Source of the DNA: Chiloscyllium plagiosum
Taxonomy: Eukaryota
Direction of reading: 5' to 3'
DNA length: 64,000 nt
Assembly: GCF_004010195.1 (NCBI RefSeq)
Contig: NC_057749.1
Span: 7,151,416-7,215,415, forward strand
Shown: positions 1-64,000 of the stretch, in pieces
Layout: each line of letters begins with the position of its first letter
How positions within the stretch are numbered: the first letter of the stretch is position 1
Notes under the pieces: generated by a model
Seen by the model: only the letters and a program-made list of their open reading frames with translations
The model's database searches: none
Told to the model about the DNA's origin: nothing
Program-made: the position numbers and the translations under genes

Positions 1-159
1 GAACAAGTGGAGTGTTTCACTGTTTTCTGCTCCGTTAGAATGATGTTCTTGGCTCCACTGTGTATAGGGTGGGCTGACATCCTGTGCTTTTTCTTTCAAA
101 AAGGTGCTGTGGCGTCTTTGTGTTCACTCAAGAGGTGAGAACTAAGAACACAGCGAAAC

Positions 160-690
160 CACTGATCCCCTCGAACCATTCAATGAGATCTTGGATGATC
201 TGTGACCTGATTCTGAATATCTGCCTTCACCCCATATCCCTGAAAAGCTCTGGTTATCAAAAATCTATTAATCTCTCATTTAACATTAACAATTGATTGA
301 CTACCGGCAGTGGTCGTTGGGGAAGGGAGTTTCAAATTGCAGCCAACCCTTCTGTACAGACATATTTCCTAACTTTCCTCCAATTTTAAGGCTATGACTG
401 TCTTCTTAATGATAATGGTCCAGTAATCAATTGCTCGTCAGGGACTGATTAACTCAATGAGCTCATTTCCTTAAAACAGTAAAACACATGATAAGTTATG
501 AAGCAGACACAATAACCAACCATAGCTTGCAGAAGCACAACAGACTGACTGTCAGGCAGACTCTCAACATTGAATACACACAGCATTCAAGGTGAACTCT
601 CTTAAAGGCAAGGTACACGTATGTCCCCTTGTCGAAACCCTAACCGAGCAGTTAGAGTAATCTCTATCTGTCTTCTTTACCCCTTTTACT
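160..690 (-). mobile_element. Degraded CR1-type LINE 3' fragment, interrupted by a ~225 bp insertion (395-619)
   Basis: Reverse-strand CR1 tail motifs (ccattcaatgagatc..., aattttaaggctatg|tccccttgtc). Removing the insert restores the LINE motif. Confidence 0.55.
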
Positions 691-1039
691 GGAGTGGAGC
701 TGTGGTTTAATGTCTCACTTGAAATATTTCACTTTTCACAGTGAGGCACTCACTCAGTTCTGTGCTGGAGTTCAGTTCAGACTCTGGGTTCAAACCTCTA
801 TGCGAGGTAAAAGTACTGCCCTTGCATTTGGATAACCCTTATTCACATATGATAATAATTGCGAAGTTGATCAGTTCTGTCTCTGTACATCAGTAATAAA
901 GGGCATCATTTAATGGCTTTCCTCAGGCCGTTTTTGGAAGCAGGAGCAATATGCAACATGCAGGAGGGTGCTGGAGGAGGGCACTGGCTCCTTCCTGCCT
1001 CTATCCCAAATTCTGGGGTGGGATCATTTCCTTGCCTGG

Positions 1040-1215
1040 CTCAAATTGAAGCCAACAGCATGGGAACCATTTCCATGCTGGCTAAGGTTATCATGAAGGA
1101 TTCTACTTTTCAATCTCTGCCCTGCGTGGTGACTGTCAGGTTACACAACCACCAGTTGACTGCCTTGAATGAAACAGCAGCCCTATGGTCTGGTAAGACT
1201 ATTGTCACTTTACCT
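1040..1215 (+). mobile_element. tRNA-derived SINE, unnamed family C (fragment)
   Basis: gccaacagcatggg...caggttacacaaccaccag...gcagccctatggtctggtaagactat matches the copies at 44582, 47800 and 62929. Confidence 0.6.
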
Positions 1216-1354
1216 TCACAATGTGCAACTGATCAATCATGCACTTGAGCAAAATTTTATGAAGACAAGGTGGAATCTTTCTGTCAGTGAAATATCCAAA
1301 TTTGGCCTCAGGCTGGAAGTGGCTGTCAATTGCAGTCCAGGCCAGGTTGACTCA

Positions 1355-1747
1355 GAGTCACAGAGGCATAGAGATGTACAGCATAGAAACAGACCCTTCA
1401 GTCCAACTCATCCATGCCGACCAGATATCCTAAATTAATCCAGTCCCATTTGTCAGCATTTGGCCCCTATCCCTCTAAACCATTCCGATTCATGTACCCA
1501 TCCAGATGCCTTCTAAATGCTGTAATTGTACCAGCCTCCACCACTTCCTCTGGCAGCTCATTCCACACATGCACCATCCTCTGCCTGAAAAGATTGCCCC
1601 TTAGGTCCCTTTTATATTATTCCCCTCTCACCCTAAGCCTATGCGCTCCAGCTCTGGACTCTCCCAACCCAAGGTAAAGACCTTGCCTATTTACATGCCC
1701 GTCATGATTTTATAAACTTGTTTAAGGTCACCCCTCAGCCTCCGATG
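1355..1747 (-). mobile_element. HER1/CR1 LINE 3' end
   Basis: Reverse complement of the tail seen at 9650-10178 and 14290-14730. Confidence 0.85.
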
Positions 1748-2156
1748 ACTTCTCTTACACCATTACCTACTTCTCAGCTCATTACATTGAAAACCACGAG
1801 TAGCTTGGCAAATCTTGTGGAGAAGGCAAGTAAGGTTTTTATGGGCTCCATTGTACATTTGCAAAGTCAAAGGCCCTGGTGCCATACTTTAAGGGTAACT
1901 CATCTGGCAGTCATTCCCTGGCATGGCAGGACCATCATTCAGTCTTGCAAAAGATGCCTACAGACAATCTGGCCCTTCCAACCGAGCTCTGGTCAGTCTG
2001 TATTCCCACCCCAGCGTGCCTCCCTTCGGCAGACCTGCCTCTTCAGCAAGATGGACGACTATCCTTGGCCATACCCTTTGACCTATGGTCATTACCATAG
2101 ACCCCCCCCGCTCTCTGTCACCCTCTCTATCCTTGGAACATCAAGAATCCATCTTC

Positions 2157-2426
2157 ACAGTCCACACTAACCCTCCTGAAGAGCAACCCACCCAGACTCA
2201 TTCCCCCACCCTACATTTACCCCTGATTAATGCACCTAACAATATGGGAATTGCCAATATTAACCTGACCTGCACATCTTGGACTGTGGGAGGAAAACAG
2301 AGCACCCGGAGGAAACCCACACAGACACGGGGACAATGTGCAAACTCCACACAGACAGTGGCCTGAGACTGGAATCGAACCCAGGTCCTTGGCGCTGTGA
2401 GGTAGCAGTATTAATCAATGAGCTAT
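2157..2426 (-). mobile_element. HE1-type V-SINE
   Basis: tRNA-like head plus V-domain (ggaggaaacccacacagacacgggg...tgcaaactccacacagac). Confidence 0.9.
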
Positions 2427-2613
2427 CAAGGTGCACAAGTTAGGGTGGATTGGCCATGCTAAATTCCCCATAGTGTCCAGGGATGTGTACGCTAGGCAGA
2501 TTAGCCATGGCTACGGGAATGGGCTGTGTCTGGGTTGGACGCTCTTTGGAGGGTCGATATGGACCTGATGGGCCGAAGGATCTACTTCCATTCTGTATGG
2601 ATTCAATGATTCT
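2427..2613 (+). mobile_element. HE1-type SINE 3' half
   Basis: ggattggccatgctaaatt...gggccgaagg...attcaatgattcta tail. Confidence 0.8.
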
Positions 2614-2904
2614 AAATCCCTGAAATTGGCTCGGCCAGGAATCAGAAAGCATGTATTGGTCACTCAGGGAGAAGCTAATTACAAAGGGGAATTAACTCTA
2701 CCCTTAATGAGATATGGAAATGCATGCAAAAGAGCCTGACATTGGAAAACGTGAATCACCTTTAATTTTCTGACAACTTAATTGCAAAAGTCCATCCCGC
2801 TGTAGGGAATCTGGTGTTTGGTTTCTCATGTAGCTACTTTCTCCCCGCAGCCTCTCTATGAGCTCCCTTGAGCAGAACTCATCCTTACAGGTGTTTATAA
2901 ACTA

Positions 2905-3228
2905 CCTACAGTAAACAAAGAGGCCATTCGGCCCATTGAATCTGCACCAACCCTCCAAAGAGCATCCCTCTCAGATCCAGCATCATCACCTTTTCCCTAT
3001 AGTCCCACAGTTACAATGGCTGACCCACGTAACCTGCACACTACGGGGCAATTTAGCATGGCTAATCCACCTGACCTGCACATCTTTGGATTGTGGGAAG
3101 AAACCAGAGCACACAGAGGAAACCCACGCAGACACGGGGAGAATGTGCAAACTCCACACAGACAGTAGCCCGAGGCTGGAATTGAATCCAGGTCCCTGGC
3201 GCTAACCACTGAGCCACCGTGCCGCCAC
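2905..3228 (-). mobile_element. HE1-type V-SINE with a deletion in the tRNA head
   Basis: V-domain present. The head lacks the cactgctgcctcacag segment found in other copies. Confidence 0.9.
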
Positions 3229-3240
3229 AGGAAACCCTCC

Positions 3241-3312
3241 TTCCCCGACAGGGAAACGAACCTGGGCCATGGCTTTGAACGAGCCGCATCTTAACCACTA
3301 CGCCACCAGGGA
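3241..3312 (-). pseudogene. tRNA-Glu(TTC) pseudogene
   Basis: Minus strand reads TCCCTGG TG GCGT AGTGGTT AAGA T GCGGCT CG TTC AA AGCCA TGGC CCAGG TTCGTTT CCCTG TCGGGGA A (72 nt), colinear with vertebrate tRNA-Glu. Acceptor stem pairs; D and T stems are damaged. Confidence 0.8.
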
Positions 3313-3789
3313 AGGCAATGTTCCACTAGCCTGATCTCAGATCTCCAGGTCTTCATCCAAAATCAAGAGACTCCCTGCTAACAATTACTGAAGGAGAAAA
3401 CCATCCTCTGTGCAGAATTAAACAGCAATAACAAACAGTATTAAAATTGGAAGGTTTGAAGGAGATACATGCAGCAACTACTTGGATGCTGGCCTTTCAG
3501 TTCCTCGGATTTAATGCCAATGCAGCCCACGATAATAGGATGAGAGGCCGTTCTATTGGCAACAGAAAGCCTTTATAAATTGAATTTGGGCACACTTAAT
3601 CTAGCTCCTTCTGGGCAGTGGGCCCAAAGCAGTGAAGTGTCCAAACTCAATATCAAGTTGGACTAAACCGGCAATCGTACCGATTTACTACAATTGGATA
3701 CTTGGCGTGCAAAGTATAAAAGTGCTGTCCTGATATATCAAGAGTCAATCTTCTCAGTTTAAAGGTGAGGCCCAGTGTTGGCAGGGTAG

Positions 3790-4520
3790 AGGGAGCTATA
3801 CTCTATGATTTTAATTCTTATCCCGGAGCATTGGAATCAGTACTGGGAACAGAGGGCTCTGTTCTGATGGGATAGGCTCCACCCTGAATCATACTGGGAC
3901 CAGATTCCTTGCGAATCGCTGCGGATAAGGCTTTAAACTAAACAGTGGGGCGCGGGGAGGGTACAGGTTGTGTGGCATATTTTGGAAAACGTAAAAAGGG
4001 GAGGGTTCAGCAGAGGTTATTAAAGTTTCCAGAACAAATAGTGGGGCAGAAAGTATGGAAGGGGTCAGGATTCTAACTTCAAGCACAACAGAAGAGGGGA
4101 CTACTATGAGAAGGGAGCAGGGGAGCAGGACTGAGGGTGTTGTGCTGAAATGCATGCAGTACAATGTAAATGAGTTTGTAGTGTCGATTGAAATTGGCAG
4201 GTTGCAATGTTATGAACATCACAGAGACATGGCTGCCAGGGGTTAGAGCTGGGTATTAAATCTCCAAGAATACACGTCCTACTGAAAGGGCAGACAGATG
4301 GGCAGAGGGTGAAGGGCTGTCTTGTCAATAAGAAATGAAATCAAGTCGATAGTAAGAAGTGATATCAAGGCGGAAATCATAGAATTGATGTGGGTTAGTA
4401 AGGGGATCGAGGGTTATGGAGAGAAGACAGGAGAATGGGATTGAGAAACATATGAGTCATGATATGGAGGAGACTCAAGGGGCTGAATGGCCTAACTCCT
4501 CTCCTATATCTCATGGTCAG
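3790..4520 (+). mobile_element. CR1 LINE remnant: ORF1 esterase C-terminus and ORF2 endonuclease start, joined to a CR1 3' tail
   Basis: Frameshifted translation HWNQYW...DRLH..HTGTRFLANR and LKCM...; the tail ggggctgaatggcctaactcct lies at 4400-4520. Confidence 0.7.
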
Positions 4521-4614
4521 ATGGTCTTGTGCTCACTTTCCTGCCATTTAATAAGATCATGGCTGATCTGATTATGGCCTCCCAATGAACTTCGACTCCC
4601 TTGTAGATCAAAAA

Positions 4615-4740
4615 AACAGTGCAGTGCTCCCTTTGGCATACACCAAGTGTCAGTCATGCTGCTGTGCTCACATCCTGGAATGGTATCCAAGACCTCCACT
4701 TTCTGATTCAGAAACGAGGGTGCTGCCTGTTGTACAAGGT
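4615..4740 (-). mobile_element. DeuSINE (SacSINE1/AmnSINE1-like) fragment
   Basis: acagtgcagtgctccct...gtgtcag...gtgctc...ttctgattcaga motif. Confidence 0.55.
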
Positions 4741-4976
4741 CATGGTTCTGAAACGGTTAATGCTGAGGATTGCACCCAATCTGATGTTGTCATAAGGGTA
4801 GGTTAGGGCAGAGCAGCTCTGGAGCAGGAAGGAGAGAGACCTTCTGTCGAGGTCCCCTTTGTAACAATGTTGAAAATCCCAGAGCCAGTTGTCATTATAC
4901 AACATACTGCATCTTGTTTCAGAGGCTCTTCCAGTTTGAAGACCTGGTGATTTTCTTTGCTGCACTAGATAAAACA

Positions 4977-5187
4977 AAGTTAAAAATCACACAACACCAG
5001 GTTATAGATCAACAGGTTTAATTGGAAGCACACTAGCTTTCGGAGCGATGAAGGAGCGATGAATCACCTGATGAAGGAGTGTCGCTCCGAAAGCTAGTGT
5101 GCTTCCAATTAAACCTGTTGGACTATAACCTGGTGTTGTGTGATTTTTAACTTTGTACACCCCAGTCCAACACCGGCATCTCCAAAT
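4977..5187 (+). mobile_element. Fold-back Penelope-like terminal-repeat insertion, family B
   Basis: 75 bp inverted arms (4974-5048 and 5082-5156, 2 mismatches), a 31 bp unique 3' end, and a 12 bp TSD ctagataaaaca (4965-4976, 5188-5199). Confidence 0.85.
5065..5099 (+). ncRNA. Minimal type I hammerhead ribozyme motif (family B)
   Basis: CAC-CUGAUGA-A-GGAGU guc GCUCC-GAAA-GCU-A-GUG: stem I CAC/GUG, palindromic stem III AGCU, CUA cleavage triplet. Confidence 0.75.
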
Positions 5188-5789
5188 CTAGATAAAACAG
5201 GACATGTGAATCATCCCCGAAAGGAGGATGGTGGCAGTACAGCTATCTGATGGTAAGACTCTGGCTATCTCATACAAATGGTGCCAGCTATGCTTGCCTT
5301 TCGATATCATTTAGGTGAACCATTACAACACTACCAACTCCGCCATGGTTTTTGACTGATTCAGGCACTATGTAAGCAAAGTTTCTCTTAGGTACCTCAA
5401 CATTTGGGAGGTCAGAAAATCCATCGAGACCTTCAAGGCATCTGTAACTTCCATTCCTTATTGTATGCTTTGCTATCGATGCCACAATTCACTGACCTTC
5501 TCCACACTTTTTCAACCCCTCCCCACCTTTGGGATAGTGGACTGAGATAATTCAACTATGACTGAGGCCTGCCCACTGTGGTACATTAAAGGAGAAACGC
5601 TGGAATGGTACTGAGCAAAGAATGCAAGCTGCAAAAAAGGAGTTGAACTTAAAAGGGCATTAAAGGCTTGAAAGCCTCATGTGCAGTGAAGGAAAGTTTA
5701 TTGCCAATCCTGTCACCAACTTTGTTCAGAGGGAACTTCCAATAATATTGTCAACAGTTGCTTTTTGATCTGTTCTGCTTCATACAATT

Positions 5790-6125
5790 CCTTCAGTGTG
5801 GATGCAAGCCATTCTGCCCATCACATTTATACTGACCTTCTGAAGGCTATCCCACCCAGATCCATCCCAACCATGTAACCCTGGATTCCTCATGGCTAAT
5901 CCACCTAACCTACACAATCCTGGACACTATGGGCAATTTAGCATTTTTACTCCACCTGACTTGAACATCTCTGGATTGTGGGAGGAAACCAGAAAACACA
6001 AAAGAATACCCACACAGACACAGGGAGAACTTGCAAAGTGTAGGCAAACAGTCATCCAAGAGTGGAATTGAACTTGGTCTCTGGTGCTATGAGGCAGCAC
6101 TGCTGACCACTGAGCTACCATGTCG
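5790..6125 (-). mobile_element. HE1-type V-SINE (diverged)
   Basis: V-domain and head motifs. Confidence 0.85.
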
Positions 6126-6160
6126 AGTGGGTTGAGAACACATTGGTAATTCTGTCAGAT

Positions 6161-6486
6161 GTTAGATTAGATTAGATTCCCTCCAGTGTGGAAACAGGCC
6201 CTTCGGCTCAATAAGTCCACACCGACCCTCCGAAGAGCAACCCACCCAGACCCATTCCCCTATATTTACCCCTGACTAATGCACCTAACACTATGGGGCA
6301 ATTTAGCATGGCCAATTCACCTAACCTGCCCATCTTTGTTGACTGTGGGAGGAAACCGGAGGAAACCCATGCAGAACGGGGAAAATGTGCAAACTCTACA
6401 CAGACATTTGCCCGAGGGGGGAATTGAACCTAGGCCCCTGGTGCTGTGAGGCAGCAGTGCTAACCACTGAGCCACCGTGCCGCCCC
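6161..6486 (-). mobile_element. HE1-type V-SINE
   Basis: (TTAGA)n tail, V-domain and head ggggcggcacggtggctcagtgg. Confidence 0.92.
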
Positions 6487-6605
6487 AATGTGACCTTTTC
6501 TGTCCACTGGACTGGGCATAATGGGGCAATGGTTGAATGTTTCATTTGCAAGGTGGCACTTCTGTCTGTGCCACACTGCCTCAGTGCTGCACCAATACTT
6601 AAAGG

Positions 6606-7218
6606 TGTTATGGACTAGGCCAGACCCCTCAAAACATTTTTAAGCAAGTAACCCAGATCATTACTTTGCTATTTATTTTTAGCGAGGTGCATAGTAGATA
6701 TTCCCAGAGTAAACTAGCTAGTTCGACTGCCAAGTTTTAAACAGACAAAATTTACTTACAAAAGTATGGAATGAAATGCATAGAACAGAAAACAGAATAC
6801 CAGATAACTTACCCAATCTAAACCCGACTTAATGACGCTGTTCCGAAAATACTTGCAACAGTCCCAGTACACACATTCCTTAGCACAAACAGCAAACAAT
6901 GACACAGGCAACTTACAGTTCAAAATCATAAGGGCAGAAGGACAGAGAGAAGGCTTCCAGTTTCCACTGTGACTGTTACTCACCTCACTCCTGAACTGAA
7001 TTGAACTGCACAGCTAGAGAGCTGGCCACGTCCCTTGACTATATCAGGTTTTCAAAAGACCTTTCAGGCTTTTGGCCTGAAGCGCTATCTGTTCAGGTAA
7101 ACAACAAGGCTCCAATGAACCATTCAAATTCAGATATGATGGAGCCTGGCCAATTACCCCTTCTCTGAAAAAAAGACTCAAGGGCAAAGTAATTTCATAC
7201 CAGACCAGTTTTGTGACC
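6606..7218 (-). mobile_element. Solo LTR (probably Gypsy-type)
   Basis: Runs tgttatggactaggcc...ttgtgacc with a 4 bp TSD aagg (6602-6605, 7219-7222). Homologous in reverse orientation to 50751-51465. Confidence 0.7.
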
Positions 7219-8999
7219 AAGGTAAGATGTGATGGTATGGCAAGTAGCAACACTATCACAGATGAAATGAGGTTTGAAAGCCATACAAAAGAAAAAGAAC
7301 TGGTATTTAAGTAGGCTTTTACATGGGACAGCAGGGCTTCAAAAATGCCCCAATCATGTAAGAGTCCTTTGGATGTTACACTGGAGAGAACTGAAGAACT
7401 AAGTTGAGTCAAGCCACATTCCACAATTTTTATTGTGACCTCACTCTCAAAGCTGCCATTAATGTGTGGACCAAACACACCATCAAAGTCAAATGACCAT
7501 CTTTTCAAGCTGTAAATCCTGCATTTTTCCATATGGTCAATTAAGGAGCATGGGCCTGATTTATTAAATGTGACTGCTGCCTTTACTGCCTTCCTCCACA
7601 GTGAAAAAACATTGCGGTAAATTCTTAATCCATACAAATATTTCCACTGCAAGGACGACAGCCCAGAATCTACAACATAACTACCCTTCCATATTTTTGC
7701 TTTCTAAATTCACAACAAGCCTCCCACCGCCAACATCCCTATGTCCACCCCTGCCCACAGGTCACTAAAGAAAATATCATGTGAAGGCTTCAGGACCCTG
7801 GAGCAACCTGTTGAGGATGTCATGGAGCTATACATCACTGAGCATAAATAACACAGCATGGGTGTAAATAGTACACTCTAAAATGAGAGAGTCTTAAGAG
7901 CACACAAAGAATGCAACTACAAGACGAGAGCCTGATATATCTTTGATTACCACGTATAGCAGTATTTTGTATTAATGTGTAACAAATACTGTTACTTCAA
8001 AGTCAAAGCCTGAAGTCTGTTCTCAAATTAGTCCTGACTGTTCCTGAACCCAAATGCATTTTGTGGTATCAAACCACAGGATGAGAGAGAAACTACTTGG
8101 AAAGAAGGGGCAAAGATAAGTCTTTATACAATCCTAGCATGACAAACAGATGAACAACAAATTAAACAAGTAATGAGGAATCAGCAGGTAAATACCAAAC
8201 TCAATATGCTGGGAATGAGCGCATCAGGCTCATACAGTATTTTACCCCAGACTTAATGAAAATCAGCCCTAATTGCATGATTATTTTGTAATTATCTTTG
8301 TATTGCTTTGTACTCCCTTGGCTGGGTAAATTATTATGGATCCTGCATTCATTTTAATTTAACTGCTTCAGCCTTACCTCTCCACCTCACTGCCTGTCTT
8401 GTATAAGAGAAGACTGATCTTTGTTTCAGTTCATTCCAATAGATGTCATTTCTCTTTTCATTTTCTTGTTGCATTTATTACTCCCAACATTCAAAGTGAA
8501 AGGAAGGAATCTCTTAGGGATCTGAGTGGCGTGGGCGATGGTGAGATTTATGGCAAAATCAGACAAGAACTCTGTCGTGGTCTGTCTTGACTTCAGGAGG
8601 GTCTGTCTGCATCTTTTACACTCTGCCGAGTGGCAAAGCAAGTTTCTCACTACTTCAGGGGGATCATAGCTTGTCGAATGCTTTATTCATGATGTAATTT
8701 TCATCACCAACATTCAGCTTCTTACCTTACCAAGATGCCAAATAAGTTAGATGTTGAGAGATCCCCACATGCAAATCAAAGAGTGTGCCTGGTGACTTGA
8801 ACTTGCTGCTGGCTATAAGAAACCTTCATGTTTCTCAAGACCAAAGAGTATCTCAGAGGCGTAACCTACAGGCACCAACCACTCACATCCCGCATCCATG
8901 GACATTGGATCACTGTTAGCATTGACACCCAACACTTTCCATACCCTCACCAACCATTGTGGCCCCTCTCCCAGGAAGCACAGACTGGGCACACCCGAC

Positions 9000-10178
9000 A
9001 ACTAATAATTGGAGGATTGCTTTTCAGACTGGAGGCCTGTGACCAGTGGTGTGCCACAAGGATTGCTGCTGGATCCACTGCTCTTTGTCATTTACACAAA
9101 TTATTTGGACATGAATATAAGAGCCTCTAAATTAGCAGATGACACCAAAATTGGAAATGTGGAGGACAGTGAAGAAGGTTACTTCAAAGTACAACACGAC
9201 CTTGATCAGATGGGCCAATGGGCTGAGGAGTGGCAGTTTAATTTAGATAAATGTGAGGTGCTGCATTTTGGAAAGACAAATCAGAGCAGGACTTAAACAC
9301 GTAATTGTAAGGTCCCAGGGAGTGTTGCTTAACAAAAAGACCTTGGAGTGCAGGTTCATAGTTTCTTGAAAGTGGAGTTGCAGAGAGACAGGGTAGTGAA
9401 GAAGGCATTTGGTATGCTTTCCTTTATTGGTCAGTAGATTGAGTATAGGAGTTGGGTGGTCATGTTGCAGCTGTACAGGACATTGGTCAGGCCACTTTTG
9501 GAATATTGTGTGCAATTCTGGTCTCCCTGCTACGGGAAGGATGATGTGAAACTTAAAAGGGTTCAGAAAAGATTTACAAGGATGTTAGGCAGGGTTGGTG
9601 GGTTTGAGCTATAGGGAGAGGCTTAATAGGCTGGAGCTGTTTTCCCTGGAGAGTTGGAGGCTGAGGGGTGACTTCATAGAGGTTTATAAAATCATGAGGG
9701 GTATGGATAGGGAAAATAGATAAGATCTTTTCCCTGGGTCGGGGAGTCAATAACTAAAGGGCAGAAGTTGGGTGAGAGGTGAAAGATTTAAAAGAGACCT
9801 AAGGGGCAACTTTTTCAGGCATATATGGAATGAGTTGCCAGAGGAAGTGGTGGAGCCTAGTATAATTACAACATTTAAAAGGCATCTGGGTGGGTACATA
9901 AAAAGGAAGGGTTTAGAGGGATATGTCCAAATACCTTTCCAGATGCCCATTTACCAATGCCAAGTTTCTCAATTATATGAGTGCCTTTGTATGAAGGATT
10001 CCCCCAGGATCTCACAGGCAATGCCTTGCTCTCCAAACAGCCTGAAACTTTGGCTCCATTTCTCTCTCCACAAGTGTGGCAAATGAGACTAGATTAATTT
10101 CAGATATCTGGTTGGCATGGATGAGTTGGACCGAAGGGTCTGTTTTGTGCTGCACAGCTCTACGACTCTATGACTGTA
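9000..10178 (+). mobile_element. HER1/CR1 LINE, 3' 1.2 kb (RT C-terminal half, disrupted)
   Basis: WRPVTSGVPQG...LFVIY...ADDTKIG...DKCEVLHFG; ctctatgact-type tail. Contains a 150 bp foreign insert at 9931-10080. Confidence 0.93.
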
Positions 10179-10360
10179 TCTAAGTTGATGGAGAGTTACG
10201 GAGGATTGGACAAAAGATTGGTTGAGGAGGAGTTTCCAAGAAGGTCATGAGAGCTGACAAGGATTTTAGAAGGACGTTCCAGAAAGTGTGATGTTGGTTA
10301 TGGATTGGACAGCCCCCAAGGTGGGACAAAATGTGATCAGCCACATTATTACAATCATTG

Positions 10361-10460
10361 AGTGTGTGTGTGTGTGTGTGCACGTGTGTGTATGTGTGTG
10401 CATATGCGCATGTGTGTGTGTTGTCTCTGCACGTGTGCATGTGTGTGTATCTATATGCAT
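10361..10460. repeat. (TG)n-rich microsatellite
   Basis: Imperfect alternating purine-pyrimidine run. Confidence 0.9.
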
Positions 10461-11549
10461 CTGTTAATATTCCCCAGGTAAAAATGTGAACATGACTGTG
10501 CACTTAGCTGCATTATGGATTATGTTACATTGCGATTATCATACCCAATCACCATTAAACCTGTGTCATCCTAATTCTATACATAATGTCATGAGCTGCA
10601 AAACATTCAGCTTTTCATGAGAGCTTTATTTTCACCCTTCTCTGGAAAAATACTCTACAATAACTGGCAACTAGGCACTTGTGTTTGTACATAATAAGTC
10701 AGTGTGGAAAATTATCGCAAAATGAACTTTTGTCCTCTTGTGAGAATTATTACGCTGGTGTCTAGGCCATCAGCTAGTGCTGACTAGATTCAAAGAGCAA
10801 TCATTTGCTTAGCAGCAAGCTACAGAGATGAACAATTATGTCAATGATCAATATAGCAACCACTGTAGTTAAGCATCTAAGGAGCTTGTTAATGTTATAA
10901 TTTTGTTCTTATAGTATACAGTGCAGCCTGGAGAGCTAACGGGATATTGGTTCTGTGGTCCAGTTGCATTCAGTTCTGTATTTCGATATATTATCTTTTT
11001 AAGGGTGGAATCTGGAGGAGATGAAGAAAAGTGCAGGTGAGAATCCTTATTTGCCTCTTGGTGGAAAGGCTCATCACAAATCGCTCAACTCAGTTATCTA
11101 ACCACCCAGGAGCAGACCACTCACATGACCAAGGACCTCAGGAATAGAAATTGCCCCCTGTCCAGTTAACAGGTGGCCAACAGCTCTACTGTAAACAATA
11201 GTTCAGGCTATCCAAAGTCTCAGATCAACAAGGGTCGCAGGTCATGGAGTAGTGAGGACGGGAAGGATGTCATTGGAGGCAGGAACAAGGGGCTCAGCAG
11301 CAAGGGGCATGATCAGATTCTCAGTGGCCACCACTCCCCCATACCTTTCCAGATGCCCATTTACCAATGCCAAGTTTCTCAATTATTTGAGTGCCTTTGT
11401 ATGAAGGATTCCCCCAGGATCTCACAGGCAATGTCTTGCTCTCCAAACGGCCTGAAACTTTGGCTCCATTTCTCTCTCCACAAGTGTGGCCTGCTCTGTT
11501 GAGCTTTTCCAGAGTCTATTTTTGTTCTTATAAACAACGTTGATACAAC

Positions 11550-12020
11550 TGGGTGACTCGCTAGGCCATTTCAGAGGGCAATTTAAAGTCACCAACATTG
11601 CTGCGGGTCTGGAGTCACATTAGGCCAGACCGGGTGAGGATGGCAGATTTCCTTCCCGAAAGGAAGTGAGGGAGCCGGATAGCTTTTTTTTAAAACAAAT
11701 TGACAATAGTTCCTGAAAACGCTTTCAGAGTCTTTGGAGTTCCATTCCTCAAAAGGCATTTGCTGCAGAGTCTTTAAATAGTTTTAAGGCCAAGGTAGAC
11801 AAATTCTTGATTACCAGGAGGATGATTATTGGGAGATACAGGAATGTAGAGTTGATTTTATTGAATGGTGGAACAGGATTGAAGGGTTGAGTGGCCTCCT
11901 TCTCTTTATATATAAATAGCTTCAGTTGTATATATTAGTTGAATTTAAATTCCACCAGTTGCTGTGGTGGGAACTGAACCCTTATCCCCTGAAGTATTAA
12001 TTGTTGAAATTACCATTGTG
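11550..12020 (-). mobile_element. tRNA-derived SINE, unnamed family B, interrupted by a CR1 tail fragment (~11725-11905, + strand)
   Basis: tctggagtcaca..taggccagac..ggatggcagatttccttccc is the reverse of the family B core. Confidence 0.65.
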
Positions 12021-12289
12021 CCATTGCCTGTCATAACATAACTAAGGCAGTATTTAAAAAGCACTTACCATTGCACCGTCATCATTCTAAACTTGGAAAT
12101 ATATTTCCATTTCTTCACTGTCACTATGCCAGGATCCTCTGACCCTACCCCCTACAGCAATGTGCAGGGAGCTTCATGGCAGTGGTTCAAGAAGGTGATT
12201 TCAGAATGGCCAATTATTGCTGGCCTTTCTGAGGATGCTGAAAACACATGAATAGAGGAGATGATGGGATAGTGGTATGGTCTTTAATG

Positions 12290-12512
12290 TTAACTATTGG
12301 ACTCTAATGTTGACTATTATCTTATTACTTTATTTTTCTACTTAATCTATAAAGTAATGCCTAACGTTTTAACTCTGTTTCTCTTACAACTTTGTATCTA
12401 AGTTATCTGTACCGAGGTACCTAAGATGGCACCTCGTGTGGTGACATCCTACACTTTTCACTGTCGTCCTATACTTGAATACACATGACAATCAAATCTA
12501 AAATCTAAATCT
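12290..12512 (+). mobile_element. Unclassified non-LTR 3' end with (aatcta)n tail
   Basis: acttttcactgt...acacatgacaatcaaatctaaaatctaaatcta; a homologue lies on the minus strand at 62905-63615. Confidence 0.55.
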
Positions 12513-12542
12513 AATAATCCAGAATCCCAGACCCATGTTTTG

Positions 12543-12846
12543 ATTAGATTCCCTACAGTGTGGAAACAGGCCCTTCGGCCCAACCAGTCCACACCGACCC
12601 TCCAAAGAGCAACCCAACCAGACCCATTTCCCTCTGACAAATGCACCTAACATTATGGGCAATTTAGCATGGCCAATTCACCCGACCTGCACATCTTTTG
12701 GATTGTGGGAGGAAACCGGAGCACCCGGAGGAAACCCACGCAGACACAGGGAGAAAGTGCAAACTCCACACAGACTGAGGCTGGAATCGAACCTGGGTCC
12801 CTGGCGCTGTGAGGCAGCAGTGCTAACCACTGAGCCACTGTGCTGT
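12543..12846 (-). mobile_element. HE1-type V-SINE
   Basis: Tail, V-domain and head. Inserted into a family B SINE that resumes at ~13060-13325. Confidence 0.92.
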
Positions 12847-13339
12847 CTTCTGAGGTTCCAATTGGCAACTGGTGGAAATCAAATCCAGAAAGTTGTCTAA
12901 AGGGGCTCGTATGGCACAATGGTGGTGCCCTCACCTGTGAGTTCAAGCTTCACCTGTTCCTGAGTGTTTCTTATTTCCTTTCATGGGACGTGGGTATTGC
13001 CAATTGGCCTAGCATTTACTGCCCATCCCTAGTTGCCCTTGAGAAGGTGGTGGACAACCTTCATGGCAGATGATGGAATTTGAATTCAATTTTTAAAAAT
13101 CTGAAATTAAGAACCTACTGACGACCATGAAATCATTGTTGATTGTCATAAAAATCCACCTGGCTCACTAATGTCCTTCAGGGAAGGAAACCGGCCATCC
13201 TCACCTTGTCTGCCCGACATGTGACTCCAGTCAGGCAGGAATGTGTGTGACTCTCAGCTGTCCTCTGGCAATGAATGCTGGCCTAGCCAGCATTGCCCAC
13301 ATCCTGTGAGCGAATTAAAAAGAAACTGTGATCCACAAT

Positions 13340-14100
13340 GCCATTATGGAGGGAATTCCATGAATTTGACCCAGTGACAGTGAAAGAATGGTGATATTAG
13401 ATTTAGATTACTTACAGTGTGGAAACGGGCCCTTCGGCCCAACAAGTCCACACCGACCCGCTGAAGCGCAACCTACCGAGACCCATTCCCCTACACCTGA
13501 CACTACGGGCAATTTAGCACGGCCAATTCACCTAACCTGCACATTTTTGGATTGTGGGAGGAAACCGGAGCACCCGGAGGAAACCCACGCAGACACAGGG
13601 AGAATGTGCAAACTCCACACAGTTGGAGTCGCCTGAGGCGGGAATTGAACCCGGGTCTGTGGCGCTGTGAGGCAGCAGTGCTAACCACTGTGCCACCGTA
13701 TTTCCAAGTCAGGATAGTGAATGGCTTGGAGTGGAACTTGTCGGTGGTGGTGTTCCAATGTAGCAGCTGCCCTTGTCCTTCCAGAGGGAAGTGGTTGGTT
13801 GGCTTGGGAGGTGCTAAGGAAACTGGTGAATTTCTGTAGTGCATCATGTAGATGGTACATGCTGCTGCTACTCAGTGCCAGTGGTAAAGGAAGTTTGTGG
13901 ATGTGGTGCAAATCGAACTGATGCTGGATAGTGTCATGTTTCTTGAGTGTTGTTGGAGCTGCCCCCATTCAGACAAGTGGGGAGCATTCCATCACACCCC
14001 TGACTTTGTGGCTTGTAGATGGTGGGCAGAATTTGGGGAGGCAGGAGATGAGCTATTTGCTGCAGTACTCCTACCCTCTGACCTGCTCTTGTAGCCACTA
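13340..14100 (-). mobile_element. CR1/L2-group LINE (second family) 3' fragment, interrupted by HE1
   Basis: Reverse complement of the 18070-18460 motif (tatttccaagtcaggatagtga...cccttgtccttc). Confidence 0.8.
13397..13698 (-). mobile_element. HE1-type V-SINE (near consensus)
   Basis: Intact tail, V-domain and head. Confidence 0.92.
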
Positions 14101-14289
14101 TATTTATGATTTGATCTCTTCCCCAAGCAAAAAAAAATCACCATTTTGAACAGTCAGAACATAAGACAGAGCCAGAACCAAGTGTGGAGGGTCACCATAT
14201 ATCTAGATTATATGATACCCTTGACAAGCAAAGTAGTCTACTTCTGAGCAAGCCAGCAAATGTACAAGCCTCAAAGTCCAGTTGTCTGA

Positions 14290-14730
14290 CAGGGTTGGAG
14301 GATTTGAGCTATAGGGGTGTTTTCCCTGGAGCGTCGGAGGCTGAGGGGTGACCTTATAGAGGTTTATAAAATCATGAGGGGCATGGGTAGGGTAAAGAGA
14401 CAAAGTCTTTTCCCTGCGATGGGGGACTCCAGAACTAGAGGGTATAGGTTTAGGGTGAGAGGGTAAGATATAAGAGAGACTTAAGGGGCAACTTTTTTCC
14501 ACATAGAGGGTGGTACGTGTATGGAATGAGCTGCCAGAGAAAGTGGTAGAGGCTAGTACAATTGGAACATTTAAAAAGCATCTGGATTGGTAAATGAATA
14601 GGAAGGCTTTGGAGGGATATGGGCCAGGTGCTGGCAGGTGGGACTAGATTGGGTTGGGATATCTGGTCAGCATGGACGGGTTGGACCAAAGGGTCCGTTT
14701 CCGTACTGTATATCTCTATGACTCTATGAC
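14290..14730 (+). mobile_element. HER1/CR1 LINE 3' end
   Basis: ggaggctgaggggtgaccttatagagg...ctctatgactctatgac. Confidence 0.9.
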
Positions 14731-15662
14731 CCCTTTAACTGTAAAAGTGAATGACCTCTGCTGTTGGGTTAAACTGCAAACTAAACACATAGACCACGGT
14801 TGAAGCTTCACACAAGGCAACTGCATTGCGATTAATCAAGAGAAAACAGATCATGTTGTACCTCTCAACCTGACCAGATTGACTGTTTAACAAACATAAC
14901 TGTCCTGAGAGAAGTCAAGTATAAATTTTGGGCTCAGTGTTTGACCACTGGTAACGTGGGATGCGCATTTGGAGCAGAAATACATATGTGGCTAAAGGCT
15001 TGAAGCTCAAGCCATCTTGAGGGTTAGTCATTATCTACAAGAGATTGGAGAGGGTTCTTCATTGTCCCTATGGAAGCCTTCACATCCTGCTACAAGAGAT
15101 ACTACAAAAGGGGACTAAAGGATTGCACAAAGACATGACCTTTAGGGAGCAGGAAGGACAGGGAGAGCTTGAGGTTTAGAAAGGCAACTGCGAAGCTTAG
15201 AGCATGGATAGCTGTGGGTGGTGGCTGTCAATATTAGGCAGAGGGAAACCAGGGATATTCAAGAGATTGGAGCTGGATGGGGAGGCGGGGACTTAAGAGA
15301 ATTTTAGGACTAGTGGAGCTTACAGGGACAGGGAAAAGGATATGGGGGTTGTCAAGGGTTTGGGGTAGGAGTTGGGGTGTGGGAGAAGATGGCAGTTGCA
15401 AAAACATCCCTCAATCAAATCATTCCACCTTGTTTGGGAGTTTCTTGTGTACAAAGCAGCTTGCTTTTGCACCAAAGTGATTACAGTGTAAAGTACTTTG
15501 CTAAGGTCCTATACCAACACCAACTTATCTTGCAAAACATTTAAAGGGAATGATAGGGTCAAGATGTTTCCCCTGGTTGCGGAGTCTCAGCACAGGGGGC
15601 ACAATGTAAAAATAAGTGGGATGCCCCTTTTGTCCAGCATGAAGAGAAATTATTTTACTCAG

Positions 15663-16160
15663 AGTGATAGAGCCATACAGCTTGGAGACAGACCCTTCAG
15701 TCCAACCAGTCCATGCTGACCATAATCCCAAAATAAACTAATCCCACCTGCCAGCGCTTGGCCCATATCCCTCCAAACCTTTCTTTTTCATGTACTTATC
15801 CAAACGTCTTTTAAATGTTGCAACCATACTTACATCCACCACTTCCTCTGACAGTTCATTCCATACACAATACACCCTGAGTAAAAAAAAATTTGCCCCT
15901 CGTCTTTTTAAAATTTTTCTCCTCTCACCTTAAAAATATGCCCTATAGTCCCAACCGTGGGAAAAGACACCTGCTATTCATCTTCCCTATGTCCCTTGTG
16001 ATTTCATAAACCTTTATAAGGTCACCTTTCAACTTCCTATGCTCCAGTGAAAAACGTCTCGGCCTATCCAGCCTCTCCCTATACCTCAAATCCTCCATTC
16101 CTGGCAACACCACGGTAACTCAGTTCTGAACCCTCTCTAGTTTAATAATATCCTTCCTGT
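15663..16160 (-). mobile_element. HER1/CR1 LINE 3' end nested in an older + strand CR1 tail (15540-16375)
   Basis: Reverse tail motif; the flanks continue a CR1 tail (gaaattattttactcagag...ttttgaattttcta). Confidence 0.8.
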
Positions 16161-16496
16161 AGCAGTTTGAACTTTTGAATTTTTCTATTACAGTGGGTAA
16201 TGGAGGCGTAGTCTTTCATTATATTTTAAGTTGAGAGCGATAGATTTCTGATTAGTAGTAGGGTACAGGGTTATGGGGATTGGATGGGTAAAAGGCATTG
16301 AAGTGTTCAATCAGTCGTGATCATGGAGCAGAATCGATGGGCTGGATGGCTTCCTCCCCTCTCCGTGCCCATGATATCTAAAGCAACTTGGTTGTCTCTG
16401 GGTTTCTGCAGACAAAGAAGAACAAAACTTTCTTTGAAATGACAGAGGGAAGTAACCATCACAAGTCCCTCAAAAACCCAGCTTCTATTGCCAGTT

Positions 16497-16543
16497 GAGA
16501 GCGAGAGAGAGAGAGCGAGAGAGAGAGCGAGATAGAGAGAGAG
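16497..16543. repeat. (GA)n microsatellite
   Basis: Imperfect GA run. Confidence 0.9.
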
Positions 16544-18069
16544 GTTACGCACTCCAGTGCAAGGAATTTCGAAAGACCTCTGAGAAGGGAGAAGTGTGAT
16601 CTGTGCTGAATAACAAACTAAAGCCTTGGCGTCAGGTACTTCTTCACGTCTGGTCTCTGTCTTCTGAGGGAATGCTGCCTTGCCATCTCTGCATTGCAAT
16701 CATGCCAGTAAGACAGCTGTGATTCAGTGCATTAATAAACAGCTAACAAATAGGTTGCATAATGCACTTTTTAAGTGTGGAGTTGGGTTGGGAAGCCGGG
16801 GGGGGTGCAGGTCACTGGTGGTGGGGGAGGGGGGGTTGGAGGCTGGTGTGCCTAATTGTTTCACGGGGTGGCACATGTCATGTTTAATTTGCGGGGTGCC
16901 CATTATTTCCCAGTTCCAGCGCATTTATTTTCCGTCCATGAGCATTCAAAATACACTATTAAAATCTGTCACCTTGCCAAATTACTTTCCATAAATCATC
17001 TGCTGCCCGTCTGATCTGGGTGAAAAAGCAAAAATCTTCTGGGTGACCTTCAGTTAAAGGGCCGAGGTTGCAAACAGTTGCAAAAAAACAGCTTGTTCAA
17101 TGGGTGGTTAAAAGTAAAGCAAGTCAGAAATGTAACCTTGGGCTCATTATGCAAGGTTCATTTGCATATAAATTAGAATATCATTGGAGGCACGAAGCAC
17201 TACCTGCATTGGTGATCCAAGACTTGTCAGGCCCACAGTTGAGGCCTGCTCTTCTGCTGGTGCCCAACAATTTATAATAATTTAATGTCTTTCATTAATC
17301 ATCATTTATTTTTGCCTGTTTGCATCAGTGCTGTGTATTACCAGCTCACGTCTGCCATGAATGTACACTGAATGTGCCTCTGACAAAGCCATATTAGCCC
17401 GTGCCTCACCAAGCATTAGTTTACATGATCAGTTAATGTAATAAAAATTTCAATTTTCACCTGAACATAAATCAAAATCAGATCCACTTTACAATACTGT
17501 AAAACTTCCCAGGGATCTCGAAGGGCTAATATCGCTACAGACGCAACCCTACACTGTTGACAACAGAAAATGCCACATCTTTAAAAAAAAAATCTAAGGT
17601 TTGTATGGCTGCAGTCAACTCCATCACCAAGTGAAATGTTTGGCTGCTTTCTCCTATCTCCCTCTTCTTGTTAACTTGATGGCCTCTCCTGGCTTTGAGG
17701 TTCAGTGATGAGAAAGGAAAATGCACACAGTCTTGGAGCCAGTGGTAAAAATATATGTTGGGGTTTGGGTATGCGTTCGGGTGCTTGAGCTTGTTTGTCT
17801 CTGGGGCAGATTGCAGATATTGGCTTGGTATGAAATCTGAGGTTGTCCAATTCAATATAGGTGAGACGGAGGTGAAAGTAGATCCAAAGAACTGATTGCC
17901 CCAACTGTGCTCTTTTAAGAGCTGCTTCAATTCTGTCTGTGAATAGGAGGGCTGTTGTCATGATTGGAACGAGGGCTGGGTGGATTTCATTGACTATGAA
18001 ATCCCTGATTAGGGCTGTTAACCTGGGCCAATTGGGTAGCCCTGAGTGACAGACACAGCACTCCACAGC

Positions 18070-18460
18070 GACCCTCAGTAGCAGCAATGTGTACCATCTC
18101 CGAGATGCACTGCAGAAATACACCAAACCTCCTCAGACAGCAGCTTCCAAACCCATGACCACTTCCATTGAGAAGGACAAGGGCAGGGGATACCTGGGAA
18201 AACCACTATCTGCAAGCTCCTCTCCAAACCACTCACCGTCCTGACTTGGAAATATATCGCTGTTCCTTCATTGTCACTGAGTCACAATCCTGGAATTCCC
18301 TCTCTAAGGGCATTGTGGGTCAACCCACAGCAGGTGGACTGCAGCAGTTCAAGATGGCAGCTCACCACCACTTTCTCAAGGGCAACCAGGGATGGGCAAT
18401 AAATGCGAACCCAGCCAGTGACACCCGGATCCCACATCCCACAAATCATTTAAAAAATAT
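18070..18460 (+). mobile_element. CR1/L2-group LINE (second family) 3' end
   Basis: SFIVTESQSWNSL...FKMAAHHHFLKG C-terminus, followed by the agggatgggcaataaatgc tail. Confidence 0.85.
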
Positions 18461-19199
18461 GTAAACAGGAGATTCGAAAGATCTCCTCCATCGAGGGACG
18501 GGCTTTGTGCTGCGTGGTTACAGCCCATGTGCAGTGCACATGTAAATAAAGGATGACTTGGTGACAGGTTACCAGACTTTGTGTAGCTATATTAGTTGCC
18601 AAGACTGTCTTAGATCCTCCAGATATTGCAGCCTGATCTCCAGTGCAGTGCTTACGGGAGGGAAAAGTTGATTAGAATTTCTGGGCGCTTTGTAAAACAT
18701 GTCATTTGAACCCTTCTGTTTATTACCTCACAACTGGAGATGGGTAGACCAAACACACAGATGTGGTCTGCTTTGTGGAACATCTCCATCCAGTTCCCAG
18801 CTGTAAAGGTGGAGATATTGGACAATCAAATTAGGGAGTGAAGCAGTGGGAGATAGAGAGGGTTGGCAATGTCATGAACACCAACAAGGGCCATCAACCC
18901 AAGGAAGCGGCCTGGTACTATTCTGAGTTCAATTCACAGCTTGAACACTGCCTATAACTTTCCATCAGTCCCTGACCCCTTGGTTAATGGGAGGCAGGTA
19001 ATAGGAATTTGGTCTTGCTCAGAGCTGTCTGGAGCAAAGCAGATTGTGGGTGAACGTCATGGGCTGTTCCCCGTTCCTGACTATGCAATACTCATGACAA
19101 ATGAAGCATTTCACCTTTCCAGTTTATCGCTCAGAGCTATAAGGTCCTCAGAGGGGGTAAATGAGAAAGGCAGCATCCCTCTCTGAGCTTTGCCATGTA

Positions 19200-19475
19200 T
19201 TAGAGTCAGAGAGACATACAGCATGGAAATAGACCCTTCAATCCAACTCAGCCATGCTGACCAGATATCTTAAATTAATCGAGTCCCATTTGCCAGCAGT
19301 TGGCACATATCCCTCTCAATCCTTCCTATTCATGTACCCATCCAGATACCTATTAATTGTTGCAATTGTACCAGCCTCCACCACTTCCTCCAGCAGCTCA
19401 TTCCATGCACGCACCACTCTCTGAATGAGAAAGTTGCTTAGATCCCTTGTAAATCTTGCCCCTCTCACTTTAACA
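19200..19475 (-). mobile_element. HER1/CR1 LINE 3' end
   Basis: Same motif as 1355-1747. Confidence 0.85.
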
Positions 19476-19689
19476 TTCTTCTTGTTGAGAATCAGGCAGG
19501 ATGGCTGCTATAGGGAAGGTAATGAGTTTGCACAGTCGAGTTGAAGTCGTACCCTATATCACTGGTAATAGTTATGTTACTTTGCTTGCTTGTAACTGAC
19601 CCTGTGCTTTATGTTAATCACATTTTAAAAAACTAACATCAAAGTGTTTAGTTGGTCATATCATCTTGGAGTTGGAGCCAACCTAAGTT

Positions 19690-19960
19690 AACATACGAAC
19701 GAAGGTGCTGCATTGTTAGAGACGCTGTCCTTCTTTAAAAAGGCAAGGTAGATATTAAAGGTTTCAGGCTCATGTGAAGAAAACAATGATCTTGTATCCC
19801 GGACTTACTTCACCAACACTGCTCAAAATAGCTTCATCTCAGTGTTTATCTTAATGACTGTTACTGTTGCCTTGCTGCATGTAAAATGACTCCCAAAACA
19901 ACAGGCATGATACTTTAGAGGTTTTATTTAAATCGCAGTTTTGAGATGTGATAAGCTGCA
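19690..19960 (+). mobile_element. DeuSINE remnant (highly diverged)
   Basis: gtgctgcattgttagaga...ccttgctgcatgtaaaatgact pattern. Confidence 0.5.
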
Positions 19961-21169
19961 TTATAAACTTTAAAGAAAAATTAATTTACGATCAAATTAT
20001 CACATTCATTACTAATATTGCCAAAAGTTCAATGCTGATGAGAGGTGGAATCAAAGAGTTTTGTTATAATGAGAGGTTCATAATAACAATTTATCACAAT
20101 AGAAGGTTAACAATAAAGAGAAGTTGTCGGCATGGCGTTTATTAGCAGTTTATAACAATAAGTTGTACTAATGAGACGTTGGTAATAGATTTTGGTAGAA
20201 TGGTAATTTTTTAATAACAGGCTGGGTTTGCAATGCAGTCACAAAAATGATTTGTAATAATGAGGCTGGAACTTACAGTTGCCAGTAGAAAAAGGCTTAA
20301 CACGCTTGTGTGATATTCCGAAGTCTGTAATTTTAACACAGATGTTGACCCATTTATTTAAAATAGGCTAGCACTCGTCAAATAGAGAAAAAGGTCAGAC
20401 AAACACATTAAGCGTTTGTTCACGAATATCACTCACACTAATGTTTAATCTATGGAGTCTATAATAGAATTTGTTCTGTGAAGATTCTGTTATCCCTTCT
20501 CCCCTTCATTCAAATTATCTGATATGTTCCAATTTCTTTTGAACATTAGAACCCCACTTTACAGTGTTATTTATATGATGCTGTTTTGTCAGAAAGGAGG
20601 TATCATGGGGACATTGCAAGGGTGGATTCGGCCACAGACTGTGTAACCCATTACCCTCTAGATGAGAGAGTGATTGACAAGTATATTCTGTCTGGGATGG
20701 CTGAAGGAATCCTAGAGGAATTGAGACAGGTGACCAAGCCAGAGACACAGCCCTGCTCCACTTATGGGTGGCTTTACTCAAACCAGCTCCCTATCCCAAA
20801 GGAGCAAATGTTCTCCAAAGTGTGACTGATTGAAAGGCTGTGGCATTGTGAGATGGTTCACTGGCTTTCCAAGGGGCAGGCTAATGACTGTTCTGCTTCT
20901 TCTCAAAGTGGCTTCTCCCATTTCCAGGAGGGTCTTCTGCTCCATTGAAAGGGCTCGGATGTTCATCAGTCAACCTTGCCCATCATTTGGATTGAAAGCA
21001 GTATTCCCTTGAAGCTGCCTGACTCTCCAGTTCTCCATGGGTCCACCTTTGACAATTGGTGTATTAACACCGTGCCGAAGTATAGACATCTGGATTCTTG
21101 GCTGCTGCTGTGCACAGACCGTGCACATCCATGCAGCGGCTGCAGGAATTACAAGGAATGTAGCTAAAG

Positions 21170-21830
21170 TCCATAAGGCTCAGGAGTTGAGTCAAGCCAT
21201 TCAGCCCATCGACTCTGCTCCATCCATTCGATGAGATCATGACTGATCTGCCACCCTCAAATCCACTTTCATGCCTATACACCATATGCCTTGGTTCCCT
21301 TCCTGATTAAAAAAAACTCTCTTTCTCAGCTTTGAATACACTTCGTGACTCTGCAGTAAATAATTCCATAGATTCAGTTGCCCCTGAGAAAATTTTTTTT
21401 TTCTTAAAGAGGTGGCCCTTTATGCCAAGGAGAAACAACTTTCCACATCTATCTTGTCAACTCCCCAAAGAATGTTGGATGTTTCAATAAAGTCATGTCC
21501 AGCGTTTCCTTTAATTTTCTTTGTGACCACATGGACTTCTGAGCATGGCAGTTTGCATGGAATCTTGGGTAGGGAGGGGTTTTGGTCACCTCTCCATCTT
21601 CTAAACTCCAATGAGTACAGGCACAAGCTACTCAAACTCTCCTCATAAGACAGTCCATCCATATCTGGATCAGCTGAGCAAACCTTCTTTGGACTGTCTC
21701 CATGGCAGGATATCTTTCCTCAGAGAAAGGGAGGAAACCTGTTCACAGTATTCTACGTCTGGTTTGACCAGTGCCTTGTATAGTTTGAGCAGAATCTCTC
21801 TTTTGTTTCTAATCGCTTCCTTTTGAAATG
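21170..21830 (-). mobile_element. CR1 LINE 3' fragment
   Basis: Minus-strand LLKLYKALVKPDVEYCEQV and LSYEESLSSLCLYSLEFRR. Confidence 0.85.
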
Positions 21831-22494
21831 AAGGCAAGTGGGGTTCCAGGCTATTGAGCATTGGACGAATTGATAGTTCGGGATTTATTCTCCTTGCATT
21901 TTTGCTCTGATTCTGATACACACTTGACCTCAAAGGACATCATATAATTTTTGTATTTGGTTGCGCTGGGTGGAGTGTTTCGGAGTGAGCTACATCTCTA
22001 TTCTACAGGTATACTTGTAGGTCAGTACATTAGCTCTCTCCAATGTAAGATGCCTGACGAATATACAAAGTTGTTGTTAGACAATGGTTACCAAACTGCC
22101 AATCATCTTACTGCCTGTAACTCATATTCACAAGACAAAAACAAGAATTGGAATTGGCTGGAAGTTAATCTCATCGAAATACAATTGCTGGCATCTTAAA
22201 CCACAGGAGTTTCAGGGACATACAGGATTCTCTTGCCACTCCAAGGGGTTATAATATTTGCAAACAGCAATATTCACAGATTGAAGTGCAATGTCAACAA
22301 TAACACATTTATTTGTAGTAAATATTTCCATGAGTAAATGTCTCAAAAAGCTTTGAAGTAACTGTATGGAGACCCAATGAGGTTTGCAGAGATGCTGGAT
22401 ATGTTGGAATGTAAAGGATAATCATATCCCACCTAAGTCATGGATTTGAAACTGTTCTCATTTTATTTCGCTGTGCATTGTCGGTGTAGGTGTA

Positions 22495-23180
22495 CAGGAA
22501 CAGGAATAGGCCATTCAGCCCTTTGAGCCTGTTTCCAGATTCAATAAGATCATGACTGACCTGTAGCCTAATTGCCTTTGGCCCATATCCCTTAATATCT
22601 CTGGTTAACCAAAAAATTACCTATCACAGATTTAAATTGAACAACTGATCCTGCATCCACTGCCATTTTTGCAAGAGTATTCCAAAACATTTACCACCTT
22701 TTGTGCGTTGAAGTCATTCCTAACATCACTCCTGAACAGTCTGGCCCTAATTCTCAGACCATGTGCCCTCATTCTAGAATCACCAACCAGTGGACATAGT
22801 TGATTTTTGTCTACCATCTTTTCATGTTAATATCTTGAACACCTTCATCAGACCTTCACCATTGGTTGACTTTGAACTGCCCTCTGGGCAATTAGAGATA
22901 GCCAATAAATGCTGGCTTGGTCAGCGATGGCCTCATCTCATGAATGAAGTTTTAAAAATTCACCCCATGACCTTCTAAATTCAAACAAAAACAGGCCTAA
23001 TTTCTACAATCCCTCCTCATAACTAAATCCTTGAAGTCCAACTGTCATTCTTGTAAACATACATTGTACCTCTGCCAAGGCCAACCTTAGGTGTGGCCCA
23101 GATCTGCTCACAGTACTCCAAGTGGGGTCTAACCAGCGTTTAGTATAAATCAACACACCTTCTGCATCCTTATGCTCCAA
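22495..23180 (-). mobile_element. CR1 LINE 3' fragment
   Basis: Minus-strand ...VQCMFTRMTVGLQGFSYEE and tail aataggccattcagccc. Confidence 0.8.
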
Positions 23181-23310
23181 TCCTGATGAAGGGCTTTTGC
23201 CGAAACGCGATTTTCCTACTCCTCGGATGCTGCCAGACCTGCTGTGTTTTTCTAGCACCACTTTCATCAATGACTCTGATCCACAGCATCTGCAGTACTC
23301 ACTTTCGCCT
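23181..23310 (+). mobile_element. PLE terminal repeat, family A, sense arm only, starting at the hammerhead core
   Basis: tcctgatgaagggcttttgccgaaacg...ctcactttcgcct; matches 43541-43668. Confidence 0.85.
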
Positions 23311-23329
23311 AATTGTACACAGTACTGAA

Positions 23330-23645
23330 TTGGTCATATCACTAAACCAGTAATGCAGAACCCCAGGCTAACATTCTACAGACACGGGTTCAAACCCTAT
23401 CATGACAAATGTTGAAATTTGCATTCAATAAGAATCTGGAATAAAAATGACCACATATCCAGTGACGACTGTTGAAACAATTTATCTGGTTTACTTCTCT
23501 CGGGGGAAGGAAATTTGCTGACCTTACCTGGTTTGGACTACATGTGACTTCAGATCCACCGGCTGACCTATAACTGCTCTCTGGGCAATTTAGAAAGGGT
23601 AGTACATGCTGGCCTAGCTATATCCCAAAGAGAAATAAAAAAAGG
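23330..23645 (+). mobile_element. tRNA-derived SINE, family B
   Basis: gggttcaaacc B-box, ggaaggaaatttgctgaccttacctgg core, LINE-like tail. Confidence 0.7.
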
Positions 23646-23954
23646 TTCATTTATTAATTTCTGAAATTATTATCACCAGCGAATACAGTCAGTTTAGAAT
23701 AAATCAAAGCTGCCTTTGGATGTCTCATAAAGAACTGAATTATTAAAAACTGGGAAATTCAGTAATGCCGACAACAACATAAGACATGCAAGTAACAAAC
23801 CCCTTGCATGCAGTCATTGCCCTAGCCCTGTCAGGTGGATGGAAAAGACCTGATGGCACTACGTCGAAAAAGTTTAAGGGAGTTCTGCTTTGTTTCTTGG
23901 CCAATATGTATCCCCTCAACCAACACCACTAAAACAGATCTTGTTATTTCACTA

Positions 23955-24400
23955 AAACTAGGGGGCATAGCCTCAAAATAAGCAGGAGACTGGAAGAACA
24001 CAGCAAGCCAGGCAGCATCAGGTGGTGGGGAAGTCAACATTTTGGGTGTAACCCTTCTTCAGGACTTGGAGAATCTACCTTGGATTCCGGCATCTGCAGT
24101 TTTCTTTTTGTCTCAAACTAAGGGGGAGCAGATTTAGGACTGAGTTGAGGAGGAACGTCTTCACCCAAAGAGTTGTGAATCTGTGGAATTCACTGCCAGT
24201 GAAGCAGTTGAGGCTACATTGTTGAATGTTTTTAAGGCAAAGATAGATAGAATTTTGAAAAGTAAAGGAAGTAAGAGTTATGGTGAACGGGTGGGTAAAT
24301 GCAGCTGAGTTCACAAAAAGATCAGCCATGAGCTTATTAAATGGGTGGAGCAGGTTCAAAGGGCCAGATGGTCTATTCCAGCTCCTATTTCTTATATCAG
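23955..24400 (+). mobile_element. CR1 LINE 3' end containing a collapsed PLE fold-back (23983-24111)
   Basis: TSD ctcaaa(a/c)taag at 23972-23982 and 24112-24122. Confidence 0.8.
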
Positions 24401-24419
24401 AACTTGTTGTATGTAAATT

Positions 24420-24737
24420 GATTAGATTAGATTCCCTACGGTGTGGAAACAGGCCCTTTGGACCAACAAGTCCACACCGACCCTCCGAAGAGTATCCCAA
24501 CCAGACCCATTTCCCTCTGACTAATGTACCTTACACTACGGGCAATTTAGCATGGCCAATTCACCCGACCTGCACCTCTTTGGACTGTGGGAGGAAACCA
24601 GAGAACCAAAGGAAACCCAAGCAGACACAGGGAGAACATGCAAACTCCACACAGACAGTCGCCTGAGGCTGGAATTGAAGCCAGGACCCTGGTGTTGTGA
24701 GGCAGCAGTACTAACCACTGAGCCACCGTGCTGCCCT
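24420..24737 (-). mobile_element. HE1-type V-SINE
   Basis: Full tail, V-domain and head. Confidence 0.92.
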
Positions 24738-25277
24738 TAAATCAAGCATTGAATTTCCCTCAATACAATAATGACTACATTGTCCAGAAAACCCTTTGGG
24801 GTTTCCTAAAGGTGCAACAAATCTTTTATAAATAAAACACCTCTACTTATTTTTCTTTTAATGTTGGGAAAATGGTGCACAAAGTCATTGAAATTATTGG
24901 ATAATTTGAATGAAGCACTTTTGCATTTGTTACCAATTGTAGTTTCTAACTGGGATTGAAGTTACAATCCTGGATGTACTTTTACATTCATACCAAAGTA
25001 GAAACATTTCACCAGGTGGAAAATCTTTAATGGTTTTACTTAATAAAACTCATTTTGACCATGTAAAAATCTCTCTTGTTAGAGGGTCAATGATGAGCCT
25101 AGAACCTGCAATTGTTTCTTTAGAACCTAAGTGCAAACATCACGATTACCCTGCGTTTGAAGGCAAGGTAGGATTTTGTCTAATATTGTTTGTACAGAAA
25201 GTCGTCTTTTCCGTTGAAATGGAGGTCCATTTTTAATGAGTCATCAGATTTCAGAAAAGCTCCCAACAATACACACA

Positions 25278-25483
25278 GGAGAAAGTGAGGTCTGCAGATG
25301 CTGGAGATCAAAGTTGAAACTTTATTGCTGGAACAGCAGAGCAGGTCAGGCAGCATCCAGGGAACAGGAGATTCGACGTTTCGGGCACAGGCCCTTCCTG
25401 AAGAAGGGCCTGTGCCCGAAACGTCGAATCTCCTGTTCCCTGGATGCTGCCTGACCTGCTGTGCTGTTCCAGCAATAAAGTTT
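25278..25483 (-). mobile_element. Fold-back PLE terminal-repeat insertion, family A
   Basis: 85 bp arms (25313-25397 and 25403-25487, 1 mismatch); 14 bp TSD caacaatacacaca (25264-25277, 25484-25497); hammerhead core at 25395-25428 (+). Confidence 0.9.
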
Positions 25484-26360
25484 CAACAATACACACACTC
25501 TTGCAAAGTTTTACCAGCCAGGCATAAAGCATCATTTGTGTGTGGCACGGAGAGAAACATTAGAGAGGGCGATTTCAAATACTCAGGACATTTCAGATCA
25601 ATTAAAGCGCAATCCCTTACTGGGGTGTAGCTGAGGTGGAATCCAATTTGTACACCCAACCAATATCAAGAATGAGGGGGGGATCTAACGAAACAGAGAA
25701 CATTCTCTATCGAGTAGAAGAAGGAACAATGCTATGGACAAAGGCTCATCAGACTTGAAATGTTAACTCTGTTTTCTCTTCACCAATGCCAGTACTGCTC
25801 AGCTTTTCCAGCAATTTCTGACTTTGTTTCAGGAAAGATGCTCTGGGTAGGGGTTATGATTTAGAACACAGGGATATACAGTCAGGGGAAGGGGCAGGAA
25901 ATGTACGATGAAGAAGTGGTCAAATTTCTTCACTGAGGGTGGTGATCCTTTGAAATTCTTTAACCCCGGAAGACTGTGGACTTAACTACCCTCTGGGTAA
26001 TTAGGGATGGGTAAGATATGGTGGCTGAGGCAATGATACCAACATCCTGTGAATCAATTTCAAAACAATTTTGAGATTCTATTGTTGATCTACATTGAAA
26101 TGTCTCTTGGATTCAAAGCTCATAACAATCTGCACTTTAAATGGTAAGCTAGATATATACAGGTATATGGGAAAAGAGGGATATGTTTAGGTGAAAGGAG
26201 TGTGTGAATGTACTTGGATAGAGCATTAATATCAGAAAGAACCTTTAAAACAGATAGCCTGTTTCTTTAACCCCAGAAGACTGTGGACTGATCATTGACT
26301 TTAAGCAGAAGTTGATAGATTCCCAGATACTAATGACATGAAGGGATATGGGATAATATT

Positions 26361-26682
26361 TTAGATTAGATTAGATTTCCCTACAGTGTGGAAACAGGCC
26401 CTTCAGCCCAACAAGTCCACAGCGACCCTCTGAGGAGTAACCCACCCAGACCCATTTCCCTCTGACTAATGCACCTAACACTACGGGCAATTTAGCATGG
26501 TCAATTCACCTGGCCCACACATCTTTGGACTGTGGGAGGAGACCGGAGTACCCAGAGGAAACCCACACAGAAACAGGGAGAATATGCAAACTCCACACAG
26601 ACACTCGCCTGAGGCTGGAATTGAACCTGGGACCCTGGTACTGTAAGATAGCAGTGCTAACCACTGAGCCACCGTGCCGCAC
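26361..26682 (-). mobile_element. HE1-type V-SINE
   Basis: Full tail, V-domain and head. Confidence 0.92.
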
Positions 26683-27074
26683 CATCGGGGCCATTGAGCT
26701 GTTGAGATAGATGATTAGCCATGATCTAGAATGGCAGAGCAGGGTCAAAGGGCTAAATGGCCCATTCCTGTTCCCACGACCCAGTGTTCCAAGACTATAT
26801 CATCTGTATTAATGAGGTTGGTCAAGGGATTACAATTGGAATGAACTTCCTTGCTTTCTTTTCCAAAGTGATGTTGCTGGTTCCAGGGTATGGTTCATGT
26901 GAGCTGACTCTTACTGAGTTTCTCTGAATGGAAAGTGGACCAGGCAGTCTGTGTTGTAACTGATAATCCTTCCCACCCTCATATTCATCCCAGTATGCAT
27001 CCTAGGCAATCCAGCTCTAGATCCATTTCAACACCTTTCAATTTTAAGATGGTGCAATACATCAGGAAAGAAGG

Positions 27075-27510
27075 CATTAGAGACATTGCAGCAAAGATTC
27101 ATGAGAATGGTTCCAGAGATAAGGAACTTGTGTTGTACTGATAGATTGGAAATCTGGGACTGTTTCAGTTGGAGAAGAGGTTGGGAGGAGATGTTTTCAA
27201 AATCATGAAGGATTTGGACACAGTAGATAGGAATAAACTATTACTATAGGTGAAAAGATTAAGAACAAAATGTCACAGCGATGGGTGATTGGCTAAATGA
27301 GCAATGGAGACAACACTGAGAAACTTTGGAACATAGCGAATGGTTGGGATCTGGGAAGTGGGAGAATGGTGGAGGCAGGTTCAGTTGAGTTATTTAAGAA
27401 GGATCTGGATCATTGCCAGCAAAGCGAAAATGTGCAGGAAAAGCGAGTGGAGCAGGACAAAGCTTATCCAGAGAGCTGGCACAAAATATGAAGGGCCGAA
27501 CGACCTGTAT
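27075..27510 (+). mobile_element. Old CR1 LINE 3' fragment
   Basis: agattcatgagaatggttccagagataagg...gggccgaacgacctgta. Confidence 0.65.
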
Positions 27511-27519
27511 TGTTAGAGG

Positions 27520-27850
27520 GAGGTGATGGTCTAGACTATTGGTCCAGAGGCCCTGGTAATACTTGGAGGATCTGGCTTCAAATATTACTGTGGCAGATGG
27601 TAGAATTTGCATCTCATAAAAATGTGGAATTAAGACTCTAGTAGGGGCCAGGAATGCATTGTTGATTGTCATAAAACGCATCTAGTTCACCAATATTCAT
27701 CAGGACAGAAAGCTGCCATCTTTATCTGGTCTGGTCTACACGTGACTCCACGCCAACAGTAATGTGATTGAAACTTAACTACTCTGTGGGCAATTATGGA
27801 TGGTCAAAAGTGGTGGCCGAGTGAGTGACACCAACATCCTGTGAATTAAT
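27520..27850 (+). mobile_element. tRNA-derived SINE, family B
   Basis: ctagactatt..ccagag...ggcagatggtagaatttg...tgccatctttatctggtctgg. Confidence 0.7.
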
Positions 27851-30745
27851 AGGATGAGCAGCGGGTTGGTAAGAGAACGTGGAAGCTGAACACTAAGCTG
27901 TTGACCCCGGAAAACATTGTGGAGCTCAAGAGGATTACGCAGGTTGGAGAACCGTGAAGCCCCTCTTTGAGTCTCCAGCGGACTGGTGGGAAACAGTTAA
28001 AGGGAACATCAAGAGATTCTTCATCCTCAAAGGTATTCAGGAGGCGAGAGAGAGGCAGGGAAAACTGTTCCCAACTCCAGGAAAGTATGCAGAACCTGCT
28101 CCTGCTGCAGACGATGGGGGTCGATGTCATGGAGGACCTCCAGAAGGTGAAGGGCCAGAAAGTCTCGCTCTTTGCCTCGGAGGCCTCCAAGATAATCTTC
28201 CGGTCCAGAGTCCGCTCGGTGGAGCAGGACGAGACGTGCTCATGTTTCTTCTTCCAGAAGGTGCACAAAGGGAGCTCCGTGCTCAGCAGCCTGAAGGAAG
28301 AAGATGGCTCGATAACGTCATCTCAGGCTGACGTCATGAGGATCAGTAAATCCTTCTATGCCAGTCTGTACGACTCAAAGCCAACCAACAGCGCGGCCTC
28401 CCAATTGTTCCTGTCCTCTATCACGGAGGTCTTAGACGATGGAACACGAGCGAGGCTGGACCAGCCGCTATCTCTGGACGAGCTGACCAAGGCCCTTGAG
28501 TCCTTCGAAAAGAATAAAACTCCTGAAAGCGACGGCTTACCGGTCGAGCTCTATTCCGCTCTGTGGGACTTGATTGGCCAGGACCTGGAGGTGTATGTCA
28601 GTATGCTTCGGGCAGGTACCATGAGTGAATCCATGAGGAAAGGCATCATCACCCTCACCTACAAGCAGAAGGGGGAGAGGGAGGAAATCAGAAATTGGAA
28701 ACCAATCTCACTATTGAATGCGGATTACAAAATCTTGTCAAAGGTAATCGCCAACTGGGTCAGGTCTGCTCTAGGGTCGGTGATCCACCCTGACCAAACC
28801 TGTGCTGTACCGGACAAGAAGATCGCTGAGGGTCTCGCACTCCTCAGGGATACGATCGCCTACGTGCAGGACAGGGGGTTGGACACCTGCCTCATCAGCC
28901 TGAACCAGGAGAAAGCCTTTGACAGGATATCACATTCGTATATGAGAGATGTTCTCTCCAAAATGGGCTTTGGGGAGGGAATCTGCAATTGGATCAGACT
29001 GCTCTACACCAACATTCTCAATCAATGGTTGGGAAACAGACAGCTTTCCAGTCAGATCTGGAGTCAGGCAGGGCTGCCCTCTCTCTCCTGCCTTGTTTGT
29101 GTGCTGCATAGAGCCATTTGCCAAGTCCATCAGGAGGGATGCAAGCCTGAGAGGGGTGACTATTCCTGGCAGTGGGGACCTACAGGTTAAGGCCTCCCTG
29201 TACATGGATGATGTCGCCATTTTCTGCTCGGATTGCTGTCCGTGCACAGACTCATGTGCATCTGTCACCAGTTCGAACGGGCCTCAGGGGCCAAGGTCAA
29301 CCGAGGCAAGAGGGAGACCATGCTCTTTGGGAACTAGGCTGACCAATACTCGATCCCCTTCACCGTCAGGACTGACCACCTGAAGGTGCTGGGTATTTGG
29401 TTCGGGGGGGGCTGGGCCGTGTGCCAAGTCTTGGGAGGAGCGTATCAAGAAAGTGAGGCAGAAACTGGGCAGATGGGAGCTACGGTCGCTCTCCATTGCG
29501 GGTAAAAACCTGATCATCAGGTGTGAGGCACTGTCAGTGTTATTATATGTGGCACAGGTCTGGCCGATTCCCAAAACCTGTGCCGTCATAGTCACCCGGG
29601 CCATCTTCCATTTTATATGGAGATCAAAGATGGCCAAGATCCAAAGGGATTCAATGTATAAAGATCTGGGCAACAGGGGAAAAAACACACCCAATGCCAC
29701 CCTCACCCTGATGGCCACCTTTGTGTGTGGCTGCATCAAGCTATGTGTGGATCCCCGGTACGCAAACACCAAGTGTCACTACGTACTGAGGTTCTACCTG
29801 TCCACGGTGTTGCGAAGAATGGGCCTGGTCTCGCTGCCGCGGAACGCTCCAAGTAGTTGGACCGTTCCGTATCACCTGTCCTTTGTGGAGAAATTTATGA
29901 AGAAAAACACCTTTGACCACAAGTCCATCAGGAAGTGGTCAGCACGTAGTGTCCTTGAGACCTTTCGGGAAAAGGAGAGGGTGGATCCTGTCGAGCAGTT
30001 CCCTGGGCAGACTGTCAAAGCCATTTGGTAGAATGCCTCATTGCCAGAACTTTCCAACAAGTACCAAGATATGGCTTGGCTGGTGGAGAGAAGGGCTCTG
30101 CCTGTGAGATCCTTTATGCACGTCTGGACTCTCTGCCAGATGAGGAGCCAATCACCACGCTTCACCTGAAGCGGCTGCGGGGGGACGAGACTGTCACACA
30201 CCTCCTTCTGGAATGTGCCTATGCAGAAGAAGTCTGGAGAGAAATGCAGTGTTGTCTGTCGAGGTTCGTCCCGAGCAGCTCCATGACGCAGGACTCAGTG
30301 CTCTACGGCCTGTTCCCCGGGACGCACACTGAGACGAACATCAACTGTGTGGAGGATCATCAACTCGGTCAAAGACGCTCTTTGGTCTGTCTGAAACCTG
30401 TTGATCTTCCAGCTGAAGGAGTTGACCCCGACTGAGTGTTGCGGACTGGCACATTCCAAGGTCCAGGACTACGTGTTGAGGGACGCGCTGAAGCTTGGGG
30501 CAGCTGCCGCCAAGGCGCGGTGGGGAAAGACCACTGTGTCACGTCTGCCTGCCTAAAAAGAACAGGGGGCCCACTCAGTAAGTGGCTCCGCTGACACCTT
30601 AGCTAAATATATGGATGGTAAACATACAGACCTGTATATACGAATGATTAATTCCGATCTCTATATGTAAAGAAATTGAATGTATATGTGTGTATGACAT
30701 GACCAATTGTACAGACTATCAAAATATTTTTATGAAATAACAAAT
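27851..30745 (+). mobile_element. Tx1-like (L1 group) non-LTR retrotransposon, 5'-truncated; ORF2 pseudogene
   Basis: Starts at WKLN just after the endonuclease. RT motifs PESDGLP, NWKPISLLNADYKILSK, QEKAFD, GVRQGCPLSP, YMDD; C-terminal CCHC-type remnant (...DETVTHLLLEC). Several frameshifts and stops; AT-rich 3' UTR. Confidence 0.93.
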
Positions 30746-31614
30746 AATAATTTCAAAATTTGATATTCTATCGTTGGTCTGCATTGAAATGTCTCTTGGA
30801 TTCAGAACTCATAACAATCTGCACTATAAAAGGTAAAAGACTATATACATGGGAAAAGACGGATATGGTTAGCTGAATGGAGGGTGTGAACATACTGTAC
30901 TTGGATGGAGCATTAATAGCAGAAAGGACCTTTGAACCAGATAGCCAGCCTCCAGACTATAAATATTACACAATTCAATTTAACAATATTGATGCATAAG
31001 AAGAACTGCATATAAAAATAATCTATTTATGTAAAATCAAAATACTGCCAATGCTGGAAATCTAAAATAAAAACAGAAAATGTTTGAAAAGAACTCAACA
31101 GTTTTAGGTAGTACATGTGGAGAGAGACACCAAGTGAACACTTCAGCTCCTTGTCCCATTCATCAGATCTTACACCTGCTGAAAAATATAAGACAAAGGA
31201 TGATCTGCGACAGGATGATAGATTGGAGATACTGAATGATAGAATAACACACCTCATCCCTGCTTTGAACCAGATCACCATTCCTTCACTGCTGCTGGGT
31301 CAAAATCCTGGAATCCCCCAATAGCACTGTTTGGTTTACCTATACCACAGGAACACCAGTGGTACAAGAAATCAGCTCACCACCACCTTCTCTAGGGCAA
31401 TTAAGGGTCGGCAATAAATGCTGACCCAGGCAGTAATGTCCGTACCCAATCACTGAATTTCAGAAGAATTAGTCCTTTAATGTTAAAGGGAATGGAGATG
31501 GCGCAAGAAACAAAAAGATTTTCTTGAATAGATGTGCTGCTAATGTGAATGAACAAAATGAATCCAGCAAAGAAAAGGGGATAGAGTTCATGGTCTGGAC
31601 TTGTTGATGTCAAT

Positions 31615-32160
31615 GTTGAGTCCAGATTCACCAAAGATCCTTAGGCAGTATCTTTCGAACCCACAACAACTTCCATATCGAAGGACAAGGGCAGCTGTTA
31701 CATGGGAACACCACCCTCTCGGAGCCAATCACCCAGTCAAAACGTGTGGTGCTAGAAAAGCACAGCAGGTCAGGCAGCATCCGAGGAGCAGTAGAGTCGA
31801 TATTTCTGGCATAATCCCTGGATCAGGAATATTCCTGATGAAGAGTTTATGCCCGAAACGTTGACTCTCCTACTCCTCGGATGCTGCCTGACCCACTGTG
31901 CTTTTCCTGTGCCACACTTTTCGACTCTGATCTCCAGCATCTGCCGTCCTCACTTTCTCCGAGGAACCAATCACCATCCTGACTTGGAAAGATATCGCTG
32001 TTCCTTCACTGTTGCTGGGTCAAAATCCTGGAATTCCCTCCCTGAAGGCATTGTGGATCCATCTACAGCACGTGGACTCAGTGTACTAGAAGGCAGCTCA
32101 CCATGACCTCCACAAGTGGAAACTAAGGATGAGCAATAAATGCTGGTCCAGCTCATGTCC
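31615..32160 (+). mobile_element. CR1/L2-group LINE (second family) 3' end
   Basis: Matches 18070-18460; interrupted at 31734-31962. Confidence 0.8.
31734..31962 (+). mobile_element. Fold-back PLE terminal-repeat insertion, family A (older)
   Basis: Imperfect arms around atcaggaatattcctgat; TSD gga(g/a)ccaatcacc (31721-31733, 31963-31975). Confidence 0.85.
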
Positions 32161-32507
32161 CATGATTAATAAAGGAAACAGGATTTAAGTGCGACATCAA
32201 TGAGCACGCAGGGCTTTTCTTTCCTTCAATGCTGTCATCTCCTCCAATGAAGCGGCTAACTGCTTTTTTGACATGAGGAGCTGCCTGGTCAAGCACCCAT
32301 TCTATGAAGGGAAAGTGCCAACAAAAGGATACAAAGATGGGGGAGGGTGTTGTAAAAGCTAAAATGATGATTGCCTCATTCTCACTGGTCTGTTCTAGCA
32401 GAGGCCACCAGGTGGTGTTCAGAGAGGTGAATCCTGGCCCTGTCACCCTCCAGTACCCAGAGACAAATGGCCAATTCTAACTGCCCTATTGCCACCTTAA
32501 TTTTTTC

Positions 32508-32800
32508 TAGATTAGATTCCCTGCAATGTGGAAACAGACCATTTGGCCCAACAAGTCCACACCGACCCTCTGAAGAGTAACCTATCCAGGCCCCATTTCC
32601 GTCTGACTAATGCACCTAACACTATGGGCAATTCAGCATGGCCAATTCACCTGACCTGCACATCTTTGAACTGTGGGAAGAAACTGGAGCACCTGGAGGA
32701 AACCCACGCAGACACAGGGAGAATGTGCAAAATCCACACAGTCACCTGAGGTGGGAATTGAACCTGGGTTCCTGGCGCTGTGAGGCAGCAGTGCTAATTA
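32508..32800 (-). mobile_element. HE1-type V-SINE
   Basis: Tail, V-domain and partial head. Confidence 0.9.
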
Positions 32801-34114
32801 ATTGTGACCAGCTGTCTGAATACTGACTGCTGTCTAAACCCAACATCTCTGTTATCAGTGCAACACTGAGTAATACCCTTCATAAACTGAGTCACTAAGG
32901 AAAGACAGGCTTTCCTTTTGCAATTAAAAAATACCTGATTAATTATTGATTTACTCCACTATGCTCATTTATTAAAGAATGCATTATTTAGATATATATT
33001 CCCTATATATTTTTATCTTTAATCCTACTCTTCTGCATCAATCACTCCATAAGTTCCCTTCTTTCAAGTGAGGTAACAGCGATGAAGAGAATGGTATTTG
33101 AAGACGATATAAAGAGCAACATCAGGATCCCAATGTAAGGTATGGCTGTGCTGGGAAGAGATAGGCAGGGCCATTAATACACAAATCACCTCAGGCAAAA
33201 ATCACGGCATCTCACTAAATAACAATAGCTAAAGCTTAATTTGTCCATCCTGGTGGTATGCTTGAATGACAAGCTACCCTCCATCTCCATTTACTTTTAT
33301 GCTGATCTCCAAGTGGACATGGAAATGTCTAGCTTTTTATGGTGTACGTAACAGATCTGGTAGCACATTCACAAGGAGTGCTGTCGGTGTCAGGCAAATA
33401 TAGAGACAGGGACTGAGCAGCACAATGTGAGCATTGTACACCTCCGCATTTACACTGCTGAAATCCCAGTAATAACCATTGCATTTTCCCTCTTCATTTG
33501 TCTGAGTGATCAGTGTAAATAAAATATTTAATAGCACATATTTAAAAGCTGGTGATGCTTAGAATGGAGGTCTTGTGATGAGGTAGGCAGTGTCCCAGAC
33601 TGTCAGCCAGGAGCTCTGGGTTTGAATTGGATTCCAGGTCTTTTTAATCACAGAACTTTGCAAGATGGCCAAACAGCTTAATTATCAATCCTCAACTCCT
33701 TCCCATATGCATGGTTGCAGGCAGGAAGAGAGTCTCCCTCTTCGCCATCCTGCGGAAGGCATTGGCAAACCACTTTGTCAAGCCCAATCATTGACCAGAG
33801 TCTGTGTTCACCAATGGTGTCTTAGGGTTTGGTACTGAGAGAGAAGGTTCTCTTATCCCATTAGATCATGGCCAATTTGATCCTGTCCACCCCCTCCCCT
33901 GACCCTCAGCCTAATTTTCATGCATTGTCCTCCAACTCAATCCTTAAATTTTTGAAACTGAACAAGCATCCACTGCCTTTTGGAGAATATAGGGCATGCA
34001 TAAGAGAGTCCTTCCCCATAGTTAACCTCAAGCATGCCATTAACTGACAGTGAACAAATAGTTGTGTTCCATTAGGTTACACAGGAATTCTATGCATTCA
34101 GAAGCATTCTAGCA

Positions 34115-35597
34115 TCAACTCCAGCCTCCCCACTACTCTTGACCCACTCCAATTTGCCTATTGGACCAACAGATCTATGTCAGATGCCATATGACTTGCC
34201 CTTCACTCCTCCTTAGAACATCCTGACATCAAGAACAGTTACGTAAGAATCCTACTCATTGACTACAGTTCAGCCTTCAACACTATTATTCCCTTGAGAC
34301 TGATTACTAAACTTAGTGATCTCGGACTAAGCCCCACTCTCTGCAACTGGATCCTCAGTTTCCTGACCCACAGGCCACAATCAGTGAAGATTTCATCCTC
34401 ACTAACACACAACACTGAAGCACCTCCAGGAATGCATACTCAGCCCCCTACTGTACTCACTGTATACCCATGACTGCGTTGCCAAATACCAGACTAATGC
34501 CATTTACAAGTTCGCTGATGACTCCACCATAGTCATCTAATCTCAGATGGCGATTGAACAGACTTATAGGCGGGAGGTGGAAGACCCGGAAAAATGGTGC
34601 ACTGAGAACAAACTAGCTCTCAATGCCAGCAAAACCAAGGAACTCATTATTGACTTTCAGCGGGATGTTACTCATTTCCCCCCCTACACATTAACAGCAC
34701 AGAGGTGGAAGGAGTGGAGAATGTCAAGCTGCTGGGAGTGGTCATCAGCAACAAGCTTTCTTGGACTCTTCATGTGGATGCACTGGTTACAAAGGCCCAG
34801 CAATGTTTTTTCTTCCTCAGGCAGCTAAGAAATTTGGCATGATGGCGAATACCCTTGTCTACGTTTATTAGTGTGCCATCGAGAGCATTCTGTCTAGATG
34901 TATCACTACCTGGTATGGCAATTGTACCGTACAAGATTGGAGGCGGTTAAGTGAGTGGTGAACCCGGCCTGGACAATCACAAAGGCCAACCTCCCATCGA
35001 TGGAATCCACCTACCAGGCCTGCTGTCAAAAAAAGGCCACCAGCATTCTCAAAGATCCATCCCACCCTGGGAATGTTTCTCTACAACCTCTACCATCGGG
35101 GAGACGGTACAGAAGCCTGAACACATGCACCCGCCAGTTTCGAAACAGTTTCTACCCTATTGTTGTTAGAATATTGAATGGACTCATAAAAACTTAAGAC
35201 TAAAGTGGTGCTGGAAAAGCATAGCAGGTCAGGCAGCATTCGAGGAGCAGGAAAATCGATGTTTTGGGCAGGAGCCCTTCATCAGGACTTCATTCCCTGA
35301 TGAAGGGCTTTTGCCCGAAATGTCAATTTTCCTGCTCCTCAGATGCTGCCTGACCTGCTGTACTTTTCCAGCATCACTCTAATCTTGACTCTGATCTCCA
35401 ACATCTGCAGTCTTCACTTTCGCCTCATAAAAACTTAACATTTGCCTGTACCTGTGTTTTTGTTTTTGCCGCTGTTTACCTATTATTTACTATCTATGCT
35501 ACTTAATTATGTGAGCTGCCTGTATTGCTCACAAGAGAAAGCTTTTTACTGTGCTTTGGTACATGTGACAATAAATTCAATTCAATTCATTCCAATT
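34115..35597 (+). mobile_element. Rex1/Babar-type LINE, 5'-truncated RT pseudogene
   Basis: [60 protein letters not shown]; (aattc)n tail. Interrupted at 35198-35423. Confidence 0.88.
35198..35423 (+). mobile_element. Fold-back PLE terminal-repeat insertion, family A
   Basis: Inverted arms around cttcatcagg-acttcattc-cctgatgaag; perfect 15 bp TSD ctcataaaaacttaa (35183-35197, 35424-35438). Confidence 0.9.
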
Positions 35598-35599
35598 CA

Positions 35600-35895
35600 T
35601 GGGGTGGCAGGGTGGCTCAGTGGTTAGCACTTCTGCCTCACCACACCAGGTTCGATTCCAGCCTCGGGTAACTGTCTGTGTGGAGTTTGCACATTCTCCC
35701 CGTCTCTGCGTGGGTTTCCTCCGGGTGCTCCAGTTTTCTCCCACAGTCCAAAGATGTGCAGGTCAGGTGAGTTGGCCATAGTGTTTGGTGCATTAGTCAG
35801 AGGGAAAGTGGGTCTGGGTGGGTTACTCTTTGGAGCGTCGGTGTGGACTGGTTGGGCCAAAGGGCCTGTTTCCATACTGTAGGGAATCTAATCAA
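35600..35895 (+). mobile_element. HE1-type V-SINE
   Basis: Head, V-domain and gggaatctaatc tail. Confidence 0.9.
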
Positions 35896-35989
35896 TTCAA
35901 TTTTGCGACAACCCAAGCACAGAGGACAGGTGTGTAAACATAAGTGTTGTGCTCCTCTCTCCCAACAATATTCCAAAGTTCCTCATGCA

Positions 35990-36325
35990 ATAGGGCATCA
36001 GCAGTGGTTAGCGTACCACTGCCACCTCATAGCACCAGGGACCCAGGTTTGATTCCACCCTTGGGTGACTGTCTGAGGATTTTGCACATTTTCCCTATGA
36101 TTGTGTGGGTTTCCTCCAGGTGCTCCGGTTTCCTCCTACAGTCCAAAGATGTGCAGGTTAGGTTATTTGGCCATGATAAATTGCTTCATAATATACTGGT
36201 AGGCAGGTTAGCCATAGTAAATGCAGAGTTACAGGAATAAGGTTTGGATGTTCTTCAGAAGATCAGTGCAGACTCAATGGGCTGGATGGTCTCTTTCCAC
36301 ACTGTAGGGCTTCTACGATTCTATG
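35990..36325 (+). mobile_element. HE1-type V-SINE (diverged)
   Basis: Head, V-domain and tail. Confidence 0.85.
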
Positions 36326-38417
36326 AAATGAGAATCAAATGTGCAATACACCTCCAAACATTGAAACCTATGAGCAAATTGAAGCCTAAAGGCCCAAATT
36401 ATGACATTTAACCCCCAAATAATTTTGATTCAAGATTGCACCACACTCATTTCCAGCTGCACGTTCAAATCATTTTACCATTGAGCATCAAATAGATGTT
36501 TAGGGATTGAACTCTTACATGTAACAGACCTTTTGTTGAAAACAGTGCTGCTTCTGACTTGATTATATGTCATAGTTGAAGCTGCAAGATGGCTGCCATA
36601 TTGATAGGCCAATCGCGACGTCTCATGGAGTGACAATCTTTCATAATGAACTGGTTGGAAGATAATTATAACATTCCACTGAATTCAAGCCATCAAACTT
36701 GCTCTGCATGATTCAGAATTCAGAACTGCACTGTGGACCATTGCTGAAAGGCTGTTTGCTCATTAAAAGTATTTTTTTTTTGAGGAGTGAAAGGGCTTTA
36801 AAGTACTCAGGGGGCTTGAAACCAAGATGCATTTTACCTGTCTGGGCACCTCTAGCACAGATGGGAGTAGAATTTGGATAAGCCGCTCCAGAGGTAGGGA
36901 CACTAGTTCTCAAAAATATTTAACCTCTTCTTTGTGGCCAACCAGCCTCTCCCTACTAGGGAGTTGAACTCTGGCTGTCCACATAACAGACAGGAAGGCT
37001 ATTGTCGCTACAAATGAAGAGCTCCCCCTTGGTGGTCTTCAAAAGCTAAGGGATGGTACACAATGCTACACACAAGTTCCATGTGTTGAGTGGCAGTCAT
37101 AACTTCACTAATCTGAGCTTGCCTGAATGCACTTAAATTGAATTAAAGACTTTTCTTGCCCAGGCTCTTAAGCCATTGTTGTAGATGGAATGACTAACTA
37201 CTAACCAATCCATCCAGAGATTTGAAACTCACGCTTTCTTACTTCCTAAACACAAAGCAACAGAATCTCTTTCTTACAACTAAACCTTGCCAGAGGATTG
37301 CATAACTCCCCAATCGTCATTTCTTAATGAAAGGAATCCTTGTAAATATTATATATACTTCTGTTTTAATCATTGCAATGGAAATGGTCTACCCAGGGAT
37401 ATCATTAAATCATGCTGTCTGGGTGTCTTATCCAGAGGTGAATCTATTAAACAAGTTATGAGGCATTCTGAATTTCTGAAAGGGGGAATGTGTTAGGGTG
37501 AGAATCTGCATTACCTGTCCAAATCACTGTGAGTTACACACCCAGAAGATTTCTGGGTAAATGAATGCGACATTACGCCCATCAAAAGTTAATAAATGAT
37601 ACAATTCATGTCAAATTATTATATACACTCATGTAAGACTTGAGACTCTGAAGGCAGTTTTTTCCAGGCAAAGAGAAAGAGGTCAATTATACAGAAATAG
37701 TATTTCCAAAGGGTTAAAATTCATACCACTTCTTCAGAACTCTCGATAAAGACACAACCTCAGTGGCTAGTGGCCACAATTCTGAGTTCAACTGGAAATC
37801 GTTGTCTATTTCTGACAATTTTAATTCAGAAGCAGTCATCCCATAAAAGACTTAGAAGACTATTGCTGTTAACCCTGCCCTGACAAGGGACATATGGTGT
37901 TTTTGAAAAATTAAAGATTTTGGTGTCAGATGCAGGGGTCAATTTATACATAAGATCGACTACTTTACAAGTGCATGCAGTGACTAATTGGGTAGGAAAA
38001 ATAAACTATATTTTCTCAAACAAAATGAAGCTAGAGGGGAAAGGAGAAGAAATTCTTTTGACGCACAGAACTTTCATAGCCTGAAATGGTAGCTGATTCA
38101 ACAATAGTTTTCTCGAGAAAATTGGATATTTGAAAAGTGGAAAGTTAAGGGGTTATAGGGGACAAACAAAGAAGTGCGACAATTTGGACACCTGGCAGAT
38201 TTGAATAATTGAGTGAGGTCTCTTCCACCAGTTGCAACACCAATAGGAACCCATTTTCAGGAAGCTCAATAGGATTAAATCCACTTGGGCAATTCCTACC
38301 TTGCTCCTGGAAGGAGAATATTCTCCACAAGAAATCCTAGTGCAATGCAGATACCCATCAACAAAACTTATCAGTCCATATGAGGACAGCATCTCTCCTA
38401 CACTGTCACCAGGAATG

Positions 38418-38690
38418 ATCATAGAACCCCTGCAGTGTGGAAACAGGCTATTAAACCCATACCAACCCTCTGAAGAGCATCCCACCTCTCTACCCTATTC
38501 CCATAACCCTGCATTTCCCATGGCCAATCCACATCACCTGCTCATCTTTGGACTGTGGGAGGATAAGATGAAACTCATGCTGATACAAGGAAAACATGGT
38601 AAACCCCACAAAGACAGTTGCCCAAGGGTGGAATCAAACTCAGGACCCTGGTGCTGTGAGGTAGCACTGCTAACCGCTGAGCCACCACGA
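38418..38690 (-). mobile_element. HE1-type V-SINE (diverged)
   Basis: Tail, degraded V-domain and head. Confidence 0.8.
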
Positions 38691-39824
38691 TGACTATTTT
38701 CAGCGATGCCAGTGGACCGAAGCAGAAGATTGGTGATGTCAGCATCAGGAATAAGTTCAAAAGGCTGGATTCAATGGGGATTGAACAGACAGGGCTCTGT
38801 GGGGCTGCTGACGAAGGGTGGGGGGCATGATTCAAATGTGTTAATCCAGGTACGTTCATTCCCACTGGCCAAGAGACCTTCCCGCACCAACCACCAGGTT
38901 TACACATCAGAGTCCTTCTTACGGTTAGCCTGTTGATTTGGCCAATGTCCAAGAAGTAGCAAGAGCAAAATGAAGGCCTTAAATTAATTCTCAAAGGTTT
39001 CAGTTATGCTCAACCATGTAGAAAGATTGTTCTTGCATCATTCCAACCTGGATTGAATCAGAGGGAGGTTGGTGTCTGATGAAATCTTCACCCCACACCT
39101 TCCCAAACCCTCTATGGTTGGGAGGTGGGCACCATTTAATCCTTCCCGGTGACACAAGCAGTTTCCTTTTGGCCTGTTGCATTTCACATGGAAAACAGAC
39201 TTCTTTCAATTCTGCCCATCTGACTTACTTACTTCTTCCCTCAAAGATGCTGACTCCTGTACAGTAATGGACAGCCATCAGTACCACAACTAAGGAACCT
39301 TCCTTCCACATGGAGCATTAGGTATTAACTGTCTGAAGCTTTTCCATCAAAGAACGAGGATAAACGAAGCCTAGACCACAGTTAAGCGGTAGTTCTGGAA
39401 CCTAAACTACACTAGTTTAAAGTTTGTTCATAAAAGGGTCAGGTCTGACCAAGCTTAACTCCTGATCTGACAGTCGATTGTCCCTTCATACTACCTACAG
39501 GTGTTAGTTCTTTTAAAACTCCTGACAAATGCTTCTGAGGCGTACAATTTGTTCATGTTCTGATCTCCAAAAAAATTGTGCACAGGCACTAAGGTGAAGA
39601 AAGAAAAATGAGAAAGGGAACAATATTTGACAAATTGCTGTGCAGTGAGAAAAGCTGGAAGTGATCGATGCCGAAGGCAAGAAATAATTGGAAAAATAAA
39701 CAAATGGATGTCACTTCGAAGGTCTTACACTTCCTGTAGTCTAAACGTACAGTTCTGCACATCGCCGCTTTCTCCCTGCCAATAGTGTGATTCCATTGTT
39801 TTCTCTGCTTTTAGTGAGGGGACA

Positions 39825-40420
39825 GGTTCAAAGGTGACTAGAACACCTATGTTCTGTCTGCAAAATATGATCCTGACCTTCCAGCTGCCGACCACTCCAA
39901 TACACCACCATGTTTCCTGGCCAACATCTCTGTCTCAGGGTTGCTGCAATGCTCCAGAGAAGCTCAGTGCAAGCACATCTCACTTTCCACTTGGGAACCC
40001 TACAGCCTTCTGGACTCAATATTGACTTCAACAATTTTAGGCCATGAGGAACCTTCTCCCATGTCCTTTGCCCAATTCCTGCACCCCAGGCCTTGTCATC
40101 ACATGGTCTGCTACATACATAACCTATTGTCAGCTACTAACAGTCTCCATTCGCAGCTATTCATTCTCCTAGACTGACCTATACCCAGTTCTTTGTTTGT
40201 CCAACTGTTTTTCTCTCTCTTTAGGCTCGATGTCCACCTATAATTTACTCCTCCCCATTGCGTCCCCGCCCATCCCCCAACCAGCTTCTGCATAAATACC
40301 AACCTTTTCCTAGCTACAATCAGTTCTGAAGAAGGTCACTGGACCCAAAGCATTAACTCTGATTTCTCTCCACACCAGCTCTGTCCTACCACCTGAAGTT
40401 TTCCATCAATTTCTGCTTTA
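39825..40420 (+). mobile_element. Neptune-type PLE 3' fragment with family C terminal repeat
   Basis: GIY-YIG C-terminus remnant (..FHLGTLQPSGLNIDFNNFR); degraded hammerhead cagttctgaagaaggtcactggaccc at 40321. Confidence 0.75.
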
Positions 40421-40689
40421 GTAACTCAAACGAAGAATGGGTTGGGGCTGAGTCTCAGTGCTGTTGCCTTGATTCTTCGACCTGCACTTACTTGGACAGC
40501 ATGTAGTTGTCTGTCAATTCTTGATTTGCCCTCCCAATTCCACACAGCCACTGAATAGCACAGGAAGAAGGCCATTCAGCCCTTTTGTATAACCTTGCAT
40601 TTAATCTCATTCCCCTACTCTTTCTAATTTCAAGTAATGTTGATCTTGTTAACGCTGACCTTGCTTTGTGCACCTCCTGTGCAGTGAAA

Positions 40690-40822
40690 ACTTGTATACC
40701 TCGCTCTGCCTAAGCACCCTCTGATCTGTATGTGCTTGCTTAGTATGATCTGCCTGTACTACACACAAACAAAGCTTTTCACTGTACTCAGGTATATGTG
40801 ACTACAATAAATCAAATCAAAA
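40690..40822 (+). mobile_element. Rex1-like LINE 3' tail
   Basis: aaagcttttcactgtact..gtatatgtgac..aataaatcaaatcaaa, like 35500-35597. Confidence 0.6.
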
Positions 40823-40840
40823 CATTTCACATTGCATAAT

Positions 40841-41080
40841 TGGTGGCACAGTGGTTCATTGCTCAGCGCTGCTGCCTCACAGGACCAGGGTTCAATTCCA
40901 GTTTCATGTGACTGTGTGGAGTTTGCACATTCTCCCTGTGTCTGTGTGGGTTTCCTCCAGGTGCTCCGGGTTCCTCCCACAGTCCAAAGATATGCAGGTT
41001 GGGTAAGTTGTCCATGGTGTTCAGGAATGTGCAGATTAGGTGCATTAGTCAGAGAGAAATGGGTCTGGGTGGGTTAATCT
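40841..41080 (+). mobile_element. HE1-type V-SINE, 3'-truncated
   Basis: Head and V-domain; tail missing. Confidence 0.88.
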
Positions 41081-41104
41081 TAGAACTTCAACTTTTAGAT
41101 CTGG

Positions 41105-44100
41105 TCTATCATTTTCCATCACTATTTTAAAACTAATGGTTGCTGGCCCCAAAGTGCTCCCCCACTGACACTTCAGTCACCTGCCCTGCCTTATTTCCCA
41201 AGACTAGGTCAAGTTTTGCACCTTCTCCAGTAGGTACATTCACATACTGGATCAGAAAATTTTCTTGCACACTCTTAACAAATACCTCTCCACCTAAATC
41301 CTTAACCCATCTAGTCCCAGTCTATGTTTGCAAAGTTAAAATCCCCTATCATAACCACCCTATTATTCTTACAGATAACTGAAATCTCCTTACAAATTTG
41401 TTTTTCAATTTCCCGCTGACTATTAGGGTGCCTATAACGCAATGCCAATAAGGTGATCATCCCTTTCGTATTTCTCAGTTCCATCCAAATAACTTCCAGG
41501 AAGTATTTCCAGGAATATTCTCCCTCAGTACAGCCATAATGCTGTCCCTTATTAAAACACCACTCCCCCTCCTCTCTTACCTCCCTTTCTATCCTTCCTG
41601 GAGCATTTGTATCCTGGAACATGAAGCTGCCAGTCCTGCCAATCCCTGAGCCATGTTTCTGTAATTGCTATGATACCCCAGTCCCACGTTCCTAACTATG
41701 CCCTGAGATCATCTGCCTTCCCTGTTTGGCCTCTTGCATTGACACAAATGTAGTTTAATTTATCAGTCCTACCTTGTTCTCTGCTTTGTTCCTGCCTGCC
41801 CTGACTATTTGACTCGCTTCTTTTCTCAACTGTACCAGTCTCAGACTGATTTCTTTTCGCAGTATCTCCCTGGGTCCCACCTCCCCTCCTTACTAGTTTA
41901 AATCCTCCTGAGCAGCTCTAGCAAATCTCCCTGCCAGTATATTAGTCCCCTCCAATTCAGGAGCAATCCATCCTTCTTCTTCAGGTCACTTCTACCCAAG
42001 AGATTTCAATGATCCAAAAATGTGTATCCTTCTCCCATATAACAACTCCTCAGCCACGCATTCATCTGCTCTATCCTCCTATTCCTACCCTCACTAGCTC
42101 GTGGTACCTGGAGTAATCCAGGTATTACTACCCTCAAGGACCTCCTTTTTACATTCCTGTCTAAATTTCTACATTCTCCCTTCAGAATCTCATCGTTTTC
42201 CCTTCCTATGTCATTGGTACCAATGTGTACAATGACCTCCTGCTGGTCCCTTTCCCCTTTGAGAACATTTTGTACCCTCTCTGAGACATCCTTGATCCTG
42301 GCACCAAGGAGGCAACACACCATTCCGATTTTTCACTGCTGGCTGCAGAAACGTCTGTTTGTGCCCCTGAGTAGAGAGTCCCCGATCGCTTGGAACCCGA
42401 CGTACCCCTCATTTCATTACACCCAGTCTTGATACCAGAAACTTGGCTGTTCGTGCTACATTCCCCTGAAAGTCCATCACCCCCAACATTTTCCAAAACA
42501 GCAGACTTGTTTGGAATACGGATAGCCACAGAAGACACCAGTGCTACCTGCCGCATCTGCTCTCAGTAGGACCAGTTCCACTACAGAACATGTTAGATGA
42601 CCTCCTTCTTTAAAGGCCACAATTCCCCCTCCCATGTTGATGATGCCCTCCAGTGCATCTCATCCACTTCCCGCACCTCCGCCCTCAAACCCCACCCCTC
42701 CACCCGCAACAAGAACAGAACCCCCTCCGGTCCTCACCTTACACCCACCAACCTCCGTATGCATTGCATCATCCTCCACCATCACCTACAAACGGACCCC
42801 ACCACCAGAGATATATTTCCCTCCCCACCCCAATCCGCTTTCCGTAAAGATCGTTCCCTCCGGGACTACCTGGTCAGGTCCACACCCCCCAATAACTCAC
42901 CATCTCCTCCTGGCACCTTCCCCTGCCACCGCAGGAATTGCAAAACCTGCACTCACACCTCTCCCCTCACCTCCATCCAAGGCCCCAGAGGAGCCTTCCA
43001 CATCCATCAGAGTTTTACCTGCACTTGCACACATGTCATTTACTGCATCTGTTGTTCCCGATGCGGTCTCCTCTACATTGGGGAGACGGGACGCCTACTC
43101 GCAGAGCACTTCAGAGAACATCTCCGGGACACCCACACCAACCAACCCCACTGCCCCGTGGCCAAACACTTCAACTCCCCTTCCCGTTGTGCCGAGGACA
43201 TGCAGTTCCTGGGCCACCTCCATCGCCGCTCCCTTCCCACCCGACGCCTGGAGGAAGAACGATTCATCTTCCACCATGGGACTCTCCAACACCATGGCGT
43301 CAATGTGGATTTCAGCAGTTTCCTCATTTCCCCTCCCCCCACCTTACCCTAGTTCCAATCTTCCAGCTCAGCACCACCCTCATGACCTGTCCCACCTGTC
43401 CATCTTCCTTCCCACCTAACCGCTCCACCTTCCCCTCTGACTTATCACCGTTACCTGCACCTCCATTGACCTAGTGCACTCTCCCCCACAGCCCCACCCC
43501 CTCCCATTTATCTCTCTACCCCCGAGGCTCCCAGCCTCATTCCTGATGAAGGGCTTTTGCCCAAAATATCGATTTTCTTTCTCCTTGGATGCTGCCTGAC
43601 CTGCTGTGCTTTTTCAGCATCACACTCTCAACTCTAATCTCCAGCATCTGCAGTTCTCACTTTCACCTTCCTGTACTACCCACCTACCTCTCCTACCTTT
43701 CTTGGAGTTAACTCATCTACCTGACTGTATCTGCAACTTTACTCCCTTCCTAAAACTGCCATCTATCACACACTCTTGCTCATGTAAATTCCTCATTGCC
43801 TCTAACTGTCGCTCCAACTGATCCATTCAATATGACAGGATTCGCAACCAACAACATTTATTGCGGATATAATCCTCAGTAACCCTTAAACTCTCCCAAA
43901 ACTCCTACATATGACAAGAAGAGCATTTCACTCGACTAAAGGCCATTTTGCTCCTTCCAAATTACAGATGCAGAAAATAACACCGTCTTATTGCTCTACA
44001 AAACACTGCTCCAGGCTAGCTTAATATGTATGGCTTATATTTTTAAAATTTAATCAAGAGACAGATCCCGATAAAAACAAATAATCAAGAAAGAACCCAT

Positions 44101-44580
44101 TCTACTCACTATTGTAGAGTTACAGTAAGGCAATACTTAAAACTATTTATTTATCTGTTTCTGTGCTGTGACCTCTCCCAAACAGGTTCCACCGAGATCA
44201 GTTGTGAATTTCGTTGTTTACGTTTTCCTGGACACACTCCGATATCCAGCAAAACATAAATTCAAACAGCAAAGGCAGTAACTGCGCAGATTCACTGCTG
44301 TGTCAGTTAGCAGTGTGGGTTTCTTTTTCTCTCTCTCTCTCTCTCTCTCTTACAGACCATGTGCTTACTGCCTTTGTCTGTCTGTCTCCCTTTTAAAAGT
44401 GCTATTGTTCTGACTTTTTTTTCTCCAAAGTTCCAAAGTAATTGCAACATCATATAAAACAGCAATTGCTGCACCTGGAATTCGAGGAAATCACCTCCAA
44501 CACCTAAAATACCCCCAAACAGGAGCAGCCTGTTCCAGCCAGAACTTTTTCTTGTCCTCCATCTTGGATTACCCAGAATC
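41105..44580 (-). mobile_element. CR1 LINE 5' half: 5' UTR, ORF1 (zinc finger + SGNH esterase) and ORF2 APE endonuclease; disrupted
   Basis: ORF1 ATG at 43946 (MAFSRVKCSSCHM..); VCCLLGARIKDV..VHIGTNDIGR..MNAWL; APE motif VMIGDFNFANIDWD. Split by a PLE at 42553-43668. Confidence 0.9.
42553..43668 (+). mobile_element. Neptune-type Penelope-like element, 5'-truncated (linker Cys cluster, GIY-YIG endonuclease, family A terminal repeat)
   Basis: ORF 42597-43352: PCHRRNCKTC, FTC...VIYCICCSRCGLLYIGETGR..FREH..VAKHFN. Hammerhead core at 43543. Degenerate TSD gtgctacctgcc/gtactacccacc. Confidence 0.93.
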
Positions 44581-45797
44581 CACTTGTGGTGTTAAAACTC
44601 AGGTTAAACTCACCACCAGACATCTCTCTCTCTCTAATGACAGTGAGCAAACCTCTGGGACTATGGTGACTTTACCTCACAGCACAACGTTACCCTACCT
44701 TGCCCAGATAAGGAGGAGAGGGCATGATCAATGAGCCAACAGTTCTTTTTGAGCTCATAATTTCCATGTGCTTGGTCAACCGTAGATGGAGAACCACGTT
44801 TGCAAAACAAGGCCTTCACGGTTAATGACAAACTTTGCGCTCCTTTACCCACCATTTAGTGCAGTGGATGAGATTAATGATTAATTTTTAAAGACAGCAA
44901 ATTATTTTTACAAAGTGAAATCCATGAATAGCCTAACTAACTACGAATTAATATGAGACAGTATATTTGTATTTGGATGTACCTCCTATTACTTATTAAA
45001 ATCTCTTTCTCCTTGCTCTAAGATTGCAACATGCCAACTCGTAAAGGGAGGCGAGGAAGCATCCTCAACGGTAGAACATACACTCAGTTTTGCATCCAAA
45101 GGAATCGTGCCCGTTATTAAACAAAAATAGGTAAAGTACATTTTTTTCCTCTCTTCTTCATCCATCATTATAATTTTTAAATTTTTTAAAATTCTCCTTT
45201 CATTTGGCAACAAATGCCGTGGATATTTGAGGGCATGTTGCCTTGGGTTTTGTCAGGGCACTCACACGATCCTCAATAACAGCAATACAATTATGGCCAT
45301 CTCCTGCCTAAAACATTAAAAAGCTATTTCGGTCTAATTATTTCTTGTGCTAGTGCTCTGGGAAATTGCTTTATTTTCTTGCACAAAAATATAAAATAAT
45401 ATGATCGTTATATTCAGGCAATTCCACCCCTCCCCTTCAAACACTGAGCAAATACTCCCAACAGCGATGAACTCACAAATTTTATAAGATTGAGGCACAT
45501 GCAATGCATTTTAATATTGTTGGGGGACCTGTGGCTGGTTAGGTGGTAAGGTGGAGCACCTCGAGCTTCATGAGGAGAGGGACATTGTAGAATGCAATAC
45601 ACAAAACATAGGAGAAACAAAGTCGGGTCACAACACAGGAGAAGATCATTTGGCCCAATGAGACGGTGCTAGGTAAAAACAAGGGTGTTAACCATGGGAA
45701 ATGCAGGGGCATAGAGAAAAGAAAGGGAGATGGTTCTGGGTGGTACTTCGGTGGATCAGTACGCACTTGTTGGACCAAACGGCCTTATTTCACACGA

Positions 45798-46219
45798 CAG
45801 TAGAACCTCGATTATCTGAATGAGACAAGTGGGGAGTATTTTGTTCAGATAATTGATCCAATTGTAAACAAGAGGTAATTAGAGTGCTGGTTATCGAACA
45901 TTTCTCGGTTATCTGGCAATGCACACCATAATGCCATTTAACCGATAACTGAATAGAAATGAACCGCGATTATCTGAAGGATGTGGGTGGGGAATATTTC
46001 ATAGGGTTAATTGAATTCCGGATAATCAAATGCCAGATAACATAGTTTAACCAAGCATCGGGACCTTGCAATCTTGCCGGATAATCCGATATTCAGGTAA
46101 TCAAATGCCAGATAATTGAGATTCCTCTGTACTGAGTGGCCTAATTATGGGACTTTAAGATTTTGTTCAGATAATCCGAAATTTGGATAATTGATGTTCG
46201 GATAAACGAGGTTGTACTG
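45798..46219. mobile_element. Tigger/pogo-like MITE with a second related MITE nested at ~45953-46129, inserted in an HE1 tail (45640-46235)
   Basis: TIR cagtagaacctcgattatctg matches both right ends (18/21 and 17/21); each right end is followed by TA; internal ggataat repeats. Confidence 0.75.
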
Positions 46220-46389
46220 TATATGGATTCTATGGAAAAAGCAATATCCTGAACTGCACTGTCCAGCTTTTGTTTGACAATCCTCGATGTTAGAGCACTG
46301 CAAATGCCTATCAAAGTACTTATTAAGTTCACTGAGGCTTTCTGTCTTGATACTACTTTTCAGGCAGCAAGTTCCAGACCAGTATGGAC

Positions 46390-46730
46390 TGCATGGAGGT
46401 TCGGTCATTAGCACTGCTGCCTCAAAGCGTCAGGGACGCAGGTTTGATTCCACCCTTGGGCATCTGTCTGTAGGAGTTTGCACATTCTCCTTGTGTCTGT
46501 GTTGGTTTTCTCTGGGTACTCTAGTTTCTACCCACAGCCTAAAGATACGCAGCTCAGCTGGATTCACTGTGCTAAATTGCTATTTTGTGTTGGGGACGTG
46601 CAGCCTAGGTGGATTAGCCGTGAGAAATACACGGTTACAGGGATAGTGTGGGTCTGGGTGCGATGTTCTTTGAGGGGTTGATGTAGACCTGATGAGCCAA
46701 ATCGTCTGCTCTGACAATGTAGAGATTTTA
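46390..46730 (+). mobile_element. HE1-type V-SINE (diverged)
   Basis: Head, V-domain and tail. Confidence 0.82.
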
Positions 46731-47214
46731 TGTAATATCGGCTGAGTTAAAACCAAATCACTTTAATTCCCCAGCAATTCTTCAATAATTCCTTTACTAG
46801 AATCTGACGAGAGAGGAAAAAATATTATGAACTTAATATAAATCTTCTTCATAACTGAAGAGTGATACAACATGTTAATGAAGAAGAGACATATTCAACT
46901 TCAAAGGTTAAGTCTGTTTCTCTCTCTACACATGTTGCCAGACCAGCTGAGTTTCTACAGCACTTCCTGCTTTTTGCAAAATTTCTAGATCTCCAGCATC
47001 CATAGTACTTTCCTTTTACCCTGTGCTTTCTAATTCTGTGCTGCAAGACTCTTAAGGACTTAAATGCAAAATGCATCACCACATTGCTTTTGTTATTCAC
47101 AGTCGAGCACAATGAAAGCTCTTTCCTAAAAGTAAGGTTGATGTTGATACACGGCCAAAGATGGAGAGTGATATCCTCATGAAACATCTCTCTATTATAC
47201 AATGGATTCTCCGA

Positions 47215-47725
47215 TATAGGAAGGATTTTATTACCAGAAAGATTTCATTAAGCTGGAGAGGGCTCAGAACAGCTTTACCAGCTCGTTGCTGGGAATGCAG
47301 GGCTTGTGCTATAAGAAGAGGTTGGGGCTTTTTTTCACTGGAGCCTAGAAGGTTAAGAGGTACCTCAGAGGTTTACAAAATTACGAGAAGCATAGATAAG
47401 GTGAATGGTACATGTCTTTTCCCTAGGGTTGGGGCATTTCAAGGTGAGGGGGCATATTTTTAAGGTGAGAGGAGAAATATTTGCAAAAGACATGTAGGGC
47501 CTTTTTTTACATAGAGGCTGGTTCATGTGTGGAATGAACTTCCAGAGGAAGTGGTAGATGCGGGTACAGTTATAATGCTTAAAAGACATTTGGATAAGCA
47601 CATGAATAAGAAATGTTTGGAGGGATATGGACCAAGCGCAGGCAGGTGGGACTAGATTAGAATGGGATTATGCTCTGCATGGACTGGTTGGACCAAAGGA
47701 TTCCGTGCTGTATGACTCCATTACT
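47215..47725 (+). mobile_element. HER1/CR1 LINE 3' end
   Basis: FFSLEPRRLRG..EVYKI and tail. Confidence 0.85.
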
Positions 47726-47754
47726 GATATGATGGAGTAGATTTGAGACTGTTA

Positions 47755-47975
47755 TGATAGCCTAGTGGCTTTATCACTAGACTATTAATCAAGTGATCCA
47801 GCTATTGCTCTGGGTTCAATTCCCATACCAGCTGAAGTTACAATGAAGGGCTCTCTTTTTCAACCTCTCCCCTCACCTGAGGTGTGCTGACCCACAGGTT
47901 AAATCACCATCAGTCATCTCTCTCTAACAAGAGAGCAGCTCTATGGTCCGACAGGACGTTGGCGACTTATCTTTA
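47755..47975 (+). mobile_element. Chimera of a family B SINE head and a family C SINE body
   Basis: atcactagactattaatc...gggttcaattccc, then aggttaaatcaccatcag...gagagcagctctatggtc. Confidence 0.55.
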
Positions 47976-48929
47976 CCAACATCTTATTCCATAGATGCAC
48001 TAGCCTTGTTTTTTTTTCTCCAGTCTGTCATTATTTTACATTTCATTCAGACGAAGTTTCACTGTGAGTTTTCCTTCTCAAACTGACAAACAACAGCCTA
48101 TTTAGTGTGTGAAATAAAATTGAGAAGGACGAGACGGACATGTACCACAATCTGAAAGCCTGATTGCCTCTCACTCGGCATTGCCCCTTCTTTTGACAAC
48201 ATCCTGCAGATTGTTCCTGATAAGCTTTCATTAATAATATTGTAAAACAATGTGGCAGTCTTGCACAAGAGTCATTTATCCATGTACTGTGTCTGCAGGA
48301 AAAAAAAACTGCCTATGTTTAAAGTCATTTATCACTGTAGTGAGTTTACTGGGACAGCAGCAAAGCCTCGGAACATTCAACAAAGGAGCCAACATTTGAA
48401 CTTTCAACTCCATGTGCACACGAACTCGATTATACATATATATTCAGACTGAGCGATGGCACTTGGGAGAGGGTTAAAGGTGGCAACCGAGTCATGGGGA
48501 TTTGAAATGATATTTATAGCTTTGCTCTCTCTGTTTATGAGGTCGCCTCAATTCGTAGATTAAGTTACTAGCTGGGTAACTGACTCTCAGCTATTTATTC
48601 ACCTCACACATCACGGTTGCTGGGTCAGCCCAAAGTATTTCATATGCTGAGCCAACTACCTTGAAGTTGCAGGGAAGTTAGACTTCAGGAGCCCTTGTTA
48701 GACTCCTGACGCACAGTTTGCAATCCTGTTCCAGAGTAAGCTTGCACTTGTTGAATTGAAGGAACTGCTTACATTTACAACCAAAGTCCTCAGGAAAGTC
48801 TCCGAACATTTCACAAAGTTATCCTCAAGTGTGGCAGGCACTGTCATGTTGGCAAATGTGCCAGCCACCTAACCCATTGCAAGCAAACCTGGTCTGAACA
48901 CCCACTCAATTTTAAATGATAAGATAATT

Positions 48930-49350
48930 ACAAATAGGAACATGCATAGACCTTTCAGCTCCTCAAGTCTGGTATGCCATTCAAGAGGACCCTGGCTGAT
49001 GCAACCCTCATCACATTCACTTGCTTGTCCTTTTCATTTAACCCTTGATTATCCATCTGATTGAGAATCAATCATCTCAGCCTTAAATAGACACAAGGAC
49101 TCTGTCCCCACAGCTCTCTGTGGCAAACAGTTCCAAAGACTCTCAATACTCAGGAAAAGAAATTCCTCCTTATCTCAGTTTTAAATTGGAATCTCTTTAT
49201 CCTGCGGCTGTGCCCTCTAGTCCTAAACTTTCCCTTGAGGGGAAACATCTCAGCATTGACCCTGTCAAGCCCTTTCAGAATCCAATATGTTTTAATGAGA
49301 TCACCTCTCATTTTTCTGAACTCCAGTGAGTGGAGTAGCAACCTGTTTAG
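48930..49350 (-). mobile_element. CR1 LINE 3' fragment
   Basis: Minus-strand LHSLEFRKMRGDLIKTYWILKGLDRV..RTRGHS..RRNFFS. Confidence 0.85.
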
Positions 49351-49584
49351 CCTTTTTCTGTCCTTGCTGATATTGGCTTTGACACCCAGGTTGGCCAAAA
49401 TATCAGAAGAATTCTCAGTTCCACAGCAGTAGTGCCATGGCTCCAAATGGAACAGGCAACAGTACCTGAATAAACATTTTGAGTTTTCCCATAACATTCT
49501 ACGCAGTATCACCCCAGATTTTAGCCATGGACTGAAGTTTAACCCAGCAACTTTGAGTTTCTGTGGTAGGAGAGCTCTGGCGTG

Positions 49585-49880
49585 TAGAGTCTATCAACAA
49601 ACACATCGAGTTAGACCCCCATCTAGCACCCCCTGAGTAAAAGAACAGGAAATGACATCATCACAGGAAATGATGTCACCACAGGAAATGTCATCACCAA
49701 CCCAAAGAAACCCAAATATATAAGTAGAAAGCAGGAATTATCAACAGTGCTTTGCCCGGAGGCCCACTGAAGATGTTACCTAGGAGGGTGACGAAACGTC
49801 TGGAAATGAACCTTCCAGCTCAGTGAGCAAACCTACATCCAGAACCTCCACCTGAGCTACAAATCTTCTCAAAACTCCCT
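49585..49880 (+). mobile_element. Poseidon-type PLE 3' end (family D terminal repeat)
   Basis: SINKHIELDPI C-terminus, 3' UTR and an intact hammerhead motif. Confidence 0.8.
49764..49803 (+). ncRNA. Minimal type I hammerhead ribozyme motif (family D)
   Basis: CCA-CUGAAGA-U-GUUACC uaggag GGUGAC-GAAA-CGU-C-UGG. Confidence 0.8.
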
Positions 49881-49904
49881 AATAATCAATAATGTTTCTT
49901 ATGT

Positions 49905-50052
49905 CTGGCAAAAGCCCTTCATTCCTGATGAAGGGCTTTTGCCCGAAACGTTGATTTTGCCTGTCCTCGGATGCTGCCTGAATTGCTGTGCTCTTCCAGC
50001 ACCACTAATCCAGAATCTGGTTTCCAGCATCTGCAGTCATTGTTTTTACCTC
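49905..50052 (+). mobile_element. PLE family A insertion with a short (16 bp) fold-back
   Basis: ggcaaaagcccttcat-tcctg-atgaagggcttttgcc; perfect 14 bp TSD aatgtttcttatgt (49891-49904, 50053-50066). Confidence 0.88.
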
Positions 50053-50212
50053 AATGTTTCTTATGTTCCCTGCCTCCAGCATAGTCTTACTTGTGTCCCG
50101 TTTACTTTGCTCTCAGTTAAGAGGACCCATTCCTTCTCTTGCACATCTTAATTCACATTCATTTTAACATATTTTTCTCTTCCATCGCCATGAACAACCC
50201 TTTTATCTTTTG

Positions 50213-50436
50213 AAACAAAAGCAGACATTGCTGGAAAAGCTCAGCAGGTCAGGCAGCATCTGTGGAGAGAAATCAGAATTAACGTTTCGGGTCGAGTGAC
50301 CCTCAGGAAGGGTCAATGGTCCCAAAATGTTAATTCTGATCTCTCTTCATGGATGCTGCCAGACCTGCTGAGTTTTCCAGCAATGCCTGCTTTTGTTTCT
50401 GATTTCCAGCGTCCAAAGTTCTTTCAGTTTTTGTTT
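50213..50436 (+). mobile_element. Fold-back PLE terminal repeat, family C
   Basis: About 90 bp imperfect arms around gtgaccctcaggaagggtca, plus a unique 3' end. Confidence 0.8.
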
Positions 50437-50534
50437 CACTTTGACTTTCGCACTCGGCCTCTGCCTCTGTCAAAATTAAAAAGAAAATTCTCAACACCTT
50501 TCAGTTCTGAAGAAATCATACTGGATCCAAAATT

Positions 50535-51630
50535 CTGAGGGGTGACCTTGTGGATATTTATACAATCATGAGAGGAACTGATAAGGTGAATGGCGCAGGA
50601 CCTTTTCCCAGGGTGGGGGGACCAAAACTAGATGGCATAGGTTTAAATTGAGAGGGGAAAGATTTAAAAGGGATCTAAGGTGCAACATTTTCATGCAGAG
50701 GATGATGTATCTCTGGAACAAGCTCACAGGAGAAGAGGTGGGGGCTGGTATGAGATGACACTGTCATTTTAAAAATGTTAGTTTGTTCTTTTTTATAAGA
50801 GAGGTTAAAAGGCCAAGGAGTCTAAGTTTAAGAGGCCTTTGGGTTTTTTAAAAGCAATTTAACAATGGAAGGGGAGTGGAAAGTTCAGGCTTGCTAGTTT
50901 TTTTGTAGTTGTAGCAGTCACAAGATGTGAGAGTTCAGAAGAGAAGCTTCAGTAAAGGATTCTTCAGAATTTCTCTGAAATCTCTCTCTGGATGATGTTC
51001 CCTCCCACCTGTAAGAATCTGTGTTTGAATTTATCTTTTTGCCAAGTGGTGTGTTTATGGGATGTCAGTCTTGGAACACTTAATGAGTAATAGTTACTGT
51101 TAAGTTTTCCAATGGTTAAGTTATTCTAAATTTTCGCTTTCTTTTGTTTGTGTTCCGACTGTCGTGTTTAAATAAATTCTGTTTTGCTTAAAGCCGAGTG
51201 GTTTGACCAGTTGCATCACACTAGGAACAGTCCCAAAGGACAAAGCTGGGGATTCTCCTTTGTTCAGCTTGTGTACCCAAATAAACGTCCTGAACTCTAC
51301 CGTATTAATATTCTGGAGAAATGATCAGGTGACTGCAAGTCTCAGCATTCACTCAGTAGTGGCACTCTCCCACATCTCCCCTTAAAATAAGAAGCGTTAG
51401 GGTCTAGGCTACCTTCTTAATATATTTTATGGTGGAGGGTGGGGCGTTTGGCCTAGTCCATAACAGGTGCAATTACGACATTTGAAAGGCATTTGGAAAG
51501 GTAAACAGATAGGAAAAGTTTTGAGGAATATGGCCCAAATGCAGGCAAATGGGACGAGTTCAGTTTAGAAACCTGTCTGGCATGGATGAGTTGGGCCGAA
51601 GGGCCTGTTTCTGTGCTGTAAGTCTCGATG
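50535..51630 (+). mobile_element. HER1/CR1 3' end split by a solo LTR
   Basis: gggctggta|ggtgcaattacgacatt rejoins to the CR1 motif. Confidence 0.85.
50751..51465 (+). mobile_element. Solo LTR, 715 bp (probably Gypsy-type)
   Basis: TG...CA termini, 4 bp TSD ggta/ggtg, AATAAA at 51171; same family as 6606-7218. Confidence 0.8.
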
Positions 51631-52159
51631 AATTGACAACTCTGTTTCTCTCTCTTCACAGATGTTGCCAGACCTGTCGCGTTTCTCCAGCAGTCTTAGT
51701 TAAAATCAACTTGTTTGACCGCATTACAACCCCACATTCTGTAACCAGATGGTCCTGATGTAGGACCTAGACTTTTATCTTGATTCAATAAGATCTGTTG
51801 GTGAGAGAGCCACCTACCGAGTGAATGCTTACACTTGCAGTCACCTTCAACCTGATCATTTCTCTGGAATATTAATACCGTCTAGTTCCAAACATTCATT
51901 TGGATGCACAAACTGAACAAAGGAGAGTCCTCCACTTTGTCCTTCGGGGATGTGTACACTGATAAAGATGTAGAATTGGACCCTCCCTATCTGGGACTAT
52001 TGCCAGGTCTGATATTAAAATTGCAACAACCTTCATGGATTCAAAAAAAAAAGTGTTAATCAACACATATTTTATTGCGGGGAAGGAAGAAATGTTATGA
52101 AAGCATTTCATCATATTATCATTTAATACCCACAACCTTCCATTTACAGCCACACTGTA

Positions 52160-52492
52160 GGAGGCAGTGGTGTGGTGGGAACGTCTTTGATCTGGCTCAT
52201 CCAGAACCCCAACTTAAGGGGTATGGGTTCAAATCCGAACATGGAAGATGGAGAAACTTGAATTCAGTAGTTTCAAGAAGCTGGAATAAAGACCTAGCCT
52301 CAAGGCATGTTACCATAAACCCATCTGGCTCACCAAGTCCTTATTGGAAGAAATCATCTGTCTGTCCATACCTGGCCTGGCTACAAATCCACAGCAATGT
52401 CATTGACTCTTAACTACCCTCCATCATTTAAGGATGGACAATAAATGCTAGCCTAGCTAATGATGCTCACATCGCATAAACTAGAAAAAAAA
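52160..52492 (+). mobile_element. tRNA-derived SINE, family B
   Basis: gggttcaaatcc B-box, core, ggatggacaataaatgct tail. Confidence 0.7.
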
Positions 52493-52834
52493 ATCCAATA
52501 TTTAAAACAAAAATAGAAATTGCTGGAGAAACCCAGCAGGCCTGGTCGCATCTGTGGAGAGAAAGCAGAGCTAACATTTTGAGTCTTGTGACACTTCTTT
52601 ATTTTATTTTTCTATCCAATTGTTACTCCCTTACAATGTTACCCAAACAAGGTCATTATCACATTGTTGTTTTGCAAGCTTGCAGTAGGTATATTGTCTT
52701 CCATGTATCTTCTATGACCACAGTGGAGTCAACTACTAAAGTATTTCTTTAGCTGAGAAGTTCATTGAGATATCTGGAAGTTGATCAGGTTAAGATTTTC
52801 TTGTTCTCATCTTTTAACTATTTTTGAGTATATC

Positions 52835-53110
52835 AGGTTGTCGGCTTGCTCGCTGAGCAGGTGGGTGTGTTCTCAGACATTGCATCACCCATGTCAGGTA
52901 ACATCATCAGTGAGCCTCCAGTGAAGCATTGGTGCTCTGTCCCACTTGCTATTTATGTGTCTTGCTTTGTTCTGGTGGGTGATATCATTTCTAGTTCTGG
53001 TTCTGAGAGGTTGGTAAATGGTCTAAATCTATATATTTGTTAATGGAGTTCCAGTTTGAATGCCAGGCCTCTAGGAATTCCCGTGTGTGTCTTTGGTCTG
53101 TCCCAGTTGA
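52835..53110 (-). mobile_element. Poseidon-type PLE 3' end
   Basis: Minus-strand REFLEAWHSNWNSINKYIDLD; degraded hammerhead CUCA-CUGAUGA-U-GUUACC..GGUGAU-GCAA-UGUC-UGAG. Confidence 0.78.
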
Positions 53111-53993
53111 ACTGGTGTCCCTCTTCATCTGTGTGCATCATTTGCTAGTCCTTTAATCCGTCCTCTTTCAGCAGTTGGTGTAGAGTCCTAACTTTCTCTT
53201 CACCCACTCTGCATTTTTCCAAAATTTGATGAAATGCCTAATATCCAGCCTTCAGTTCCAGCAGCTTTTTCCCTGCTGTTTTTAGACTTCTGAATGGACC
53301 TCTCAAATTTTATATTTAATGTTGATCCTGCTCTTTGTGCACTTTCTCTGCAGCCATCCATTATATTCCTCACTCTATTCCATGATCCTAATGCACAATC
53401 AAAACAAAACTTTTCACTCTACCTTGGTACGGGGCAGTAATAAATCAAATCAAATCACATCAAAAGAAGGCTCAACCCACAGCATCATGAGGAAGTTCTG
53501 AGGAAGGGTCACTGGATCTGAAATGTTAACTCTGATTTCTCTACACAGATGCTGTCAGACCTGCTGAGATTTTCCAACAACTTTTTATTTTGCATTATGA
53601 TGCATCATCACCCTTTACAATGCTGCCTGAACTATTGCTTAGCTCCAGCCCGTGCTGACAGTCAAATGGAAAAAAAAAGTTTTCTGCTTCTTTCTTCTTC
53701 TCAATTCGACAGAATTTCATTAGGAAAAAAAATAAAATTGGTCTTTGCAATGTTGGAAAGGGAGCTTAATCTTTTGCATTCAATTAACCGAATCATCTCT
53801 CTAGATTAAATTTGTTTTCGATGTTTCTCACTCTTCAATGGAAGATACTATTCATCTTGCTTTATGGTGTCATCTCCCTCAAATTTGTCAATTATTAAAC
53901 CACCTATCACATCGCTACACCTGCACATTTCTGCCACCAGTTGGACTTTCTTATGTTGCAGCAAGGGCTGAGTGGCCTTCTGTTATTCCCCAC

Positions 53994-54183
53994 AAACAAA
54001 AACAGAAATAGCTGCAAAATCTCAGCAGGCCTGGCAACATCTGTGCAGAGAGAAAGCAGAGTTAACGTTTTGGGGTCCCGTGTTCTGAAGAAGGGTCACT
54101 GGACCTGAAACATTAACTCTTGTTCTGTCTCCACAGATGCTGCCAGACCTGATGAGGTTTTCCAACAGTTTCTGTTTTCGTTT
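53994..54183. mobile_element. Fold-back PLE terminal repeat, family C (further single arms at ~25745, 31040, 46880, 51635, 52505, 53495)
   Basis: Inverted arms; core gttctgaagaagggtcactggacctgaaacattaac. Confidence 0.8.
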
Positions 54184-54284
54184 ACTCATTCTCTTTGTGT
54201 GTGTGTTTTGTGTTTGTACATATAGCTCAACAACTACAATCTCACTGATGTGGGAAATATACTTTTCCCTTAAGTTTCATAAGT

Positions 54285-54612
54285 AAGAAAGATTTGCATT
54301 TATTGACTGTCCCTCATGATCTCTAGCCATCCCAACATCCCAATTAAATTATTTGGTTGTAATGTATGAAAGCCAAAAAGTCATGCTGCAAACTCCCATA
54401 AATAGAAGTACAATAATGACCAGATCATCTGTTCCATCAATGTGGGAGAGAAATATTGCAGATCTCCTTTGATCTTCAAAATAATGCCTTGGGATCTTTC
54501 ACAACTGCCTAAGAGGGCAGCTACTTGAGTCTTTGGCTTAATGTCTTACCCCAAAGGCAGCACATCTGGCAATGTTGCACTCCCTCAGAGCAAACTCTGA
54601 GTGCAAACCTAC
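54285..54612 (-). mobile_element. DeuSINE (SacSINE1/AmnSINE1-like)
   Basis: ttgcatttat...aatgaccagatcatctg...gccttgggatcttt...ttaatgtc...gcactccctcag. Confidence 0.7.
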
Positions 54613-54674
54613 AGGAAAAGACCTTTAAAATTGACAGGCATTGGCCTAACTTGTCTTGTTCACTTCAAATGGAG

Positions 54675-55020
54675 CTCTCCATTGGGGAGACACGAAACCA
54701 ACTTGCAGAACGTTTCAGAGAACATCTCTGGGACACATGCACTAAACAACCCCACCACACCGTGGCTGAACACTTTAACTGCCCCTCTCACTCCGCCAAG
54801 GACATGCATGCCCTGGGCCTCCTCCACCATCAAACCCTAACCACCCGACGCCTGGAGGAAGAACACCTCATCTTCCACCTTGGGACCCTCCAACCACACT
54901 GGATCAATGTGGGTTTCACCAGTTTCCCCATTTCCCCTTCCCCCACCTTATCCCAGATCTAACTTGCCCGAAACGTTGATTTCGCTGCTCCTCAGATTTC
55001 CAGCACCTTTGGTTTTTTTT
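54675..55020 (+). mobile_element. Neptune-type PLE GIY-YIG fragment with a collapsed terminal repeat
   Basis: IGETRNQLAERFREHL..VAEHFN..RRLEEEHLIFHLGTLQP. Confidence 0.88.
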
Positions 55021-56724
55021 TTCTGTCCCTATGTGAAGGTTTCTAGTTTCCTTTCAAGGATGAGGCTGCAACATTCCCAAGATGTTTCCCACCCTGCAAT
55101 AGTTGAGGAGTGGCAACCATCTTAACCCTCTGCCTCATAGCTTGAGGCCATAAAGCTCTGACTCAAAAGGCACGGCTGTGACCTGAAAGACGCCAAAAGC
55201 TGACACATAGTTTTAATGATAAGCACGCGTCCAAGGGATAACTTACATCCCTTTGATAAGGTGAATCACACATCATTTAAAAGAGGAATAATATTCATTA
55301 CCAAGCAGAAAAGGGAATTCTCGAACACTCGTACCTCACTGTTGTTGCTAACCAGTCGGACAAGCAACGCCTTATTCAAATACAAATAGCTTCGCCTGTG
55401 GATGAATGCCAGATAATAATTTGCCAAACGTTTGTTTCGTTAAAGCTCGGGCCTTTTTAAGCAAACAAGACTCATCAAGCTACATGGGGTGGGGTTCATA
55501 AAGTATCATTTCTAATCATTTTGGTTTAAAGCCAGAATTATGCCTGGATTCCAGGAGATGACGAGAATTCAGTCGTTACGAGTACAAAGGTTTTATTTCC
55601 TTTGCAGGATGGAGACACCGACTTGTTTAGATGTTCCCCACCCTCCAATTGTTCAAGAGAAATTAACGATTTGAGGATCCAAAAAAAAAAAGCTCATAAC
55701 TTGGTTTCCCTTTTAGTCCGCCGTTTTATAGCAGAACTCAATTAAGTGAAAATGACTTGTTTACAACAAGATGCGGAGACAGGTGACATATGCATAAACA
55801 TTGAAATAATAGAGGCCATCAACATAATCTGACGTTGTAACATGCAATTAACATTTGAGATATTACTAGGGAAACTATTCAATTCGGGGGAATGTATCAA
55901 GGTGGGACAATATTCACAATGGAGTTATTCACATCACGCTCTCTGACAACTTCTTAATCCGGGAAGTGAAACATTTATTTATTGAAGGGGTTGCGCTGTA
56001 TTTTCAATTGTAACAATTTTTAAAAATGACCTTTAAGTTGTACGTTCATACTACGTGGACTATCAATTGGATTGGCAATTTTCTGAGCTCGTCCCCTTCT
56101 CGATTTTGTTCTGGCACAGACAGGAAGTAAGAAAACAGTCACTGCGAAAGAGCTAAAAACCGTGAAATTCAATCACGGCCTGCTTCATCCCTTGTCGACT
56201 TGTTCAGGGCTTGAACATGAAGAAAATGCCCAAGACTTACTTTCACATCCTTGGTTATTAAACGGGGTCAGGTGAGGGTGATAAATGGTTTCTTTGATCA
56301 GAGAGAATGAGTTATACATCATAATAAATTCAGCACAGCCGCTGACACTGAAAGAAGAGACAGTGTCTAGCTTTGGCCTGGTTGGCTTTCCAAATGACCC
56401 TTCATCTCACTTCCTTCCTTATTTGTGGTGCAAAAGCCCCAGCAACCCCAGCTTGCTTATTTCACGACAAAAGAGAATGGGATTAGTCTTACTAACTCTT
56501 CCGACAGAGTGAGAGAGAGAGACAGTACCCCTTTTCATCTTGAAGATGGCGTTGCCTCGTACATTCTTTTCAGATTTTGATGAAATCTGGATATTCAGTC
56601 AAGACTTGCAAATATACACAATGGAGCATCTTTCCCACTCAAATTGTTGGCTATATGGTTCAAACGCAGGGAAATTGCTGTTATGGTGAGACCCCACGCA
56701 TAGCTGATTCCACTAACAGATTGA

Positions 56725-57005
56725 TGTCTAATGATCATAGGACCAGCAAAACAGAGGATAGCCAGCGAGTTTTTAGAAGCATGGGACACATCCACAGACT
56801 CGACCAACAAACACATCGACCTGGACCCAATATACCGGCCACTACAACAAACAACTGGAAGCAGCAACCGGAACCAAATGAATTCCAGAAGACACAGTAC
56901 AGCAGCGCTTCACAGGAGGCTCCAAAGCCCTGAAGATGTCACCCAGACAGGGGGAAGGTCTGCAAATCAACCTCCCAGCTCGGGGAACGCACCCACGACT
57001 ACAGC
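56725..57005 (+). mobile_element. Poseidon-type PLE 3' end
   Basis: EFLEAW..STNKHIDLDPIYRPL; degraded ctgaagatgtcacc core near 56930. Confidence 0.82.
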
Positions 57006-58207
57006 AATTTGATGCAATTGTTACATTTTGGCAGCAAACCTTCCTTCATTGTGCTTTGGTTACACTTCCTACTCTGCAGTGGCTTGGAAATGTCTGGTAA
57101 CACAGTAAAATTGGACGCCAAGGTACTTTGTTTTGAGTTTTTAGCAGATTGTGATTAGAACATTTGAAGCCTAGAGATTCACTACACGGCACTCAGTAAT
57201 TACATTTCACTTGCAGAACAGCCTTGGTGAGATTGACATTACACCTGTCCCTACAACCACTTTGTCACAAAATTGCACAGACATTTGGTTGTTTGGGAGA
57301 GCTCAAAAGTGTTACCAAAATCAATGCCAGAGCTCGTCCTCTGTTCCCTCTCTCAGCATCACCCGAAATTTATGTTAGCTGGTTCGGCCCATGTGCGCTG
57401 CTCCTCTCCCCTTACAGCCTCAACTCACGGCATCCTCACTCTTCCCTGTTCATAAGGCCATACGAAATGGGAACAGTGGTAGGCCATTCGGCCCATCGCT
57501 CCTGCTGTGCCATTCCATAGGATCATGGCAGGATTTGGATTCAACGACACTTAAGCAACGGTGACATATCTATGGTCAAGAGAAGCTTGATTCGTGAGAG
57601 TCTTACCAACTGGGTTAAGCATCTTGAATAAAGTACAGGTGTGAAGGAGAACATTTAACCAGTGGTTCTTTGATGGGAGTGGATGGGAGGAAGTTATCCG
57701 AATCTATGCGGAGAACTCATTTCCTACCTGGTGCATCTGGCATTTCTGAGATCAAGGACACAAAGGGGCAAGAGATCACTGCAGGAAAGAAACATCTCCC
57801 AAGCACATGGTATTTTACACTTCTGCTATAATCCAAATGCATAATTTAAGATATAAAAACCTACAACACACGAGAATCGGGAGAAGACAGCACAATTTAG
57901 GAAAGGCTCTGTAAAATGACACGTTCACTCCCCTTTCCTATCATCAAACTTGTATTATGACATTGCTAGTCATATTTCAGACAGTTCACAGTGATGACCC
58001 AGAAATGAACCATCTTACTTTGTAGTTGGCAAACAATTTCTTTTTGAGGCACCACGTAATTAGCATAATGAGCACATCACATTAATTTATAATACTGTGG
58101 TGATTAAGATCCATGTCTGCTCTCCCTCAAATACAGGCAGCTCCATTACTCAGTGCTTTAAATTGACTACATGTCATGTAGCTTTTTGATAGCCCAGTTC
58201 TTCACAA

Positions 58208-58460
58208 GGCTGACACTTCTGGTTTAGTACTGACTGAGTGCTGCACTATTTAGAGTTGCTACATTTCAAGTCAGACATTAAACTCCATTTTTCCCTCTCA
58301 GGGTGCATATAAAAGTCCAGAGAGTAGAATTCTCCCTGGTGTCTGGGCCAACACCGATCCATCTATCGACATCACAGAAAGAGATTATCTAGTCATTAAA
58401 ATATTTCAGTCTATGGGTGTTGGCTGGTAGCAAATTCCTGTCATGATTCCCACAGTGTAG
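58208..58460 (+). mobile_element. DeuSINE remnant
   Basis: gctgacact...gagtgctgcact...gacattaaac...ctggtgtctgggccaa...agattatctagtcatt. Confidence 0.65.
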
Positions 58461-58467
58461 CCATGAT

Positions 58468-58795
58468 TGGGATGGCATGGTGGCTAAGTGGTTAGCACTA
58501 CTGCCTCACATCGCCAGAGACCTGGGTTCAATTCCACCCTTAGGCGAGTGTCTGTGTAGAGTTTGCTCATTCTCCCCGTGTCTGTGTGGGTTTTCTCCAG
58601 TTTCCTCCCACAGTCCAAAAACGTGCAGGTTAGGTGAATTGGCCATGTTAAATTGCCCAGTGTTCAGGGTTGTGTGCATTAGTCAGGGATTAAATTTAGG
58701 GGAATGGGTCTGGGTGAGTTACTCGTCAGAGTGTCACAGTGGACTTGTTGGATTGAAGGGCCTGTTTCCACACTGTAGGGAATCTATGATTCTAC
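58468..58795 (+). mobile_element. HE1-type V-SINE
   Basis: Head, V-domain and tail. Confidence 0.9.
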
Positions 58796-58969
58796 TTCAA
58801 AAGATAATTCTTGAACTGCAACGAGCCTTGGAAAATCCTGAGGTTGCGAATGGAGAATCGATGAACGTTACACAGAAAAATCCTCCTTTGTACTGTGCTC
58901 TTCCCAACTGTTCAGCACCCCAATGTACATTGTAATTAATGAAATACTTTTGAACTGCAGTCATTGAAA

Positions 58970-59240
58970 CATTGAAAGTAGGAGCAGGAATAGACTTTCC
59001 AGTCTATCAAGCTTGCTCTGCTATTCCTTTTGGTCCAAAGCATCCTGGTCCTGTTAGCCCTAATAATTATATCTAACTTCTTGAAAACATTCAATGTTTT
59101 GACCTCAGTGCTTTCTGCTAAAGGGATTTCTACAGGATCCCCACTCTCTGTGGGAAAACATTTCTCCTCATCTCAATCTTAGATTACCCTTGTATCCTTA
59201 GACTGTAACCCCTGGTTCTGGACTCCCCAGTCATTAGGAA
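58970..59240 (-). mobile_element. CR1 LINE 3' fragment
   Basis: gtaggagcaggaatag...tttctcctcatctc...cccctggttctggactcccc. Confidence 0.7.
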
Positions 59241-59439
59241 CATCCAGTGTAGTCAGTGTTGTAGTGAAGGTAAGCCAGCAGTACATTTGGTAGTAATGAC
59301 TATCATAAAGAAATGAAACCTGGATCCAGCAGAGGTGTTGACTCAACATTTGGGTTGCTAGACAGTCAACGACAACCACAACTGAAAACAAATGAGTGAG
59401 GTCGCGATATAAACTGACATCTAAGGAAAAGATTCAAAA

Positions 59440-59960
59440 TGGAGCTCGGAGTTCATGAGTTGAAGCTGTTGAACTGAATATTGAGTCCTTAAAGGTATAA
59501 AATGCTTAGTTGCAAGATGAGATGCTGTCCCTTAAGGTTTTATTGCACTTCACTGGAACTCTGCAGCAGGAAAAGACATTATATTTTAACACAAAAGGAA
59601 GATGGTGAATTAAAATGGCAAAAGACTGAAGAGTTGGTATCATTCTTGCAGATAAAGAGGAGGCGTTCTGCAGTCACCCAGTTGATGTCCCCAGTGAAAA
59701 GTAGAACACATTGTGAATACAGCAAGACAAGATTGAAAGTACAAGTACTTGTTTCACTTTGAAGGAATGTTTGGGGTCTTGGTTTAGGAGGTGGTACTCT
59801 ACCTGCATCTGCATGGAAAGATGCCATGGAGTAGAGAGTAGTTGTGGTTGGCTGACTAGCAACTCAAGTGTTGTGGAGGGCATGGCTCCTTTTGAATCCC
59901 GACAGGCAGCAGGGTGAAGATGCGTTTGGCAGTGTCTGAAGGCAACAGAATTGGCAGAGA
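59440..59960 (-). mobile_element. Old Neptune-type PLE fragment
   Basis: Reverse ...ggactcaatattcagttcaacagcttc resembles 40010-40040; YIGET-like remnant near 59680. Confidence 0.6.
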
Positions 59961-59964
59961 ATGA

Positions 59965-60432
59965 TTAAGCTGGAGAGGGTTCAGAAGAGATTCACCAGGA
60001 TGGTGAATATGGAAAACTTTGAGTTATAAAGAAAGGCTGGGTAGGCTAGGGCTTTTTGCGCTGGAACATAGGACGTTGAGAAGTGACCTTAAAGAAGCTT
60101 ATAAAGTAATGAAGGATAGAGGTAGAGTTAATGGTAGCTGTCCTTTCCCTATGATGCAGAATATCAAGACTAGAGGGCGGAGAGAAGAGAGACTGAGGGG
60201 CATTTTTTTTACACAGAGGGTGGTTTGCATATGGAAAGAACTTCCTGAGGAAGTGGTGAATGTGGGCATGATTACAATGTTTAAAAGACATTTGGATAAG
60301 TATATGAATAGGAAAGGGTTGGAGGGATATGGGCCAGGAGCAGGCAGCTGGGACTAGTTTAGTTTGGGATTATGTTCGGCATGGACTGGTTGGACCGAAG
60401 GGTCTGTTTCCGTGCTGTATGACTCTATGACT
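59965..60432 (+). mobile_element. HER1/CR1 LINE 3' end
   Basis: SYKERLGRLGLFALE..FFTQRVVCIWKELP; tgtatgactctatgac tail. Confidence 0.9.
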
Positions 60433-60729
60433 TGATGATTACAGAGACTGGTGGTATGGAAGGTATGGATAAAGGGAATTCTATTGTGGTTACTTGAGAA
60501 AGAAGGAGGGAAGAACACAAAAATATTGGAAATGTAACAGACACAGTCAAGAGCCCTATTAATCATTGTGGTTGAGGAATAAAAGAAGTCACCTCAGGAA
60601 CACTACTGTGGAAAGTCACACCATCACAAGAGATACTTGAGAGACAAAATAACTGTGAATATGGAAGGGAGTCCTTATAGGGTCAAAGGTATGAGAAACC
60701 ACTGTCAAGATAGCTGTAGGAGACAGTGT

Positions 60730-61140
60730 TCTACCGATGTGAATGTCACTGGCAAGGTCATCATCTTAATTCCCTTTGAAAAGGTGGTGATGAATCACCC
60801 TGATGAACCATGTGGTCTACATATTTCGAGAAAGAAAGCAGGCTAACACAGCCGAGGGGCTTTTTCAGCTGTTTTGGAAGCAGTTAAGGGTCAATCCTGT
60901 TTCTATGGATCTGGAACCATATGTAGACCAGACTGGGTAAGGACAGTACATTTACTTCCCTGAAGATCATCAGTGAACCAGATGGATTTTTATGGCAATA
61001 CTATAGTCTCACAGTCAAATGAAACTAATACTTTATTTGAAATTTATTAAGTAAACCTAAAACCATCAGTCTACCTGGTGAGATTTAATTTCCTTGTCTC
61101 GAATGCAATGTTGCAATCCTCTGAGATTACGAGGCCAGTA
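60730..61140 (-). mobile_element. tRNA-derived SINE, family B (diverged)
   Basis: atgtagaccagactgggtaaggac...cttccctgaag..agtgaaccagatgg. Confidence 0.6.
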
Positions 61141-61892
61141 TTTTTAAGTGGCTATTGAACTTTTAGAAGTTAAATGTGGAGATTTGAAAGTACAATTAAT
61201 CCCATAACTTTTCCTTTCCTCGTTGCCTTAATTCCATTTTGTGCTCAGTCCAACCTTCTCACCAACTCAGAAACCTCCTGGGCAATGCCCACAATAGGAA
61301 CCCCATTCACTAACCAGGTCACTAGGGAGTGACATTGATGCATTTTAATGCAGGGCTTCAGAAAGTTATCAATCTTTAGGAGATTAAAAACACCTTTAGT
61401 GGAAAAAAAACTGCTGCACTGGTCTCATTTGAATGCCAGTAATTATTCCATCTCGTTGTAGCAATCAACTCAATCATCGTGTTGCTTCCAGTATCAATAC
61501 ACAGAGATTACTACTTATTTGATTTTGTGCTGATGAAATTGACCTGAAATTAACAAGTAGATCATCAGCAAATTGGATACTGTAACTTTAATTGGGTTTC
61601 GCTGAGCCACAGCACTTCTGGCCCCTGCAGTGCATCATTTCCGAACAGTGACAAAAGTTACAGAGCTTCTGCAAGGAACACTGGCAGCTACAGAACTCGC
61701 AGAATATTTTGTTTAGTTTCTTTATGAGCATCATTGTTAAAATAAGATCTGAGGGAAGTTATTAGAAGTAGATGCTTTTGGTAATGAAGAAAAATTAGAT
61801 CCACTGGCTAGTGTGTCATGAGCTACAAGAAATAAAGTTGCGATCATTGCTTGTTAACACAGAGCTTGTGTACTGCTGAAAAGAGAGATGCA

Positions 61893-62200
61893 CTATCAAA
61901 GGTTTTCATCCTGCACTCATCAGGACAGGTGCAAGAATGCCAAATTTCAAAGGAAGCAACAACATATGCTTCCTGAGAACAGGCTGCTGATTGGTTGGCA
62001 AGTCAACATTGTTTGTTTGAGATTTTGCCATGGAGGATGTACCAGGAACTCTTATTCCAAATTATAATTAAAAAAAAAAGCACAATGGTAGGACTTGTTC
62101 TTTGTGCTTGCAGAGGATAGGTCACTGTGCAGTATAAGCTATTGTTCCCTTTGAAATTTGGCACTCTTGCATCTGTCCTGATGAGTACAAAATGAAAAAT
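61893..62200. mobile_element. Inverted-repeat element with outward-facing hammerhead-like cores (family E)
   Basis: Arms ~61903-61966 and ~62132-62198, each with tttgaaatttggca.tcttgca.ctgtcctgatgagt.ca..atgaaaa. Confidence 0.65.
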
Positions 62201-62928
62201 TAAGATCATAACGAAAAGAATAAAGGATATATATTATATACATATATTACACATATACAGCACACCTGAGCATTACATCTCTGTAAAGTAGTATGTTCAT
62301 AATACATACATGATGTTGTGTTCAAAGTATATAAGCATTATAGAGTGATTATTAACGTGGGAAAAGGTGGTGGGGAATTTGGTTTGAGTGAAAAGAAAAA
62401 CATGCTCTCTGAAGCTTGATACTTCTGCCAATTTTAATAAAACATTTTTCTTCCGTTTCTTGGCAGTAGTCAACCGCAGTTGATCGAGAAGTTGATTGAC
62501 TTCTCAGGACTTCAGTACCAGGCTGGGATTGTGAAGCAGAAAAGACTGAGGAAGGCAATAAAGACTGGAGTAGAGATCAATAGGGAATTGGAGCCAGGAA
62601 ACACTGGTGAAACCAAGGTCAGAGTAGATCAGAAGTCTGGAGGTCAGGGGATTGATACATGAATCAGAGGAGGTAGATGAAGCAGGTATGCTTGGCTCTG
62701 ATTGGCTAAACCATTTACCTCCTGGATCTTTGCCTCCCTTTAACTGGTGAGATTCCTGATGCTTGGAAAACTGAGTTGACCGAGTTTAAATTTAAAATGG
62801 TCATGAGGTATGAGCCATGCAGTCTCAGTACAATATTGAAACTGATAACCCACTTCCTGGGAGCACGTTAGTTTCCTGTTCCCAGTTAAACTCAGAAGTG
62901 ATTACGTTTAGATTTTATTGTCGCATGT

Positions 62929-63435
62929 TGTTGTGTCACCATGGTCTTACCAGACCATAGGGGCTGCTCTCTCAGAGAGAAGCAGCTGGTGGTGATTTAA
63001 CCTGAGGGCCAGCAGATTGCAGGCGAGGGAAGAGGTTGAAAAGGAGAGTCCTTCATGGTAACCTCAAACTGGTGATGGGAATTGAACTCATGCTGTTGGT
63101 ATCATAAGGAGAAAGTGAGGTCTGCAGATGCTGGAGATCAGAGATGGAAATGTGTTGCTGGAAAAGCGCAGCAGGTCAGGCAGCATCTAGGGAACAGGAG
63201 AATCGACGTTTCGGGCATTAGCCCTTCTTCAGGAATGAGGACAGTTTGTCCAGCAGGCAGCCTGCTGGACAAACTGTCCTCATTCCTGAAGAAGGGGTAA
63301 TGCCCGAAACGTCGATTCTCCTGTTCCCTAGATGCTGCCTGACCTGCTGCGCTTTTCCAGCAACACATTTCCATCTGTTGGTATCATAGTGCGCTGCATA
63401 CCAACAATCCAGCCAACTGAGCTAAACCGATTCCC
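62929..63435 (-). mobile_element. Full-length tRNA-derived SINE, family C
   Basis: Head gggaatcggtttagctcagttgg (A box), gagttcaattccc (B box), caacaa tail; TSD tgt(c/t)gcatgt (62919-62928, 63436-63445). Confidence 0.8.
63107..63374 (-). mobile_element. Fold-back PLE terminal-repeat insertion, family A (young)
   Basis: 117 bp arms (63142-63258 and 63260-63376, 1 mismatch, 1 nt loop); 14 bp TSD ctgttggtatcata (63093-63106, 63375-63388). Confidence 0.92.
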
Positions 63436-63619
63436 TGTTGCATGTACTCAAATACAGAAATGCAGGCGTACAGTGAAATGTGTACAATGTCACCATGCAT
63501 AGTGCCATCTTAGATACAAATGTATCTATGTAAAAAAGCTTAGGTACAAAGTGATAAGGCAAACAGAGTTAAAGCATTCCCTCATAGAATAAGTAGAAAA
63601 ATAAAGAAATAAGGTAATA

Positions 63620-63830
63620 CAGTCTGTGCGCATATAACGCAATAGTTTTGTTCCCATGCGATCCCGCGTGGTCAGAATATTGTGTAATAGCAGCACCGTT
63701 TAAATTAACGAGACCGGAATCGCGTTCTAGCCAATACAGGTAAGGAAAGTTCATGTTCTACAAATAATGGCCTAAATTCTTCAATCACTTTAAAGCCAAT
63801 TCGTGTTGAAGAAACGCGTCAAACCTACTG
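63620..63830. mobile_element. Degraded Tigger/mariner-like MITE
   Basis: TA-CAGT...ACTG-TA ends and ataacgc/cgcgtt internal motifs; TIR match is weak. Confidence 0.5.
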
Positions 63831-64000
63831 TAGTTAATATCAAAGTCTTCCTTAATTTAAACTTGAAGGAATTAAGTTATCTATTGTTATTTCGTAATGT
63901 ATGATATTCCTTTGCTTATCTCACTCTATGGGAGACCTCAGCTGCCTGTTCTCAACAGCTTGGGGTGGGGTTGGGATTCAAGTTTTTAAACATCCCACTC

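Follow-up and report, generated by a model that had tools for sequence, protein, structure and literature searches.

Hammerhead-bearing fold-back insertions in the Chiloscyllium plagiosum genome are a miniature form of the Penelope-like element insertion structure

What are the short palindromic insertions with hammerhead motifs that recur in this part of the Chiloscyllium plagiosum genome, and how do they arise? A preliminary description of the window (the whole stretch of 64,000 nucleotides analyzed here) had listed seven insertions with one common architecture, and direct reading of the sequence confirmed all of them. Each is bounded by target site duplications (TSDs) of 11 to 15 bp, within which an inverted arm and a sense arm meet at an apex next to a minimal hammerhead; the sense arm ends about 126 nt downstream. 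An inverted-repeat search of the window also recovered the palindromes of the listed copies (I1 to I5 and I11), and found 10 local inverted structures of at least 40 nt, versus 0 in each of 20 dinucleotide-preserving shuffles. The insertions share their anatomy, are linked to Penelope-like elements (PLEs), and have arms with a fixed asymmetry.

Two of the seven are young and lie on the minus strand. The first (25264 to 25497; element 25278 to 25483) has a 14-bp TSD (caacaatacacaca, 25264 to 25277 and 25484 to 25497) and arms 99% alike, the complete, tail-bearing one at 25277 to 25405 on the minus strand and the tail-less one at 25395 to 25487, with a sense arm 39 nt longer than the inverted arm. 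The second (63093 to 63388; element 63107 to 63374; 14-bp TSD ctgttggtatcata) has 117-nt arms that are 99% alike, 1 nt apart and 37 nt different in length; its complete arm occupies 63107 to 63240 on the minus strand, and about 22 nt separate its apex from the CATTC downstream. On the plus strand, an old copy (31721 to 31975; element 31734 to 31962) is flanked by the TSD ccaatcacc (9 bp exact, 13 bp with one mismatch), and its inverted arm (31735 to 31830) abuts the sense arm (31831 to 31962) with a gap of 0 nt, 81% similarity and a length difference of 39 nt. The same difference was found in the plus-strand copy at 35183 to 35438 (element 35198 to 35423; 15-bp TSD ctcataaaaacttaa, 35183 to 35197 and 35424 to 35438), whose inverted arm (35198 to about 35288) and sense arm (about 35290 to 35423, CUGAUGA at 35297) are 86% alike. 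The plus-strand copy at 4965 to 5199 (element 4977 to 5187; 12-bp TSD ctagataaaaca, 4965 to 4976 and 5188 to 5199) belongs to a family termed A; its inverted arm (4974 to 5048) is 97% like 5082 to 5156, and its sense arm (5060 to 5187, CUGAUGA at 5068) reaches 31 nt past the palindrome. A short-armed copy on the plus strand (49891 to 50066; element 49905 to 50052; 14-bp TSD aatgtttcttatgt) has an inverted arm of only 19 to 21 nt and a junction, gcccttCATtcctgATGaaggg, with CAT/ATG microhomology, of a type also found at locus L002. The last copy, on the minus strand, is decayed (23972 to 24121; element 23983 to 24110; TSD of about 11 bp with one mismatch, ctcaaaataag/ctcaaactaag). Its minus-strand arm (23990 to 24064) spans the hammerhead to about reference position 1065, and the opposite (sense) arm, described as mostly lost, indeed has an internal deletion but keeps its 3' terminus. 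The junction microhomologies first noticed in these insertions (aca, caac, and ct) are present.

The window holds further copies: a plus-strand solo copy without inverted arm at 23178 to 23310, starting 5 nt upstream of CUGAUGA (23183) and ending at the family 3' end, and two plus-strand fold-backs of a third family, C, at 50212 to 50440 and at 53991 to 54185 (61-nt arms, 68 nt apart). Family C has another PLE as its parent, which occurs in locus L032. A 5'-truncated fragment of an autonomous PLE lies on the plus strand at 42553 to 43668 and comprises an open frame, a 3' UTR and the short-copy unit, which forms its final 131 nt (43538 to 43668). The open frame (42597 to 43352) contains a linker Zn-finger-like motif and a GIY-YIG-type endonuclease; its protein is 76% identical to a PLE-type protein of the shark Chiloscyllium punctatum and 39% identical (E = 3e−35) to P0005, which combines RVT_1 and GIY-YIG. 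The N-terminal domain of the PLE protein had at least 150 genomic matches, many inside open frames of 800 to 1,200 aa. The 3' end of the fragment aligned at 79 to 85% to the copies at 23178, 25278, 31734, 35198, 49905, and 63107; no alignment to the 4977 copy was obtained. The claimed link to the PLE 3' end thus held for these copies and failed for 4977. Six of the seven listed insertions belong to the family of the fragment, and the 4977 copy to a separate young family. In this family A, 40 scored genomic copies were 97 to 100% identical, and 20 of the 40 had an adjoining opposite-strand arm.

The minimal hammerhead motif of the fragment (43538 to 43571, plus strand) starts with the helix I strand CAUUC, followed by CUGAUGA (43543 to 43549), an extra A, helix II (GGGC/GCCC), GAAA, and a palindromic ACGU before the predicted cut. 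In the fragment, decay has turned GAAACGUC into AAAAUAUC. The motif was assigned by comparison of its features with the minimal hammerheads of metazoan PLEs in excerpts of Cervera and de la Pena 2014 (PMC4209133), with which it shares the CUGANGA and GAAA boxes, the G10.1-C11.1 pair, the ACGU in place of helix III, and a short helix I; an Rfam search with the motif gave no match. Rfam did return E-value matches of fold-backs to microRNA hairpin models, and shape easily misleads. Just upstream lies a putative core promoter (43507 to 43543, plus strand), a pairing suggested by sequence, in which TTTATC (43507 to 43512) stands at −32 from the A at 43539 of an initiator-like TCATTCC. Of 8 longer copies, 6 have the exact TTTATCT box 32 nt upstream of the initiator A, and the box is kept across two subfamilies despite differing intervening sequence.

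Where do the copies begin? We collected 59 from the window and about 290 kb of the same genome; 29 were picked by similarity to one query, and the other 30, all with an intact 3' end, form an unbiased subset. Most of the 59, fold-back or solo, begin within a few nucleotides of a point 4 to 5 nt upstream of CUGAUGA, and 26 of the 30 unbiased copies show no extension upstream of reference position 975. Solo copies and both fold-back arms end at positions 981 to 990, with the mode at the A of CATTC. Loose DNA contig ends from a whole-genome run accumulate at the same element boundaries. In a poly(A) single-cell RNA run, no pile-up of starts was found, and reads ran through on both strands. The preliminary description had reverse transcriptase (RT) halting just past the ribozyme. 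Since solo copies share this 5' end, a halt peculiar to fold-backs is unnecessary; the shared end and the initiator-like TCATTC 32 nt downstream of the conserved TTTATC suggest that the common 5' end would be the start of a short RNA rather than an RT stall. Fold-backs make up 16 of the 30 unbiased copies, and extrapolation from these 30 copies in about 351 kb gives an abundance on the order of 10^5, as an order of magnitude. Many copies are old, with arms 74 to 90% alike.

A hairpin shape, taken alone, would suit a DNA-transposon MITE, but we give that reading practically no credence: the termini are asymmetric, one of them being the 3' end of a retroelement open frame, the TSDs are long and vary from 9 to 17 bp, and solo copies have no inverted repeat at all. 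On this point, and in deriving the insertions from PLE 3' ends by retro-insertion, the preliminary description was supported. It had further proposed that the inverted arm forms de novo. Apex junctions and filler differ in nearly every copy, and fold-back and solo copies are intermingled on the family tree (19 changes versus 17.9 ± 2.0 in shuffles, no clustering); the arm is thus made anew at each insertion, and there is no palindromic master. These same observations make it unlikely that a self-propagating, non-autonomous, retrozyme-like RNA is at work, with a hairpin master retrotransposed and its inverted arms shortened by 5' truncation. The modal arms (about 90 nt inverted and about 131 nt sense) could be read as one full-length unit and shorter, apex-anchored arms as possible 5' truncations, and a preprint argues, in its accessible part, that animal retrozymes derive from PLEs (10.64898/2026.07.22.740005). 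Yet no fixed difference in majority base separates inverted from sense arms in columns 1 to 86, both diagnostic alleles occur in fold-backs and in solo copies, and only 29 exact head-to-tail junctions were found genome-wide, which leaves circular RNAs without tandem arrays as a source.

Both arms have a common origin. At each of two subfamily-diagnostic columns they agree in 24 of 26 copies, and the differences between them are concentrated at CpG sites. This agreement counts against two separate insertions, in which a second copy would later home, inverted, into the 5' end of an existing one, as do the single TSD around the whole unit in all 14 fold-backs yielding one and the 97 to 99% similarity of the arms in young copies. 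In vitro, AT-rich DNA is reportedly nicked by the anole PLE complex, whether in the element's own terminal region or at other sites (PMC11167929). Such activity would permit homing of this kind, but we consider two separate insertions very improbable here.

What, then, sets the ends of the inverted arm? Of the 14 fold-backs with clear TSDs, 13 have a sense arm that is 30 to 44 nt longer than the inverted arm (median, 39). In 20 of 28 fold-backs, the inverted arm has its outer end between reference positions 1074 and 1092, the distribution peaking strongly about 39 nt before the 3' end, so the "variable length" first ascribed to this arm was a small-sample impression. The arm difference matches the one-end tail of 30 to 40 bp in the excerpted account of published PLEs (PMC8557442), and the two arm ends match the two RT start sites used in vitro by the anole PLE protein (PMC11167929). 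One solo copy (L047, 13-bp TSD) ends at the inner site. About three fold-backs carry the tail on both arms and none on neither, in an anchor set that demanded one complete arm. For the longer inverted arrangements L012, L036, and L038, a TSD was looked for and no clear one found.

Simple copy-back, as originally suggested, would have a single target-primed cDNA begin at the 3' end, reach or stall at the region just past the hammerhead, snap back, copy itself outward and rejoin the target by microhomology. It remains a tentative candidate that accommodates the symmetric apexes, the same source of both arms, the overlap of 1 to 4 nt between inverted arm and left TSD in 9 of 14 copies, and the few short, apex-anchored arms (outer ends at 1012 to 1042 in 5 of 28). 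Self-priming through 3 paired nucleotides and a loop of 5 nt would produce precisely the junction found in the 49905 and L002 copies, and such microhomology junctions can be obtained by copy-back too. Nothing in this scheme, however, explains why, in 13 of 14 copies, copying would end 30 to 44 nt before the template does. The tail-less arm would here be the secondary one, yet it is fuller at the apex in 9 of 28 fold-backs, versus 8 for the tail-bearing arm and 11 equal within 2 nt; that either arm can be fuller favors two cDNAs, although some of these asymmetries may be later deletions at the palindrome center, given the age of many copies. A tail-bearing copy is impossible from a tail-less primary strand, and an intramolecular hairpin cannot yield blunt junctions with 0 to 1 nt between the arms, as at 31734 and 63107. 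In four copies (L019, L008, L006, and L037), inverted pieces are fixed at the outer point and truncated inward.

We therefore favor, with a probability of roughly 0.5, a reading of the fold-backs as miniature ordinary insertion units of endonuclease-bearing PLEs, built from a short RNA and two cDNAs; from the evidence above we infer both the RNA start at the 5' end and the second cDNA in place of one copied back. The template would be an RNA of about 131 nt. It would start at the initiator-like TCATTC that closely precedes the minimal hammerhead of the terminal region, and it would include the region where the PLE RT begins. The PLE protein would nick both target strands 9 to 17 bp apart, giving the TSD. 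One nick would prime a cDNA at the outer start site, the 3' end of the element, and in roughly every second insertion a further cDNA would be primed by the other nick at the inner site, about 39 nt upstream. Both cDNAs would copy this one short RNA toward its 5' end and there be joined head to head, with 0 to 9 nt of filler or a few nucleotides of microhomology. Between its two TSDs, the product would have the inverted arm without a tail, an apex at the RNA 5' end, and a sense arm extended by a tail of 30 to 44 nt, in that order. With an anole PLE protein, both strands were cleaved and extended in vitro (PMC11167929). Start sites picked independently at the two nicks would often give both tails or none; since few fold-backs have both tails and none has neither, the two-cDNA model needs coupling, for example, by a dimer on one RNA. 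The RNA would come from longer 5'-truncated PLE copies, such as that at 42553 to 43668; most short copies, having no upstream TTTATC box, are probably dead on arrival.

This anatomy is familiar from PLEs. In the excerpts of Craig et al. 2021 (PMC8557442) that describe it, the PLE insertion unit has a pseudo-LTR, an adjoining inverted 5'-truncated copy and a tail of 30 to 40 bp at one end only, and the relevant part of the curation guide of Goubert et al. 2022 (PMC8969392) gives the same picture. Like the unit in these excerpts, the insertions here are strongly truncated at the 5' end, with the sense copy directly adjoined by an inverted, likewise 5'-truncated one; only one arm has an extension of 30 to 44 nt, a hammerhead lies in the terminal region, and longer copies have a GIY-YIG-type frame. 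They differ from it in that the dominant form is non-coding and about 131 nt long (about 225 nt with the inverted arm), both arms end at one sharp 5' point, the abundance is extreme and the tandem pseudo-LTR arrangement is rare for the short unit. Minimal hammerheads in the excerpted survey of metazoan PLEs (PMC4209133) are likewise mostly single dispersed motifs attributed to truncated PLEs, and opposite-strand pairs 100 to 700 bp apart were noted there in Schistosoma; those excerpts analyze neither the inverted pairs nor the TSDs and the 5' and 3' termini that go with them, and do not name sharks. For the anole Poseidon PLE, Frangieh et al. 2024 (PMC11167929) found two internal RT start sites in vitro, with both strands cleaved and extended. 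The insertions resemble this system in having two 3' termini a few tens of nucleotides apart that define the tail, a hammerhead about 60 to 100 nt upstream of them and no sign of ribozyme-cut RNA as template, although Poseidon is of a different PLE clade and host. Two RT sites and both-strand extension would explain inverted copies, a link not drawn in that paper. Animal non-LTR retrozymes, as presented in the accessible part of Li, Clavereau & Pollet 2026 (10.64898/2026.07.22.740005), are also short, non-coding, hammerhead-bearing PLE-terminal derivatives with dispersed monomers, but they are defined there by head-to-tail arrays and presumed circular RNAs, unlike the inverted pairs and 29 exact tandem junctions here.

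Among the longer arrangements, L038 is an exact L1-type inversion with a small deletion. Ostertag and Kazazian reportedly attributed L1 5' inversions to twin priming in 2001. In L1 twin priming, priming occurs a second time, on the opposite target strand, and yields an inverted 5' segment within one TSD, with microhomology at the junction. The fold-backs share the inverted 5' segment inside a single TSD and the junction microhomology; the inverted L1 segment, however, is the part upstream of the sense segment, whereas here one stretch of RNA is represented in both arms, and the second primer would use a preferred internal site. By description only, in the excerpts of de la Pena et al. 2017 (PMC6155905), Sm-alpha of Schistosoma mansoni, a hammerhead-bearing SINE-like element, is comparable in being a non-autonomous retroposon that is short and abundant and carries a type I hammerhead; its hammerhead is canonical, with a helix III, and it is not described there as a fold-back.

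The initial interpretation therefore stands for PLE retro-insertion, non-MITE nature and arms formed anew, and is not supported for the RT halt, simple copy-back and a separate "class", since the anatomy is that of PLE insertions in the published excerpts. Most short copies are probably dead on arrival. The fold-backs are real and very abundant, and they are a miniature of the known PLE insertion structure, not a new class of mobile element.

Each of the seven insertions listed in the preliminary description (at window positions 4977, 23983, 25278, 31734, 35198, 49905 and 63107) was read directly, and the shared architecture attributed to them was borne out: direct repeats of 11 to 15 bp flank an inverted arm, an apex adjoining a CUGANGA...GAAAC motif, then a sense arm whose end lies about 126 nt past CUGANGA. 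In a repeat search of the window, the palindromes of these copies had arms of 19 to 117 nt that were 81 to 99% complementary, and local inverted structures of at least 40 nt numbered 10, versus 0 in each of 20 dinucleotide-preserving shuffles. The minus strand carries the complete arm in copies 25278 and 63107. Three insertions were absent from the earlier list: a copy lacking the inverted arm (solo copy, as distinct from fold-back copies) at 23178-23310, and two fold-backs of a third family, family C, at 50212-50440 and 53991-54185. Another inverted repeat, at 61903-62198, is built of 68-nt arms, 84% complementary and separated by 160 nt, with an A-rich centre between them; it has no similarity to the families of Penelope-like elements (PLEs) described here and may be a MITE-like element.

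The derivation of the short insertions from the 3' end of a PLE, proposed earlier, is upheld. The window contains a 5'-truncated retroelement at 42553-43668 whose open frame (42597-43352) shares 76% identity with a Chiloscyllium punctatum protein and 39% (E 3e-35) with P0005, a protein that scores RVT_1 and GIY-YIG. A Pfam search of this frame alone returned 0 families at E<=0.001, so its membership of the PLEs rests on homologues. The terminal 131 nt of the fragment (43538-43668) align at 79 to 85% to six of the seven listed copies; the copy at 4977 belongs to a different family (family A). Open frames at 41311-42332 (minus strand) lie directly upstream of the truncated fragment; we take them to be LINE-like parts, one with an endonuclease-like end (...MIGDFNFANIDW) and another presumably an esterase-like ORF1 (...IVHIGTNDIG...). 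The PLE fragment is apparently next to, or inside, a LINE copy. A second PLE endonuclease-region fragment, at 54651-54962, is 60% identical to residues 358-460 of the protein P0001 and lies near the family C fold-back at 53991-54185. A Cys/His-rich motif (FPCHRRNCKTCTH) sits before the GIY-YIG region of the window frame, a trait described as common to the Nematis clade as well as Neptune (Craig 2021, PMC8557442).

The window is part of an assembly of 3.56 Gb, from which we sampled 357,843 nt: the window, 29 loci of about 3.1 kb each and twenty arbitrary 10-kb stretches. The 29 loci were found with the arm at 35296-35424 as query, 40 of 880 candidates being scored. BLAST of this sample with the PLE fragment as reference (ref 1-1116, with CUGAUGA at 991-997 and the 3' end at 1116) gave 113 matches, including 61 arms reaching the 3' end. 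These represent 59 copies, two palindromes with two complete arms being counted once each, of which 30 are unbiased and 29 query-selected. Extrapolation gives about one tail-bearing copy per 12 kb of genome. The 40 genomic copies scored for family A are 97 to 100% identical, and 20 of them carry an abutting inverted arm. RT-bearing copies occur in loci L016, L021, L032 and L036, and the PLE parent of family C is a separate element seen in L032. The N-terminal PLE domain has at least 150 genomic matches, many inside stop-free open frames of 800 to 1200 aa, so that the autonomous family may still be active. Within the sampled 358 kb, tblastn of public PLE proteins found no N-terminus-bearing copy. 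At locus L051, fetched around an N-terminal match, the upstream DNA is unrelated, the 3' half contains Ns and no hammerhead lies within about 1.25 kb.

An inverted arm abuts the sense arm in 16 of the 30 unbiased copies, and its length is less free than the preliminary description had supposed. Among 28 fold-backs, 20 have an inverted arm whose outer end lies at ref 1074-1092, 5 have it at 1012-1042 and 3 at 1106-1116. Target-site duplications (TSDs), searched as exact matches of at least 9 nt at the predicted boundaries of 53 short copies, were found in 19 (14 fold-backs and 5 solos); the copies without one may be older, or their predicted boundaries may be off. In the TSD-bounded fold-backs, the TSD measures 9 to 16 bp, and in 13 of 14 the two arms differ in length by 30 to 44 nt (median, 39), the sense arm being the longer; the exception is copy 49905 (107 nt). 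The five solos with a TSD are 124 to 144 nt long, with TSDs of 9 to 17 bp, and one solo (L047; TSD of 13 bp) terminates at the inner 3' point. Four copies (L019, L008, L006 and L037) have an inverted piece anchored at this inner point with the apex-side part missing. This 30- to 44-nt asymmetry is the published PLE "tail," and it corresponds to the two RT start sites measured in vitro for the anole PLE (Frangieh et al. 2024, PMC11167929). Longer inverted arrangements in L012, L036 and L038 are only suggestive, no TSD having been found at any of the three. L038 (537-1197) has the layout of an L1-style inversion: the upstream segment is inverted (ref 896 to 484) and leads into a downstream sense segment (ref 929 to 1116), the joint having lost about 30 nt; this suggests that internal priming of the second strand occurs away from the preferred site too.

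An adjacent inverted 5'-truncated copy and a tail of 30 to 40 bp at one end are presented as textbook traits of PLEs (PMC8557442, PMC8969392). The first is what the 16 unbiased fold-backs display, and a tail at one end only is present in 13 of the 14 TSD-bounded ones. The separate class that had been proposed is therefore not supported. The insertions are not MITEs either, as the preliminary description had recognized: one arm is about 39 nt longer than the other, the TSDs of 9 to 17 bp are not of a constant short length, the termini are not symmetric, and solo copies exist.

Whether the two arms are made anew at each insertion or propagate together as a palindrome was a question raised earlier, and several lines of evidence favor the former. 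In an alignment of both arms of 26 fold-backs with 25 solos, the majority base was identical between inverted and sense arms across columns 1-86, and at two subfamily-diagnostic columns the arms of one copy agreed in 24 of 26 cases. Mismatches between arms concentrate at CpG columns, which explains arm identities as low as 74 to 86% in old copies. Fold-backs and solos each contain both diagnostic alleles. When 53 sense arms (28 fold-back, 25 solo) were placed on a tree, weakly resolved and built from a short alignment, the two labels were unclustered, changing 19 times compared with 17.9 +/- 2.0 in 1000 shuffles, 78% of which gave at or below the observed number. The apex junction differs in nearly every copy, the arms being separated by -11 to +9 nt in most. 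In a nearest-neighbor test, 9 of 26 copies had at least one arm whose closest sequence was its partner, and elsewhere the partner ranked 2 to 63 of 75; such a test is uninformative in so old and star-like a family and biased here, 29 sense arms having been chosen by similarity to one query. The exact head-to-tail junction (3' end/5' start) occurs 29 times in 3.56 Gb (0 for the control), and none of the 59 copies examined forms a tandem pair; the head-to-tail tandems of animal non-LTR retrozymes are thus rare, and the retrozyme-like alternative put forward earlier is not supported. For the partial tandem copy that makes up a PLE pseudo-LTR, these 29 junctions are likewise all that the genome-wide search for this unit gave. 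Together, arm agreement, random tree labels, differing apexes and rare tandems argue against a palindromic master and retrozyme-type arrays, and support the view that every insertion builds its inverted arm afresh, from one RNA source.

The 5' end of the short copies is equally regular. Of the 30 unbiased copies, 26 have no sequence upstream of ref 975; the end lies at ref 981-990 in solo copies and in either arm of fold-backs, with a mode at ref 987, the A of CATTC. DNA contigs of a whole-genome run part from the element at this same pair of boundaries. Ordinary 5' truncation gives far less sharply defined ends, and this shared end is independent of the inverted arm. Longer copies read TCATTCC around it, which fits the initiator pattern YYANWYY, and TTTATCT 32 nt upstream. 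An exact match to this box is present in 6 of 8 longer copies, L027 differing at one position and L021 having a decayed version; two subfamilies with unrelated sequence in the intervening 20 nt both retain it. From the sharp end, the initiator-like motif and the box, we infer that the common 5' end is probably the start of a short RNA transcribed from longer copies and not an RT stall. The halt of RT just past the ribozyme, invoked previously, is disfavored by the same motifs and by the solos, which share this end. A splice acceptor was rejected as its origin because the CUGAAGA subfamily does not conserve the AG. Among aligned copies, 5' ends do not accumulate at the predicted ribozyme cut (ref 1018/1019), which agrees with in vitro work reporting uncut RNA as the template (Frangieh et al. 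2024, PMC11167929).

Across 77 aligned arms, the majority sequence is CCTGATGA-A-GGGC-TTTT-GCCC-GAAA-CGTC. It includes the two boxes, an additional base following position 9, the G10.1-C11.1 pair and the palindromic ACGU, the sequence features given for the minimal hammerheads of PLEs by Cervera & de la Pena 2014 (PMC4209133). Helix II co-varies and stays paired in three families (GGGC/GCCC, GGAG/CUCC and GGUC/GACC). By its sequence, the motif fits the published definition, self-cleavage being putative. The hairpin upstream of CUGAUGA was also considered as part of a type III hammerhead and rejected by eye, since 4 extra nt separate it from the core and helix III lacks a partner strand. Rfam gave no family at gathering score in the whole window, and its hammerhead models gave no match at 35150-35450 even at E<=10. 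The only hits in that interval were hairpin-shaped microRNA models, all below cut-offs; the fold-back apex at 35249-35334 and its equivalents score 31.4 bits with mir-980 (gathering score, 47). Such scores are an artefact of shape, and false microRNA annotations could follow.

Expression was assessed by mapping raw reads of two poly(A) single-cell RNA runs and two contig sets, one presumed RNA and one DNA, to the region around a solo copy (L023:1350-1780; solo at 1497-1631). One poly(A) run (X19) gave 1755 reads on both strands, 99% of which run into unlike flanks; the second gave no reads. The poly(A) single-cell reads showed no pile-up of molecule starts or ends at this solo. Since reads map to both strands, sense and antisense family transcripts coexist and, with the fold-backs, make an ample source of double-stranded RNA.

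How would the two arms be joined? We favor, with a probability of roughly one in two, an account in which two cDNAs would each be primed from one of two staggered nicks, begin at one of the two start sites on the same RNA and be linked to each other at the 5' end of that RNA. Such a scheme would explain the stop at about 39 nt, the blunt junctions and the pattern of completeness at the apex, where the tail-less arm is more complete in 9 of 28 copies, the tail-bearing arm in 8 and the two are equal in 11. It also fits the cutting and extension of both strands by the anole PLE protein in vitro (Frangieh et al. 2024, PMC11167929). Its weak points are the unexplained coupling of outer and inner starts, the small number of copies sampled and the age of many of them. 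The mechanism proposed in the preliminary description, a single cDNA snapping back to copy its own strand, explains the microhomology junctions of 49905 and L002, but gives no reason for stopping about 39 nt before the template end and leaves unexplained both the blunt junctions (0 to 1 nt between arms) and the copies in which the arm without the tail is the fuller one at the apex; we regard it as rather unlikely. More speculatively, and against the odds in our estimation, fold-backs could be the natural record of a coupled both-strand reaction by a dimeric PLE complex on one promoter-defined short RNA. An outer-site and an inner-site cDNA, 39 nt apart and one per nicked target strand, would then meet at the capped RNA 5' end.

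Dispersed single minimal hammerheads from truncated PLEs were reported in 2014, as were opposite-strand pairs (PMC4209133), and short non-autonomous units derived from PLEs are discussed in a 2026 preprint (10.64898/2026.07.22.740005). We found no report of the shark units, of the sharp 5' end or of a two-strand or twin-priming account of PLEs in the open-access literature and bioRxiv. The observation itself is confirmed and its earlier interpretation partly right. We see no new kind of element here, and the interest, which is modest, lies in the constraints on PLE integration, a process called undefined in the literature, including its inverted copies and one-end tail (PMC8557442). Four regularities constrain any model: the 39-nt asymmetry, the single source of both arms, the apex truncation of either arm and the sharp 5' end, which sits on an initiator-like motif. 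In practice, hairpins of 130 to 230 bp, very abundant here, resemble MITEs or microRNA precursors and should be masked as PLE fragments. If true, the coupled reaction of a dimeric complex would account in one step for the inverted copy and the one-end tail, long-unexplained signatures of PLEs, and the hundreds of thousands of shark copies, with family A (97 to 100% identical) foremost in value, would constitute a data set on the mechanism of PLE integration.

What the first reader, a model, noticed from the sequence alone, without database searches (positions are those of the whole stretch)
5065..62198. Five sequence-distinct repeat families covary around one minimal hammerhead fold
Seen, as stem I-core-stem II-GAAA-stem III-H-stem I'. 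A: UUC CUGAAGA A GGGC..GCCC GAAA CGU C GAA (25395). B: CAC CUGAUGA A GGAGU..GCUCC GAAA GCU A GUG (5065). C: AGUU CUGAAGA A GGGUC..GACCC GAAA CGU U AACU (consensus of 40321, 50280, 53495, 54082). D: CCA CUGAAGA U GUUACC..GGUGAC GAAA CGU C UGG (49764), with CUCA/UGAG in the 52860 copy. E: UGUC CUGAUGA GU..AU GAAA ..GAUA (61894, degraded). Stems change sequence but keep pairing. In A-D, stem III is a loopless palindrome (ACGU or AGCU) and an extra base follows A9. Established: minimal hammerheads with palindromic stem III can act as dimers. Inference: selection kept the fold across both Neptune and Poseidon lineages.
Basis: partly seen in the sequence, partly recalled or inferred. Interest (0 to 1): 0.7.

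Follow-up and report, generated by a model that had tools for sequence, protein, structure and literature searches.

The report
Penelope-type minimal hammerhead ribozyme repeats
Four of the five repeat families carry the stripped-down hammerhead ribozyme motif that Penelope-like jumping genes are already known to carry, so the catch is real but belongs to a known kind.

Summary
Families A-D are real. Copies at 25395 (A), 5065 (B) and 49764 (D) read exactly as described. C is decayed at CpG sites but recognisable. E is not a hammerhead and not a repeat family. A strict minimal-hammerhead descriptor finds 4 sites in the window against 0 in 200 shuffles. All 10 modelled stem pairs show changes on both sides across 54 copies. 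The motifs belong to Penelope-like retroelements (PLEs). A, B and C lie 150-700 nt downstream of GIY-YIG endonuclease remnants, and the A- and B-linked ones carry the Neptune-type CX4CxxC linker. D overlaps the end of a Penelope/Poseidon-type ORF. Most genomic copies are dead: 4 of 54 keep core and stems. Cleavage is untested, and RNA reads show no ends at the cut site. Many copies are 90-126 nt stubs or head-to-head pairs whose 5' ends fall 0-9 nt before C3. This scan reported the same thing at least eight times in this genome. Verdict: new member of a known kind, low interest.

The parts
5063..5101 (+). Family B minimal hammerhead, intact (stem III AGCU, H = A)
   Evidence: (strict descriptor)
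4974..5048 (-). Inverted partner of the B copy, cut off inside stem II (head-to-head pair)
   Evidence: 97% over 75 nt, query 28-102
23178..23213 (+). A2-type copy, decayed (deletions in stem II and stem III)
   Evidence: (23.3 bits)
24031..24067 (-). A2-like copy, decayed (GAAA reads AAAA)
   Evidence: (36.4 bits)
25393..25430 (+). Family A hammerhead, intact. The right arm of a roughly 57-nt palindrome, and this copy starts at C3
   Evidence: 43.3 bits
25370..25407 (-). Inverted partner of the A copy, cut off at G8
   Evidence: 33.6 bits
31794..31867 (.). Head-to-head pair of decayed A/A2 copies (minus 31794-31831, plus 31830-31867)
35253..35329 (.). Head-to-head pair of A2 copies (minus 35253-35290, plus 35292-35329)
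39842..40174 (+). Remnant of a PLE endonuclease C-terminus upstream of the C copy
   Evidence: (profile E 3.3e-09 and 6.9e-04)
40321..40359 (+). Family C copy, decayed
   Evidence: (31.2 bits)
42597..43352 (+). PLE GIY-YIG endonuclease reading frame with a CX4CxxC linker (Neptune type) and LYIGETGR
   Evidence: Pfam GIY-YIG E 0.0071, 17.1 bits, below the 22.6 cut-off. Relatives found
43538..43575 (+). A2 copy about 190 nt after that reading frame, decayed (GAAA reads AAAA)
   Evidence: (39.2 bits)
49762..49805 (+). Family D hammerhead, intact (extra base U, 6-7 bp stem II)
   Evidence: (40.1 bits)
49920..49957 (+). A2 copy with intact core and stem II. Stem I is 2 bp, a U-U mismatch, then 1 bp
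   Evidence: 47.5 bits
50276..50336 (.). Head-to-head pair of C copies (minus 50276-50311, plus 50297-50336), joined inside the core
52871..52915 (-). Family D copy with CUCA/UGAG stem I. GAAA reads GCAA
   Evidence: 22.8 bits
53493..53532 (+). Family C copy that passes the descriptor with G-U wobbles
   Evidence: (47.2 bits)
54041..54119 (.). C copy on plus (54080-54119), and an inverted partner on minus whose downstream module motif lies at 54041
   Evidence: (49.3 bits)
54513..54959 (+). Second PLE endonuclease remnant (62% identical to 42597-43352 over 100 aa), followed by a hammerhead remnant with a deletion
63200..63318 (.). Head-to-head pair of A copies (minus 63200-63237, plus 63281-63318). 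Both arms run about 35 nt upstream of the hammerhead
   Evidence: The hairpin between them is the sub-threshold 'mir-734' match
61890..61932 (-).

Best explanation
Families A (with subfamily A2), B, C and D are the minimal, helix-III-less type I hammerhead motifs (min-HHR) carried by Penelope-like retroelements.

Shown here:
- Each motif has the CUGANGA and GAAA boxes, one unpaired base after A9, a 4-6 bp stem II and a short stem I.
- Each has a loopless palindromic ACGU or AGCU in place of stem III, so a monomer cannot close helix III.
- A, B and C lie in the 3' untranslated tail of PLEs, 150-700 nt after the GIY-YIG endonuclease remnant and about 90-126 nt before the end of the insertion.
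- The A- and B-linked endonucleases carry the Neptune-type linker.
- D lies across the stop codon of a Penelope/Poseidon-type ORF.
- The stems differ between families while pairing is kept.

Inferred from the literature, not tested here: two copies on one transcript or on two transcripts pair their palindromes into a shared helix III. They then cut after GUC, GUU or CUA, slowly, and probably with help from the element's own protein.

Also inferred: selection acts on the few source elements. The tens of thousands of inserted copies are 5'-truncated stubs, partial tandems and head-to-head inverted copies that decay neutrally, mainly at CpG sites.
For: Motif and chance:
- Strict descriptor: 4 window hits against 0 in 200 shuffles and 0 in the reversed sequence. 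The 200 kb random genome sample gives 3 against 0 reversed.

Covariation, using a model built from A, A2, C and D seeds:
- It finds 54 copies at E up to 1 in the window plus 200 kb, 18 of them in the window.
- 72.9% of cells pair, against 61.6% shuffled (0 of 500 shuffles reach it).
- 64 cells change on both sides, against 20.4 (0 of 500).
- All 10 pairs have changes on both sides.
- Partners slid by 1-3 columns pair in only 6.8-47.3% of cells.

Agreement between families:
- Family B was not used for the model and not found by it, yet it has the same layout: GGAGC/GCUCC and AGCU.
- Between families, pairs 10.2, 10.3, 10.4, 2.1, 2.2 and 2.3 change on both sides.
- 10.1-11.1 stays G-C or G-U.
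- Monomer minimum-energy folds of A (L005), C and D copies give stem I plus stem II with an open core.

PLE link:
- tblastn and a profile built from the window's endonuclease frame find remnants upstream, on the same strand, of A/A2, B and C copies.
- A/A2: window 42597 to 43538, plus L024, L019, L022 and L005.
- B: L017.
- C: window 39877 to 40321, plus L022, L021 and L027.
- D-lineage loci show an RT C-terminus, a cysteine-free linker, and VIYKIPCKDCHKHYVGQTGR. The ORF ends ..TDDVT with its stop in loop 2.

Abundance:
- A 30-mer at up to 2 mismatches: 51,409 places.
- B 32-mer at up to 3 mismatches: 40,083 places.
- D endonuclease tail: 60,216 first-look candidates.

Literature:
- PMC4209133 (main text parts 1-2 read) describes exactly these features in PLE pLTRs, including fish Xena, Poseidon and Neptune.
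- PMC8557442 (passages) describes 5' truncation, partial tandems, adjacent inverted copies and a 30-40 bp tail.
Against: - Rfam finds no hammerhead at gathering score or at E up to 10. This is expected, since those models need helix III.
- Only 4 of 54 copies keep every feature. Stem I has 3 or more contiguous pairs in 19 of 54.
- In the commonest A and A2 subfamilies, pair 2.3-1.3 is U-U.
- Fold energies are no better than shuffles, with z from -1.24 to +0.56.
- The alignment used for the pair counts was fitted to the model, and the copies are related, so the shuffle control overstates support.
- Raw polyA single-cell RNA reads cover the module on both strands. They show no place where molecules begin or end, at the predicted cut site or elsewhere, and 1,463 of 1,515 reads run on into other loci.
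- TSD-flanked stubs contain the whole uncut hammerhead, so their templates were not cleaved.
- Published work reports low in vitro activity (PMC4209133).
- For an Anolis Poseidon element, cleavage occurred only with protein present, insertion was unaffected by core mutants, and no RNA-seq ends lay at the cut site (PMC11167929, passages).
Confidence: 0.88

Rival explanations
1. The hammerhead-shaped fold is kept for a job other than self-cleavage. It may mark or hold the 5' end of the retrotransposition template, acting as a transcription start, a reverse-transcriptase stop or a template-jump point. It may also bind the element's protein. Cleavage would then be incidental.
For: - Seven TSD-flanked stubs start 0-3 nt before C3.
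- In 100 listed exact-core A copies without A at -15, my hand count gives about 71 head-to-head junctions and about 21 unique flanks within 15 nt of C3. About 4 are long or near-long forms that continue upstream, and about 4 are other junctions.
- DNA contigs lose likeness 4 nt before C3 in 119 records (table 7).
- TCATTCC (A) and TCAGTTC (C) fit the initiator consensus YYANWYY with A at -4. The consensus is recalled, not taken from a call.
- PMC11167929 reports that insertion did not depend on core mutants.
Against: - The catalytic boxes CUGANGA and GAAA, and H at position 17, are what is conserved across lineages with different stems. That points to catalysis, not merely to shape.
- B and D do not fit the initiator motif.
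- The RNA reads showed no starts at -4.
- About 68 of 100 listed copies with A at -15 continue upstream, so the edge is not obligatory.
- This reading can be true together with cleavage.
Confidence: 0.2
2. The short copies are autonomous-looking non-LTR retrozymes. These are small non-coding elements that spread through self-cleaved circular RNAs, not leftovers of PLE insertion.
For: - The units are 89-126 nt long, begin with a hammerhead, and are flanked by 9-14 bp target duplications (8 bp in one further stub), with tens of thousands of copies.
- A 2026 preprint argues that animal retrozymes derive from PLE pLTRs (abstract).
Against: - Retrozymes are tandem arrays with one hammerhead per unit. 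TRF finds 3 arrays in the window, none with a hammerhead unit.
- The stubs are identical to the last 90-126 nt of longer copies that continue upstream into endonuclease ORFs.
- They carry the uncut site.
- Their ends are the PLE 3' end and tail.
Confidence: 0.07
3. The motif is a chance resemblance that became frequent only because the repeats that happen to hold it multiplied.
For: - CTGANGA..GAAAC alone is expected 1.83 times per window.
- E is such a chance match.
- Fold energies are unremarkable.
Against: - Four families with unlike stems and unlike flanks share the same boxes, the same extra base, a G at 10.1 and a palindromic stem III.
- They show compensatory changes.
- There were 0 strict hits in 200 shuffles.
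- The same motif is present in PLEs across animals (PMC4209133).
Confidence: 0.03

Closest known systems
Minimal hammerheads (min-HHR) in the pseudo-LTRs of metazoan Penelope-like elements (Cervera & de la Pena 2014, PMC4209133)
   Same: - No helix III, with a palindromic 15.2-16.2.
- An unpaired base between A9 and 10.1, and G at 10.1.
- Short helix I and a longer helix II.
- Many consensus families per genome, with covariation.
- Single copies from truncated elements, and pairs on opposite strands.
- Presence in fish Neptune and Poseidon elements.
   Different: - This genome's families are not named in the parts I read. The searchable supplement file has no shark or Callorhinchus entry (file 1 was not searched).
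- Copy numbers here are tens of thousands per family, above the 4,000-9,000 quoted for coelacanth and Xenopus.
- Stem II of A is only 4 bp.
Hammerhead of the Anolis Poseidon element PAc (PMC11167929)
   Same: Family D has the same layout. A9, the extra U and G10.1 spell AUG at the start of stem II. [quoted passage not shown]
   Different: I could not show that the frame opened by that AUG runs into the PLE protein, because the element bodies are withheld as N in the loci. In D the upstream ORF also ends inside the hammerhead, with its stop in loop 2.
Animal non-LTR retrozymes (PMC7229834, abstract in listing only; bioRxiv 10.64898/2026.07.22.740005, abstract and passages)
   Same: Small non-coding units with type I hammerheads, related to PLE pLTRs.
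   Different: Retrozymes are tandem arrays that give circular RNAs. Here the units are solo or head-to-head, flanked by target duplications, and are the plain 3' ends of PLEs.
Canonical type I hammerheads of Rfam (newt and Schistosoma satellite type)
   Same: The same catalytic boxes, the same type I topology, and a short palindromic stem III that implies dimer action.
   Different: There is no helix III at all and no loop-loop contacts. No Rfam hammerhead model matches, even at E up to 10.

Membership tests
PLE min-HHR (Cervera & de la Pena 2014) | Catalytic boxes CUGANGA and GAAA, with H (not G) at position 17 | tested here: met
   Intact in the cited A, B and D copies and in the C copy at 53493. 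Among 54 model hits, the first box is intact in 40, GAAA in 37 and H in 52.
PLE min-HHR (Cervera & de la Pena 2014) | No helix III or loop 3; positions 15.2-16.2 palindromic | tested here: met
   ACGU in A, C and D; AGCU in B. The palindrome is kept in 40 of 54 copies.
PLE min-HHR (Cervera & de la Pena 2014) | One unpaired nucleotide between A9 and 10.1 | tested here: met
   A in A, A2, B and C; U in D.
PLE min-HHR (Cervera & de la Pena 2014) | G10.1-C11.1 pair | tested here: met
   G-C is the commonest pair in every family. G-U arises where the C of a CpG changed. The abundant D subfamily has G-U.
PLE min-HHR (Cervera & de la Pena 2014) | Open helix I of about 4-5 bp (type I) | tested here: inconclusive
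   - 4 bp in the youngest A copies (AUUC/GAAU).
- 3-4 bp in C, and 3 bp in B and D.
- Only 2 bp, a U-U mismatch and 1 bp in most older A and A2 copies.
- 3 or more contiguous pairs in 19 of 54 copies.
PLE min-HHR (Cervera & de la Pena 2014) | Lies in the flanking repeat or untranslated tail of an element that encodes RT and a GIY-YIG endonuclease | tested here: met
   Endonuclease remnants lie upstream, on the same strand, of A/A2, B and C copies. RT plus endonuclease lie upstream of D. The window's own frame scores below Pfam's cut-off. No complete element was seen.
PLE min-HHR (Cervera & de la Pena 2014) | Self-cleavage, as dimers | not testable with these tools
   RNA reads gave no ends at the cut site. 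Homodimer cofolding was uninformative.
Rfam hammerhead families | Match to a curated covariance model | tested here: not met
   0 matches at gathering score. None of the 14 matches at E up to 10 is a hammerhead.
Neptune (or Nematis) clade of PLEs | Zn-finger-like CX2-5CxxC motif in the linker before the endonuclease (PMC8557442) | tested here: met
   CHRRNCKTC in window 42597-43352, A2-linked. CHGGRCKTC in L017, B-linked. The C-linked remnant is too decayed to judge. No RT phylogeny was made.
Penelope/Poseidon clade of PLEs | C-terminal GIY-YIG without that linker motif | tested here: met
   D-lineage frames in L033 and L034 have no cysteine in the roughly 55 residues before NVIYKIPC. This is absence of a motif only. 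No phylogeny was made.
Animal non-LTR retrozymes | Tandem arrays of units, each with a hammerhead | tested here: not met
   TRF finds 3 arrays in the window, none with a hammerhead unit. The copies are solo or inverted.

The most novel reading that the evidence does not exclude
The outer edge of helix I, 0-9 nt before C3 and most often the A of AUUC at -4, is the preferred 5' end of the RNA that gets copied in these lineages. It is also the point from which the reverse transcriptase jumps to make the head-to-head partner. On this reading the hammerhead serves as a 5'-end module. One version is an initiator-like start site laid over helix I, followed 90 nt later by AAUAAA. That would give a self-contained mini-transcript that the PLE machinery copies tens of thousands of times. 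The hammerhead would then not be, or not only be, a unit-length cutter.
Probability: 0.2. Interest if true: 0.5.

Novelty: new member of a known kind. Interest (0 to 1): 0.18.

Why it matters
The finding adds no new mechanism. It does show a vertebrate genome in which PLE minimal hammerheads reach tens of thousands of near-identical copies per family. Both Neptune-type and Poseidon-type lineages sit side by side in it. That supplies plentiful natural variants for testing dimer cleavage and the disputed role of the ribozyme in PLE transposition. The sharp pile-up of copy 5' ends at the hammerhead's edge is a concrete, testable clue to that role.

Tried and rejected
- **Rfam scans.** At gathering score and at E up to 10 they found no hammerhead. 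The 'mir-734' and 'mir-1295' rows are the hairpin of the head-to-head pair at 63226-63292.
- **Family E.** Rejected as chance.
- **The RT at 27958-30435.** I first took it for the PLE's, but it reads as a LINE-type RT by eye. It is not used as PLE evidence.
- **Histogram of blastn query starts.** It cannot separate long copies from short ones, because seed A's own upstream is a palindrome arm. I dropped it, apart from noting two C copies that begin at or near the cut site (51595, 46867).
- **Homodimer cofolding.** It only extends hairpins into duplexes and says nothing about helix III.
- **Search for RNA runs.** No RNA holder was listed.
- **Laid runs.** X16 laid 0 reads, so it is no test. X2 and X11 are contigs and cannot show ends.
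- **Locus with a 1,335-aa 'open frame'.** It proved to be 3,558 of 4,801 N, so the D-lineage N-terminus and a full element could not be read.
- **Lunse, Weinberg & Breaker 2016.** Not held. I saw only its citation in PMC6765202.
- **Initiator-motif idea.** It fits A and C but not B or D, and it rests on a recalled consensus.

Full report
**1. What is at the coordinates**

I read every cited place.
- The C copies at 40321, 53495 and 54082 are decayed versions of one motif.
- 50280 is the centre of an inverted pair of C copies.
It has the CUCA/UGAG stem I, but its GAAA box reads GCAA.

I wrote a strict descriptor: stem I of at least 3 bp, CUGANGA, 0-1 extra base, stem II of at least 4 bp, GAAA, an A-N-N'-U palindrome, then H.
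- It finds 4 sites in the window: 5068, 25398, 49767 and 53498.
- It finds none in 200 dinucleotide shuffles and none in the reversed sequence.
- A 200 kb random sample of the same genome gives 3 hits, against 0 reversed.
- The looser pattern CTGANGA-N6-36-GAAAC occurs 8 times against 1.83 expected.

**2. Family E is not part of it**

- On the minus strand at 61890-61932, stem II would be only G-U plus U-A.
- There is no palindromic stem III.
- The minimum-energy fold pairs the CUGAUGA box away.
- blastn finds no copy outside the window.
- The stretch is one arm of a 68-nt inverted repeat, 61903-61970 with 62131-62198, 84% complementary.
- A core-only match of this kind is expected by chance.

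**3. The families are real repeats**

blastn with window seeds covered the window, 20 random 10 kb pieces of the genome (L009-L028, 12,835 bases masked as N) and 8 A-biased loci. It gave 41 A, 25 A2, 25 C, 17 B, 9 D and 2 E places.

Genome-wide counts:
- The A 30-mer occurs 51,409 times at up to 2 mismatches.
- The B 32-mer occurs 40,083 times at up to 3 mismatches.
- The reversed-pattern controls gave 0.

A, A2 and C share the same downstream module, roughly 20 nt followed by GATGCTGCCWGACCTGCTG...TTCCAGCA. They are therefore related subfamilies, not independent inventions. B and D have unrelated flanks.

**4. Covariation**

I built a covariance model from 10 A, A2, C and D copies, with 5 stem I pairs and 5 stem II pairs. 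It found 54 copies at E up to 1 in the window plus the random 200 kb, 18 of them in the window.

On that alignment:
- 72.9% of cells pair, against 61.6% after shuffling (0 of 500 shuffles reach it).
- 64 cells change on both sides, against 20.4 (0 of 500).
- All 10 pairs show such changes.
- Sliding the 3' partners by 1-3 columns drops pairing to 6.8-47.3%.

Two caveats apply. The alignment was fitted to the model, and the copies are kin.

Family B was neither in the model nor found by it, yet it shows the same layout. Stem II differs by family:

| Family | Stem II |
|---|---|
| A | GGGC/GCCC |
| B | GGAGC/GCUCC |
| C | GGGUC/GACCC |
| D | GUUACC/GGUGAC or GGUAAU |

- Stem I pairs 2.1 to 2.3 differ on both sides between families.
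- Within B, pair 2.3-1.3 is C-G in one subfamily and U-A in another, with a U-G intermediate.
- Within D, the same pair is C-G or U-A.

Support is weaker for stem I of the commonest A and A2 copies. There, pair 2.3-1.3 is U-U in 13 of 21 and 11 of 21 copies.

Monomer folds of A (L005), C and D copies give the expected two stems. Their energies are ordinary, with z from -1.24 to +0.56.

**5. What the repeats are**

Pfam on all 170 reading frames of 75 aa or more gave one weak GIY-YIG match, at 42597-43352 (E 0.0071, below the cut-off).
- The translation of that frame shows CHRRNCKTC followed by VIYCICCSRCGLLYIGETGR.
- An A2 hammerhead follows it 190 nt downstream.

Using this frame as query and as a profile, I found endonuclease remnants on the same strand, 150-700 nt upstream of the following copies:
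- A/A2 copies in L024, L019, L022 and L005.
- The B copy in L017, which carries CHGGRCKTC and is 28% identical to the window frame.
- C copies at window 40321 and in L022, L021 and L027.

The CX2-5CxxC linker marks the Neptune and Nematis clades (PMC8557442, passages).

Upstream of D copies lies a different endonuclease tail. Loci fetched with it show:
- An RT C-terminus.
- A linker without cysteines (LPYIKEVSEMTARLLRP...).
- NVIYKIPCKDCHKHYVGQTGR, which is the Penelope/Poseidon pattern.
- An ORF that ends ...TDDVT with its stop codon in loop 2 of the hammerhead.
- A9, the extra U and G10.1 spelling AUG.

[quoted passage not shown] I could not follow the frame into a PLE protein, because the element bodies are withheld as N.

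The RT at 27958-30435 reads as LINE-type by eye and is unrelated.

**6. Shape of the insertions**

Young A copies are of three kinds.

(a) Long copies continue upstream (...CTCTGCTCATTC) into the PLE tail and ORF.

(b) Stubs of 89-126 nt:
- They start 0-3 nt before C3.
- They end at ...AATAAAGTTTCA, or 36 nt further on (the 'tail').
- They are flanked by target duplications. Six have 9 bp or more abutting the hammerhead, against 2 in a control placed 40 nt upstream. One more has 8 bp.

(c) Head-to-head inverted pairs joined within a few nt of C3. Of 80 located copies, 25 have an inverted partner within 400 nt.

Genome-wide, the exact 20-nt core of A occurs 13,430 times.
- Of the 100 listed copies with A at -15, I counted about 68 long ones by hand.
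- Of the 100 listed copies with another base at -15, I counted about 71 head-to-head, 21 with a unique flank, 4 long or nearly so, and 4 other.
- DNA contigs of a run of this species lose likeness 4 nt before C3 in 119 records, and at the tail end in 72 (table 7).

Truncation, partial tandems, adjacent inverted copies and a 30-40 bp tail are textbook PLE features (PMC8557442). TRF finds no tandem array with a hammerhead unit in the window.

**7. State of the copies, and RNA**

Of the 54 model hits:
- 40 keep the first box.
- 37 keep GAAA.
- 40 keep four stem II pairs.
- 19 have 3 or more contiguous stem I pairs.
- 4 keep everything.

Most core changes are CG to TG or CA. G12 is A in 14 of 54 copies, and C15.2 is U in 13. 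The inserted copies therefore decay without constraint.

One polyA single-cell RNA run of the species (X15, about 2% of it read) gave 1,515 reads on L005:1000-2800.
- They lie on both strands.
- 1,463 of them run on into other sequence.
- No place was reported where molecules begin or end, so there is no sign of cutting at 1528|1529.
- Such libraries are poor at catching 5'-OH ends.
- X16 gave 0 reads, so it is no test.

**8. Comparison with what is known**

Cervera & de la Pena 2014 (PMC4209133, main text parts 1-2 read) defined min-HHRs in PLE pLTRs. They listed as their hallmarks:
- G10.1-C11.1.
- Palindromic 15.2-16.2.
- A short helix I and a longer helix II.
- Consensus families 'full of covariations'.
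- Motifs on opposite strands 100-700 bp apart.
- Occurrence in fish Xena, Poseidon and Neptune.
- Dimer action with low activity in vitro.

A 2019 review repeats this and cites Lunse et al. for dimer cleavage (PMC6765202, passages). That paper is not held.

I found no shark or Callorhinchus entry in the one searchable supplement of the 2014 paper (file 1 was not searched).

Earlier notes of this scan report the same elements at least eight times in this genome. My tests agree with them.

**9. Verdict**

- It describes a known kind of ribozyme in a known kind of element.
- Catalysis remains untested.
- The only point that goes a little beyond the papers I read is how sharply copy 5' ends and inverted junctions pile up at the outer edge of helix I. 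I give a modest chance that this reflects a 5'-end role for the motif.

Noticed in passing
Genome-wide; window 25393, 31830, 35292, 50297, 63281; L001, L003, L004, L006, L012, L022, L027: Copy 5' ends and head-to-head junctions of family A pile up 0-9 nt before C3, most often at the A of ATTC (-4). TCATTCC (A) and TCAGTTC (C) fit an initiator-like YYANWYY with that A at +1, a consensus I recall rather than tested. An AATAAA lies about 75 nt downstream.
   Followed up: partly
L030-L032, L035 (hammerhead near 1805 or 4352); window 49762-49805: In the Poseidon-type family D, the last five codons of the ORF (..TDDVT) overlap the CUGAUGA box and the 5' strand of stem II, and the stop codon sits in loop 2. 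The 'extra base' U after A9 completes an AUG with G10.1.
   Followed up: partly
window 63226-63292 (-): The sub-threshold Rfam matches to mir-734 (39 bits, E 0.00037) and mir-1295 are simply the perfect hairpin formed by the head-to-head pair of A copies.
   Followed up: yes
window 27958-30435 (+) and 41314-42332 (-): - RVT_1 frames of a LINE-type RT lie at 27958-29383 and onward.
- On the minus strand lies a LINE-like endonuclease fragment (41314-41667, Exo_endo_phos_2, E 0.0042) with a GDSL/OSK esterase-type fragment (42009-42332) next to it.
- This lies next to the PLE endonuclease frame.
   Followed up: no
It may be a fold-back or MITE-like element. No other copy appears in 288 kb of sampled sequence.
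   Followed up: partly
window 49645-49699: An 18-nt tandem repeat (3.1 copies) just upstream of the D hammerhead. It encodes the repeated ..NDIT/NDVT.. peptide at the tail of the D-lineage ORF.
   Followed up: no
window 51595 and 46867 (+): Two C-family copies begin at or within 2 nt of the predicted cleavage site (position 1.1). These are the only candidates I saw for templates that had been cut. I did not check them for target duplications.
   Followed up: no
L005:1183-1670 and 2464-2800: PolyA single-cell RNA reads cover PLE tails on both strands, and nearly all continue into unrelated sequence. That fits read-through from host transcripts better than element-driven transcription.
   Followed up: partly
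window 9009-9293 (+): A short RVT_1 fragment (E 2.2e-07) of unknown type.
   Followed up: no
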